Below are positions 1 through 64,000 of a stretch of 64,000 nt of DNA, piece by piece (the stretch's first letter is position 1; each line of letters opens with the position of its first letter). Under the pieces are notes generated by a model, which was not told the origin of the DNA, ran no database searches, and worked only from the letters and a program-made list of their open reading frames with translations. The stretch spans positions 9,734,001 to 9,798,000 of the forward strand of contig OZ249438.1 of NCBI GenBank assembly GCA_965235115.1, in the 5' to 3' direction. Source of the DNA: Laetmonice hystrix (taxonomy: Eukaryota). The translations under genes and the position numbers were made by a program.

Positions 1-208
1 ACATTGGGTGGGCCGCCAAATGTCTGCAATCGGATGATATTAAAACAAGCCACCGTCTTCTCCTACCTCCCATCTTCCCACGTCTATAGCGCAGTTGTAA
101 CCTTTGGACGGACTTCCAGCGAGAGGAGCACTGACCTTCGCAGCCATATACGTTTCCTTTAAATCGCGGCATACCTGACCAGAAAGAAGTGGGCGTGGCG
201 GGGGTTGA

Positions 209-342
209 GGAAGTGTGTGAAGTTATGAATGAATTCAAGGTACATAGGTCCTGGAAGTGTGTGAAGTTATGAATGAAGTCAAGGTACATAGGTCCTGGAA
301 GTGTGTGAAGTGTTGAATGAATTCAAGGTACAAAGGTCCTGG
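209..342. repeat. 44-bp tandem repeat x3
   Basis: ggaagtgtgtgaagttatgaatgaattcaaggtacataggtcct at 209, 253, 297. Confidence 0.9.
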
Positions 343-2661
343 TGAGGTAACAGCAGTTCTGATTCTCGCGAGACTCTGCGTGAGGTGGCGTGATTGATTG
401 CAACTATCCGGAGCAACAGCCGGGGGTATTTTAGGTTATGTTAGAGGGGGTCGCCTGGTGATGTTGGGAGGGGGCATAGCCCCACGTGGACCGGTGTCAG
501 GAAGGACAATGACCACGCGTGCCGGGATGGATCCCATTCCCACGTGGACTAAGCCCAACGTGACGGAGGGAAGGACCCCAGACGTGGACGGTGGACGGGA
601 CGGGAACGATCATTGGCTCCACGTGTCTGAAATTGGGGACGGCCCCCCGCCCACACCCACACCCACACCCCAAACGTGGCCGAGTGTAGGCCCCAAACCA
701 GGCCCATATGGTTGAGGCCATGTCTCGGGGAGTACACCCCCTCAACAGGTCAAGTCGCTCGAGTATTGTTTGATCAGACCAGAAATGTTTACCGAATCTC
801 CCGTGGAGACCGTGCCTCACTGACATGAGGTACACAGCAGGCCATACATATATTTACTGAGAGGATTCTTCCCAGTTTTTCCCATCGAAAGCACTCACTT
901 GTCGCTTCTTGTACTTGAAAGTGCTGAAAGCGTTGTTAAACTCCGTAAACCTCTGCCACAGCATGACGGGTAGCACGTCAGTTTACAGTCACAGGTGGCG
1001 ACGATTTCAGCGCCCCCATACGATACAGTTTGGAACCAGATGACCATTTTTTCAAAAATGAGTCTATTTTTTGGGCGTAAGAATTAATTGTGACCATGTG
1101 GAATTAAATGTCGTTCGAACGCAGGCTTGCACTGTGGAGAGATAAAAGGCACATCTTTGTTTTCCTGGCCACTGGAATTGAATTCCGACTTGCCAGAATT
1201 AATTCCAAGTCACCAGGAATGAAAGTTTCCAACTATGTTCCATTGTACCCGACGGGTGAGCTAAGGTTCACCATTTCTCAGGGAGGCAGAATGATTGCAA
1301 GTGACGATTCCCGTACAGCCAATATGGCATGGGAATTCAAACAAAACTTCGTATCTCCTTCGGTGTTAATCCAATGGAAATGTCAGGTTGTTCTTACAGA
1401 CCCTAAAACAAACACTAACAAAATTTTCTCAGTCACCATCATGCAAGTCATGAATAAATGTTTATATTTTTGCATATTTGAATACCTCACCGAATGCAGA
1501 GCCATTTTACACTGCATAATTTTGCACGGCCGAATGTTAAACGTGGAGTCGGTTGGAGTTAAGAGTTGCCTGTCTTTATTTGCGCGGCTCATGTCGGTTT
1601 GGTTAATGCCGTCCTGGACGTGTCGTAGAACCCGGGTAGGGAGACGGCACAGTCAGCCGGCCGCATGACGAGCAATGCCTTAACGTCATATTAACATTTC
1701 CCATCAAGATCCCGGCGTGGCTGGCAGGAGTAGAAGTAAATAGTAGCAGGCTGACCGAGGTAACAACCAATTTCCTGCTGGCCTCACGGCTCTGTGCCGG
1801 CTGATCTGGCCGCGATCTGACCACCGAGTTCGTCTCGTATCTCCACTGGACCCACTCCCGCCAGTCGTCATGTGAGGGCGGCAGCAAATAGTGCCGTAAA
1901 GTGGGGGCCGTTTGCTAAGCCGCAGTCGGTTACATTTAATTTCCCTCCCAAGCGCGATGAACTTGTGGCGGTCAAACTGTGCGTGTGTTGTGAGGGGGGT
2001 GGGGTGAGGGGGGGGGGGGGCTGGAGCAGAGGCTGAGTGGTCCGGAGCCAGCGGCAGGGCAGACAGAAAAATAAGATTGTGACGAGAGGAATAATTACCC
2101 TCGATGTCAATCCGGACGAGATAACTGTACGAGAGACCATGGGAAGATGGAGATCGGCGGACTCCCAGTCTGCTGCTGCTGTCTGTGGACGAGTGTGGGG
2201 GTCAATGATTTATATAACATCCATTACCACATCATGCTTTATGGTTATTTAAATAAACGTGCTGGTTATAGGTTGGAAGGTTTTGTATTCCCCCCCTCAA
2301 CCTAATACTGTTGGTGATAATGGTTTGTTCCCACCTTAAAACATAATTATTGTTCAGTTGGCCTGAAAAATGCCTGTCTGTAGTGTGAATTGTTCAACAG
2401 TTTTGTTGTTTTTGTGCGATGTTTTTCACCTAGCGAAGGGGGAGTGTTCTGTTTCTCTGAGTTTTGTTTATGTTTCAACGGGTACTGCTTCTAGTAAGCC
2501 GAGACTATTTATGAACATCAAATTCAAGACAGTACAGACATGGCCTATAATTCTTAGTCACATTTAACGTGGGGTATCGAGTTCAATGCCTGTTGTTTCT
2601 TCAGATATGTATCCCAGCGTTTTCTCCATTAATTCGTCCAGGTAGGACCGCACTGATTTAT

Positions 2662-2886
2662 GATCGTTTCAGTTATCTCATTGCCACGTCACTGGGGAAC
2701 ACGGGATTGTGTCCGTAGATCGTTTCAGTTGTCTCATTGCCACGTCACTGGGGAACACGGGATTGTGTCCGTAGATCGTTTCAGTTGTCTCATTGCCACG
2801 TCACTGGGGAACACGGGATTGTGTCCGTAGATCGTTTCAGTTATCTCATTGCCGTGTCACTGGGGAACACGGGATTCTGTCCGTAG
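2662..2886. repeat. 56-bp tandem repeat x4
   Basis: gatcgtttcagttatctcattgccacgtcactggggaacacgggattgtgtccgta at 2662, 2718, 2774, 2830. Confidence 0.95.
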
Positions 2887-2919
2887 AAACATTTCCGGGA
2901 CCTGCTCGGGCAGCAGGCG
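2887..2919 (+). CDS. candidate 33-nt frame-preserving micro-exon (unverified)
   Basis: tccgtag|aaacatttccgggacctgctcgggcagcaggcg|gtaaga; open in all three phases (phase 0 gives KHFRDLLGQQA); sits at the end of a 56-bp array as the real exons do. No homology support. Confidence 0.2.
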
Positions 2920-3310
2920 GTAAGAATGGGTTCGCTCGAGGGTAGGGTAATGTATTAGTCGGTGAGACTGAATGGCCGTTCTGTGGCGATGGAGATTGTG
3001 ATTGTATCGGTTCCTCTCACACAGCTCTACAAAACGGACTACAATTCATTGAGTGTGGCTTCCCACTGCATCGCTGTGCGCAGCGTGCATCTGGACTGGA
3101 ACTAAATGTGGCTTCCCACCGCAGCCGTGAATGTGAATTTGGCTCCGTATATAAGTATTCCTCCCAAGTGTGGCTTCCCACCACAACTCTCCATTATTGT
3201 GGCTTCTCACCACCGCCACCCTCCTGAATGTGGCTGCCCATTCTAGCGCTCCTCCGAGATGTGGCTTCCAACTGCCACCCTCCCCTTACATTTGGGCATC
3301 ATTGGTTCTT

Positions 3311-4740
3311 GTGATGGGCCATGTGGACACGGCTGGCCCTGTGATGGGCCATGTGGGCACGGCTGGCCCTGTGGTGGGCCATGTGGGCACGGCTGGCCCT
3401 GTGGTGGGCCATGTGGGCACGGCTGGCCCTGTGATGGGCCATGTGGGCACGGCTGGCCCTGTGATGGGCCACGTGGGCACGGCTGGCCCTGTGGTGGGCC
3501 ACGTGGGCACGGCTGGCCCTGTGGTGGGCCATGTGGGCACGGCTGGCCCTGTGGTGGGCCACGTGGGCACGGCTGGCCCTGTGGTGGGCCACGTGGACAC
3601 GGCTGGCCCTGTGGTGGGCCACGTGGGCACGGCTGGCCCTGTGGTGGGCCATGTGGGCACGGCTGGCCCTGAGATGTGCCATGTGGGCACGGCTGGCCCT
3701 GTGATGGGCCATGTGGGCACGGCTGGCCCTGTGATGGGCCATGTGGGCACGGCTGGCCCTGTGATGGGCCACGTGGGCACGGCTGGCCATGTGATGTGCC
3801 ATGTGGGCACGGCTGGCCCTGTGGTGGGCCACATGGGCACGGCTGGCCCTGTGATGGGCCATGTGGACACGGCTGGCCCTGTGGTGGGCCATGTGGGCAC
3901 GGCTGGCCCTGTGGTGGGCCATGTGGGCACGGCTGGCCCTGTGGTGGGCCATGTCGGCACGGCTGGCCCTGTGGTGGGCCATGTGGGCACGGCTGACCCT
4001 GTGATGGGCCATGTGGGCACGGCTGGCCCTGTGATGGGCCACGTGGGCACGGCTGGCCCTGTGGTGGGCCACGTGGGCACGGCTGGCCCTGTGGTGGGCC
4101 ATGTGGGCACGGCTGGCCCTGTGGTGGGCCACGTGGGCACGGCTGGCCCTGTGATGGGCCACGTGGACACGGCTGGCCCTGTGGTGGGCCACGTGGGCAC
4201 GGCTGGCCCTGTGGTGGGCCATGTGGGCACGGCTGGCCCTGAGATGTGCCATGTGGGCACGGCTGGCCCTGTGATGGGCCATGTGGGCACGGCTGGCCCT
4301 GTGATGGGCCATGTGGGCACGGCTGGCCCTGTGATGGGCCACGTGGGCACGGCTGGCCATGTGATGTGCCATGTGGGCACGGCTGGCCCTGTGGTGGGCC
4401 ACATGGGCACGGCTGGCCCTGTGATGGGCCATGTGGACACGGCTGGCCCTGTGGTGGGCCATGTGGGCACGGCTGGCCCTGTGGTGGGCCATGTGGGCAC
4501 GGCTGGCCCTGTGGTGGGCCATGTCGGCACGGCTGGCCCTGTGGTGGGCCATGTCGGCACGGCTGACCCTGTGGTGGGCCATGTGGGCACGGCTGGCCCT
4601 GTGATGGGCCATGTGGGCACGGCTGGCCCTGTGATGGGCCATGTGGGCACGGCTGGCCCTGTGATGGGCCATGTGGGCACGGCTGGCCCTGTGATGGGCC
4701 ATGTGGGCACGGCTGGCCCTGTGATGGGCCATGTCGGCAC
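3311..4740. repeat. 30-bp minisatellite, ~48 copies, with 570-bp higher-order repeat
   Basis: unit gtgatgggccatgtgggcacggctggccct; diagnostic variants recur at a 570-bp offset. Confidence 0.97.
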
Positions 4741-6215
4741 GATGTACAAGGAGTAGTTGTTCCTTTGAACCCTTTGCGTGATTCTATAAGAAAGAACTGT
4801 GGATGGAGAAGTTGTGTAAAGCACGATTACCGCCCAACAAGTCTCCAACTGGTCTCATTGATCAGATCGAGGCCGGAGACGACTTCTCTCAGCCAATGTA
4901 CACAGTACGGACCAACAGAGAATATTACTGTTTTCGTCGATGGAAAATTTACAGTATTGACTGAAGATAGATGGAACATTTACCGTCTTTATGCTGGACG
5001 CGTGTGTCAGTTACTGCACTATCCTGTGATAGACCGAACATATCGTGTTTGAGTGACATAAACGAAAACTGTCACCATCAGCACTGGAGATATGTATCAA
5101 CGTATAGATTTCTATGTCTTACATGTATTATGATTGGCCGGAGTGGACAAAAATAGGAATACACTATATAATTATTCATTATATGTGCTAACGTTATGTT
5201 TATATTTGATCCAATATGGCCAACCATAGCTCTTAAGGTAAGAATCAGCCGGTTTGTCGGCCCGACCAGTGCAGATGACCCTACACCTTTAGGACATGTT
5301 CCCGACCATGTAAACCAAGCAGCCAATTGATAAACGACCGCCCACAGAAGTGATTTCCGTCAATTTTAACTCACACGGTTTTGGTAAATTGTGGCCCCCA
5401 GACAACTTAAGTGAGAATGCCATGACTAACGATGTCTGGGTCTGGATGACATTTGACGGACCTTCGTGAACAAAAGGTTCCGTCACCTTACGGCGTGCAA
5501 GTCGAACATGGTAGTCCGTGCTCTGTCGTGTGGATCGACGGTCATTTGTTAGAGACGTAAGAAGTTGGGGCATTTTGTTTGTGACGACAGAAGTTGGGGC
5601 ATTTGTTAGCGAAAATAAGTTTCCAATTGTGGAAGTGTGTATAGTCTGGTTGGGGAGCCGTTTTGGAAACAAGTAGAGAAACAGGATATCAAGTGGGACA
5701 TTTGTTAGAGACATGAGAAGTTGGGGCATTTGTTTGGAACATGAGAAGTTTTGGCATTTGTTTGGGACCTAAGAAGTTCGGGCGTTTGTTAGCGAAAATA
5801 AGAAGTTGCCAGTTGTTCGGGGCATTTAGAAGTGAGGAGTAAAGCGGGGCTGGTTTAGAACCTCAAAGAGGAGCGTTTCGGAAACATGCACAGGAAGAGG
5901 ATATCAAGTGGCAGAGACCAAGGACTTGACTAACGACGACCTCTTCACAGCCGAGCGAGCCGTGTAAAGAGAACTACCGGGCCTGGCGTGTCTCACTGCC
6001 CGGACCGTCCCTCACCTGGAGCAGGAGACCACCGCCCTGGAGGAGCAATGGTCTCCGCACGCTGGCCTGACACAGCCCGCCCGCCGCACCTGTTTCTGGT
6101 TGGCAGCATCAGCCCGGTTCAGTTCGCCATGGTCAACAACAGTTGGGGAGAGGGTTGACAGGTCGGTAAGCCTGGTGCAGCGTGCGGCCTGGTGTGGGTT
6201 AACTACAGGTAGGAG

Positions 6216-6550
6216 TTTGTATCTTTGGTGCAGCTTCCTGTCTTAACCGGGTTGGGTAATGATAGGCGTTGGTACCTTTGGTGCAGCTTGCTGTCTTAAC
6301 CGGGTTTGGTAATGGTAGGAGTTGGTACCTTTGGTGCAGCTTGCTGTCTTAACCGGGTTTGGTAATGGTAGGAGTTGGTACCTTGGGTGCAGCGTGCCGT
6401 CTTAACCGGGTTTAGTAATGGTAGGAGTTAGTACCTTTGGTGCAGCTTGCTGTCTTAACCGGGTTTGGTAATGGTAGGAGTTGGTACCTTTGGTGCAGCT
6501 TGCTGTCTTAACCGGGTGTGGTAATGGTAGGAGTTGGTACCTTTGGTGTA
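6216..6550. repeat. 53-bp tandem repeat, ~6 copies
   Basis: ggtgcagcttgctgtcttaaccgggtttggtaatggtaggagttggtaccttt. Confidence 0.92.
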
Positions 6551-7195
6551 GTGTCCTGGCTTGTCTGTGTTAACGTTACCTAGACGGTAGCTTTGTATTG
6601 TAACTGGTGTCGCCCCCTGGCCGTGGGGGTGGGTAATACCAGGATCAAGTTATGGTTTTTGACGACATGGGACACAGTCAAGTTATCAGGCGACTGCATT
6701 CACTTATCGTGTCAGAAGACAAAAACGGTCAAAAGTTGAAAATATTGGCAGATACATTTTAAGTGGTGAGAACTATCATTACTGGTTTCAGAGGTTCTTT
6801 TTATGCCATGAAAAACGGGGATGATATGCGTCAGCAGTGCCGTGGGCTTTGAAAAGTACACAGAAAGTTAATTATCTTCTGTGAAGAAAAACACTAAGGT
6901 CGGTGAGGGTAACTCGTGGAGAATGTGTACATACAGCTGTGAGGGCAGCAAGATGAGTGCTACCTATCACCCTCCCCCACCCCCGCCCCCTCCCCCAGGA
7001 CCGGTGAGGGGGGAGAGTGCCAGGTCTGAGCGGTCTCATGTTCCGTCTTCATTGCCTGACCGGCCGGGGGTCGGGGGATGGACCGTCTACCTGTCAGACT
7101 GACTAACGGAGGCGGGACATCTCCGGTATTGTCTTTAATATTGTGGGCGCGAGACGACCTTCTCATGGCCACTTCACATCCGACGGTACAGTGCG

Positions 7196-7645
7196 GATCT
7201 GGTACACGGTGGGCCTGGTACACGGTGGGCCCGGTACACGGTGGGCCCGGTACACTGAACCAGAACACCATGAGCTCGGTACACTGTGAACCGGTAACCA
7301 TGAGCCCAGTACACTGTGATCCGGTGCAGCATGAGCCCAGTACACTGTGAACCGGTGCACCATGAGGCCAGTACACTGACTTAAAGTGCACTGTGAACCG
7401 AACACGGTACACTGAACCAGTACACTCTGATCCGGTGCAGCATGAAAAACCGTGATCCGGTAGGGTGTGATCCGGTGCAGCATGATCCGGTACACTGTGA
7501 TCCGGTAGGGTGTGATCCGGTGCAGCATGATCCGGTACACCGTGATCCGGTAGGGTGTGATCCGGTGCAGCATGATCCGGTACACGTAATCCGGTATGGC
7601 GTGATCCGGTACACCGTGATCCGGTATGGCGTGATCCGGTACACC
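7196..7645. repeat. degenerate short-unit minisatellite
   Basis: recurrent gatccggtacac / gatccggtgcagcat / gatccggtagggtgt units. Confidence 0.85.
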
Positions 7646-10600
7646 GGGCCGGGCTCACAGACCCACTGTCCCTCCGATCTCGGTATGTTTGGCCCACGTG
7701 GACTGAAGTCAGGTCTACATGTTGATATATGGATTATTTGAATATATATGGCATCATTTACATAAATAACTGTCTTCTTATTAGTTGATTTAATGTAGAC
7801 ATAAATAATGTATGTATAATATCATGAGTATTCAGATATAGCATTAGCTATTCCGACTTTTTTTTTGGTCTGGTGCGGTCAACTAGACACGCACAGTGCC
7901 AAGATCGGTATGTGCACTCCAGTACATGTATATGGACGTGGCAATCGAAATGCCGCTATAGTCTATAGTTGAAAACGCTGGAGTGTTACTGTCTTTCACG
8001 AAGCTTGGAAGGCCTGTTTTAACAAGAGTTGTGATTTCGCCTGAAGAATTACCGCAATAATTTCAGTTGTGTTAATCATGCAATACCGGTGAAATATTTC
8101 ATCTTCATAAATACAAAGTAATTTAGGGATTCTTATTTTTGACATTTTCACGCGAAGTTCCTCTTTAAGGCAGCCAAGCGGCTGGTTAACGTGTTTTGAA
8201 TTAACTCGATGGGCGGACGCTGTTTTCATTTTAATGAATTGAATGATGCTAGAGGATTTAAAAGACATTGGGCGCTTTTTAGATACCAGTAGATATGAAA
8301 TCATTACAGGAGATTTTATCTGCCGGTTTTCCGCAGAAATTCTTCCACCTGCCTCTGAGTGCAGGATTGCAGAAATCCTTCAGCTTCAGCTGGGATTTGA
8401 CGACCGAATGTATAAATGTCAAATGCGAAGGATGGGCTTTCACGTGGAATGAGATGTGTGTGGTTTTGACTTCGGATCAGCCAGATTCCCTTCAAAACTA
8501 AATCAGCCTGCAAAATTGGAAATAGACAAAAATCAGCTAGTCGGATCATGTCATGTTTTCTCTGCATGAACTCATGCGTCTAGTCCCGGGTCGAGTTAAC
8601 TTTCTAATCCATGGCGTCACGTCCAACATCCAGTCGACTCTCACAGGAATCGAGCGAGTTTGAAAATCAGTGAGGTTTTCAAATCGGGCCGAGGCTATAG
8701 CCTAGGTGTCCGCTGAGGTAAACCTCTTGGGTGCATGCTGTCAGTTTGAGTCCGAATTTGGGATTGTGGAGTTGTTGGGTGAAGGGACGGCGGAGACGTA
8801 TGACCAGGCAAGTCGGCTATAGACTCGGGGACAGTTTATTATAGGCACACTCGGCTCACCCTCGACTGACTGACGTCATGTCTCAGCTGTACGACGGAGG
8901 TCGCCATGTTGGGGGTGGGCGGGTGGCTAGGTCGGGATCAGTGGCCCCTTTGGCGTCGATTTTTCTCCTTTTTCTCCATAGATCTTTCTGGATTAATCAT
9001 TTTGTACCTCCCCGCCTTTTCAAATTCCTGGATCCGCCCCTGTATTAGGAAACCAGGTCGTGGACCAGGCCAGAGGACCAGGCAAGTCGATTAGCCCGTA
9101 GGGACCGGACATGGGGACAAGGCCGCGGTATATAGCGGACTAGAGAACCAGCCCGCCTAACCAGCCCACACCCATGTGTAGTTTGTAATTTCAGAATTCT
9201 TCCGCGGGATCCTTCAGTTTTAAATAGAACGAAAACATCTGCGTAACACTTTATTGAAAGCAGGTTCGACAAGGTGTTTTATTACGACTCCCAAATATTT
9301 GTGAGAGAATTAATGCAGCCACTGTTTATTTATTGATACAACCCGTGTACGGGGCACTTGCCCAGTGGTATGAGAGAGCGGGTTGATGAAGATGAGTGGA
9401 GAGGGGCCCTGAGGACGAGGAAGGAGGTAAGTGTATGGATTGCCAACGTTTACCGTTGTTACAGTCGGTGGTGGAGAGAAGCACCTCTCATGGCTGTGGC
9501 TGACACGGTAACGACCCCTCACCGCCAGGGCCAGGACGGCTCGGCCCGCCTGCAGGTACAACAACCAGATCCTTGGCGACAAGTTTGGCGCTCTGCCACC
9601 CTACCCGCCGGCGGTGTCATAATGTATAACAAGCATTTGGGGGAGGAGGAGGGAGGTTTTCTCGGCACTCGCCGAGCGCACCGGCCCAGCGCGGCCTTGA
9701 CTTCCCACCTGGCTGCCAAACGGCGCTGGCTGCATGGCCAGTCGGTCGGCCGGCCGGCTGGCTGCCCCCCCCCCCCCCCCCACCTCCACCCGCCGGCCGT
9801 CTGGAGGCCTCCCCACTCGATATCTACATGCGGAATTAAAAAAGATATGGGATCTCATACGGTATTCTGCCAAAATGTCCTGTTCGTGGCAATTACCCAA
9901 AGGTAAAGTCAGTACGCCGCCATTGTCTCTTATCTGGTGTGAGAAATGGGCGTCGTTTGATTGCCTACAGTGCTAACTGCTATATAGGTGCTAAATGAAG
10001 TCGCTGCTTTGTTCCCCATACAGGGCCGCCACTTACTGTGTACCAGGTGTTACGACTGGGTCCTGTTAAGAGCCTTTGTGACCGGAGTTTACCAATTAAG
10101 GCAAGATCAATATCCAAGATTTCAACACCAGCTAAGTGGTGTTGTATAGAAAGGACGGGGTACTGTCGTTATATCGTTACCGCAGGCGGTCAGCTATCCG
10201 GGTCTCTTGCCCTGTATCTGTGAATCTAAAAACGAGTCTGTGTGAGATATGTGCTCATGTGAGCGGTGAGCGCCAGTTAATGGTATTTTATCAATATTTT
10301 CTAACATTCCAAAAGATTCTTGACTTGGCCCCGACTTGAGCACCTCTTTTGTCAGTATTCCCTGTTGGACTGTAGCTCCTCCGCTTACCAAGATCCAGCT
10401 TTATGGGATATTCTTTCCGTGTCTTTGTGCGCGCAGTGAAATTGTTCTTTTTGTTCTATAAATGCTGTGCTGTCAACTAAAAGAGATACAAAACTGCCAA
10501 ATCTGTTTCCTACAACAGCTACAGATCGTTCCTATATGTAGCATACAGTCATGTAATAGTTTCTTACATAAAACCTATATATAGGACTATATAAAGAACA

Positions 10601-10666
10601 GGATAAATGCGGAGGAATATGAACTTAATATGCCAGACCGGAGAGTGATGGTGGGGGTTGGGGGCT

Positions 10667-10919
10667 CTAAGCAGCAAGCTTTAGGTTAAGCAGAGCTACG
10701 GCAGCCTATAGGGACATAGACCTTTAGCGTTTTTAACTTTCTGATTGATTTTCATCGATATTTTCACAGTGATAATAATTTAACCGTGGTGTTAATATTT
10801 TCACCGCGGTGATATTTCCACTGCCGTGAAAATATCCATGAAAATCAATGTAGAAATTTGAAGTGTCTGTGTCCTTGTGGGCCACCGTAGCCCTGCTTAG
10901 CTTAAAGCTTGCTGCTTGG
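10667..10919. mobile_element. foldback / MITE-like inverted repeat element (~250 bp)
   Basis: Outer arms 10667-10721 and 10865-10919 match 45/55 as inverted repeats; inner arms 10745-10767 and 10826-10848 match 22/23. No clear TSD seen. Confidence 0.6.
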
Positions 10920-11859
10920 AACCTTTTTGAAACCGGGGCCAGGCCCCCAGACCTAAAACGTAACCCTATCCCTGCCCCTACACCAGTTTGTTGGCAATAT
11001 TAGAGATAGCAGGGCAATATTCGATATTAAGACGTTTTAACACTGCCAACCTCTGGTCGTAACGTTATGTATAAGACAAGCGCTCCCATTGGTCAGATTG
11101 GTCCATTCCGCGCGGCTCCGTAACGTCACCTCTGATGGCATGTCATGAAATTCCATCATGAGATCTTCCGGTGGACCATCTAATTCATATAAAGATGACA
11201 AAACCATGGATTTATTGATAACGATTTTATGAGGATATGTGTGTTCCGCGAGCAGATCTGTATCAATAAAGTTGACTCGAGGGAGCCGCTCGCCAGCGCG
11301 ATCTTTATCTACTGGTGTATACGAACAGCGTTTTGTTGATGATAACTCAGACAACTTACGCTACACGTGGTGTAATCTATGGTAATCTAGGGGGACTTCT
11401 TGTCGTTACAGGTTACACGTGGTGTAATCTATGATAATCTAGGGATTACTTGTCGGATCTATTGTTGTTGATAATGGTAACGGAGAGAAGATTGTCAGAC
11501 ATGAATGTCAGGGCCGTAAGCACGTTTAGAAATGTCCGAGTGCTGTGCGCTGGGCCGGCGATATATTAAAGTACGGATGTCCACTGATAGTATAGATCTA
11601 GATACGAAAGTGGCGATACGGAATTTAATAACGATGGGTAGGTATCGGTCGTCCTGGTGATTCCAGACCAAGGCAAGGGTGTAGCCAGGGAGGTTTCGGG
11701 TTGTCCGCCCCCCCCCCCCCCCAATCAAAAATTCAGTGATAAATAAATAAAATAAATTTATGATTAGGTAAAACCTATAGGTGATCAGCTGGAAATGCTT
11801 TGGATTCTGGGGGCCTGGATCCCCCCCCCCAATATCCGGACCCACCCCCCTTATTACAT

Positions 11860-12066
11860 TGGATCATGTTGAATGACACTGAGGGCTTCAGCCTCAGAAA
11901 CCGACAGCATTTAGTGTTACTGGTGGAAGAAACCGTAGTACCCGAAAAAACGACGTTGAAGCAAGTATAACTGAAAGAATTCTCAAATGCAAAGACAGGG
12001 GTATTCGAACCGAGAGAGGCCCTCTGATGATCAGCACGCTAAGACCACTCCGCTATCGCTGCCCCC
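11860..12066 (-). mobile_element. tRNA-derived SINE
   Basis: Minus strand: box A TAGCGGAGTGG (12055-12045), box B GGTTCGAATAC (12011-12001), then body gggtactacggtttcttccaccag, resembling the GGGTACTCCGGTTTCCTCC core of V/Meta-type SINEs. 3' boundary approximate. Confidence 0.65.
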
Positions 12067-13649
12067 TACCCCACAATCGGGTGTGGCAGGACACTAAGAT
12101 CCCGAGGCGTTTGTGCTGAAGGTGACAGAGCCGTCTGAAATCATGCTAAATGAACGCACAGACACATGCATGGTCTGCGGCGTTATTAACCTGCTGGAAG
12201 ACGAGGTCGCACCCCTCGATCGGCCCACAACTGCCCAACAGGCATTCTGCTAATGCAGAGAAATTTGACTGCACTTGGTGGATTACTGACTTGGTTATCC
12301 AGTTATAGGCTAGACTGTACCAATGGTGTGCACATGCCGTCACATGGGCTGCGGCCAGCTTCCCGCAGCCAGAGGCGAGTTGTTTAAAAGAGATCTACAG
12401 TCTTCTGGAAAGTGTCGGGCACCACCAGCTGGTCGGCTAACGGTACGGCTGACCGCAGACTGACTCACCTAGCTCCGGGACATGTGACTACATCGCGCCG
12501 TTTTGATTGGGTATCAATCACGGCTTATTTGATTGGTTCCTCGGCTAATCGTATCACAGCGCAACCTGCTTTCTCATTACAGTTCCTGTAAAAGACAGGG
12601 ATCTGACCCCCGGAAGATAGGTGCCACGTTCAGCCAGAGGTGGTCCTTAGAAAACGCAGATTTCTGGGAGTAGATAAATTTAGGCAGCACGATGCCATGT
12701 TCTAACCGTCTGTGGCAAGCAATGGGTTTCTGCTGATCGGATTTACGAAAATGTTTCTGTTTCCAGAGCTTGATTTTTCTTTTTACTTTGCCCACATGGA
12801 ACGTTCCTTATACTTAGTATTTGGCCGAAGTAGTCAACGATAAGACTTTTTCCAAACTCTAACCGTATTTGCCTGATCTGAAACCAAAATATTATAGGTG
12901 TTTTGCGATATAGTCTTGTCAAAGTTTGTCCAGATCTCAGCGCCGTCACATCGACGGACCCTTACCAAAAGTAGATCTGTTGTGTAGGAAATCTGTTGCC
13001 CCCTTGTAGTTACAGGTACATGTACCATGTATTTCCACTCTGGCACACAGCGGTGTTATTTCAGCGCGAGCAGTAAATGCCCAGTTTTCATGGTGTTTCT
13101 GGTCGGCAGGCCGAATACCGCCCCACGGACCACACTATATACGGAACCGCTCGTTCTCCCTGTCTGTAGTCGACCTTTCCGCGGCCAAGGCCGTATACTT
13201 GGAATCGCCCCTTTTACCCTGACTGCCATTGTATTGTGGATCAATAATATTGATTCATTTACTGTGAATGAAATAAATATCCTTCAGCCAGCAGTTAAAG
13301 CCGTACAACCGCCTTCCCGTGGCGAGAATCACCGACAGACGTTTTTAGAAAGGCCAATATTTGTCATTCCCATGGTTATCAAGGCATTGACTGCGGGTTA
13401 AATGTCGGAGACAGAGCCTAGAGCCGTGTCAGGGGTCAGTGGTAAACGGTTGCCCAGGCGACGGGATGTATGGGTCGTGTTCGATTGGCCGGTTGGTTGG
13501 ATCAGCATGTGTTGGGGGCTGGTAATAGGAACGTTACACTATGGTAGAGAGTTTAGAAAGGTGATCGCTAGATCAAGATGAAGATTGATGGGCTAGCAAT
13601 TGGCTATACCTTTTTGTACGGGGGTCTGCTAAAGGCGCACGTCTCAACA

Positions 13650-13860
13650 ACGGCTCGGGTCATTATGGAGGCGATCAGGTTGATTGGTGGAGGAAACCGG
13701 AGAACCTGGGGAAAATAAACGATACGCAGCAAGTGGCGGGCAAAGCTTTGACCCATAAGGAAAGATGGGGAGTCGATGCCAGAGGTGGAAAGCCGCCTAA
13801 AAGAAAATATAGTAAGGCCGGATACTGGTGCCATAGGTTGAGGTCATACCATGGGCCGGG
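13650..13860 (-). mobile_element. second SINE-like fragment with the same core
   Basis: Minus strand reads ccaggttctccggtttcctccaccaatcaacctgatcgcc; degenerate box-B-like gcatcgactcccc upstream. Boundaries approximate. Confidence 0.5.
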
Positions 13861-15045
13861 GCCGTTATCTGGGCTGGGGCCGTATCATAATGGTGGGGGC
13901 CATACCCTGGGCCGGAAACATACCATACGTTGGGGCCTTACCTGACTTTGGGGTTGGGGCCATATCCTTGGCTGGGGTCGTCGGGTCGGCAAGCCCCATT
14001 GAGATGTTTGTTGTGTGGGTAGAGCCCCGACCAGGACAGACCGACTGTGTTTGTTGTGCCCGGATTACCTCCATATGATGCCGGGGGTCGCCCCCCCCCC
14101 AACCACCACCTTCACCACAGACTTGGCTGGGTTCGCTGGCACTGCCCCTTCGTCCCTGAGCCAGCAGGTAGGCATCGCGGGACCCATCACAAAGTGCACT
14201 TTTTTATTTATTTATTTTTTAAATATGAGCCCGTCTCACACTTCTTATTTGAACAAACGTCTTTTTCAACCGCCTGTTGTTTAGCGAATAAGCTATCGTA
14301 CTTCATGATCATCTCAGGTTATTTGTTCAAAGGGGAAAACATATGCAGGCAGTTGAGTACGGGCCGGCTTAGTAAACATAGTGTACAGGTCAGCAATACT
14401 GGCTGGGAAATATATAATGTGAAGTGTTCTGTAAATCAACAACGATGGCTGTTTAATCGTCGCTTAGTGCACACCTTTTTTTTAGGGGGGATGTCTTTCT
14501 GGAAGTCACTGACTCTCGACACTGCAAGCAGAACAGAAGTAGTCGGGTCGCTGGTGGTGGCGGTGGGAGTTTAATACGGAGGATCTGGCTTTTAAAGTGG
14601 AACAAACGGAAGAATTAAATGCTAAAATTTACGTTTACCAATGGTCCATATAGCATAAATAATCGAGATCCGCGAACTGTTGGAATCCGAATTAAACAAG
14701 AGCTCAAGGGATGGCAGCGCTCTCTTCAACAACCAACAGAAACACTGTTGTGACGTCATTCTATAGGATGACGTCATCATATGGGATGATGTCACAGTTC
14801 TGGGATGAGATCATGACGATGCTCTCTCGGTCAGATTTCAAGGCGATTACTTCAGGAACCCCTAAAACAGGACATTGATATATTAATATTATCTCGGCTT
14901 AAGCAAGCAAATGACCTCCCTGAGATTAGTCCCATGGGACAGTTCAGGTATGACCGTGACTGTAGAGTGGCTATGTTTTGTGGCCGTGTTCTGAGATTGT
15001 GGCCGTCAGTGAACAGTGACTGTGCAGCTGTGTCCGTCATTGTAT

Positions 15046-15195
15046 ACAATGAGTGTACATGTGTGACTGACCGTGACTGTGTCCGTCAATGAGTGTACAT
15101 GTGTGACTGACCGTGACTGTGTCCGTCAATGAGTGTACATGTGTGACTGGCCGTGACTGTGTCCGTCAATGAGTGTACATGTGTGACTGACTGTG
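15046..15195. repeat. 40-bp tandem repeat, ~4 copies
   Basis: aatgagtgtacatgtgtgactgaccgtgactgtgtccgtc. Confidence 0.9.
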
Positions 15196-15519
15196 TCCAG
15201 TGAAGCCCTGTCTCCATGTTCACTGACTGTATTGTATACAGACTGTCTGTGGTGATGTGGACAGGCACTTTAAGTGAATACAGGACGTGATCGGTAATGA
15301 CGGACGCTCTGGCCTCATTACAAAACGTGAATATTCCTCTGACAATTACAGGGGTCTCCAACCCCGCTGTCATTGTCCCGGGATCATCCCCCACCCCAGT
15401 CTCCCTGGCTCCAGGGCGGGAGTAGATCTCTGGCTGTGACTCTCGGCTGTGGGCGGGTAGGGGGTATATTAACCGGGTGGGATGGGGTGTAGCGTTGGGA
15501 GTTCAGGGCCGTACCGGAC

Positions 15520-15950
15520 TCATGTTTGTAGCGGGGAGGAAGGGGAACATGGTCATAGCGGTCCCATGTTGGTACCGCTGGATTGTATAGGGTTGTGCTG
15601 AGCCCATGTTTGTAGCGGGAGAGTACCCGGCCGTTATATGTTTGTAGCGGGGAGGAGGGAACATGATCATAGCGGTCCCATGTTGGTAGCGCTGGATCGT
15701 ATAGCGCTGTGCTGGGCCCATGTTTGTAGCGGGGAAGAAGGGAAACATGGTCATAGCGGTCCCATGTTGGTAGCGCTGGATTGTATAGCGCTGTGCTGGG
15801 CCCATGTTTGTAGCGGGGAGGAGGGAACATGATCATAACGGTCTCGTGTTGGTAGCGCTGATTGTATATAGCGCTGTGCTGGGCCCATGTTTGTAGCGGG
15901 GAGTACCGGGCCGTTATATGTTTGTAGCGGGGATGAGGCCGTACAGGACT
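15520..15950. repeat. composite minisatellite
   Basis: recurrent catgtttgtagcgggga and catagcggtcccatgttggtagcgctg modules. Confidence 0.85.
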
Positions 15951-16644
15951 CATATTTGTTGGGGAGACGGCCGTGCCTGACCTCAGTTTGCGAGGGGGGG
16001 GGGGAGTATGTGCGGTACAAGGCCCATGTTTGTTTGTAGTCTGTTAGTAATTATTACCGACGGCAGCCATGTGCCTACAGTCGGTCAGGTGGTGTGAGTT
16101 GTGGCAGCCCTAAACAGGTGTGGCCAGGCCGTAAACCAACCGTTTTACTACACTTTTTTATCATCGTTATGTGCTCTCCTTTACGGCTCACACATAATAC
16201 TTCTACACTTGATTTAGGATCTCGACAATGAGGTCTAAGATAGATGTACATACAATGCGTTCTCAGGAAGGAAAAAAAACGAACCTTGGCATGATTGCGT
16301 ATGGATACTGTGGAAACGTTACGAGGCAGGTGTATGTTGTTCGCTGAGTCTCACTGAAGATGTAGTCCGGTTGTTTTGAGTTGCGTTAGATTGTATATTC
16401 AATTGTTGCCTGGTTAGGTTCAAGTAGACAATCTCGACTCATAACATTTTCCATCCTGGACTGTTAATTATAGTGTTGACGGAGATTTTAATTCTGACTT
16501 TATAAATGGTCGTCTTTTTGGACACGGTTTGGTAACCAGAATTGTTCTGTTGCGACGTTTTTTCTGGCAAAAGCTTCGCTCCCCCAGAAGGCAAGATTCC
16601 TTGAAACAAGCAATGATTGGGGCCTGCTATCTGAAGCGGGGGCC

Positions 16645-17023
16645 TGCATACCAGGGGTGGGACCTGCATACTAGGGGTGGGACCTGCATACCAGGGGTGG
16701 GACCTGCATACCCGGGGTGGGACCTGCATACCAGGGGCGGGACCTGCATACCAGGGGTGGGACCTGCATACCAGGGGTGGGACCTGCATACCAGGGGTGG
16801 GACCTGCATAGCAAGGGTGGGACCTGCGTACCAGGGGTGGGACCTGCATACTAGGGGTGGGACCTGCATACCAGGGGTAGGACCTGCGTACCAGCTGTGG
16901 GACCTGCGTACCAGGGGCGGGACCTGCATACCAAGGATGGGACCTGCATACCAAGGATGGGACCTGCGTACCAGGGGTGGGACCTGCATACCAGGGTTGG
17001 GACCTGCATACCAGGGGTGGGAC
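16645..17023. repeat. 20-bp minisatellite, ~19 copies
   Basis: gggacctgcataccaggggt. Confidence 0.95.
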
Positions 17024-17324
17024 CAATGGTGACGGTTTTCGGCTCCGCCCAGACGTTGCATGGAGCACTTTGCCAGAGCACTTGACGACCCGCTTTGATG
17101 TAAGTTACAAAACCTGTGGCAAAAACAGTACTGGCCCGGAGAACGAATCTACGATCATTTGTTTCAAGGAGACAAGAGATCTTGAGGCTATGTGAATAAG
17201 TCGGGAGAATACCAGTCGGACCAGTTGTTAGCAGGATGTATGGCATGAGGTGCTGGTCTCATTAGCTCGGGTTTGTTTACGGTGTTGGCGAACTGACTGA
17301 CCAAACCACCGGTCACCAATCCGA

Positions 17325-17900
17325 CCATTCCACCCTCCCAGGTGACCCGACCAGCCACTCCATCCACTCCAGTGACCTACCCGACCACTCCACCCACTCC
17401 AGTGACCCACCCGACCACTCCATCCACTCCAGTGACCCTCCACTCCACCCACTCCAGTGACCCACGACTCCACCCACCCTGGTGACCCACCCGATCACTC
17501 CACCCACTCCAGTGAACCACCCGACCACTCCACCCACTCCAGTGAACCACGACTCCACCCAGCCTGCTGACCCACCCGACCACTCCACCCACCGCTGTGA
17601 CCCACTCGACCACTCCGCCCACTCCGGTGACCCACGACTCCACCCACCCTGGTGACCCACCCGACCACTCCACCCACTCCAGTGACCCACCCGACCACTC
17701 CACCCACCCCGGTGACCCTCCACTCCACCCACTCCAGTGACCCACGACTCCACCCACCCAGGTGACCCACCCGACCACTCCACCCACTCCAGTGACCCAC
17801 CCGACCACTCCACCCACTCCAGTGACCCACCCGACTACTCCACCCACCCCGGTGACCCGACTACTCCACCCACCCCAGTGACCCACCTACCCACCTCCCC
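17325..17900. repeat. C-rich composite minisatellite
   Basis: ccactccacccactccagtgacccacccga-type units; G-rich on the minus strand. Confidence 0.9.
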
Positions 17901-18564
17901 CCCCCCCCACCCTCCCTCCTGCCGACGATCCCTGAAGACGTAAACGGGCCGCCTGTAGCCGACTAGCCGGCGGTCCGCCGTAGGTTCTGTCAGCTGGCAG
18001 CCATCCCCACCACCCGTCACTCACACTGTCAGTCCACTCTATGTTTTCTCACTTAACGATCCTCAGCTCAGTGCAGCGGAAAACTGGCTGTCCAAACACT
18101 GGTCCCTAGCCGTCAGTGAGATCTGCCCGGCCTGCCAGCCCGACCTGCTCGACCTGCCTCCAGAACGTCACTCCTGTCAGGGTTCAGGGGGCGGCCACAG
18201 CTTAAGATCTGTCAACAGCTTTTATAAAGGCATTGTCTCCCATCATGTATAACAATGTCCACTTCCAAACTCCATGTGATGTGCTATGTGGTGAATAGTT
18301 TTATCAATTATTTATCGGCCAGTTGTTCTACGACCGGTACGGTATGATTCTGAGTGACTTTCACGGAAGTCGCCCTGGCTGTGATGCCGATGTGGTGGCT
18401 GAAAGCCCGAGGGAAGAGTAGAGGGACAAGAGTTGGGTTTAATGGGAGTCCACTGACACCCGTCATAGGCTGGTAAACGGTAGTATGCTGCCAAACTGTA
18501 GTAGTACATACTACCTTCCGGGATGCATTAAACGGTATTGGGTGACTTACATGGTGCGATAAAC

Positions 18565-19335
18565 CTTGTATGATGTTGGACCTACCAACCACCCTTTATG
18601 ATGTTTGGATCAGCCAGGCACTTGTCAACCTACGACCCTGTACGATGTTGGACCTGCGAGACCTTGTAAACCAGCCACCCTGTACGATGTTGCAACTGCG
18701 AGGCCTTGTAAACCAACCACCCTTTATGATGTTGGAACTGCGAGGCCTTGTAAACCAACCACCCACCCTTTATGATCATGTTGGGACTGCGAGGCCTTGT
18801 AAACCAACCACCCTGTACGATGTTGGAACTGCGAGGCCTTGTAAACCAACCACCCTGTACGATGTTGGACCTGTGAAGCCTTGTAAACCAACCACCCTGT
18901 ACGATGTTGGAACTGCGAGGCCTTGTAAACCAACCACCCTGTACGATGTTGGACCTGTGAAGCCTTGTAAACCAACCACCCTGTACGATGTTGGACCTGT
19001 GAAGCCTTGTAAACCAACCACCCTGTACGATGTTGGACCTGTGAAGCCTTGTAAACCAACCACCCTGTACGATGTTGGACCTGAGAGACTTCGTAAACCA
19101 ACCACCTGTACGATGTTGGACCTGTGAAGCCTTGTAAACCAACCACCTGTACGATGTTGGACCTGTGAAGCCTTGTAAACCAACCACCCTGTACGATGTT
19201 GGAACTGCGAGGCCTTGTAAACCAACCACCCTGTACGATGTTGGAACTGCGAGGCCTTGTAAACCAACCACCCACCCTTTATGATCATGTTGGAACTGAG
19301 AGGCCGTGTAAACCAACCACCCTGTATGATGTTGG
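18565..19335. repeat. 42-bp minisatellite, ~18 copies
   Basis: tgtacgatgttggaactgcgaggccttgtaaaccaaccaccc. Confidence 0.95.
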
Positions 19336-19469
19336 ATCAATCTAGCTCTCTGATAATGAGTACTAATAATGTTTAACGTCATTCAGTCCTCATTAACCCA
19401 TTCCATTTTTATTTATGGCCGAGATCGTTTTTTTGTGAATGCGGATGGTAGAAAACTTTAAAATGACAC

Positions 19470-19518
19470 TACACCGGCTATAGTCTGACCTGTGACAGGT
19501 CAGACTATAGCCGGTGTA
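19470..19518. other. perfect 49-bp palindrome (24-bp arms, 1-nt spacer)
   Basis: tacaccggctatagtctgacctgt g acaggtcagactatagccggtgta. Confidence 0.95.
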
Positions 19519-19789
19519 TACACGTGTAAGTGCCCCAGCAGCAGTGGTCGGAACCATACATCATTCTGAGCGGTAAAAATTGGCCAAGCATTGGGTGCAC
19601 TAAGAGCGTTACCGTGGGCCCCGGTAGCTGGAGGCCAGCAGGGCCCGGTCGCTTGGATCCTGCTCGGTGTACACAGTCCATTAGGTCGGTGACAGGGTAA
19701 GGCTATGGATGAGGGCCACAGGCCGAGGGTCAAGGGAGGTCCCCACTCTGTGTGTGGAAAACAGCAACACGGCTTCCATCTTCACCAAA

Positions 19790-20070
19790 CTCAACCTGAG
19801 ACTGGGGGCGGGGAGGGGGGGCTCTCAACCTGAGACTGGGGGCGGGGAGGGGGGGCTCTCAACCTGAGACTGGGGGCGGGGAGGGGGGGGCTCTCAACCT
19901 GAGACTGGGGGCGGGGAGGGGGGCTCTCAACCTGAGACTGAAGGCGGGGAGGGGGGGCTCTCAACCTGAGGCTGGGGGCGGGGAGGGGGGGGCTCTCAAC
20001 CTGAGACTGGGGGCGGGGAGGGGGGCTCTCAACCTGAGGCTGGGGGCGGGGAGGGGGGGGGGCTCTCAAC
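19790..20070. repeat. ~34-bp G-tract minisatellite x8
   Basis: ctcaacctgagactgggggcggggagggggggct. Confidence 0.95.
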
Positions 20071-23000
20071 AAGACGGGTTCGACCACCGGCATCTTACCG
20101 GCCGAGTACTGGGGGGCGTTTCCATACAGCGCTGCCGGCCCACTAATCCGTTCACCCTACCACTGTTCGTCACACCCAACCGTCACACCCAACCGTCACA
20201 CCCAATCCCCAACCCGTCACACCAACCCGTCACTCCTAACCCCCTGAAAAACTCGTTACTCCCAACCAAATCTGTCACATCGAGCTCGTCACAATCCCTC
20301 CCCCTGCGTCACATCCAGCTCGTCACAAACCCTTCCCCAATCCCTCACACCCAAAACCCCAGCCCGTCACGGCTCATCACACCAACCCACCTAACCCGTC
20401 ACATCCAGTCCTCAACCCGTCACCAACCACTTCCCAATCCGTCACACCAATGGTACCATGTAATGACGGTCCGTCGGGTGTCCGCGGTGGTGGACAGACA
20501 TATAGTGTAGAAAGGGGTTCTCTGACCGAGCCCAGACCGGAATACAAGACTCGGTCCTCGGCATGATTCAGCCCTGATTGTATTGAGCTTGGAGTGGCAT
20601 GGAAAGCCTGCCTATAGACGGATGGTTAAGTGACGTTAGCATGCAGGCCTCTCCCTCTTTTTAATGTCATACTGATTACGTTATAATATAAAGTAGTCAC
20701 CCTTTTAATTGAACGACTGGCGTAAAGCATGTGAATATGCAGCCACGGCTTCACATGCAAATACCATATCAGTGGTACTATCTCTTGAATAGCCGACATA
20801 ATCTTCGGGATACTGTCCGCTGTCCTGGAGAGGGTGGAGGTTTTACCCTCTGAATGGGGCAAACGAAACGCTCATTTTATAGGATATAGACAATTGAGCT
20901 ATTTCCATTGGGGAACGGATTTTTTTTGGGTCTCCTTAACTGCGGTGGAGTTGGAATGATAAAGTACATGTTATTATAACAACAGTTAACGGCTTTATCC
21001 CCCTGTCAGTCTGAACCAGCCCCACACGTGACGGTGGGTGTGGGAGGGGGGAGGGCGGGGGGGGGGCTCTCCTGGGCCTTACATGATTCCGCCCATCAGG
21101 ACATGTATTTCTAGTGTAAGGGTCTGTGTATCGGTATCCGGTCGGTTTCCCGCCGAGCCCGGCCGAGTCCGAAGTCGTGCTATAGATAGTGATATAGATT
21201 CATTACGTCCGTAATACATATTTAAAGCCAGCGGCAAGCAGCCATGCTATAATCCGATAACGGCGGTCTCGCCCATCTGCCAACTGTCACAGCCAATGCC
21301 ATCAACCAGCGCCACCCACTGCCTCGCCCCGTTAAAGTCCTCTCTCTGTCTCTGAGAGCTGGAGCTGCATTGGTCTGCAGCAGACGTCCTGCAGCAATCG
21401 GCCTGCCGCAAACGGCCTGCAGCAGACGTCCTGCAGCAATCGGCCTGCCGCAAACGGCCTACCGCGAACGGCCAGAGTGGGCGCGAGAAACTTCAAGCAA
21501 CAAACGGTTTGTTTCAAACAGCCTGCAGCAAATGGCCTATACAACAAAAAGGGCAGCAATTGGCGGCCTGCAGAAAAGAACCTGCAGCAAACGGAGGCTG
21601 ACGTCAGATGGCCTGCAGCAAACCGCTGGACTCGAGAGAATGGCATGCAGCAATAATTCTACAAGAGGTGACCCGCAGCAGGCCTTTGGCAAGCAGTTTG
21701 CAGTCCCTGGCTGTTTACAGCCCCCGGCGGCCTCACTTGCTACTCACGAGGACGTTATGATTATAATATATACCATATCCAATCATGATGACGTAAGGTT
21801 GGGCAATAGAAAATGAACTAGGCCTATAGGACGTTTGAAGTTTGTCCCTACAACACTCCTTAACATCAATGAATCAAGATTATCCCATGACCATTCGGAT
21901 AATATTCTTCTGGAATCAGACAGCATGTTGTCGGGGAGGGGTGAGTGGGGAGCGGGCCGGTGGTCTAGCCCGAAGATTTCTGTAGATTTCTGAGGTTGAC
22001 AGATTGAGTGGCGCCCCGCGAGGCCCACAGTCCAGGGGGACCCACCGCCCAAGGTACCGGCCCGTATCATCAGACCAGCGGGGAGAGGTGCTCACATTGA
22101 CGGTCCCACCCAGGGGTCCAGGCAGGGGGGCCAAGGGACCGGGCAGGGGGCAAGGGACCGGGCAGGGGGTAGAAGGCCAAATCGATGAGTCAGGTGGACC
22201 CTGTCGGCACGGCAAGGGGCCATGGGCCAAGGGAGAAAGACTAGCTTGATCATGCAGAACGGTAGATTTTCAACCAATTAGATAAAGTCTTGGAGAGTTA
22301 TATTGGGGTCCTATTGGCAATACTTCAGGTCTGGCCCCTTTCTTGGTGTCTGACCTCAGGGGTGGCCACAGATCTGGCCGGCGGCTGCCCACACAGTCTG
22401 ATACCATTGCCCTTTTCTGTGGCTTGAGTTCCAATCGACACAAGACCCAGGGCAGGACCCGGGGCAGGACCCGGGGCAGGACCCGGAGGGGGTCCCGGCC
22501 ACGACATTGACACCACCGATCTCTGTCTGTGGATATTGATTGGGTACGATCTGATCATAGATAGGCCGAGTAAGATGTCACATATGCACGGCTGTCTGGC
22601 CAAGTCTGAGCAACAGAAGGCGACCCCACCGCCGCGACTCGGCCAGGGTCGAAAGACCTGTCACATCCACGGAGAAGTCTGAGACCTCAGGGTCATCTTT
22701 GCAGAGATCCTCTGTTGATATCGCCAATCACCACAGATGTCTTTCGTAGAATGAGATCGGCCCAGATACCGCCAATCTCAGGGAGTTTGAAATCTGCCTC
22801 GGTATGAGCAGTGTGCCCATCGAAACATTTCGCTAGGGTCGAGCCGTTGATGTGACCACCGAGACATTTCGACGATGTCCAGCCCTAGGTGTGACCCCCA
22901 TGACAGAATGGTATGTTGGGTTATTTGTTGTATGTCGTACTGACCTCTGTCACAAAAGCTTGAATTCCCATGTGGCAGATAATGTTACGCCCGTATTCTT

Positions 23001-23344
23001 TACCTCTCTATACATGGCTAATATTACATATGAGGTGTTCTTTACATCGCTGTACATATAGGTAATGTTACATAGGAAGTGTTCTTTACATCGCTGTACA
23101 TATAGGTAATGTTACATAGGATGTGTTCTTTACATCATTGCAATAATGCCGGTATTATTCTCGGCTGTGCATACAAAGCTGGTGGAGGAAGTTCTTGGTT
23201 TACAGTGCAGAGAGCTGTCCTGTCAATGTGTGTGGCTCTGAGATGACCTAATGTCACGACATATTTCACTAAGCAGGACAAAATCTCCACGTGTGTACTG
23301 TGACAGGTACAATGAGCCGCCTTCAGTTGATGAAAGTCGGTCGA

Positions 23345-24180
23345 CTGAGGTGGTATAAGGAGGTTGTCCTTTACATGACCAGCCTCAAGTTGTAGCAGTC
23401 AGTAGACTGAGGTCGGACAAAGAGGTTGTCCTTTAAATGACCAGCCTCAAGTTGTCGCAGTCAGTAGACTGAGGTCGGATCAGGAGGTTGTCCTTTAAAT
23501 GACGAGCCCCAAGTTGTAGCAGTCAGTAGACTGAGGCCGGATCAGAAGGTTGTCCTTTAAATGACCAGCCTCAAGTTGTAGCAGTCAGTAGACTGAGGCC
23601 GGATCAGGAGGTTGTCCTTTAAATGACCAGCCTCAAGTTGTAGCAGTCAGTAGACTGAGGCCGGATCAGGAGGTTGTCCTTTAAATGACGAGCCTCAAGT
23701 TGTCGCAGTCAGTAGACTGAGGTCGGATCAGGAGGTTGTCCTTTAAATGACGAGCCTCAAGTTGTAGCAGTCAGTAGACTGAGGCCGGATCAGGAGGTTG
23801 TCCTTTAAATGATCAGCCTCAAGTTGTAGCAGTCAGTAGACTGAGGTCGGATCAGGAGGTTGTCCTTTAAATGACCTGCCTCAAGTTGTAGCAGTCAGTA
23901 GACTGAGGTCGGACAAAGAGGTTGTCCTTTAAATGACCAGCCTCAAGTTGTAGCAGTCAGTAGGCTGAGGCCGGATCAGGAGGTTGTCCTTTAAATGACG
24001 AGCCTCAAGTTGTAGCAGTCAGTAGACTGAGGCCGGATCAGGAGGTTGTCCTTTAAATGACGAGCCTCAAGTTGTAGCAGTCAGTAGACTGAGGTCGGAT
24101 CAGGAGGTTGTCCTTTAAATGACCAGCCTCAAGTTGTAGCAGTCAGTAGGCTGAGGCCGGCTGAGAAGGGTATCCTTTAA
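23345..24180. repeat. 62-bp minisatellite, ~13 copies
   Basis: agtcagtagactgaggccggatcaggaggttgtcctttaaatgaccagcctcaagttgtagc. Confidence 0.95.
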
Positions 24181-24834
24181 ATGGTCCAGCGGTTGGCAGG
24201 TTATTGGACCCTCCTCGCGGGCCTTGCTCTGTTATTCAGTTAGGGCGCGTTACACGGCAGCGCCTCCGGATCCACAGGAGTTGTCAACCTGCCAGGCTCG
24301 ATCTCACCTCAGGGCTCCGAGCCGGGCGGCCTGGAGGTCAGAGGTCACGGAGGTCGCGGGGTCAGGTGCTGATCCTTACGCTGCAGCCAGCGTCCTCCTC
24401 AGCGCGTTGGCCGTGGAGGAGGCAGGTGGAAACCGATGTCACAGTTATAAATTATGACTCAAAGATAAAGTCAGATCAAGCAGCCAACTTATACAGAGTT
24501 AAGACGTTGTAGATATATATTAAGATAGACTTAATTAGATCTAGGTTTATAATTAAATGTATTAGTGTGGCAAAGGGGCAGGCGACCCTTAATGAGATTG
24601 TATGGTAAAGTAAGAATAAAAAGGACTATTCAATGGCAACTATTTGTAGAAAAAGAACAACGTGTTAAATTTTACAAGCGACAGGCTCAGTCAAACTGTT
24701 GGCATGAAAGGTGCTTCACACCTAGCTCCCGGAGGGGGATCTGGCCCCGGTTTAACCAGTCTTCCCAGGGCTGAACTCTCCTCCACCTGGGCTCACACCT
24801 CGGTCCCGCCTCCACCTCCACCTGCTCTGGTCCC

Positions 24835-25240
24835 GACCGCCGGTCTGGTCTTCAGATCCGATCCCGACCACTGGTTCTGTACCACCTGCTCTGTTCCCGA
24901 CCGCCGGTCTGGTCTTCAGGTCCGATCCCGACCACTGGTCCTGTACCACCTGCTCTGTTCCCGACCGCCGGTCTGGTCTTCAGGTCCGATCCCGACCACT
25001 GGTCCTGTACCACCTGCTCTGTTCCCGACCGCCGGTCCGGTCTTCAGGTCCGATCTCGACCACTGGTCCTGTACCACCTGCTCTGGTCCCGACCGCTGGT
25101 CCGGTCTTCAGGTCCGATCCCGACCACTGGTCCTGTACCACCTGCTCTGGTCCCGACCGCCGGTCTGACCCTCAGGTCCGATCCCTACCACCGGTCCGGT
25201 ACCACCTGCTCTGGTCCCCGATCACCGGTCTGACCCGCAG
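24835..25240. repeat. 64-bp minisatellite, ~6 copies
   Basis: ccgccggtctggtcttcaggtccgatcccgaccactggtcctgtaccacctgctctgttcccga. Confidence 0.92.
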
Positions 25241-28200
25241 GTCCGGTCTCCTCGTCCGGTCCACCGTCCACCCGGTCCACCGACCCACTCCACCAGTCCG
25301 GTCCACTGGGTGAGGACAGGCCGGAGTACGGCCCATATCTCCCAGAGACTGACCAGACATACAGGACGAGCGCTATCGCAGTCTCCCTCCCCTAACATTC
25401 TGACACACTCATGATAACACATGGTAGAGTGCCGGGGGTGGGGGTAGCATCTCGAGGACGCCGGTAGAGGGCAGGGGTGGCGGTGGGGCTCGGTGTGACA
25501 GATGTACAAATGGCTGCCTCCTTATGTGAAGGACTCTGGCGAGCTTGTCGGGCCTGGAGGTGAGCAGGGTTCAAGAACCTACTGTTGGTTTACGACAAGC
25601 TGTTTTGGGCCGGAGACTAGCGGGGGGGGGGGGGGTGCAGAACAAGAAGTCGTGCTTCCCCTGTCTTGAGGAGACTCCCTGGAGACGTTACAGATACGAG
25701 TGTCGTAAGATATCGTATAAAATTAGATTGTTTGTCGCAAGTGTAAACGAGGGAGTACAACTCTGCTGGATATGAACTTTTCACGACGTAGACATATGTA
25801 TGATAAAAATACCATTTCCGACGCGGGAGTGGATAGAAGCCAGTATGTGATATAAAACTATGGGGAACTAGATGGGGGGGGGGGGGGGGGGCTCATTGTG
25901 ATCCATAAACCCAATTTTCTGCACGTCGTTCGAAGAAGAGGGGCTGCTTCGGAAAACACAATTCTGATTGGATGTGGCGTATGACGTCAGCACAAGATGG
26001 GGCCTTTCGTCACCAACGTAATGTATACTGACGTCAACGTCATTATCAAGACGTCATCCAAACTAACCATAGCGACGTCAGCAAAGAGATTCTGCAAAGG
26101 TTTATTAACTTTTAAAATTTTAATTGATGGTCCCGGAAATCGACAACGTGAAGTTTACCCATTAGGCGTCGCTGTTTCTGGCGTCGTTTGCTGGTCTTTT
26201 CAATGACAGTTAGGCTACTGAAGGTCAACAAGAGACTTTAAAAAAATCTCAAACATATTTCTTCCATGAGTCATATCTCAGTCAAGTGTTATAAGGGGCC
26301 GATTGGAGCATCTAATAAACGTTGAAATCGTCAGTCAGTCATCTGTCAAATGAGCAACGTGAAACGGGACTACAATAATGTGGTATGGCTCACACGGTCT
26401 GCGGACGGCAATTGCTCGGCTAATTCCAAAACATGTTTTTGTGAGAACCAGATTACAGCAAGGAAGTGTAGTGTTACTTCCTTTGTGGCAAATGTGTTTC
26501 TTATTCACTTCTCGGTTAGTTTGCTCATTGCAGCCGAAGCATGCACTTGCAAACTGTTTATCTAGGCAGGTTGACTTGGTTGTTCATCTTCCAGGAAAGA
26601 GCGACTTGGTGATTTACACACAAACTCTTTGTTGGGATAGCGAATTGTCCTATAGAGATTCTATTCATGTGGGATGTAAGAAAAGTTGCATATCAAAGAG
26701 TAAATGGAATATGGAAACGGGGGCATCCTTACTGTGGAAATTAATCTGTGACAAGGACTGTTAGCATTAAATTGTGTGCGTAGAGTCGGGCTGAGGATTA
26801 GCAAGCGATTAGACTTTACTGTGTTAGTGATGTCGCTGTTTGCTGAGCTAGCACCGGGCCAGTGGCGGGCCAGCTGATCACGGTCGGTTGAGGGACAAAC
26901 GAGAGTGTTTATTTCATGTGACAGTCCACAGTGGTGGATGATGGATGACTCGGCGGGGAAGAATACGAGCGGGCTCTCACCTATTAATGCCATGTCTCAG
27001 ACAATACCATGGTCTGATACTTGGGGAGACAGTATGGAAACATTGGCCCAATGAAATATTTGTAAGCAGGAATTCACTGTCAGGCACCTGCCAGCCAGTT
27101 TCTACCTCTGTGCAATGGGAACGGCGAAGATCATGTTTGTATCATCAATGAGAATTTGCTCTGTCATTTTTCGAGTAGCGAAAGAGGAAGACATATCAGA
27201 GGCATTACGTGTGTATTGTGCGGGTGACGTCAACATCACGTGACTGCCCGTCAGACCTCGGTTTGGGATGTGTGAGGGCGGGTACGGAGGGGAACGTTGG
27301 TGAGTAGGGTTAGCACCAGGGGGCGCGCCAGACGTGTGCTGACGAGACTCTCGGGGGAGTAGAGGGCAGGTCTCGCGTGGCTTCAGCAGGTCCGTCGAGT
27401 CGGGGTTGAACTCTGGACCAACCCCAGGTTTTAATTAAGCTCATTAAAATGTTGCCAACTGTCCACTTGGTACAGTGAGTGACGGATCAGGTGTTGGTTG
27501 GGGGTAGTTGGGAGATGCATCCCATGTGCTGTTCATGAACTTTAACCTCTATTATGAAGACCCGGATTAAGAGTGACGGACAGAGTACAACTCATTAACA
27601 TGCCGTGACGTCATACGCTTAAAAGTACACCGCACGTAACTTCGAAAATAAAACTCTTAGCTGTCACCGATAGCAACCTATTGATATGTGAACACGCACT
27701 GTTGCTGCATAACTGCAGTATGATGATCTTTGTTAACTAGCATTCGGGCCGAAGCTATAACATGATAATAGCAGGAGTTTGAAATTGACTCCGCTCTCCG
27801 AAAGTGGCGCTGCAAATGACGTCGAACAACATCCCATAATAGTCACAAGTTCCGGGGAATCCCATGCTAACTTCCCGTATCTCTCCACCATTATTATTTG
27901 AACATACGCTCGCTTTGCAAATATACCTCCGAGGAAACGGGCTTTTAAGCGACGAAAATCGATGTATTCAACAGAATCAGCTAAAAAGGTGAAAATGAAA
28001 GCGAAAGTAGATCATCTGCGCGCGCATAAGGGAATTCCCCTGTTGACCGGTTATCCAAAATGGTGAAGCGGTTCGCAGATAGACCGTTAGATCGCAACGG
28101 AGTCAGCTGAGCTTTCTCACATTACACGTGGTTTGTCTCAATTCTATTTTTTGAGTTTTGCATGTGATACTAAGCTATTTTTACAGGTTTCAGAAACTGC

Positions 28201-28534
28201 GAAGCTTTAAGACTCAGAACTCTCATACCGTGAGATGTAGGATTAGGAACTAGATCTATGTCCGCCGGCGATTCTTGCAATCCTCGATTTGTGCCACAGA
28301 GGACGTGGGGTGAGGTGGGAGGGCCTCTCCATCAGTCGGGAACAATACCCAGATACATCTGATAGTAATGGATGAATAGTCTTAAGGAACATGATTGCTC
28401 TGTTTAAAAAAAATGAAAAAGTGTTACGGGTCCGGTTCTGGCCGAGTGAGACGTACAGGCCGGTTGGCTGGTTGTAACTCGGTGTTACGGGATGGGATAG
28501 GGCCGGGTCAGACGCCAAACAGGCCGGCTTTCTG

Positions 28535-28730
28535 GGACAGCCGTAGAGGTCAGTTGTCAGTAACCCGGTGTAACGGGCCGGGTTAGAGCCGGGTCAGACA
28601 TACCGACCAGTTGTAACCCGGTGTAACGGGCCGGGTCAGACATACAGACCAGTTGTAACCCGGTGTAACGGGCCGGGTCAGACGTACAGACCAGTTGTAA
28701 CCCGGTTTAACGGGCCGGGTTAGCGCCGGG
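28535..28730. repeat. 42-bp tandem repeat, ~4 copies
   Basis: ccagttgtaacccggtgtaacgggccgggtcagacatacaga. Confidence 0.85.
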
Positions 28731-29591
28731 TCAGCCCTGCATACAGAATCACAATATACGGTCCGACCATCTCGAGATGAAGCCATTGTTTTCGTGTCCC
28801 AATAAAACTAATCCCCCGTAATTGAGCGGGCCGCCGCCGGTCAGCCCTTCCCTACCCTCCCCGGCCCCTATAACTGGCCAGTTGTTTATGACAGCGCCAG
28901 TTTTTACACGTCTGTGATCATGAAAGGACTACGATAAGTTTTCCCGGCGCGGATAGATTCGTCCCGAGGTAAGCTGTCCGGTTTATCTGTCAGTATCAGA
29001 ACGGTAAGCATTGTGTTGGGTGGGGCGACACGACAGCCTGCCCCTCCCCCTCCCCCTGACAACGGATGGAGGAGGGGGGACGGGCCCCTCCGACCTGCTG
29101 TACACGTCACCCGCTCCGCCAGGGAAAGCCACTTCTAATTGAGGTGATGATTTACGAGCTATCCCTGCACAGGGAAGGCCTGCGGGGGAAAGACTTTTGC
29201 CAAGTAATGGGGCATGAAATATTCCATTCTTCGGCAGCGATTTGCATGAAAGTGCGAAACAAAAGGCGAGCTGACGAAGGTTAACTGGGTGCGCCGCCAG
29301 CTGTCCAGGCCGGGCCGGGCTGGACTGAGCCGGGCCGGGGACAGCTGGTGTGGTGAACTGCCGGCGCCGGGTCCGTCAGTCCGCCCGGCCGAGGTATTGT
29401 CCCCGGACCGTCGGTCTCATGGCCGGGCCACTGGACGGGGAGAGGAGGCCGGGGGTTCTGCGGTGTTGTCAAAGTACATTACCAGCCTTGGATACGGCCA
29501 CCTCACCCCCCTCCCTTCAAAAAATAAAAAAATGTCAGTGGTACCCGCTCTTCATGACGTTATAATTGAGGTAGTACGCGACTCTCCACGT

Positions 29592-30345
29592 TGGATGGGG
29601 GATGGGAAGGGCGGAGGGCTTGTTTGGATGGGGATGGGGAGGGTGGAGGGCTTGTTTGGATGGGGATGGGGAAGGGCGGAGGGCTTGTTTGGATGGGGAT
29701 GGGGAAGGGCGGAGGGCTTGTTTGGATGGGGAAGGGCGGAGGGCTTGTTTGGATGGGGAAGGGCGGAGGGCTTGTTTGGATGGGGGATGTGGAAGGGCGG
29801 AGGGCTTGTTTGGATGGGGGACGGGGAAGGGCGGAGGGCTTGTTTGGATGGGGGATGGGGAAGGGCGCAGGACTTGTTTGGATGGGGGATGGGGAGGGCT
29901 TGTTTGGATGGGGGATGGGGAAGGGCGCAGGGCTTGTTTGGATGGGGGACGGGGAAGGGCGGAGGGCTTGTTTGGATGGGGGAAGGGCGGAGGGCTTGTT
30001 TGGATGGGGGATGGGGAAGGGCGCAGGGCTTGTTTGGATGGGGGATGGGGAGGGCTTGTTTGGATGGGGGATGGGGAAGGGCGCAGGGCTTGTTTGGATG
30101 GGGGATGGGGAGGGCTTGTTTGGATGGGGGATGGGGAAGGGCGCAAGGCTTGTTTGGATGGGGGATGGGGAAGGGCGGAGAGCTTGTTTGGATGGGGGAT
30201 GGGGAAGGGCGGAGAGCTTGTTTGGATGGGGGATGTGGAAGGGCGGAGAGCATGTTTAGATGGGGATGGGGAAGGGCGGAGAGCTTGTTTAGATGAGGGA
30301 TGGGTAAGGGCGGAGAGCTTGTTTAGATGGGGGATGGGGAAGGCT
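29592..30345. repeat. G-rich variable-unit minisatellite (~23-35 bp)
   Basis: gggcttgtttggatgggggatggggaagggcgga. Confidence 0.93.
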
Positions 30346-30918
30346 TGTTCAGCCCAATCCGGAATATTATTGAAGTATTGATATAGATTTTCCGAGGGGC
30401 ACTTGTGTTAACATGATGAAACAATGTGAGCAGTAATATGCTTTACTAGACTTTATGTGAATGATATTGCTGCGGGTTCTCAACCACCCTGTAAATGGGC
30501 GGCGGGTAGGTGCGGCTAAGTTAATAACAGCTCATAAAATCGCAGTTGAACCACCTGGCCCGGCTTATGGCGCGACAGACAGAGTTCATTTCATCACACA
30601 AATTGAGCAGAAGATTACCTCGGACTGGGGTCAGATTTTCCGTCCCAGTGGGTCTGATTTGACTGGTTTAATACGGGGCCAGGGTTTGGGTTACCGGGTC
30701 AGTTCCATGGTTACAGGCCCTGATGTCTGGTTACAAGGCTTGGGGTCTTGTTACGGGGCCAAGGGTCTGGTTACATGGTATGGTGCCTTGTTGTGGGCCC
30801 TGTTCTTCAAGGACTATAGAGAAGAAAGCATTGGACATCTAAATTGAATGAATGAAACCAAATAAATTAAACCAAATCTAATGTACATCACTGATGTATG
30901 CATTTTGGTTTAAACTTT

Positions 30919-31377
30919 CAGCCCTGATTGCGGCGTCAGTATTGATGTGATTAGTGTATGTTAACCATGAGGTTGTGCGGTTGTTCACGTGGTCCCTCTC
31001 TCTCTGTCTCCAGGTGGACGGACCCACTGGACCAGCCCTGATTGCGGCGTCAGTATTGATGTGATTAGTGTATGTTAACTATGAGGTTGTGCGGTTGTTC
31101 ACGTGGTCCCTCTCTCTGTCTCCAGGTGGACGGACCCACTGGACCAGCCCTGATTGCGGCGTCAGTATTGATGTGATTAGTGTATGTTAACCATGAGGTT
31201 GTGCGGTTGTTCACGTGGTCCCTCTCTCTCTGCCTCCATGTGGATGGACCCACTGGACCAGCCCTGATTGCGGCGTCAGTATTGATGTGATTAGTGTATG
31301 TTAACTATGAGGTTGTGCGGTTGTTCACGTGGTCCCTCTCTCTCTGTCTCCAGGTGGACGGACCCACTGGACCAGCC
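30919..31377 (+). repeat. 112-114-bp array x4 spanning the acceptor of exon A
   Basis: each unit ends ...ccctctctctctgtctccag|gtggacggacccactggaccagcc; exon-like starts at 31014, 31126, 31240 (AG changed to AT) and the real start at 31354. Confidence 0.95.
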
Positions 31378-31520
31378 AGTGCCGGACGCCGGCCGGATCC
31401 GGGTCCAGGACGGTCGACTCTACATGACCAACCTCCAGCCGGACGACTCGGGTAACTACACGTGTACGGCACAGAACATCGCCGGTACCCGCCAGGCCAG
31501 CGTCTGGGTCGTCGTTTCAG
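31354..31520 (+). CDS. PTK7: PTK7-like receptor exon A (second half of Ig4)
   Basis: Pyrimidine tract + ctccag|G acceptor, tcag|gtaggt donor; 167 nt (phase 2 to phase 1). Encodes WTDPLDQPVPDAGRIRVQDGRLYMTNLQPDDSGNYTCTAQNIAGTRQASVWVVVS with the Ig DxGxYxC motif; resembles human PTK7 Ig4 as recalled (..DAGVYTCHAANLAGQRRQDVNITVA). Confidence 0.9.
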
Positions 31521-31920
31521 GTAGGTGACACGTGATAGGGTGACACGTGGTGGGTGACACGTGGAGGGGTCACACGTGGTGGGTGACACGTGATGAGGTG
31601 ACACGTGATAGGGTGACACGTAGTGGGTGACACGTGATAGGGTGACACGTGATGGGGTGACACGTGATGGAGGGACACTTGGTGGGGTAGCACGTGGTGG
31701 GGGTAACACGTGATGGCTTGACACGGGGGGCACGTGATGGGTGACACGTGGTGGGGATACATAGCGGAGACTCGTGGTGTGACACGTGGTAGGTGACACG
31801 TGACAGGTCACGTGATTGTGGACACGTGACGGGTCACAATATGTGACACATGATGCCATGGGAACACGTGCCAGAGATTTGACAAGTGACATTTTGTCCC
31901 GTGGTGGGAACACGTGATGG
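31521..31920. repeat. degenerate gtgacacgtg array starting at the exon A donor
   Basis: about 19 CACGTG hexamers by my count. Confidence 0.85.
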
Positions 31921-32039
31921 GTAAAGTGGTCAGGTTGATTGAACACGGGGTTATGCCCCTTGCTCAGCGCGACAGCGAGTCCCAAAAGGCCCCAAAAGGC
32001 AATATGTCTGGGTTGAGGAAATGCAATGAGATATGCCTT

Positions 32040-32420
32040 GTGGGCTAGACCTGCCCCGGCCTGTACTGACTGCAGTCCACATACTCCACCCTCACTCCAC
32101 CCTGCCCTGGGACCCTGGCCTTGTGGGCTAGACCTGCCCCGGCCTGGACTGACTGCAGTCCACATACTCCACCCTCACTTCACCCTGCCCTGGGACCCTG
32201 GCCTTGTGGGCTAGACCTGCCCCGGCCTGGACTGACTGCAGTCCACATACTCCACCCTCACTCCACCCTGCCCTGGGACCTGCCCCGGCCTGGACTGACT
32301 GCAGTCCACATACTCCACCCTCACTCCACCCTGCCCTGGGACCTGCCCCGGCCTGGACTGACTGCAGTCCGCACGCCCCACCCTCACTCCACCCTGCCCT
32401 GGGACCCTGGCCTTGTGGGG
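32040..32420. repeat. 83-bp repeat with shorter variants, ~5 copies
   Basis: gggctagacctgccccggcctggactgactgcagtccacatactccaccctcactccaccctgccctgggaccctggccttgt at 32042, 32125, 32208. Confidence 0.9.
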
Positions 32421-33074
32421 ACAACAATTACATTGTCACCATGAAACCACAAGGACAACCAACTCTAACAGTCCCAGATATTTACGACATTGTGGACCGT
32501 CATATTGCAGCTTCACTAATGAAAGTAATCTTCTTCTATTTTTGATTAATCTACCCTCAAAACACTGAAAAAGGTGCCGTATGAAAGCTTCATTAGCGCA
32601 GTCCGCAGGTTGCCATGGGAGAGCCACTGAAGCTGTCGTTCTAATATCAGCCGTAATTACTTACACTTAGATCACACTCCGTAATGTGCAAGAATTAATT
32701 GCGAGAGAAAATTGAATTTTTCACATATAATTGGACGGTGGGAGAGGTTTGGGTTGAGACAATGGCTTTGTGTTCCACGTGTGACGGAGGGGTCGGGCCG
32801 CCCATCACTCGGCCGACCAGTTTGGGGCGTAATGATATGAACATTTAACACCTGTGTGATGACTTCATGTGCTATCATCGTGTTTGATCAGCATTACGGC
32901 CGGGGTCGGGCGGAGAGTCGGGCCAGCCGGTGTCTATATGGGCCGCCACTGATTGAGTTTATCAACGTCTCTCAGACCAGCCTCCACCGAACAAAGCAGG
33001 GGCCGGCAAAATGGTGGCCTAATAAGTAAGGGTGGGGGTGGGGGGTGGGGGGTGGCCAAAACAGAGCTTCGTTC

Positions 33075-33650
33075 GGTCAGGGCTACGTCATGGCCTGCAA
33101 CACTGGACGGAAACAAGTAGGTCAGGGCTACGTCACGGCCTGCAACACTGGACGGAAACAAGTCGGTCAGGGCTACGTTATGGCCTGCAACACTGGATGG
33201 AAACAAGTTGGTCAGGGCTACGTCACGGCCTGCAACACTGGACGGAAACAAGTCGGTCAGGGCTACGTCATGGCCTGCAACACTGGATGGAAACAAGTCG
33301 GTCAGGGCTACGTTATGGCCTGCAACACTGGATGGAAACAAGTCAGTCAGGGCTACGCCATGGCCTGCAACACTGGACGGAAACAAGTCTGTCAGGGCTA
33401 CGTTATGGCCTGCAACACTGGATGGAAACAAGTCGGTCAGGGCTACGTTATGGCCTGCAACACTGGATGGAAACAAGTCTGTCAGGGCTACGTCACAACC
33501 TGCAACACTGGACGGAAACAAGTCGGTCAGGGCTACGTCACGGCCTGCAACACTGGATGGAAACAAGTTGGTCAGGGATATATCATGGCCTGCTACACTG
33601 CACGGAAACAAGTCAGTCAGGGCTACGTCACAGCCTGCAACACTACCTCA
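33075..33650. repeat. 45-bp minisatellite, ~13 copies
   Basis: ggtcagggctacgtcatggcctgcaacactggacggaaacaagtc. Confidence 0.95.
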
Positions 33651-35019
33651 CGGCTTGCAACCCGGGATGGAAACATCTTGGTCATTTCCGTGTCAGACAA
33701 TGTTCGTCGATCGACGTATTCCATTTTTCATCATATTACCACGTTCGTTTTCTTTCCACTCCTCTCTACGAAAAGTAATGAAACGCGCTAAATGTAAAAC
33801 GTTATATAAAAAGTCAGACAGGGAAAGTCATTTTGTTGAACGAGCACGGTGAAAATATGGACTGCTCCCTACTGCCTAGCATTATATGGTCGAAATTTAT
33901 TAAGTATAAAATCTCAGCCGACAAAAATTTCCGAAAAATCTCTAAGGATAACTCTGTTAGAAGTAGGCGGCGGCCGGATGATGATGGGATGTAGTTAAGC
34001 CCCCCCCCCACCATCCACTGACTCCTTCAGTACCGTCAGTGTTGTAGAGAGTGATTGACACTACATTAAACTACCTATTTGTCAGCTCTTGGTATTATTT
34101 CATTTTTAATGTGTACTCCACGGATGATGGCCTCCAGAGCGCAAATTGATTCATAGTTTTTGAGAGGCTGCCGTGGTCCGATGTCATGTGGAACCGCAAT
34201 TGTGTAATCTTTTAGATTAATTATCAAGAAATGCATCTTAAAAATGATCGAATTTCAATTCTGATTAATTATGTTTAATGAAAAATGTACCCCCCGTGTG
34301 GGTACTCCAAGGTGCTGAAGGCAACGCCCTCTCAAGGCCGGGAGGGATACGAAATGTGGGTCAGTGGTTCTGGTGCTACCCATGGAACTTTTAATTAGCA
34401 TAATTATTTGTAATACCTCCTGCAGCGCGCGGACCGTGGGCCCCCCTCACCTGGACCGGGCCGGGTGCTGAGCCCGGTCCTGTACGAGCCTTATCGGGCT
34501 GGGGCCGGCCCGGCCTGGCCCGTATCTCCGGGACACGACCGTGCGGATCGCTTTGTTTCCCGGCATTATAATATCAATTGTTACTTGGCCTTGTTATTGC
34601 CACTGTCTACGGCTTCTCTTTGTGCTGGGCAGTTCGTTTGTTTGCAGAGTTGAGGCTCTGGCACCGAGAGTGTAAAACAAGTGGCTTAGCCCCAACTCTC
34701 CGCCGAGACCCTTCCTTATCGGCCTCAGGCAGCGGGAGCGGCGCGGCCAGGGCAACCAGGGAGTTGGGAGAACTTTATGATCTGACTCACAGCACACACA
34801 GCACCGTGCTGGGACGGCGGCGGCTAGGGCCGGCCTCCCCTTGCTGGAGATAAGGCCGCAGGCTGCGTCAGGGTAAGGCCCGCACCCCCAGCTCTCCGTG
34901 GACGGGGCTCGTACCCCTACTCCGAGAGTCCCCGGAGTCGCAGTGGCTTCAAGATCTACATTTCCTGCAGAGTCCTCCGCTCGGTACCTTCCGCACTCTG
35001 TCCTCCGGTCTTACCCCTC

Positions 35020-35590
35020 ATAGCCATGGGTCTCACCCCTCATAGCCATGGGTCTCAACCCTCATAGCCACGGCTCTCAACCCTCATAGCCATGGGTCTC
35101 ACCCCTCATAGCCATGGGTCTCACCCCTCATAGCCATGGGTCTCACCCCTCATAGCCATGGGTCTCACCCCTCAAAACCATGGGTCTCACCCCTCATAGC
35201 CATGGGTCTCAACCCTCAAAACCATGGGTCTCACCCCTCATAGCCATGGGTCTCACCCCTCATAGCCACTGGTCTCATCCCTCATAGCCATGGGTCTCAC
35301 CCCTCATAGCCATGGGTCTCACCCCTCATAGCCATAGGTCTCACCCCTCATAGCCATGGGTCTCACCCCTATAGGCCATGGGTCTCACCCCTCATAGCCA
35401 TGGGTCTCACCCCTCATAGCCACGGGTCTCACCCCTCATAGCCATGGGTCTCACCCCTATAGGCCATGGGTCTCACCCCTCATAGCCATGGGTCTCATCC
35501 CTCATAGCCACGGGTCTCACCCCTCATAGCCACCGGTCTCACCCCTCATAGCCATGGGTCTCACCCCTCATATCCACCGGTCTCAACCCA
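35020..35590. repeat. 22-bp minisatellite, ~26 copies
   Basis: agccatgggtctcacccctcat. Confidence 0.95.
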
Positions 35591-36199
35591 CTCATCCTCC
35601 CTCACCGTCGTCCCCGTCCTGAGGGCCAGCAGCTAGCCACAAACCTCCTTTATCTACCCACATCGGGCAGCAAGCCGTGAAATTGGAAATTCCACCCGGG
35701 CTTTTTATCAGTTTTGATGATTGCCTTGCTTAATTAGTTGAAGTTGATTGTTGTTAGGGTGTTGAGTGTATTTGGTTTTCAGGCTGATGGCCTCGTCAGT
35801 GCCCGCAGAGAGGGGAGGAGATTGTGGTTTTTGTAAGATCCTTTACATTGTCCGCTGGGGAACATTTCAGCTTAACAGGAATTTGTTTTTCAACCTCGCT
35901 GTCAGCACATAGGACCGTTTGTTTGGAGTGTCAACTCTACTCTGGGACTAGGAATTAGGTTATTTAGTGAACATCTCAAAACCAAAAAATGACAGTTTGA
36001 TAAGCTATAATTAAAAGATAAGGAACATCAGAATTAATAATTCTGACTCAGAATTTCTGTCACGTCACCATGGCAAGAAGTCGAGGAAAATGATTTTATA
36101 ATATACAAGAGCCCCGGGCTGTTTTAAGTGTGGTTTACTGTAAATGATTGTAATGAGTCATAAATAAATGTGATCTCCTCATGGGGATTGTTTGAATGG

Positions 36200-36365
36200 T
36201 CCACGAAATATTGGGCGAAAGTAAAGATCCATAGCCCTGACGTTATCCCTAACCCCAAACCCTGGTCCCTATACCTCCCAAAAACATATCCCCTATCCCT
36301 ATCACTGACCTTAACCCGAACCCCTGCCAAAGATTTTGTAGGGAAGTTATCATGGGGGAATAATC
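36200..36365. mobile_element. dispersed non-autonomous element, copy 1
   Basis: shares ccacgaaat...agtaaag.tccatagccctgac.ttatccctaac...ccctatccct...gaccttaacccgaaccc...ggaagtta.catgg..gaataa with 51930-52115. Confidence 0.65.
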
Positions 36366-36936
36366 TACGAAAGAGGGCAAACACTTGAGATGATACAGCA
36401 AGACACCCGCGTACCGGGACAATATCATACTCGTTTCAATAAGTGGCAAGGGTTCCCTAACTTTTAACACACAACATCTGGGCTTTGATAACCCAGTCGA
36501 GGACACTAGTTGGGCGGACTGCGCGCGTTAAACACCTACTACTCACTCACTCACTCACCGATAGCGGGGAACAAACCAGTTGATCTTGAAAGTGATCAGA
36601 TGACTGAGATGGGGCAGGCACACGGAGCAGAATGCTGGTATATGGCAGTCAGGAAAGTTTGGAGACAGCCGGAGACGATATGATCAACCTGGAGGGTTGT
36701 ACGTGGTTTATACGTATTGACGACTCATAGTACAATCACACCCAGGGTAAAGTCTCCAGATCAGTTCGGAAACTGAATGGTTTCCAAGGCAGGACAGTGG
36801 AGACTGGGGTTCTCCATCAGTTGGTATGGAGTGTACGTAGGGCGTATGTACCTTTGTTTATCTTGTCGGGTCCTCCCTGAGCTGGTCGTCCTGCCCGCTG
36901 GCCGCTGGAGGGGGATAGTGGACCCGGAGGGCTGTC

Positions 36937-36940
<4 letters not shown>

Positions 36941-36992
<52 letters not shown>
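36941..36992. repeat. (AG)n microsatellite, ~26 units
   Basis: uninterrupted AG run. Confidence 0.98.
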
Positions 36993-36993
<1 letters not shown>

Positions 36994-39900
36994 CAGAGGA
37001 GCAGACCCCTCTATCCAGAGCCGACTCGGTGGGGCGAGTCTACCCACTGTCCGTCAGTTTATATCGCCAACATTGGCCATGATAAGACCGCCGGACCCCG
37101 GCTCGTGTGTAGCTATAGGGCAGGATCCCGGGACGCCCGTCCTCCAGGGTGGGGGCGATGGTGGTGGTGGGATCCCCAGTCCTCCCAGCGACCTGTCTCT
37201 GTCCGGCCTCAGAGCCCCATCACACACAAGGGCCAGACTTAAGGGTATACTGATAGACTTTAACAACGGTTGTCATGACAGCGGCCGGCTTGACAGTAGA
37301 CCCCGAGGTGCAGTCCTCTAGACACTACAGGCCGCCGTTACCATGGTAACCAAACATGATCCGTGTTTGTTATTGGGGTCCTGGGACCGGACCGGGGACG
37401 GTGGAGGGTCCTCATTACATGGACATCGATAGAGGTGATCCTACACAGGGCGTCCAGAGAATCAATGGTACCAATGTTGTGGTTGTTATATATTGAGATA
37501 TATTTCATGTCGCAATGTTAAACCTGGAATTGGCATTGTCAAAGTAAATGGTGGATAGCCCAATGGAGATCGCTATATGATTTGTTTGTGTTATTAAATA
37601 TTTGGTATTATTCTAGGACCGCAGCGGTTTCCCGGCCACGATTGGTCACTTCTCCGTCACGTGACTACGAATAAGCCATTCGTGATTCGGGGCGAATCGG
37701 GGCCCGTCAGAAACAAAAACTATGGCTCGTAACTATGAAGTTAGTCATAGTGATCATAAAATAAAACAAAATATAACACTTGCTAGGGTGGAATATGAGA
37801 ATTTATTGCACGTCGAAAATTAATATTACACTCCGTCTCACGTAATATAATATCAGTGTCGGATGTATGATGAGTTTTCATAGTTACCTTTAACAAGTGC
37901 TATAATTGTATGATAAGGCGCACATATTATTTCTGATATGGCTTGTTCACAGCGATGTAGCCAAATAAAGAGACATGAAAACGGCCTCCCTTGGCGACGG
38001 TTTCCTCTATAGATGGGCACATCGTACAAAGATTCTGTGACTTATGGCACAGTAACATAAACCCGTCTAGTAATTCAAATAAATTATGGACCCGGTCTGG
38101 GCTGTATTAACCGCAAGTAAAAATACAATTCAGATAAACGACCGTAAAATTGTATGACAGACTAGAGTCGTCCCATATGTCATCCTCCAGTCTGGAGAGT
38201 TTTTTGTTCTCATGAGATCTTCCAGAGTTATATATGCAGGCTGATGCCAAGGTGACTTGCGTTTGTACATCTGGAAAAGGGAAGGCATTTATTGCGAGTA
38301 ATTCCCAGTGGATCCTAATTTAAAACAGACTTGTTTTTTTCTAACTTGATTAGATATAAGGAACGCAATTTATAATTCTTATGCTGTCATAGACATACAA
38401 AATATGAAAGACTCAGCTGTTTTTTTGCAGTGGGCGAACTATGCCTGAGGAACCCTAGCAGTAGTTTACCATACAATGTTCTTGGCCCGTCAACTGCAGG
38501 CTGTGCAAATCATGACTCTCTTAACCCCTGGAACTTGTTAGAGTAGTCTCCTCGTCGGAGTTCTTGGAACTTGTAACACTAGCCAGCGGCCAGTGCATTC
38601 AGTGCTTCAGCAAACTGTCAGGAGTGAAGGCAGCCAGTCAGTCATTCAACCAGTCAGCCAGTCATTCAGCCAGTCAGTGGTTCTTTGAGGCATGCTCTGT
38701 CGGTATGGTTCGGACGGATGATGCACATTCTGGAATGTCATGCAATTCGACATCGATCAAATCCAGAACTGCATGGACATCCTGGTAAAGAATAGCGAAT
38801 CCACCAGTAAGTCATAGGAAACCATGTTACGTGGTTTTTACATGCGATAGTTTTTCTATGGCTCTGAGTCCTGTCTTCAAGGAACACCTGACAACTACAA
38901 AAGTTGCCACGTCATGGCAGACGACATTCGGTAAGCAACGTCTTGACAGAGTGAAAACTATGTGTTCTGTCGTTTATGGGTTTGGTTGGGGGGGGGGGGG
39001 TTGTTTCTTGGTCGGGAAGAATTCTTTGTGTGTTCTGAGGTCTGATATGGTCGGCCATGGGTGGAGACACGTGTTGGGAGCACATGTTGGGGACACGTGG
39101 AGGACACACCGTCTGGGCCGGGTACGTCTCTGTCCTGTCCGCCACCCACAGTTGTATATAGACCGACACCACCCCGTCAACATCTCAGAGTTTAGGGTGA
39201 AATCTATACACGCACCCCCTCCAACACATGCCGAGATGGAGAAATATAATAGATTTTGAAGGAATATATGTGACCGACATCCAAAATAAGGTCATCCTTA
39301 AGACATGCGTGAAATTCTTCTCATTGGCTCACTAAGTGACGTTCGGCAATCAAAAAAGAAAAAAAAGAATACCTCAATCATCATAATTATGCCCTGCAGG
39401 GGGTCGTCTTACTGAAGTCGTCTAACTTAGCAAGCAGTAATTGACTCAGTGAGGGAACCGCACGCTAATGAAGAACGTTATTAACTAGCGGACACTTATT
39501 CATTTATGTACAGGTTAATGGTATGAGAATTAACGATCTTTTAGACGCTCGGGCGGGGTGATGTTTTCAAGCTGGTCGATGTTATGCACGACATGGCATA
39601 TTGACCGGGTCATCCCGAATTCACTTAGGTTTAAACGGACGACCACTGAAGGCGGACCATATGTACTGGGTCACGTGTCTTTAACCTCACAGGAAGTCGT
39701 ATTTTGTTTATGCTGACATCATTTGTAGTTATTTAGATTCGTGAGTATGTATTAGCTGCATGCTTACCAACATTCTGAAGTCGGCAGGCGGGAAAACAAA
39801 ACATCACTTCTGTTCAGGTACCACACGTATTATAGGCCTCCGTAGTGTGTGGGCGCGGTTGATCATTTCGCAAATCTCATCCATTGCTTAAACAGCGAAA

Positions 39901-40544
39901 ACAAGTTATTCCGTGAATCACAGATGGACAAGATCTTCATACAAAATTATTGTGGAACCTGAACTTTGTGACATTTCAAGGAGAAAGGTCATTCGTTGTG
40001 TACCACACATTGCTTTGAATCAGACAATGTCATATGACTTCGAGCATCAGTAACGACGCGTGGTAAAGGGCGGCCGTTGAACCAGTGTGGCTTCTGTACC
40101 GGCGATACGCTTTCCTGCGAACCGGTCGTTTATTGGCTATAGAGCGACGCCGGATATGACGTCAGAAGGGCTGAAGAGAAGACACGCCGTCGTCAAATCG
40201 TTGTTGATTTGTCACAGCTAGCGCCAGATCCTATTGATTTGTCGCAGCTATTGTTGGGGTTCTTTTGTCGCAGTTACTGTCGGATCCCATTGATTTGTCA
40301 CACCTATTGTTGATGAAATATGTGCCAAGTCGCGTTCTACATTTAGCGGTCTCTAATAGGAGATGGGCATGCCATATTGTATGTATGCTGCGTGTCTGAT
40401 TGTATTCGGACTGTGATTGGCTGGAGGTGATCGGATGTCCGGAGGGAAGACCGACCAATCAGCGGCCAGGTCAGGACCGGCCGGTGGGAATGTAAGATTC
40501 CACACGGAAAGTTACCTTACACCGTAATCTTCAGTGTCATCCAT

Positions 40545-41712
40545 GATACAGGCCTAGAATGACCTCCGTTATACAGGCCAAGAATGACCTCCATGGTACT
40601 GACTTAGAATGATCTCCATGATACAGGCCAAGAATGACCTCCATGGTACAGGCCAAGAATGACCTCCATGGTACAGGCCAAGAATGACCTCCATGGTACA
40701 GGCCTAGAATGACCTCCATGGTACAGGCCAAGAATGACCTCCATGGGACAGGCCTAGAATGACCTCCATTGTACAGGCCTAGAATGACCTCCATGGTACA
40801 GGCCTAGAATGACCTCCATGGTACAGGCCTAGAATGACCTCCATGGTACAGGCCTAGAATGACCTCCATGGTAAAGGCTTAGAATGACCTCCATGGTACA
40901 GGCCTAGAATGACCTCCATGGTACAGGCCTAGAATGACCTCCATGGTACAGGCTTAGAATGACCTCCATGGTACAGGCCTAGAATGACCTCCATGGTACA
41001 GGCCAAGAATGACCTCCATGGTACAGGCCAAGAATGACCTCCATGGCACAGGCCTAGAATGACCTCCATGGTACAGGCCTAGAATGACCTCCATGGTACA
41101 GGCCTAGAGTGACCTCCATGGTACAGGCCTAAAATGACCTCCATGGTACAGGCCTAGAATGACCTCCATGGTACAGGCTTAGAATGACCTCCATGGCACA
41201 GGCCTAGAGTGACCTCCATGGTACAGGCCAAGAATGACCTCCATGGTACAGGCCTAGAATGACCTCCATGGTACAGGCCTAGAATGACCTCCATGGTACA
41301 GGCCTAGAATGACCTCCATGGTACAGGCCTAGAGTGACCTCCATGGTACAGGCCAAGAATGACCTCCATGGTACAGGCCGAGAGTGACCTCCATGGCACA
41401 GGCCGAGAATGACCTCCATGGTACAGGCCTAGAGTGACCTCCATGGTACAGGCCAAGAATGACCTCCATGGTACAGGCCGAGAATGACCTCCATGGTACA
41501 GGCCTAGAATGACCTCCATGGTACAGGCCTAGAATGACCTCCATGGCACAGGCCTAGAATGACCTCCATAGTACAGGCCTAGAATGACCTTCATGGTACA
41601 GGCCTAGAATGACCTCCATAGTACAGGCCTAGAATGACCTCCATGGCACAGGCCTAGAATGACCTCCATAGTACAGGCCTAGAATGACCTCCATGGCACA
41701 GGCCTAGAGTGA
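40545..41712. repeat. 25-bp minisatellite, ~46 copies
   Basis: agaatgacctccatggtacaggcct. Confidence 0.97.
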
Positions 41713-42250
41713 CCACCTTGGTAGATTATTCCGCCATGATAACTTCCCCACAAAATTCCTAGAATGACTTTTCTATGACAAACTCCAAAATTCGTATTTA
41801 GAACGTACTCCATGGAATGGTCGAGGCAGTAAAAGACTGAAGTAGTAACACGATGAGAACTCAGTTCCAGAATTAGTTTGGTGCCGAAGTTTGACATCGG
41901 TGTCACAGAATTGTTTGTGAAGTGTGATATATACTTCAGTCGTGCTGTGTGACTCATCGTGAGGATAACAATCACAGAGTGCCCCGACGTGAATATTCAC
42001 CACAATAGCTGTCAATATCTGTTGAATAATACATGCAATCTGTTACAGTGCATTGCTAGTCTGCTGTCAATATAATGTTGCGTTGATATTATTTTGTAAG
42101 ACATATGCTGTAAATTAAACAATATTTACGAGATAAACGATACTGGGGGCTGAGCAGATATCGACAGCCAGTTACCGCGTCTCGGCGGCCATAGCCACCA
42201 ATTATAACCGGATTCAGACTCGGAGCCGATCAAGTATAGCAATTGGAAGA

Positions 42251-42626
42251 NNNNNNNNNNNNNNNNNNNNNNNNNNNNNNNNNNNNNNNNNNNNNNNNNN
42301 NNNNNNNNNNNNNNNNNNNNNNNNNNNNNNNNNNNNNNNNNNNNNNNNNNNNNNNNNNNNNNNNNNNNNNNNNNNNNNNNNNNNNNNNNNNNNNNNNNNN
42401 NNNNNNNNNNNNNNNNNNNNNNNNNNNNNNNNNNNNNNNNNNNNNNNNNNNNNNNNNNNNNNNNNNNNNNNNNNNNNNNNNNNNNNNNNNNNNNNNNNNN
42501 NNNNNNNNNNNNNNNNNNNNNNNNNNNNNNNNNNNNNNNNNNNNNNNNNNNNNNNNNNNNNNNNNNNNNNNNNNNNNNNNNNNNNNNNNNNNNNNNNNNN
42601 NNNNNNNNNNNNNNNNNNNNNNNNNN
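42251..42626. other. assembly gap (376 N)
   Basis: run of N inside the A-B intron; exons A and B join in phase and in domain order, so no coding exon needs to lie in it. Confidence 0.99.
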
Positions 42627-43099
42627 AACGGAGCGACACCCAGCGACACATGTTTGACTTCCGGTTTAACAAACCGGCACCGCGTGCTATCATCACATGT
42701 ATGTCACCTGGCGGCGGTTTGAGTGGGGTGGGGTGGGAGATGGGTGGGGATGGAGGGGGGGGGGGTCAGGAGGTGCTTAGTCCGAACGATCAGGTTCAGG
42801 TGCTCCAGGCAGAGGCAGGTCTGCCATTGTACGCGTCACGGGAGCGGCTGTTGTGCCAGTGTTTGCCATGTTATGGAGGCAGGGCATAGAAAAACTGTTG
42901 CCCCGAAGCAAATCGCGATGATTAGTGAACATGCTGATGTGCAGATCTAACGGCCGCCGACTTAAAGAGAGGAATTGAGCGGTGAGATAGCGACCTTTGA
43001 AAGTGAGATGTTCTTACGTGATCAAGGTGGGCGGGGGGGATTTCGTTTTGTTTGGGAACTCTTGAGGTGAAGGGTGGGAGGGGTCGAACTCTCTTGCCG

Positions 43100-44175
43100 G
43101 GCTGTGTCCTTGGGGTCGACTCTCAGACCGGGCTGTGTCTGTTGGGGCGGGCCCTCAGACCGGGCTAGACTCTATGTCCGGGGGTCGGGCCCTCAGACCG
43201 GGCTGTGTCCGTGGGGTCGGGCCCTCAGACCAGGCTGTGTCTGTGGGGTCAGACCCGCAGACTGGGCTGTGTCTGTGGGGTCGGCTGTCAGACCTGGCTG
43301 TGTCTGTGGGGTGGGTCTCTCAGACTGGGTTGTGTCCGTGGGGTCGGGCCCTCAGACTGGGTTGTGTCCGTGGGGTCGGACCCTCAGACCGGGCTGTGTC
43401 TGTGGGGTGTCGGGCCCTCAGACCGGGCTGTGTCTGGGAGGTGTCTGGCCCTCAGACCGGGCTGTGTCCGTAGGGTCGGGCCCTCAGACCAGGCTGTGTC
43501 CGGGGGTCGGGCCCTCAGACCGTGCTGTGTCCGTGGGGTGTCGGACCCTCAGACCAGGCTGTGTCCGTGGGGTGTCGGGCCCTCAGACCAGGCTGTGTCC
43601 GTGGGGTGTCGGGCCCTCAGACCGGTTTGTGTCTGTGGGGTGTCGGGCCCTCAGACCGGGTTGTGTCTGTGGGGTCGGCTGTCAGACCGGGCTGTGTCTG
43701 TGGGGTCGGGCTCTCAGACCGGGCTGTGTCTGTGGGGTGTCGGGCCCTCAGACCAGGCTGTGTCCGTGGGGTGTCGGGCCCTCAGACCGTGCTGTGTCCG
43801 TGGGGTCGGACCCTCAGACCGGGCTGTGTCCGTGGGGTGTCGGGCCCTCAGACCGGGCTGTGTCCGTGGGGTGTCGGGCCCTCAGACCGGGCTGTGTCTG
43901 TGGGGTGTCGGGCCCTCAGACCGGGCTGTGTCCGTAGGGTCGGGCCCTCAGACCGGCCTGTGTCCGAGGGTCGGACTCTCAGGCCTGGCTGTGTCCGGGG
44001 GTCGGGCCCCCAGACCGTGCTGTGTCCGTGGGGTTGGGCCCCCAGACCGGGCTGTGTCCGGGGGTCGGGCCCTCAGACCGGGCTGTGTCCGGGGGTCGGG
44101 CCCTCAGACCGGGTTGTGTCCGGGGGTCGGGCCCTCAGACCAGGCTGTGTCCGGGGGTCGGACTCTCAGGCCTGG
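43100..44175. repeat. ~29-32-bp minisatellite
   Basis: gggtcgggccctcagaccgggctgtgtccgtg. Confidence 0.95.
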
Positions 44176-44699
44176 AGACCAGTTGGGAAGTTGGGAATGG
44201 GAGGGGGTCGGTCTCCCCGAGCCGACACTGTCCGACTCTGGATTCAGCGACAGAGTAGTGCATGCGCTTCAAGGCATGCGCTCAGTCGTGTGTAATGAGT
44301 ATTCAGTACATGCTGCTCCCCCCACCGATGTAGGTTAAATGTTTTTCTACTTTTGTAACAGAGAAAAGAATCGCTGGTGAATTATTCATGATGACAAAAT
44401 GAATGCCAAGCGACAGAACTGTATCTAAATGTGGTCATGTGACGTTTCCGTTTGATGCTATATCTCCACATTACAGCGATCCATCCCACATATTATGCAA
44501 ACATGAACCGGAATTGATTCTAAAACATATTCAGGCAGAGCAGTGAAATGACACTGGGCATCCACGGTAGCAGCAATCCAGGAGGTTGGGAGGAAAATTA
44601 AAGACAAGATGTGCATTTGGAATCATTGTTTAGTGTTCTAGAAGTTGGGCTAAAGAAATGGGCATATTGGATATTTGCTCGGTATGTGCCATATAATGC

Positions 44700-45000
44700 C
44701 AATTGTTTGATCTATGACAGTGCCATGGCGCCCGTTGTTTGACCTGTTCCAGTGCCATGACGCCCATTGTTTGACCTATTACAGTGCCATGACGCCCATT
44801 GTTTGACCTATTACAGTGTTACACTGCCATAATCCCAAATGTTTGAACTATTGCAGTGTTACAGTGCCATAATCCCACATGTTTGACCTGTTACAGTGTT
44901 ACAGCACCTATTCTGTGGTTACAGTGCCATAATCCAAAATGTTTGACCTATTGCAGTGTTACAATGCCATAATTCCAACTGTCTGACCTGTTACAGTGCC
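44700..45000 (+). repeat. degenerate ~31-39-bp array of the exon B acceptor
   Basis: about 8 copies of tgtttgacct(g/a)tt(a/g/c)cag|tg ending in the real ctgacctgttacag|tgcc. Confidence 0.85.
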
Positions 45001-45133
45001 GCCAGTGATCAGCCAGACTCCCCTCAGTAGCCGCGTGAAGGAGGGCGGCGTGGCAGAGTTCGACTGTAAGGTGACGGGCACCCCTTACCCCGTCACAACC
45101 ATCACCTGGCGCAAGGACGACCGGCCCATTGAT
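44997..45133 (+). CDS. PTK7: PTK7-like exon B (first half of Ig5)
   Basis: ttacag|TG acceptor, gat|gtgagt donor; 137 nt (phase 1 to 0), in phase with exon A. Encodes (V)PPVISQTPLSSRVKEGGVAEFDCKVTGTPYPVTTITWRKDDRPID with Ig B-strand Cys and C-strand Trp. Not in the ORF track. Confidence 0.9.
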
Positions 45134-45560
45134 GTGAGTACTCGACCATTGATGTGATTACTGGTCCATTGGTGTGATTCCTGCCTCTTGATGTCAGTAC
45201 CCGCCCATTGATGTGATTATTGGTCCATTGGTGTGATTATTGGTTCATTGGTGTGATTCCCCGCCTATTGATGTCAGTATCCGCCCATTGATGTGATTAT
45301 TGGTTCATTGGTGTGATTATTGGTTCATTGGTGTGATTCCCCGCCTATTGATGTCAGTATCCGCCCATTGATGTGATTATTGGTTCATTGGTGTGATTAT
45401 TGGTTCATTGGTGTGATTCCCCGCCTATTGATGTCAGTATCCGCCCATTGATGTGATTATTGGTTCATTGGTGTGATTCCTCGCCTATTGATGTCAGTAT
45501 CCGCCCATTGATGTGATTATTGGGCCATTGATGTGAGTACCCGTCTCGTGATGTGAGTAT
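45125..45560 (+). repeat. array of the exon B donor
   Basis: repeated ccattgat|gtga(g/t)ta; intact GTGAGT copies at 45134 (real), 45533 and 45553. Confidence 0.88.
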
Positions 45561-46044
45561 TGTTTGCATTGAGATTGAACTCCACAAACTTTACATACGA
45601 CAATGGGATGTGATAAGTTAGGACGGTACTATACCAGGTGGGAAGGCTAATAATAAGGACTTAATTCATTGTTGTGTACGATGTACTAGGTGTGGCCGAG
45701 GGTGTTGGTATAGGTGGAGACGTGTTTCTTTATAAATACACGTAACATCAGGAGAAGTTATGGACGGTGGATGCCCAGGTTGAAAGGTGCGATCCTTGGC
45801 TAGCTAGGTCACGTGGTCAACAGCCGAGAATTCTCGAGACCTGAGCCATGACAGCGTCCGTCACTGCCCCGATTTGATAGTACATCCTGGTGGCCGCCAG
45901 GGGGCCGATATGTACATCCGGGGTATGTCCTCGGAGTCAAGGGTCAAGGGTCAGGAGTTACGCCCGGTGCTGACGTCCCACAGGGCGGTTGGAGCCAGTT
46001 GTGTGTTGGGTGAAAGCGAACCGCTAGATTAGAGGTATACTGGG

Positions 46045-47645
46045 CCTCTACCTGACTGGTAGTAGTGAGCCCCTCCCGCCCCCTCTCCGAGACGGAGATT
46101 CTAGCTGACTGGTAGTAGTGAGCCCCTCCCGCCCCCTCTCCGAGACGGAGATTCTAGCTGACTGGTAGTAGTGAGCCCCTCCCTCCCCTCCCCGAGACGG
46201 AGATTCTACCTGACTGGTAGTAGTGAGCCCCTCCCTCCCCTCCCCGAGACGGAGATTCTAGCTGACTGGTAGTAGTGAGCCCCTCCCTCCCCCTCCCCGA
46301 GACGGAGATTCTAGCTGACTGGTAGTAGTGAGCCCCTCCCGCCCCCTCTCCGAGACGGAGATTCTAGCTGACTGGTAGTAGTGAGCCCCTCCCTCCCCTC
46401 CCCGAGACGGAGATTCTACCTGACTGGTAGTAGTGAGCCCCTCCCTCCCCTCCCCGAGACGGAGATTCTAGCTGACTGGTAGTAGTGAGCCCCTCCCTCC
46501 CCTCCCCGAGACGGAGATTCTACCTGACTGGTAGTAGTGAGCCCCTCCCCGAGACGGAGATTCTACCTGACTGGTAGTAGTGAGCCCCTCCCCGAGACGG
46601 AGATTCTACCTGACTGGTAGTAGTGAGCCCCTCCCCGAGACGGAGATTCTACCTGACTGGTAGTAGTGAGCCCTTCCCTCCCCCTCCCCGAGACGGAGAT
46701 TCTACCTAACTGGTAGTAGTGAGCCCCTCCCACCCTCTCCCCGAGACGGAGATTCTACCTGACTGGTAGTAGTGAGCCCCTCCCACCCCCTCCCTGAGAC
46801 GGAGATTCTACCTGACTGGTAGTAGTGAGCCCCTCCCACCCTCTCCCCGAGACGGAGATTCTACCTGACTGGTAGTAGTGAGCCCCTCCCCCCGCACTCC
46901 GAGACGGAGATTCTACCTGACTGGTAGTAGTGAGCCCCTCCCTCCCCCTCCCCGAGACGGAGATTCTACCTGACTGGTAGTAGTGGGCCCCTCCCACCCC
47001 CTCCCTGAGACGGAGATTCTACCTGACTGGTAGTAGTGAGCCCCTCCCTCCCCCTCCCCGAGACGGAGATTCTAGCTGACTGGTAGTAGTGAGCCCCTCC
47101 CGCCCCCTCCCCGAGACGGAGATTTTACCTGACTGGTAGTAGTGAGCCCCTCCCTTCCCCTCCCCGAGACGGAGATTCTAGCTGACTGGTAGTAGTGAGC
47201 CCCTCCCGCCCCCTCTCCGAGACGGAGATTCTACCTGACTGGTAGTAGTGAGCCCCTCCCTCCCCCTCCCCGAGACGGAGATTCTACCTGACTGGTAGTA
47301 GTGAGCCCCTCCCTCCCCCTTCCCGAGACGGAGATTCTAGCTGACTGGTAGTAGTGAGCCCCTCCCTCCCCCTCCCCGAGACGGAGATTCTAGCTGACTG
47401 GTAGTAGTGAGCCCCTCCCTCCCCCTCCCCGAGACGGAGATTCTACCTGACTGGTAGTAGTGAGCCCCTCCCGCCCCCTCCCCGAGACGGAGATTCTACC
47501 TGACTGGTAGTAGTGAGCCCATCCCGCCCCCTCCCCGAGACGGAGATTCTACCTGACTGGTAGTAGTGAGCCCCTCCCGCCCCCTCCCCGAGACGGAGAT
47601 TCTGGCTGACTGGTAGTAGTGAGCCCGAGATGGAGATTCAACCTG
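46045..47645. repeat. ~43-53-bp minisatellite, ~30 copies
   Basis: ctgactggtagtagtgagcccctccctcccctccccgagacggagattctac. Confidence 0.96.
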
Positions 47646-47864
47646 ACTGGATGAAGTTAAAACTTGCATCAAGCTGGACACAGTGATGACAGGTGTAGAG
47701 GTTGGAAAGGCAGCGGCTGTCAGCTTACCGCGCCCCACCCTCAACACTGACGATCGGGTGTGTGAAAACGATGGTCGGGAGGGAGGGCTGACGACACCCC
47801 GCCGCCCTGATGTTACGGTGTCAGTCTGCCGCCGGTCATGAAATCACGGGGGAAGTCTGCTCAC

Positions 47865-48315
47865 TGTCGTGACATCATGGTTACAGACCGCTCACCATTG
47901 TGACGTCACGGGTAGAGTCCGCTCACCGTCGTGACGTCATGGTTACAGACCGCTCACCATTGTGACGTCACGGGGAGAGTCCGCTCACCGTCGTGACGTC
48001 GCGGTTAGACCGTTCACCATTGTGACGTCACGGGGTGAGTCTGCTCACCATCGTGACGCCATGGTTACAGACCGCTCACCATTGTGACGTCACGGGGAGC
48101 GTCCGCTCACCGTCGTGACGTCATGGTTACAGACCGCTTACCATTGTGACGTCACGGGGAGAGTCCGCTCACCGTCGTGACGTCACGCTTACAGACCGTT
48201 CACCATTGTGACGTCACGGGGTGAGTCTGCTCACTATCGTGACGCCATGGTTACAGACCGCTCACCATTGTGACGTCACGGGAGAGTCCGCTCACCGTCG
48301 TGACGTCACGGGGAG
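47865..48315. repeat. ~62-bp (2 x 31) minisatellite rich in TGACGTCA
   Basis: ggttacagaccgctcaccattgtgacgtcacggggagagtccgctcaccgtcgtgacgtcat. Confidence 0.92.
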
Positions 48316-49476
48316 TTAGCATGCCGTCCAGTTGCCAGGTATTTCCCAGCCGTCTGTGTGGCCGTTTTAATGTGTATATCTTCCTTAGTCAGAGATAAAT
48401 AAATGTTGTTTTTAATAATGTTAGGTTAATAAATCAACCATTATACCAGATATTTATGTGCTTACAAAAACCGAGCTCGCTACAACCTTAAGTTGATATA
48501 TGTTAGTTTGTAATTGAGAAACTGGCTGGAAATTACACCTTGAGGGAAACAAGCCTCCTTGGCTTTAGGATCTGACGTGTATTACTGCATTACCCGGCAC
48601 GGATCATGGTTTAACCCTCGGCACGGACCAAGGCACTCCCCCACCCCCGCCACGGCACTCCCCTTACCCCCGGCACGGGCCGGCCACATTTTGACGGTAT
48701 CATTCTGTGGGGTGTCTCGCTAGAGGGCGCTGGGGACGGGCACCGGTTCCCCGGGGGGTCCCTGACTATCTGGGTGGGTGGCACCCCCCGGCAGGTGAAA
48801 TATCTACTCTCACACTCTTCATTCAGCTAGCTCACAGACTCAGCCAGTACGTGAGGTTAAACTTACGTGATGTACGACAACAAACATTGAACATGGTCCC
48901 ACGGACGAGGGGAGGTGTAGTTTCGTATAAAAACACCAAGATGAGAAATGCCACCATTTGGCCCAGTCAGTTTAATAGCACAGCCCATCTAGAGCTAGTT
49001 TGCACTGCACCGCAAAATTGGTTTGAAGGGTCAGCATTTAATATGAAAATGTGCTGTTGGCCGACGGAGCCCGATGTCCGATTGCCCGAACCAATAGAGT
49101 GCAGACTTGGTCGATCCCAACTCTGACCTCAACACTAGCGTGAGTGTACGCCATGACCCCAGTATTCTCAGTCCCACCACTAGATGATGTCATGGGATGA
49201 TGTCTAAGGGTCAGTGTGGGGGTGTCTAGGGGTCAGTGGGAATGTCTAGGGGTCAGTGGAAGGATGTTAGTGTGAAGGTGTTGGGTTCCTATCGGTATGT
49301 GAGGGACATGTTTTGACATGGAAGTATCACACAGAGTTTGTTAGGTTTCGGTTTGGTTATCCTGTGCCCGGTTTATAATCAAAGTCAATTAGTAATCTGT
49401 GCATGAGTCTCAGGGGCGGATCTAGCTTTCAGGAAAGGGGGGGGGGTTGATGTTTGAGTGAAGGTGTACTGAAGGT

Positions 49477-49764
49477 GTTCAGTTGTTGACTGACCAGTGT
49501 GTTTTGCCCCTGTTCCAGTTCAGTTGTTGACTGACCAGTGTGTTTTGCCCCTGTTCCAGTTCAGTTGTTGACTGACCAGTGTGTTTTGCCTCTGTTCCAG
49601 TTCAGTTGTTGACTGACCAGTGTGTTTTGCCGCTGTTCCAGTTCAGTTGTTGACTGACCTGTGTGTTTTGCCGCTGTTCCAGTTCAGTTGTTGACTGACC
49701 AGTGTGTTTTGCCTCTGTTCCAGTTCAGTTGTTGACTGACCAGTGTGTTTTGCCTCTGTTCTAG
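49477..49764 (+). repeat. 41-bp array x7 of the exon C 3' splice site
   Basis: gttcagttgttgactgaccagtgtgttttgcc(c/t/g)ctgttcca, starts at 49477 + 41n; the last copy ends ttctag at the real acceptor. Confidence 0.95.
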
Positions 49765-49915
49765 ATGAGCCACCCTCGGTTCAAGGTCGACCCGGAGGAA
49801 GGCCGGCTGACCATCACTAACGTCCACCTCAATGACGAGGGTTACTACGCATGTGACGTCAACACCACTGGACACCCTGTCAAGTCGTCCACCAACGCCC
49901 ACCTTTACGTCATGA
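49765..49915 (+). CDS. PTK7: PTK7-like exon C (second half of Ig5)
   Basis: ttctag|ATG acceptor, catga|gtaagt donor; 151 nt (phase 0 to 1). Encodes MSHPRFKVDPEEGRLTITNVHLNDEGYYACDVNTTGHPVKSSTNAHLYVM (DEGYYAC motif). Confidence 0.9.
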
Positions 49916-50084
49916 GTAAGTCCGCGTCTGCGATGTCACTTACAGAGAGAGGGTGGGGTCCGGGGGTGCAGTGAGGGCGGGGAACTGAGTGACCTCTTTA
50001 TTTTGTTGTGGGCCTCATGATTGTGTTCACACAAATTTATAGGAGCTATTTTTTTTGCTTTTTATAACAATAATCTACTCTTCC

Positions 50085-50640
50085 GCTCTGGAAGGCCCGG
50101 TCAGGAACTCTCAGTCCTCTCTGGAAGGCCTGGTCAGGAACTCTCAGTCCTCTGGAAGGCCTGGTCAAGGTCTCTCAGTCCTCTGGAAGGCCTGGTCAGG
50201 AACTCTCAGTCCTCTGGAAGGCCTGGTCAAGGTCTCTCAGTCCTCTGGAAGGCCTGGTCAGGAACTCCCAGTCCTCTGGAAGGCCTGGTCAGGAACTCTC
50301 AGTCCTCTCTGGAAGGCCTGGTCAGGAACTCCCAGTTCTCTCTGGAAGGCCTGGGCAAGAACTCCTAGTTCTCTCTGGAAGGCCTGGCCAAGAACTCCCA
50401 GTTCTCTCTGGAAGGCCTGGCCAAGAACTCCCAGTTTTCTCTGGAAGGCCTGGGGAAGAACTCGCAGTACTCTCTGGAAGGCCTGGGCAAGAACTCCTAG
50501 TTTTCCCTGGAAGGCCCGGGGAAGACCTCCTAGTTCTCTTTGGAAAGCCCGAGGAAGTACTTCTAGTTCTCTTGAAGGCCTGGGGAAGAAGTTACATTCC
50601 GGGAGACCTTGTGAAGAAGTCCCAGTTCTCCATGATAGAA
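50085..50640. repeat. 28-30-bp minisatellite decaying 3'
   Basis: ctctggaaggcctggtcaggaactctcagtc. Confidence 0.9.
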
Positions 50641-50745
50641 CTTCCAGTTCTCCGTGGGAGAACTTTCAGTTCTGCCAGGAACACCTGGGCAGGTCCCTGT
50701 TGCTGACATCGTGCCATGGGGTCGCTATCAGATGATAGAGACCTG

Positions 50746-50937
50746 TATCAGAGATGTCACCTGTATCAGGTGACGGTAGTGGGAGGCTGGAGAGATCAGA
50801 GATGTCACCTGTATCAGGTGACGGTAGTGGGAGGCTGGAGAGATCAGAGATGTCACCTGTATCAGGTGACGGTAGTGGGAGGCTGGAGAGATCAGAGATG
50901 TCACCTGTATCAGGTGACGGTAGTGGGAGGCTGGAGG
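50746..50937. repeat. 48-bp tandem repeat x4
   Basis: tcagagatgtcacctgtatcaggtgacggtagtgggaggctggagaga. Confidence 0.95.
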
Positions 50938-51494
50938 CAGGGAGAGATGAGGAGGCGGAGGTAGCCTCCTCCAGGGCCTCCTCCATCAGCCCCGCCCGGA
51001 GGGTCGGGTGAGGATGGATGGGGCCGGGCCTCGGTCGCTATCAATCAGGGGGGTCACGTATCGCTCGCCGACCCCTGGGCTCTGGGTCAGTATAACTCCT
51101 GTAATATTCTGCCCTGGGTCAGCCTAACTCCTGCAATAATCTGCAATGTAGAGCAGACGTTACGCTGCCCTGGGACATTGTAGAACAGACGTTAATATGC
51201 CCTGGTACATTGTAGACAGGCGTTACTCTGCCATTACTATGCCCTGACACATTGAAGAGTAAGAATCAATCTATTATTACTCTATATTTAGACCCCACAT
51301 CATTTTCCTGTTATTTCTGAGCTTGAGACAATGTTGCACTTTATTACTCTATCTGGGATATTAGATCTACCCTTACTAGGTTTTACAATGCCAATATTCC
51401 TGTATAATTCATCTAATCACGTATATTACATGATATACAAGTAGTATTAGATGTCTAGAAGTTGACCTGACTGTGTAAGGTCATGTTTTCACAG

Positions 51495-51782
51495 AGCTGC
51501 TCAAGTTCAGACCGACGCCCGTCAACACCAAACTGGAGCTGGGCTCCACCTCCAAGATCCACTGTAAGGCGGAGGGCCAGGCCGTACCGACCATTCGCTG
51601 GTTACCGGGCGGGGGTGGAGGGAACGGTGCAGGTCAAGTCGGAGACTTCCCGTCTCACATCCAGGACGTGGCTGGTGTACTCATCTTTAGCGGGGTCCGA
51701 CATACGGACGCCGGGTACTTCACCTGTGTGGCGTCCAGTAGCCAGGGCCTCATCAACGCCACAATCTACGTCGAGGTGGTCG
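51495..51782 (+). CDS. PTK7: PTK7-like exon D (complete Ig6)
   Basis: ttttcacag|AG acceptor, gtcg|gtgagt donor; 288 nt (phase 1 to 1). Encodes (K)LLKFRPTPVNTKLELGSTSKIHCKAEGQAVPTIRWLPGGGGGNGAGQVGDFPSHIQDVAGVLIFSGVRHTDAGYFTCVASSSQGLINATIYVEVV; resembles human PTK7 Ig6 as recalled (KLKFTPPP...PTIKW...DNAGTLHF...DAGNYTCIASN). Confidence 0.92.
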
Positions 51783-51929
51783 GTGAGTGGATATTGTGCT
51801 GACAGAGGGGGGGGGGGTGGCAAAAGTCAAATTTAAGTTTTATGGTGGACCCTTAAAAAATTGTGTGTGTGGGGGGGGGGGGGTGTTGCCCTACCCCTAT
51901 TCCAACCTAACTGACCCGGTATATCCCCT

Positions 51930-52115
51930 GTTATAACTTCAATCCCACGAAATTTTGTCGGAAGTAAAGCTCCATAGCCCTGACCTTATCCCTAACTCCT
52001 AACCTGGTCCCTACACCCCCCAAAGACATAATATCCCTATCCCTATCCCTGACCTTAACCCGAACCCTTACCCAAAGGTTTGGTCTGGGACTGGAAGTTA
52101 CCATGGCGGAATAAC
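51930..52115. mobile_element. dispersed non-autonomous element, copy 2 (MITE or Helentron-HINE-like)
   Basis: homologous to 36200-36365; short imperfect inverted ends ataacttcaatccc / gggactggaagttac; internal ccctaac/ccctat low-complexity tract. Confidence 0.6.
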
Positions 52116-52277
52116 CACTGACCATACATACCGTACCGAACGTGGTTTAAGCCATGTGGGTCCCTCATCATTTCACATGGGCCCTCCTCTCTGCCACACC
52201 TGGGGCCCTAACCTCCGAAACTACATTGGCCTGTCCCTCCGTTCAATCCAGCTAGGCCCCTTCCTCCATCAAAGATC

Positions 52278-52762
52278 AAGTTTTAACGACTATATTTGAT
52301 TAATTAATCATGATGTCATTACATGAACCGCTCCTCCTCTCTCCGACAGTCAAACCCAAGTTTTAACGTCTATGTTTGATTAAGTAATCATGATGTCATT
52401 ACATGAACCGTCCCTCCTCTCTCCGACAGTCAAACCCAAGTTTTAACGTCTATGTTTGATTAAGTAATCATGATGTCATTACATGAACCGTCCCTCCACT
52501 CTCCGACAGTCAAACCCAAGTTTTAACGTCTATGTTTGATTAAGTAATCATGATGTCATTACATGAACCGTCCCTCCTCTCTCCGACAGTCAAACCCAAG
52601 TTTTAACGTCTATGTTTGATTAAGTAATCATGATGTCATTACATGAACCGTCCCTCCTCTCTCCGACAGTCAAACCCAAGTTTTAACGTCTATGTTTGAT
52701 TAAGTAATCATGATGTCATTACATGAACCGTCCCTCCTCTTTCCGACAGTCAAACCCAAGTT
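52278..52762 (+). repeat. 80-bp array x6 spanning the acceptor of exon E
   Basis: ...acatgaaccgtccctcctctctccgacag|tcaaacccaagtt; AG ends at 52349, 52429, 52509, 52589, 52669 and 52749 (real). Confidence 0.96.
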
Positions 52763-52901
52763 CAAGGTGAAACCAGCCAACACGACGGCGTATGAAGGCT
52801 ATCCCATCATGCTTCACTGTGTGGCTACAGGAGATCCCACCCCGACCATTCAATGGGACAAGAACAGTAAAGTGAACTCCTTCGACAAGTCCAGGTTCAA
52901 G
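52750..52901 (+). CDS. PTK7: PTK7-like exon E (first half of Ig7)
   Basis: ccgacag|TC acceptor, aag|gtaaga donor; 152 nt (phase 1 to 0). Encodes (V)KPKFKVKPANTTAYEGYPIMLHCVATGDPTPTIQWDKNSKVNSFDKSRFK; resembles human FKVEPERTTVYQG...LQCEAQGDPKPLIQW. Confidence 0.92.
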
Positions 52902-55349
52902 GTAAGAGAATCGTATGTTGGTGTAATCTGACCCATGGTGTTTATTTAGACCATTGTCCGTGTAGCTTTCCGTGGTCTATAGTTCTTGGTTTCTCCAGTT
53001 TATTCATGACAATTCCTGCGGAATGATAACTTTGCAGGGAAAGGACGCAGCGTTCACGGAGCAACATTTTGGTGATTGTTAGGACCATAAAAACAGGTTT
53101 TAGCGTCAAAGCGCCGTGGCTTGTTTTAAATGTGGTAATTGTGTTCGTTAGTGAAAACCGAACACACATTTTCTAACTCGAATGTAATAAAAGAACATTT
53201 TGGGAATAGAGTCAAAATGGCGCTATCAGATGCAAAACAAGCTTTTTGAAAAAAAGATGCGCTTGGTTTGAAGCTGCGATAACTAATGGATGTGTCACAT
53301 GCATCATGTTGTCACCTTGGCTAAAAGTGTCATCCCCCTCCGACTCCCCCCTCCGGGACTGTTTCCTGCCTCGTGTCCAGCCTCCCAACCTTTGCCTGCA
53401 TGCATTGAGGTGACGCCTGTAAGGGACCAGGTCCTGTGACCTTCACTGGAGGTCAGATCCAACACGCGAGCCTGTCTGATCACGACCTCACGGCTCGGAG
53501 GTCGCGACCCGAGGGGTTAATCATCCCCAACCACCACCACAACCATCACATGATTCAAGGTTTGGTTGGTGGCTGGTACTAGTGCCCCCCCCCCCTCCAC
53601 TTCACCTGGAAACACATATTGGGAAACGCTCTCACTGGGGGCCCTCTACAACCCACCTGGGGGTTATACATTTCATCTGGGGGCATTCTACACCTCGTCT
53701 AAGGGCTCTCTGTACCTCAACCGGTAATGTACCTATGGAGGTATGTTCACCAGACCAAAGGACATCCAGGGGACTCCTTGCCATCAGGAACCCCTTCCTG
53801 AAAGAACCTCGTGTGGCACCTTGGCGGGCCGCTTTGATACAGTGTTAAACAGGACATTACACAGTCCCAAACGATTTTGGATTCCGACCAAAAAAAAATT
53901 GTAGAAAATGAGAAAGCTGCCAAATGCCCGCGGTGGTTATAGAGTTTGTGGGTTTAACAGTCCAACTTGTGCTCTGCCTCTAGGCAAGACCAACAATGTC
54001 ATGGCAGCCTCTCCCTTGGCTCCTTCCTATGTCCTTCCCAAAAAGTGTCACTAGAAACACTTTGAAAAATGGAGAAAAAAACAGTACAGAAGCTTTAATT
54101 TATTATTTAAACAGAGGACTTTATTCAAGGACATTTTATCATGTACATCCTGCCGCGCTACAGGAGAGTATAGAGGACAGATCAAGAAAATCAGGATCGA
54201 GGTAGTTCAGCTGACTTTTACTTTTACCAGCAAATTTCGAAACTCGGACAGTTATTCGGAGTGTACTAGTTTAGCTGGCAAAGAAATGGGCTGCACCTTG
54301 AAGGCCATAAAGGTTAATTAACCGTGGTGATCCTGCATTTGTTTTGAAACTGTTTAGTGACACCTTTTGGGGAAACATACTGTCGAGTATGACGCACATG
54401 ACACAGTTCACATTGGGAAAACATATGGAAAACTCCGACATAAAACGGACAAAAAACAAGAGTAACCAAGGGATAACGTTGGAAACACAATGTGTGACAG
54501 GAAAGCCATGAGAGAGAAAACACAATCATCTAACACTAGGATAACACTGGTAACACCTCGACAACTGGCACGGCACAGGGAACAAAGGGTTGATCCCACG
54601 CGGGAGTCATTCCGGTAAACCCCTTGAACCACCGTCCGCCCCTCCTGTCTCCAGGGGGGACAGGGAGACGGGCAGGGATATCGGCGAGCTGGGATCCAGT
54701 ATAGATCCTGTGAGATTGAGGGTAGATCCAGCAGCTGGGACGCTGGCCTGGCCGTGGTGACTTGGACAGATACGTATAATTCCTGCACTCCGCGCCGGTT
54801 TAAAGTTTTCACACGACGGTGGAGGCTGACAGGACTGGGGGAGACGTTGACAGTTTGTGTCCGTGAGTCAGCGCTGTGGGTTGATGTCGGGAAACGCTTG
54901 GAGGAAACACAGCTTTCTACTCCCGAGAAATCACGTTACAGGGCACTTTGAAGGAAACGCAGCTCTTTGAGAAGCCACGTCATAATTCACGACGTCACAG
55001 TCAGTGTGGTGGGAGAGGGGAGAGAGACAGGAAGGAAACACACTCCCTGATGTTAGAGAAACCAAGGAAACACTGTCGTCTGCCTCCAAAGAAATCACGT
55101 CACAGTCATTAGACAGACATGACATATCGGGCCCAATTAGCGAGCGGGATTAGAACGCTGAAAGCTGGATTATTAGACGGCAGAAGTAGAGCTTACTCGG
55201 CGAGATAATAATTATTAGACGGCCCGGGGGTCTTTCATCGTACACTGGCCATCAAACGAGTGGCATCTTTACATGGATTCAGCCTGGAGCATAGAGTAAT
55301 GAAGTAATGTATGAGTGACTGTAGGCCTATAGATAAACCCCTCCCTGGT

Positions 55350-56020
55350 GTCAGACTGACTGTGATATCAGACTGACCGTGATATCAAACTGACCGTCAT
55401 AATCAAACCACCGTCATATCAGACTGACTGTGATATATCAGACTCACAGTCACGGTGGCCAGTCCATTAACAGACTAACACTGATATCAGACTTCATACA
55501 ATATCAAACTGACTGTCATATAGGCCTAAAACTGCCGGTCATAACAAACTGACTGTGATATCAAATTGACTGTGGCCAGTCCATTTATAGAGCAACCCTG
55601 ATACCAGACTGCATATGCCATCGAACTGACTATTATATCAAACTGAATGTGATATCAGACTGACTTATATCAGACTGACTGTTACCCAGTCCATTTATAG
55701 ACCAACCCTGATATAAACTGTCTATGATATCAAACTGACAAATATCAAACTGAATGCGATATCAGACTGACTGATATCAGACTGATTGATATCAAACTGA
55801 CACTGTTATACCCAGTCCATTTAAAGACCAACCTTGATAGAACAAGATTACAAGATAGACCAAGACTGACTGTGATGTCGTGATATCAGACTGATGATGT
55901 AGTCCCAGTATAGACCGACCTTTCCGTGATATCAAACTGACTGTGATATCAAACTGTGATACCGTGATATCAAAGTGACTGATATCAAACTGTGATACCG
56001 TGATCTCAGACTGACGGTAT
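55350..56020. repeat. degenerate gatatcagactgact array
   Basis: many dispersed tatca(g/a)actgac motifs. Confidence 0.75.
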
Positions 56021-56981
56021 AGACCGAGTCCCTCTCCCCGACGTCTGGGCGCCCGCCGGAGATGCTAGGCCGCCATTGTTTGACTTTAGATGATGGATGA
56101 CCCAGCAGCAGTTTGTGATTCATCCCCCATTGAAGTTAAAGACGGTTTACGGATCCTTACGTGGTTCAGCGAACATGAACTCAGAGAACAGTTCTATTAG
56201 CCAGCTAATGACTCCAGGCCATTAGCCGTGTTCCTTGCCACAACTGAAACATTATATGTGAGCGCTATGATAATTGAAGGACTGATTTACTGGAGCAAAA
56301 TATCGCATTTATATTCATCAGTGTCACTAGTGCTGGCATGAAGGAAAGTGGCGTTTTTACATGCGAATTCATCAGGAATCCGTCAACCTAAACTATAGCT
56401 CAGAGCTTTCAGAGGAGCCGATCTGGGATGTAAACATGAGCCCCACTGAGATGTTTGATTGCAGTTTTAAAACATAACATTGCTGAGTTGTAGTCCATCA
56501 CCACCAATCATTCAGCAGAGATTGAAAGTTTCTCGGTTTTTCATCTGAGTTGGAAAGATTTAGTGCCGCCCGCTTGAGTATGGGTGGCTTTAAAAGGGTT
56601 CAACAGCAGATAAAGTCTGTTCAGCAAGTTCATGTCGCGAAATCAGTTTGGGGACAATTTATGGGGGTGTTGTAGGCGACTTTTATCATACTTGGTCGCG
56701 CTTGACTTGGCCACATGCTTTCAATCTTTCACATAATCATTTTTGTGAATTCAGGCGGAGTTGAAATGAAGATGCACAATGGGCCGGTGCTAGGCCCAGC
56801 GTGGCCCAGGGCCGGCCACCCGTCACGCGGCCCTGGGCCGGCCATCCGTCATCGGCCTTCACGGTCGAGGACGTGTGTTCTTCACCTCCTGGGTGGGCCA
56901 GTGGGTGGGTGGGTGGGTGGGGGCGGCAGATACAGGAGGACACCCTCCTGCTCTTCTTTTACCTCCTGCTCATCCTCTTCT

Positions 56982-57050
56982 CCTCCTCCTCCTCCCCCTC
57001 CTCCTCCTCCTCCTCCTCCTCCTCCTCCTCCTCCTCTTCCTCCTCCTCTT
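56982..57050. repeat. (CCT)n microsatellite
   Basis: imperfect cct run. Confidence 0.95.
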
Positions 57051-57734
57051 TCTCCAGGGAGGTTGGCAAGGTTCAGACTACTCCATGTCAGGGAGATTGG
57101 AAAAGCTGAGACTAATTCGTGTCAGGGAGATTGGCAAGGCTCAGGCTACTGAACTTTCGAAGAACTCGAACCACTTTATGTCAGGGGGATTAGCAAAGTT
57201 CAAATTGTTTTATGTCAGAGAGTTTGGAAGAGTTCGGACTGGTTTATTTCAGTTTATTTAGTTTGGAAAACACATTCTTTAGCAAAAACGGGAGAACGCC
57301 AGTCATTAAATTTGTCGAGACCTATTTTGTCTTTCTACCTTCAGTTGTATCCCTCACAGCAGTTTGCCACGTCATGCCTAGATGACAAAACTTTGCCACA
57401 TCTCTATCAGATGATTGACATTTTTTTGTTTTTACTCGTTCATATTTCACAGCAGTCTGTGCTAGCGGTTATGAAGCATGAAGCGGTAATCCGATAAAAA
57501 CCATATCGAATAGTTGTCCCTCCCTGGGGGAACGTGTGCTTTGTGGATAATACATCTTCCGCCTGATTGTCCACTTGAAGAGGAAATGGAAGATCAAATT
57601 ATGGAAATCTATTGCCTTTGAGTATCTTCAATTAGAGAGCTGGACGGTTGGAGACCTGTGTAATGTCGCACTGATTGATTCTCAACCGTCCGTCCCTGAT
57701 TCACAGCCTCCAGCGGCTGCGAGTCCCGGCGTTA

Positions 57735-58516
57735 GGGTACTGATCGTTGGAGACGTGGGTTTAGACCAGATAACCGGGCATAGGGCGCAGTCTGAGTGCG
57801 GGTACTGATCGTGGGAGACGTGGGTTTAGACCAGATAACCGGGCACAGGGCGCAGTCTGAGTGCGGGTACTGATCGTTGGAGACGTGGGTTTAGACCAGA
57901 TAACCGGGCATAGGGCGCAGTCTGAGTGCGGGTACTTATCGTTGGGGACGTGGGTTTAGACCAGATAACCGGGCACAAGGCGCAGTCTGAGTACGGGTAC
58001 TGATCGTTGGAGACGTGGGTTTAGACCAGATAACTGGGCACAGGGCGCAGTCTGAGTACGGGTACTGATCGTTGGGGACGTGGGTTTAGACCAGATAACT
58101 GGGCACAGGGCGCAGTCTGAGTGCGGGTACTGATCGTTGGAGACGTGGGTTTAGACCAGATAACTGGGCACAGGGCGCAGTCTGAGTGCGGGTACTGATC
58201 GTTGGAGACGTGGGTTTAGACCAGATAACCGGGCACAGGGCGCAGTCTGAGTGCGGGTACTGGTCGTTGGAGACGTGGGTTTAGACCAGATAACCGGGCA
58301 CAGGGCGCAGTCTGAGTGTGGGTACTGGTCGTTGGAGACGTGGGTTTAGACCAGATAACTGGGCACAGGGCGCAGTCTGAGTGCGGGTACTGATCGTTGG
58401 AGACGTGGGTTTAGACCAGATAACCGGGCACAGGGCGCAGTCTGAGTGTGGGTACTGGTCGTTGGAGACGTGGGTTTAGACCAGATAACCGGGCACAGGG
58501 CGCAGTCTGAGTACGG
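57735..58516. repeat. 65-bp minisatellite x12
   Basis: gggtactgatcgttggagacgtgggtttagaccagataaccgggcacagggcgcagtctgagtgc. Confidence 0.96.
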
Positions 58517-58609
58517 GTTGGTTGTGGATGAGAGCTGTAGGTGTAGAAAACATCGGAGCGAGGTGTCTTCCCGATATAACTAGTCAGCCTCCGTGGCGGG
58601 GTGTGATCC

Positions 58610-58820
58610 AGGTTAGAGTGTGCATGGACGGGGTGTGACCCCCCTCCAGGTCGGGGTGTACATGGACGGGGTGTTACCCCCCCCCCCTCTAGCCCAGGTC
58701 GGGGTGTACATGGACGGGGTGTGACCCCCCCCCCTCCAAGTCTCCAGGTTAGAGTGTCCATGGACGGGGTGTGACCCCCCTTCCAGGTTAGAGTGTCCAT
58801 GGACGGGGTGTGACCCCCTT
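58610..58820. repeat. ~35-40-bp degenerate repeat
   Basis: ccaggttagagtgtccatggacggggtgtgaccccc. Confidence 0.8.
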
Positions 58821-59304
58821 ATATTTACTATAACAGTCGGGTGTCCTCACTGTTGTCTTAGATCCAATGGATGATGGCGCTGAGTACCATTAGTGTGGTG
58901 ATCAGTCATGAGCCAGGATCAAACCGTTACCGATGACCGCCCGCCCTCACACAGCGAACGACTGATCAGTAGGACAGGCACGGTCACCCACACAAATAGC
59001 TTCTCACCCGACGCCTCTAACGTTAAGTCAGGTTAGATTAGGGGCAATATTAGGCCCGCCAGCAGGGGTTTAACTGCAGATATCCCCGGGACAGTCAGTG
59101 GTAGAGATTATCACCTGCAGTTCTATTTAAAGTGATTAGGTTATTGTAATGGTCCATTTTATTGTTGCGGCCAATCAGGGCGTAATCTGGCTGAAATCAG
59201 TATGTTATTGTGTAGAGGTCAGTGCCCAGCGTGTGGGATTTGAGAATGGGATTACGGGTTTGTGGATGTGATATTTCATCATATGAGGACCCCCCATCAA
59301 CTAA

Positions 59305-60045
59305 ACCTGACTGGTCAGCTAACACAACCTGACTGGTCAGCTAACACAACCTGACTGGTCAGCTAACACAACCTGACTGGTCAGCTAACACAACCTCACT
59401 GGTCAGCTAACACAACCTCACTGGTCAGCTAACACAACCTCACTGGTCAGCTAACACAACCTCACTGGTCAGCTAACACAACCTCACTGGTCAGCTAACA
59501 CAGCCTCACTGGTCAGCTAACACAACCTCACTGGTCAGCTAACACAACCTCACTGGTCAGCTAACACAACCTCACTGGTCAGCTAACACAACCTCACTGG
59601 TCAGCTAACACAGCCTCACTGGTCAGCTAACACAGCCTCACTGGTCAGCTAACACAGCCTCACTGGTCAGCTAACACAACCTCACTGGTCAGCTAACACA
59701 GCCTCACTGGTCAGCTAACACAGCCTCACTGGTCAGCTAACACAACCTCACTGGTCAGCTAACACAACCTCACTGGTCAGCTAACACAACCTCACTGGTC
59801 AGCTAACACAACCTCACTGGTCAGCTAACACAACCTCACTGGTCAGCTAACACAGCCTCACTGGTCAGCTAACACAGCCTCACTGGTCAGCTAACACAAC
59901 CTCACTGGTCAGCTAACACAACCTCACTGGTCAGCTAACACAACCTCACTGGTCAGCTAACACAACCTCACTGGTCAGCTAACACAACCTCACTGGTCAG
60001 CTAACACAACCTCACTGGTCAGCTAACACAACCTCCCTGGTCAGC
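59305..60045. repeat. 22-bp minisatellite, ~33 copies
   Basis: ctggtcagctaacacaacctca. Confidence 0.97.
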
Positions 60046-60639
60046 ACCATTTTGCTACCTCTCAGGGTGTCCCACCCTCAGTTTCATGGTAATGTGTGAA
60101 AACTAAAACCCCACATCTTTGCATGATGCTTTGATTTTCATCTCATATACCATAATGAACAAAGGTCCCCAACATGAGTTGAAAGACACAGAGCGCTGGT
60201 GGCTGGCGGTACGACATGCCGTTGACGAGCCACTGACGACAAACGGCCCTTTTGGTGGTCCGTAGATAACGGATGGGTTATTTCTATGATGTCGACATAT
60301 GAGGGTGGACTGGCAAATCTGAGCGCCACACAAAGGTGACCTTGTGGGGCGGGAGGCGCGGCATTTTGTCTGAGCAACAGTTGTCTGTGATCAGCAGAGG
60401 CTGAGTCAGAACCCCCCTACCCCCACCCCAGTGGACCCCCACCCAGTGGACCCCCACCCAGTGGACCCCCACCCAGTGGACCCCCACCCAGTGGACCCCC
60501 ACCCACCCCCACCTCACCCACTCCTCTCTCCGCACTGTGAAGGCAACACGTTGATGCTCACCCAGATATGTGCATATCCTTCCATCAGCAACCACCATCA
60601 ATATCGATGGCAAAACATGTTGGCCCAGTTTGGCGGCTT

Positions 60640-60672
<33 letters not shown>

Positions 60673-61184
60673 CGTTCCTAATAAGGCCAGCGCCAACTGT
60701 AAGCGCACATCGATCACACAGGTCGGTCACCTCCACTAAACTCAGCCAGCGATCAAACAGGGCCAATCGAGAGTCTGAAAATGACGAAAAGTGGAATGAA
60801 GCCGGACATCGGGACCTCATGATGCCTTTATCGTGTTACCTATAACACATGAGCCCGTTCATAGCAAGTCTGTTTTATAACATGTGTAAAACTTGAGGTG
60901 GCATTAAAGGTTTCGTAATATCTCCCTCTCCCCATATATACGGTTAACTTCTCCAGCAGGTAATTGGCCTGCCCTGAGAGGGACATTTACGATATCGCGA
61001 TAACTTTATACGGTAACGTTCCGCTGGATGCACAAGTCAAAGTGGTAATGGCTGATGTAAGTTATGGCGGTCTGAAGTCATCAAGTGTGGGTGACACTGA
61101 GTGTGGCAGTGAGAAATCCACAGCAGTGACGGCCCTTTGGGGACGCCACGTAGCTTGGAGGCCTTGTGTGCGCAGTCACTGAGC

Positions 61185-62947
61185 TTTACCCGGTGTGGCC
61201 AGTCACTGAGCCTTGCCTGGGGTGGCCAGTCACTGAGCCTTGCCCGGTGTGGCCAGTCACTGAGCCTTGCCCGGTGTGGCCAGTCACTCAGCCTTGCCCG
61301 GTGTGGCCAGTCACTGAGCCCTGCCCGGTGTGGCCAGTCACTCAGCCTTGCCCGGTGTGGCCAGTCACTCAGCCTTGCCCGGTGTGGCCAGTCACTCAGC
61401 CTTGCCCGGTGTGGCCAGTCACTGAGCCTTGCCCGGTGTGGCCAGTCACTGAGCCTTGCCCGGTGTGGCCAGTCACTAAGCCTTGCCCGGTGTGGCCAGT
61501 CACTGAGCCTTGCCCGGTGTGGCCAGTCACTGAGCCTTGCCCGGTGTGGCCAGTCACTGAGCCTTGCCCGGTGTGACCAGTCACTGAGCCTTGCCCGGTG
61601 TGGCCAGTCACTGAGCCTTGCCCGGTGTGACCAGTCACTGAGCCTTGCCCGGTGTGGCCAGTCACTGAGCCTTGCCCGGTGTGACCAGTCACTGAGCCTT
61701 GCCCGGTGTGGCCAGTCAGTGAGCCTTGCCCGGTGTGGGCAGCCACTGAGCCTTGCCCGGTGTGACCAGTCACTCAGCCCTGCCCGGTGTGACCAGTCAC
61801 TCAGCCTTGCCCGGTGTGGGCAGCCACTGAGCCTTGCCCGGTGTGGCCAGTCACTCAGCCCTGCCCGGTGTGGCCCACTCAGCCTTGCCCGGTGTGGCCA
61901 GTCACTCAGCCTTGCCCGGTGTGGCCAGTCACTCAGCCTTGCCCGGTGTGGGCAGTCAGTGAGCCTTGCCCGGTGTGGCCAGTCACTCAGCCCTGCCCGG
62001 TGTGGCCAGTCACTCAGCCTTGCCCGGTGTGGCCAGTCAGTGAGCCTTGCCCGGTGTGGCCAGTCACTCAGCCTTGCCCGGTGTGGCCAGTTACTGAGCC
62101 TTGCCCGGTGTGGCCAGTCACTCAGCCTTGCCCGGTGTGGCCAGTTACTGAGCCTTGCCCGGTGTGGCCAGTCACTCAGCCTTGCCCGGTGTGGCCAGTC
62201 ACCGAGCCTTGCCCGGTGTGACCAGTCACTCAGCCTTGCCCGGTGTGGCCAGTCACTCAGCCTTGCCCGGTGTGGCCAGTCATTGAGCCTTGCCCGGTGT
62301 GGGCAGCCACTGAGCCTTGCCCGGTGTGACCAGTCACTCAGCCTTGCCCGGTGTGGCCAGTCACTCAGCCTTGCCCGGTGTGGCCAGTCACTGAGCCTTG
62401 CCCGGTGTGGCCAGTCAGTGAGCCTTGCCCGGTGTGGGCAGCCACTGAGCCTTGCCCGGTGTGACCAGTCACTCAGCCTTGCCCGGTGTGGCCAGTCACT
62501 GAGCCTTGCCCGGTGTGGCCAGTCACTCAGCCTTGCCCGGTGTGGCCAGTCACTGAGCCTTGCCCGGTGTGGCCAGTCACTCAGCCTTGCCCGGTGTGGC
62601 CAGTCACTCAGCCTTGCCCGGTGTGGGCAGTCAGTGAGCCTTGCCCGGTGTGGCCAGTCACTCAGCCCTGCCCGGTGTGGCCAGTCACTCAGCCTTGCCC
62701 GGTGTGGCCAGTCAGTGAGCCTTGCCCGGTGTGGCCAGTCACTCAGCCTTGCCCGGTGTGGCCAGTTACTGAGCCTTGCCCGGTGTGGCCAGTCACTCAG
62801 CCTTGCCCGGTGTGGCCAGTTACTGAGCCTTGCCCGGTGTGGCCAGTCACTCAGCCTTGCCCGGTGTGGCCAGTCACTGAGCCTTGCCCGGTGTGGCCCA
62901 CTGAGCCTTGCCTGGTGTGACCAGTCGCTCAGCCTTGCCCGGTGTGG
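61185..62947. repeat. 27-bp minisatellite, ~65 copies, with 675-bp higher-order repeat
   Basis: gcccggtgtggccagtcactgagcctt. Confidence 0.97.
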
Positions 62948-63234
62948 CCGTAACTTCCCCTACCCCGATGCAGTCAAGCACGGGGTGGTCCCTTCCCTCC
63001 CTTGTAGACATCCTTCTACTATCACCCTTCCGCCTGGCCGGAGCAGTCCAAAGCTGGCCATGTCATGCAGGGATAAATAATAAGATGATTATGCTGCCAG
63101 GTTTGGTGAAGCGTCCAATTGGCGGGTTTGGAGACCGAGCGCCGTACGTAATTGATTATGACGTGTGATTGGTCATCCTCCTCCTGTAGGTGTCCGGTCA
63201 CGTGGTTCGGTTCGCGAGGTCGGGGCGGTTTTAG

Positions 63235-63805
63235 GTGTTGTGTGACGGGTCGCTGTATGTTTCAGGTGTTGAGTAACGGGTCGCTATAGGCTATGTTTCA
63301 GGTGTTTAGTAACGGGCCACTCTATGTTTTAGGTGTTGAGTAACAATATGTTTCAGGTGTTGAGTAACGGGTCGCTGTATGTTTTAGGTGTTCTGTGACG
63401 GGTCGCTATATGTTTCAGGTGTTTAGTAACGGGTCGCTCTATGTTTCAGGTGTTGAGTAACAATATGTTTCAGGTGTTGAGTAACGGGTCGCTGTATGTT
63501 TTAGGTGTTGAGTAACGGGTCGCTGTATGTTTCAGGTGTTGAGTAACGGATCGCTCTATGTTTTATGTGTTCTGTGACGGGTCGCTGTATGTTTTATGTG
63601 TTCTGTGACGGGTCGCTCTATGTTTCAGGTGTTGAGTAACGGGTCGCTGTATGTTTTATGTGTTCTGTGACGGGTCGCTCTATGTTTCAGGTGTTGAGTA
63701 ATGGGTCGCTCTATGTTTCAGGTGTTGAGTAACGGGTCGCTGTATGTTTCAGGTGTTGAGTAACGGGTCGCTCTATGTTTCAGGTGTTGAGTAACGGATC
63801 GCTGT
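63235..63805 (+). repeat. 31-bp array (~18 copies) spanning the acceptor of exon F
   Basis: atgtttcag|gtgttgagtaacgggtcgctgt; consecutive acceptor copies start at 63691, 63722, 63753 and 63784 (real). Confidence 0.95.
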
Positions 63806-63904
63806 ACGTATCGGAGGTTTACATGGAGGACATGGGGAAGTACGGCTGCACGGCTGGGAATAGTGGCGGCTTCGAGCGCGAAGAGATCTACCTACACGTC
63901 GGCA
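63784..63904 (+). CDS. PTK7: PTK7-like exon F (second half of Ig7)
   Basis: tttcag|GTG acceptor, ggca|gtaagt donor; 121 nt (phase 0 to 1). Encodes VLSNGSLYVSEVYMEDMGKYGCTAGNSGGFEREEIYLHVG; resembles human NGSLVIHDVAPEDSGRYTCIAGNS. TM and pseudokinase exons are expected beyond the window. Confidence 0.9.
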
Positions 63905-64000
63905 GTAAGTGTTACTTACCCCTGACCCTTTCCCACTCTCACCTACCTGGGGTGTCTGTGGGGGGTTGTGTAGGACAGCTTTGTTAGTGCACAGTTTACG

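Follow-up and report, generated by a model that had tools for sequence, protein, structure and literature searches.

Why does exon after exon of one gene lie directly beside a tandem array that contains copies of its own splice site? The question is raised by six colinear exons of PTK7 (A–F), which span positions 31354–63904 of the 64-kb window, the whole stretch of DNA that was analyzed. The gene had been taken for a PTK7 orthologue on first inspection, and this assignment was borne out: it is colinear with PTK7 of Lingula, Tachypleus and others. When only the exon-proximal splice sites were used, a model of 15 exons gave a single open reading frame of 991 amino acids closing at a stop codon, and this product could be aligned from end to end with Lingula PTK7, its best match, at 49.7% identity. 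Against the sequence from Branchiostoma belcheri, identity was 37% over the Ig part and 59% over the kinase part. A Pfam kinase profile search of the genome listed 142 matches, and no clear genes were found in an ORF scan of the remaining 130 kb of flank. The intron between exons A and B contains an assembly gap; the end of exon A and the start of exon B correspond to adjacent positions in homologues and the frame carries across this intron, and therefore the gap conceals no exon; it also touches none of the exon-adjoining arrays.

Arrays were called using TRF together with direct reading of the sequence, and the coordinates of all features are listed in Table 1. Both approaches confirmed that each acceptor of exons A, B, C, E and F is the final copy of a tandem array of its own, and that the units carry the splice signal of the exon concerned and, in A, B, E and F, some of its bases. 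The unit of the A acceptor array runs from approximately 90 intron bases, which include the pyrimidine tract, through the AG and on into the exon for 24 bases; two of its decoys have an intact AG, and in the nearest decoy the AG has become AT. Every unit of the B acceptor array contains ttacag followed by four exon bases (TGCC), which gives approximately nine decoy AGs. In the C array, the unit of which is unique in the genome, the six decoys read ttccag and the real acceptor reads ttctag. All five decoys of the E array are intact, and the F array, whose unit combines 10 intron bases with 21–23 exon bases, has 15 decoys with an intact AG. Over 20 bases or more, the decoy acceptors of C, E and F agree with the real site, and locally they are as good or better. 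Short microhomologies (4–6 nt) are present at unit ends, namely CAGCC in A and CAAGTT, which occurs at both ends of the unit, in E.

Table 1. Coordinates of PTK7 exons, the assembly gap and exon-adjoining arrays in the window
Feature	Position	Strand	Description
PTK7 exon A	31354..31520	+	second half of Ig domain
PTK7 exon B	44997..45133	+	first half of Ig domain
PTK7 exon C	49765..49915	+	
PTK7 exon D	51495..51782	+	whole Ig domain; both junctions array-free, hence an internal control
PTK7 exon E	52750..52901	+	
PTK7 exon F	63784..63904	+	
Assembly gap (N)	42251..42626	.	in A–B intron, 2.4 kb upstream of exon B
Exon A acceptor array	30919..31377	+	114-bp unit, 4 copies; higher-order period 226
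Exon A donor array	31520..31802	+	15/29-bp units containing CACGTG, from donor onward
Exon B acceptor array	44698..44998	+	32–40-bp units; also readable as period 100
Exon B donor array	45120..45560	+	20-bp unit; higher order 60/80
Exon C acceptor array	49477..49764	+	41-bp unit, 7 copies, ending at AG
Exon E acceptor array	52277..52762	+	80-bp unit, 6 copies, 98% identity, 13 exon bases per unit
Exon F acceptor array	63228..63806	+	31-bp unit, 19 copies

Donors are affected as well as acceptors. That the donors of exons A and B each open an array had been proposed from the sequence, and it was seen both on rereading and by TRF. The decoys of the A donor are mostly of the weaker form GTGGGT; look-alikes of this 15-bp array were observed at approximately six other loci. 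The unit of the B donor array comprises the last 11–14 exon bases and GTGAGT, and its copies have mostly decayed to GTGATT or GTCAGT, intact GTGAGT recurring only 399 and 419 bases downstream. Outside the span 30919–63805, three more junctions are anchored, namely the donors of exons 12 and 14 and the acceptor of exon 13; the units of the exon 14 donor array each contain six exon bases. The C, A donor and exon 12 donor arrays reach the exon boundary within 0–3 bases. In PTK7, then, both boundary types are involved (five or six acceptors and four donors), and the junction arrays have units of 15–114 bp, 4–20 copies and 72–98% identity according to TRF.

Are arrays commoner at junctions than chance would place them? 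The junction set comprised the 29 splice dinucleotides of the 15 exons of this one gene. Arrays cover 35% of the window and 43% of the span 30919–63805, and with this measured local cover the binomial probability that five or more of six acceptors lie in an array becomes approximately 0.06, instead of the 0.02 estimated in the first-pass annotation. Nor was an enrichment in coverage found across the gene, where 7 of the 29 splice dinucleotides lie in arrays, compared with an array cover of 32% (P = 0.86), and no junction of the five upstream exons falls within an array. These results would suit pure coincidence, in which arrays cover a third of the intron DNA with no bias toward junctions. However, the positions of the array edges argue against this explanation, which we regard as unlikely. 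An edge was found at 10 of the 29 junctions, compared with 4.1% of random points (P = 1.4e-7), when edges were counted within 10 intron or 35 exon bases, window sizes that were picked after the data had been seen; the result was robust to window size. The 17 junctions outside the original finding exhibited the same tendency, which was weaker (P = 0.07 to 0.003, depending on the window). Edge density reached 7.7 per kb at distances of up to 25 bp from a junction and was approximately 1.7 per kb elsewhere, i.e. 4.4 times the background near junctions. Array cover was flat, at 35–43%, right up to the exon, and 2.8% within exons. Since the junctions predate the arrays, a junction must have been part of the initial duplication to lie in an array; under a seed model, in which arrays were collapsed to one unit, 1.9 straddling arrays were expected and 7–9 were observed (P = 0.003 to 0.0002). 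A null restricted to non-array positions was also computed and was dropped as ill-posed for sites inside arrays. We conclude that the excess of array edges at PTK7 junctions is real. The earlier proposal of a junction bias that is tolerated on the intron side thus fits the edge density, although it is not shown by the coverage test.

To place the arrays in time, eight anchored junctions, from exon B onward, were compared with those of a related species: both B junctions, the acceptors of C, E, F and exon 13, and the donors of exons 12 and 14. All eight are single-copy in the relative, in which TRF array cover is 2–6%, and this absence of arrays represents turnover between species. The arrays arose locally and recently: locally, because units hold the exon's own bases, the C unit occurs nowhere else in the genome and microhomology is found at unit ends; and recently, because every position compared is single-copy in the relative. 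Insertion of a mobile satellite beside the exons was ruled out for the units bearing exon bases and for the C unit; the 15-bp A donor array, with its look-alikes elsewhere, may have such an origin. Anchored and interior arrays do not differ in unit length, copy number, identity or total length, and no age difference was seen between them, identity being a poor clock under concerted evolution.

The same comparison bears on the possibility that the arrays are intermediates in intron sliding or gain by tandem duplication of a proto-splice-site segment (the Rogers model). Such a route has been proposed in a paper on amphioxus globin (PMC3087553), and it would find support in the A and F units, which start with AG|GT, and in the resemblance of the F unit to exon sequence beyond the 21 shared bases. 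However, introns sit at the same positions in the relative at all eight junctions, exactly so for B, C, E and F and for exons 12, 13 and 14, which speaks against the suggestion that introns are being moved or gained here. Moreover, the F intron of the relative closes with the comparable sequence ttatttccag, and the last 10 bases of the F unit are therefore intron-derived. We accordingly consider sliding or gain very unlikely.

We further considered what would follow if the decoys were used. Downstream of them, the stops described in the first reading are present (A, CCC TGA; C, TGT TGA; E, TTT TAA; F, GAG TAA; B donor, ATG TGA), and all traced acceptor decoys run to a stop within 2–38 codons. 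The arrays might act as regulatory decoys, part-time use of which would introduce early stops and lead to NMD, so that array length would tune PTK7 dose. The rapid stops and the close match of the C, E and F decoys to the real sites would be compatible with such a role; however, a fast stop (2–13 codons) is expected in any unconstrained sequence and is unremarkable. In addition, the arrays are not conserved, being missing at all eight junctions compared, those at junctions are indistinguishable from interior ones, the donor decoys are mostly weakened, and in amphioxus, RT-PCR indicated that mirages, the boundary-spanning repeats considered below, left normal splicing undisturbed (PMC3087553). 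Regulation by decoys is thus improbable, and we infer that the arrays are near-neutral by-products and not regulators. Judged from the open frame alone, the spliceosome would use the exon-proximal copy and the decoys would be silent. Two other splicing phenomena were also considered. Ratchet points of recursive splicing were rejected: only the A and F units begin with GT, those of B, C and E do not, and the donors rebuilt in A and F are weak (GTGGAC and GTGTTG, respectively). Tandem acceptors of the NAGNAG type are not comparable, as the spacing here is 31–114 bases.

It might also be supposed that the assembler expanded the arrays or created them outright. The E and C arrays, at 97–98% identity, are of a kind that is error-prone for assemblers, and the region contains the N gap noted above. 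However, the copies carry ordered variants as well as higher-order periods (226 in the A array and 60/80 in the B donor array), contigs from DNA runs confirm the unique flanks and exons and break at array edges, and array bins in these runs, which come from one sample, possibly the source of the assembly itself, are at 2–3 times the flanking depth. The contigs are of short-read origin and collapse arrays; two bins inside the E array are without contigs, which is evidence neither for nor against the array. An artefact is, in our judgment, extremely unlikely.

These results are best explained by minisatellites of the mirage type, tandem-duplicated in place at PTK7 junctions and persisting on the intron side, an explanation that we consider probable. 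Segments that span an exon–intron junction (15–114 bp, with the splice signal and 0–24 exon bases) would have been duplicated in situ and then expanded to 4–20 copies, and the resulting arrays would form part of a lineage-specific minisatellite population filling approximately one-third of the PTK7 introns. They may have persisted because the extra copies fall on the intron side and the exon-proximal copy keeps one uninterrupted PTK7 frame; any other copy, if used, would add sequence running into a stop. The edge frequency at junctions, approximately 4–5 times that under random placement, would then mean that junctions either seed more arrays or retain them longer. It is conceivable, and we propose it only tentatively, that junctions are true, genome-wide and ongoing hot spots of minisatellite birth in a lineage unrelated to amphioxus; transcription- or splicing-linked breaks, or exon chromatin boundaries, are examples of candidate causes.

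The PTK7 arrays are probably mirages in a second lineage, unrelated to amphioxus, and neither an explanation of the origin of mirages nor a genome-wide count of them was found in the literature searched. The presence of 9–10 such arrays in one gene makes the edge excess at junctions measurable. If the pattern is genome-wide, it becomes testable whether tandem duplication is drawn to junctions or its products are just kept there, how splice-site choice handles long runs of identical acceptors, and whether arrays feed intron or exon change. If junctions are indeed hot spots, such genes would offer a convenient setting in which to study how mirages originate and how the spliceosome disregards up to 15 identical decoy acceptors. 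For annotation, gene predictors face many equally good splice sites at exons flanked by arrays.

Zhuo et al. (2007), Gao and Lynch (2009) and Rogers (1989) are said to have traced introns or alternative splice sites to tandem arrays or internal duplications. As in PTK7, tandem duplication multiplies splice sites inside genes in these cases; however, they concern new or alternative introns, whereas the intron positions of PTK7 are unchanged with respect to the relative. Amphioxus mirages reportedly go back to Canestro et al. in 2002 and have been reported gene by gene since then. The architecture seen here, which the first-pass annotation believed to be undescribed, has in fact been published in amphioxus, where tandem repeats of 10–160 bp units lie across exon–intron boundaries in a handful of genes and are termed mirages (PMC3087553, PMC3902484), and a junction-spanning donor VNTR has been published for human F7 (PMC1557585). 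In intron 7 of human F7, a single locus, the first element of a 37-bp VNTR extends across the exon 7 donor, and pseudo-sites identical to the donor are experimentally silent (PMC1557585). The B and exon 14 donor arrays of PTK7 are similar in that their first unit extends from the end of the exon across the donor, the pseudo-donors lie downstream and the real site precedes all other copies, although the PTK7 pseudo-donors are mostly degenerate (GTGGGT, GTGATT, GTCAGT). The PTK7 arrays also resemble amphioxus mirages: in both, units straddle the exon–intron boundary and carry the AG or GT signals, 5΄ and 3΄ boundaries are both involved, several arrays occur per gene and the gene remains intact, and the published unit sizes compare with 15–114 bp in PTK7. 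The lineage differs, the PTK7 examined here being closest to that of the brachiopod Lingula and thus non-cephalochordate. Furthermore, the density is higher than for amphioxus mirages, with 9–10 of 29 junctions affected in one gene, and for the PTK7 arrays, unlike those of amphioxus, the excess over random placement has been quantified.

Comparison of translations with PTK7 proteins retrieved by exon D placed six colinear PTK7 exons (A–F) on the + strand of the window, which corresponds to C3:9734001-9798000 within the 627-Mb assembly. These exons match residues ~350-700 of PTK7 from Lingula, Tachypleus, Saccoglossus, Branchiostoma and insects. Examination of 100 kb on either side of the window added nine further exons, five upstream and four downstream, to give a total of 15. 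Joined through the exon-proximal sites only, the 15 exons form a single open frame of 991 residues, closed by a stop codon, and on the basis of this frame and its end-to-end alignment with Lingula PTK7 (49.7% identity), the gene looks intact. Since exons A and B are adjacent in homologues and the frame is continuous, the N gap in the intron between them conceals no exon; it also contacts no array anchored at an exon–intron junction.

Positions of PTK7 exons, of junction arrays at exons 12 to 14 and of the assembly gap (window coordinates unless marked)
Feature	Position	Strand	Remarks
PTK7 exon A	31354-31520	+	protein comparison
N gap	42251-42626		within intron A-B; exon B lies 2.4 kb away
PTK7 exon B	44997-45133	+	protein comparison
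PTK7 exon C	49765-49915	+	protein comparison
PTK7 exon D	51495-51782	+	protein comparison
PTK7 exon E	52750-52901	+	protein comparison
PTK7 exon F	63784-63904	+	protein comparison
Exon 12 donor array			24-bp units, from intron base 3; outside the span first annotated
Exon 13 acceptor array			18-bp units of pyrimidines, array stops 6 bases short of the AG, no decoy AG; outside the span first annotated
Exon 14 donor array	L003:2898-3328 (flank piece; window-equivalent 66898-67328)		22-bp units: last 6 exon bases + donor; outside the span first annotated

Tandem Repeats Finder returned 112 tandem-repeat rows for the window; array cover was 35% there and 43% in the span first annotated. Direct reading of the sequence bore out all structural claims of the first-pass annotation. 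At exons A, B, C, E and F, the acceptor is the final copy of an array (units of 114, 32-40, 41, 80 and 31 bp, respectively) whose units include the pyrimidine tract and AG, together with 24 (A), 4 (B), 13 (E) or 21-23 (F) exon bases. Donor A directly adjoins a 15/29-bp array, the 20-bp array at donor B includes this donor in its first unit (each unit comprising the last 11-14 exon bases and GTGAGT), and exon D has no array. A stop follows within 2-38 codons of each decoy acceptor, and the stop codons named previously were correct. None of the junctions of the five upstream exons lay inside an array, and two arrays begin 20 and 47 bases past donors there. Anchored arrays resembled the 107 interior ones in unit length, in copy number and identity, and in total length, with no difference seen; they belong to the ordinary minisatellite population of this genome, and only their location is unusual. 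Minisatellite density is strongly regional: array cover was 3-8% in two stretches downstream of PTK7 (C3:9814001-9834000 and C3:9874001-9898000; flank pieces L004-L006, L010, L021 and L022), compared with 20-46% within the gene. Other repeats in the region include pure intronic microsatellites, (CCT)29 at window 56962-57048 and (AG)26 at 36941-36992, and a SINE- or MITE-like dispersed repeat of ~200 bp in the D-E intron (51918-52117), for which a first look gave >1,400 genome candidates and 39 scored copies elsewhere were 85-93% identical. Downstream of PTK7 (~C3:9803000-9816000 and C3:9833000-9862000), ORFs recur at spacings of ~6.3-6.8 kb and 2.5 kb, which suggests large tandem segmental duplications.

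The first-pass annotation had proposed a bias toward junctions on the grounds that five of six acceptors lay in arrays, with a chance of ~0.02; at the true local cover of 43%, this chance is ~0.06, and across the 15 exons, where cover was 32%, arrays held 7 of 29 splice dinucleotides (P = 0.86). However, cover is the wrong null for a junction bias, because splice sites predate the arrays and are captured only if included in the first duplication; later expansion raises cover without reaching more old positions. When array edges were considered instead, 10 of 29 junctions had an edge near the boundary (no more than 10 bases into the intron or 35 into the exon), compared with 4.1% at random (P = 1.4e-7; P from 3e-8 to 4e-7 across windows of 3/25 to 50/50), in statistics that concern one gene and window sizes picked after the data were viewed. 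A seed model, in which each of 117 arrays was collapsed to one unit, predicted 1.9 junction-straddling arrays, whereas 7-9 were observed (P = 0.003 to 0.0002), and edges occurred at 7.7 per kb up to 25 bp from a junction versus ~1.7 per kb elsewhere. At the 17 junctions outside the earlier selection, 2 to 6 were anchored (P = 0.07 to 0.003, depending on window size), which is supportive but modest. The bias thus stands by the edge, seed-model and distance-profile tests and falls by the coverage statistic on which it had been based. Mere removal of exon-crossing arrays would predict cover falling toward the exon, but cover stays level at 35-43% up to the exon (2.8% within exons).

The array units are local in origin, since they include the exon's own bases and the acceptor C unit was found at a single locus, with no other occurrence, in a genome search. 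The 15-bp array at donor A is the exception, with weak look-alikes at ~6 other loci (on C19, C20 and C7). Microhomology of 4-6 bases at unit ends, such as CAGCC (A) and CAAGTT (E), is what tandem duplication by slippage or through microhomology would be expected to leave. Palindromic CACGTG or TGACGTCA cores occur in several array units (window 31524-31802 and 47844-48311; L003:383-578). We also walked 55 kb of the orthologous locus in a related species (ENA assembly ERZ25767047), whose PTK7 exons are 61-93% identical in protein. There, the junctions at both ends of exon B, the acceptors of C, E, F and exon 13, and the donors of exons 12 and 14 are all single-copy, and array cover is 2-6%; hence the arrays, and the whole minisatellite flood, were born in the Laetmonice hystrix lineage after the split. 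The sole hint of the same process in the relative is a two-copy 15-bp tandem duplication beginning 7 bases past the B donor (L027:7222-7252), where L. hystrix bears a 20-copy array. Intron positions are identical at these eight junctions, no intron having moved, and the intron sliding previously entertained is not supported. The C-E region of the relative is carried on two contigs (L023 and L024) that differ by indels and may be haplotypes or recent paralogues.

Within the assembly, variants are ordered along the array copies, and periods of higher order are present. Three DNA runs, all of one sample and possibly the assembly's own source, gave contigs that matched the unique parts and exons with ~1% differences and stopped at array edges; depth was two to three times that of the flanks in the array bins covered, from which copy numbers are not derivable, and two bins inside the E array had no such contigs, which is uninformative either way. 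At window 52745, 5 bases upstream of the real acceptor of exon E, all three runs carry T where the assembly has G (ccgacag to cctacag); T would extend the pyrimidine tract of the real site, and the T-bearing contig ends 31 bases away. Five base differences within and just past exon C (49839-49934) are confined to run X3. The runs differ from one another at many sites despite being filed as one sample, which suggests high heterozygosity or pooled individuals.

The arrays had also been proposed to regulate PTK7 through tunable decoy splice sites. Over 20 or more bases, acceptor decoys at exons C, E and F agree with the real site, and the exon C decoys (ccag) are nearer the consensus than the real tag. 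Under the proximity rules of classic work on cis-competition, an upstream acceptor copy would be favoured; exon definition, through the downstream exon body and donor, would likely rescue the real acceptor. Most of the donor decoys have weakened signals (GTGGGT, GTGATT, GTCAGT), as either decay or counter-selection would produce. One decoy in the exon 14 donor array, lying 66 bases downstream, is in frame without a stop; its use would lengthen the kinase domain internally by 22 residues. Overall, the regulatory proposal is weakened, and the best reading is that the arrays are near-neutral by-products of a lineage-specific minisatellite-making process, which would be kept because the surplus copies lie to the intron side and the frame is maintained by the copy next to the exon. 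Their excess at junctions could arise from more births, for example from breakage at splice sites during transcriptional pausing or at the chromatin boundaries of exons, or from longer survival, if random deletions erase interior arrays but remove anchored ones only by hitting the exon.

The architecture is not novel in kind: it matches the published 'mirages' of amphioxus, which have units of 10-160 bp at either boundary, reportedly undisturbed splicing and an origin called unclear (PMC3087553; PMC3902484). The donor arrays resemble the human F7 intron 7 VNTR, in which a scanning process picks the most upstream of several donors (PMC1557585). The animal is not an amphioxus, its PTK7 being closest to that of Lingula and, across the Ig part, only 37% identical to that of Branchiostoma belcheri. 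Relative to these known systems, what is new in PTK7 is the different lineage, the very high density in one gene and the measured excess at junctions.
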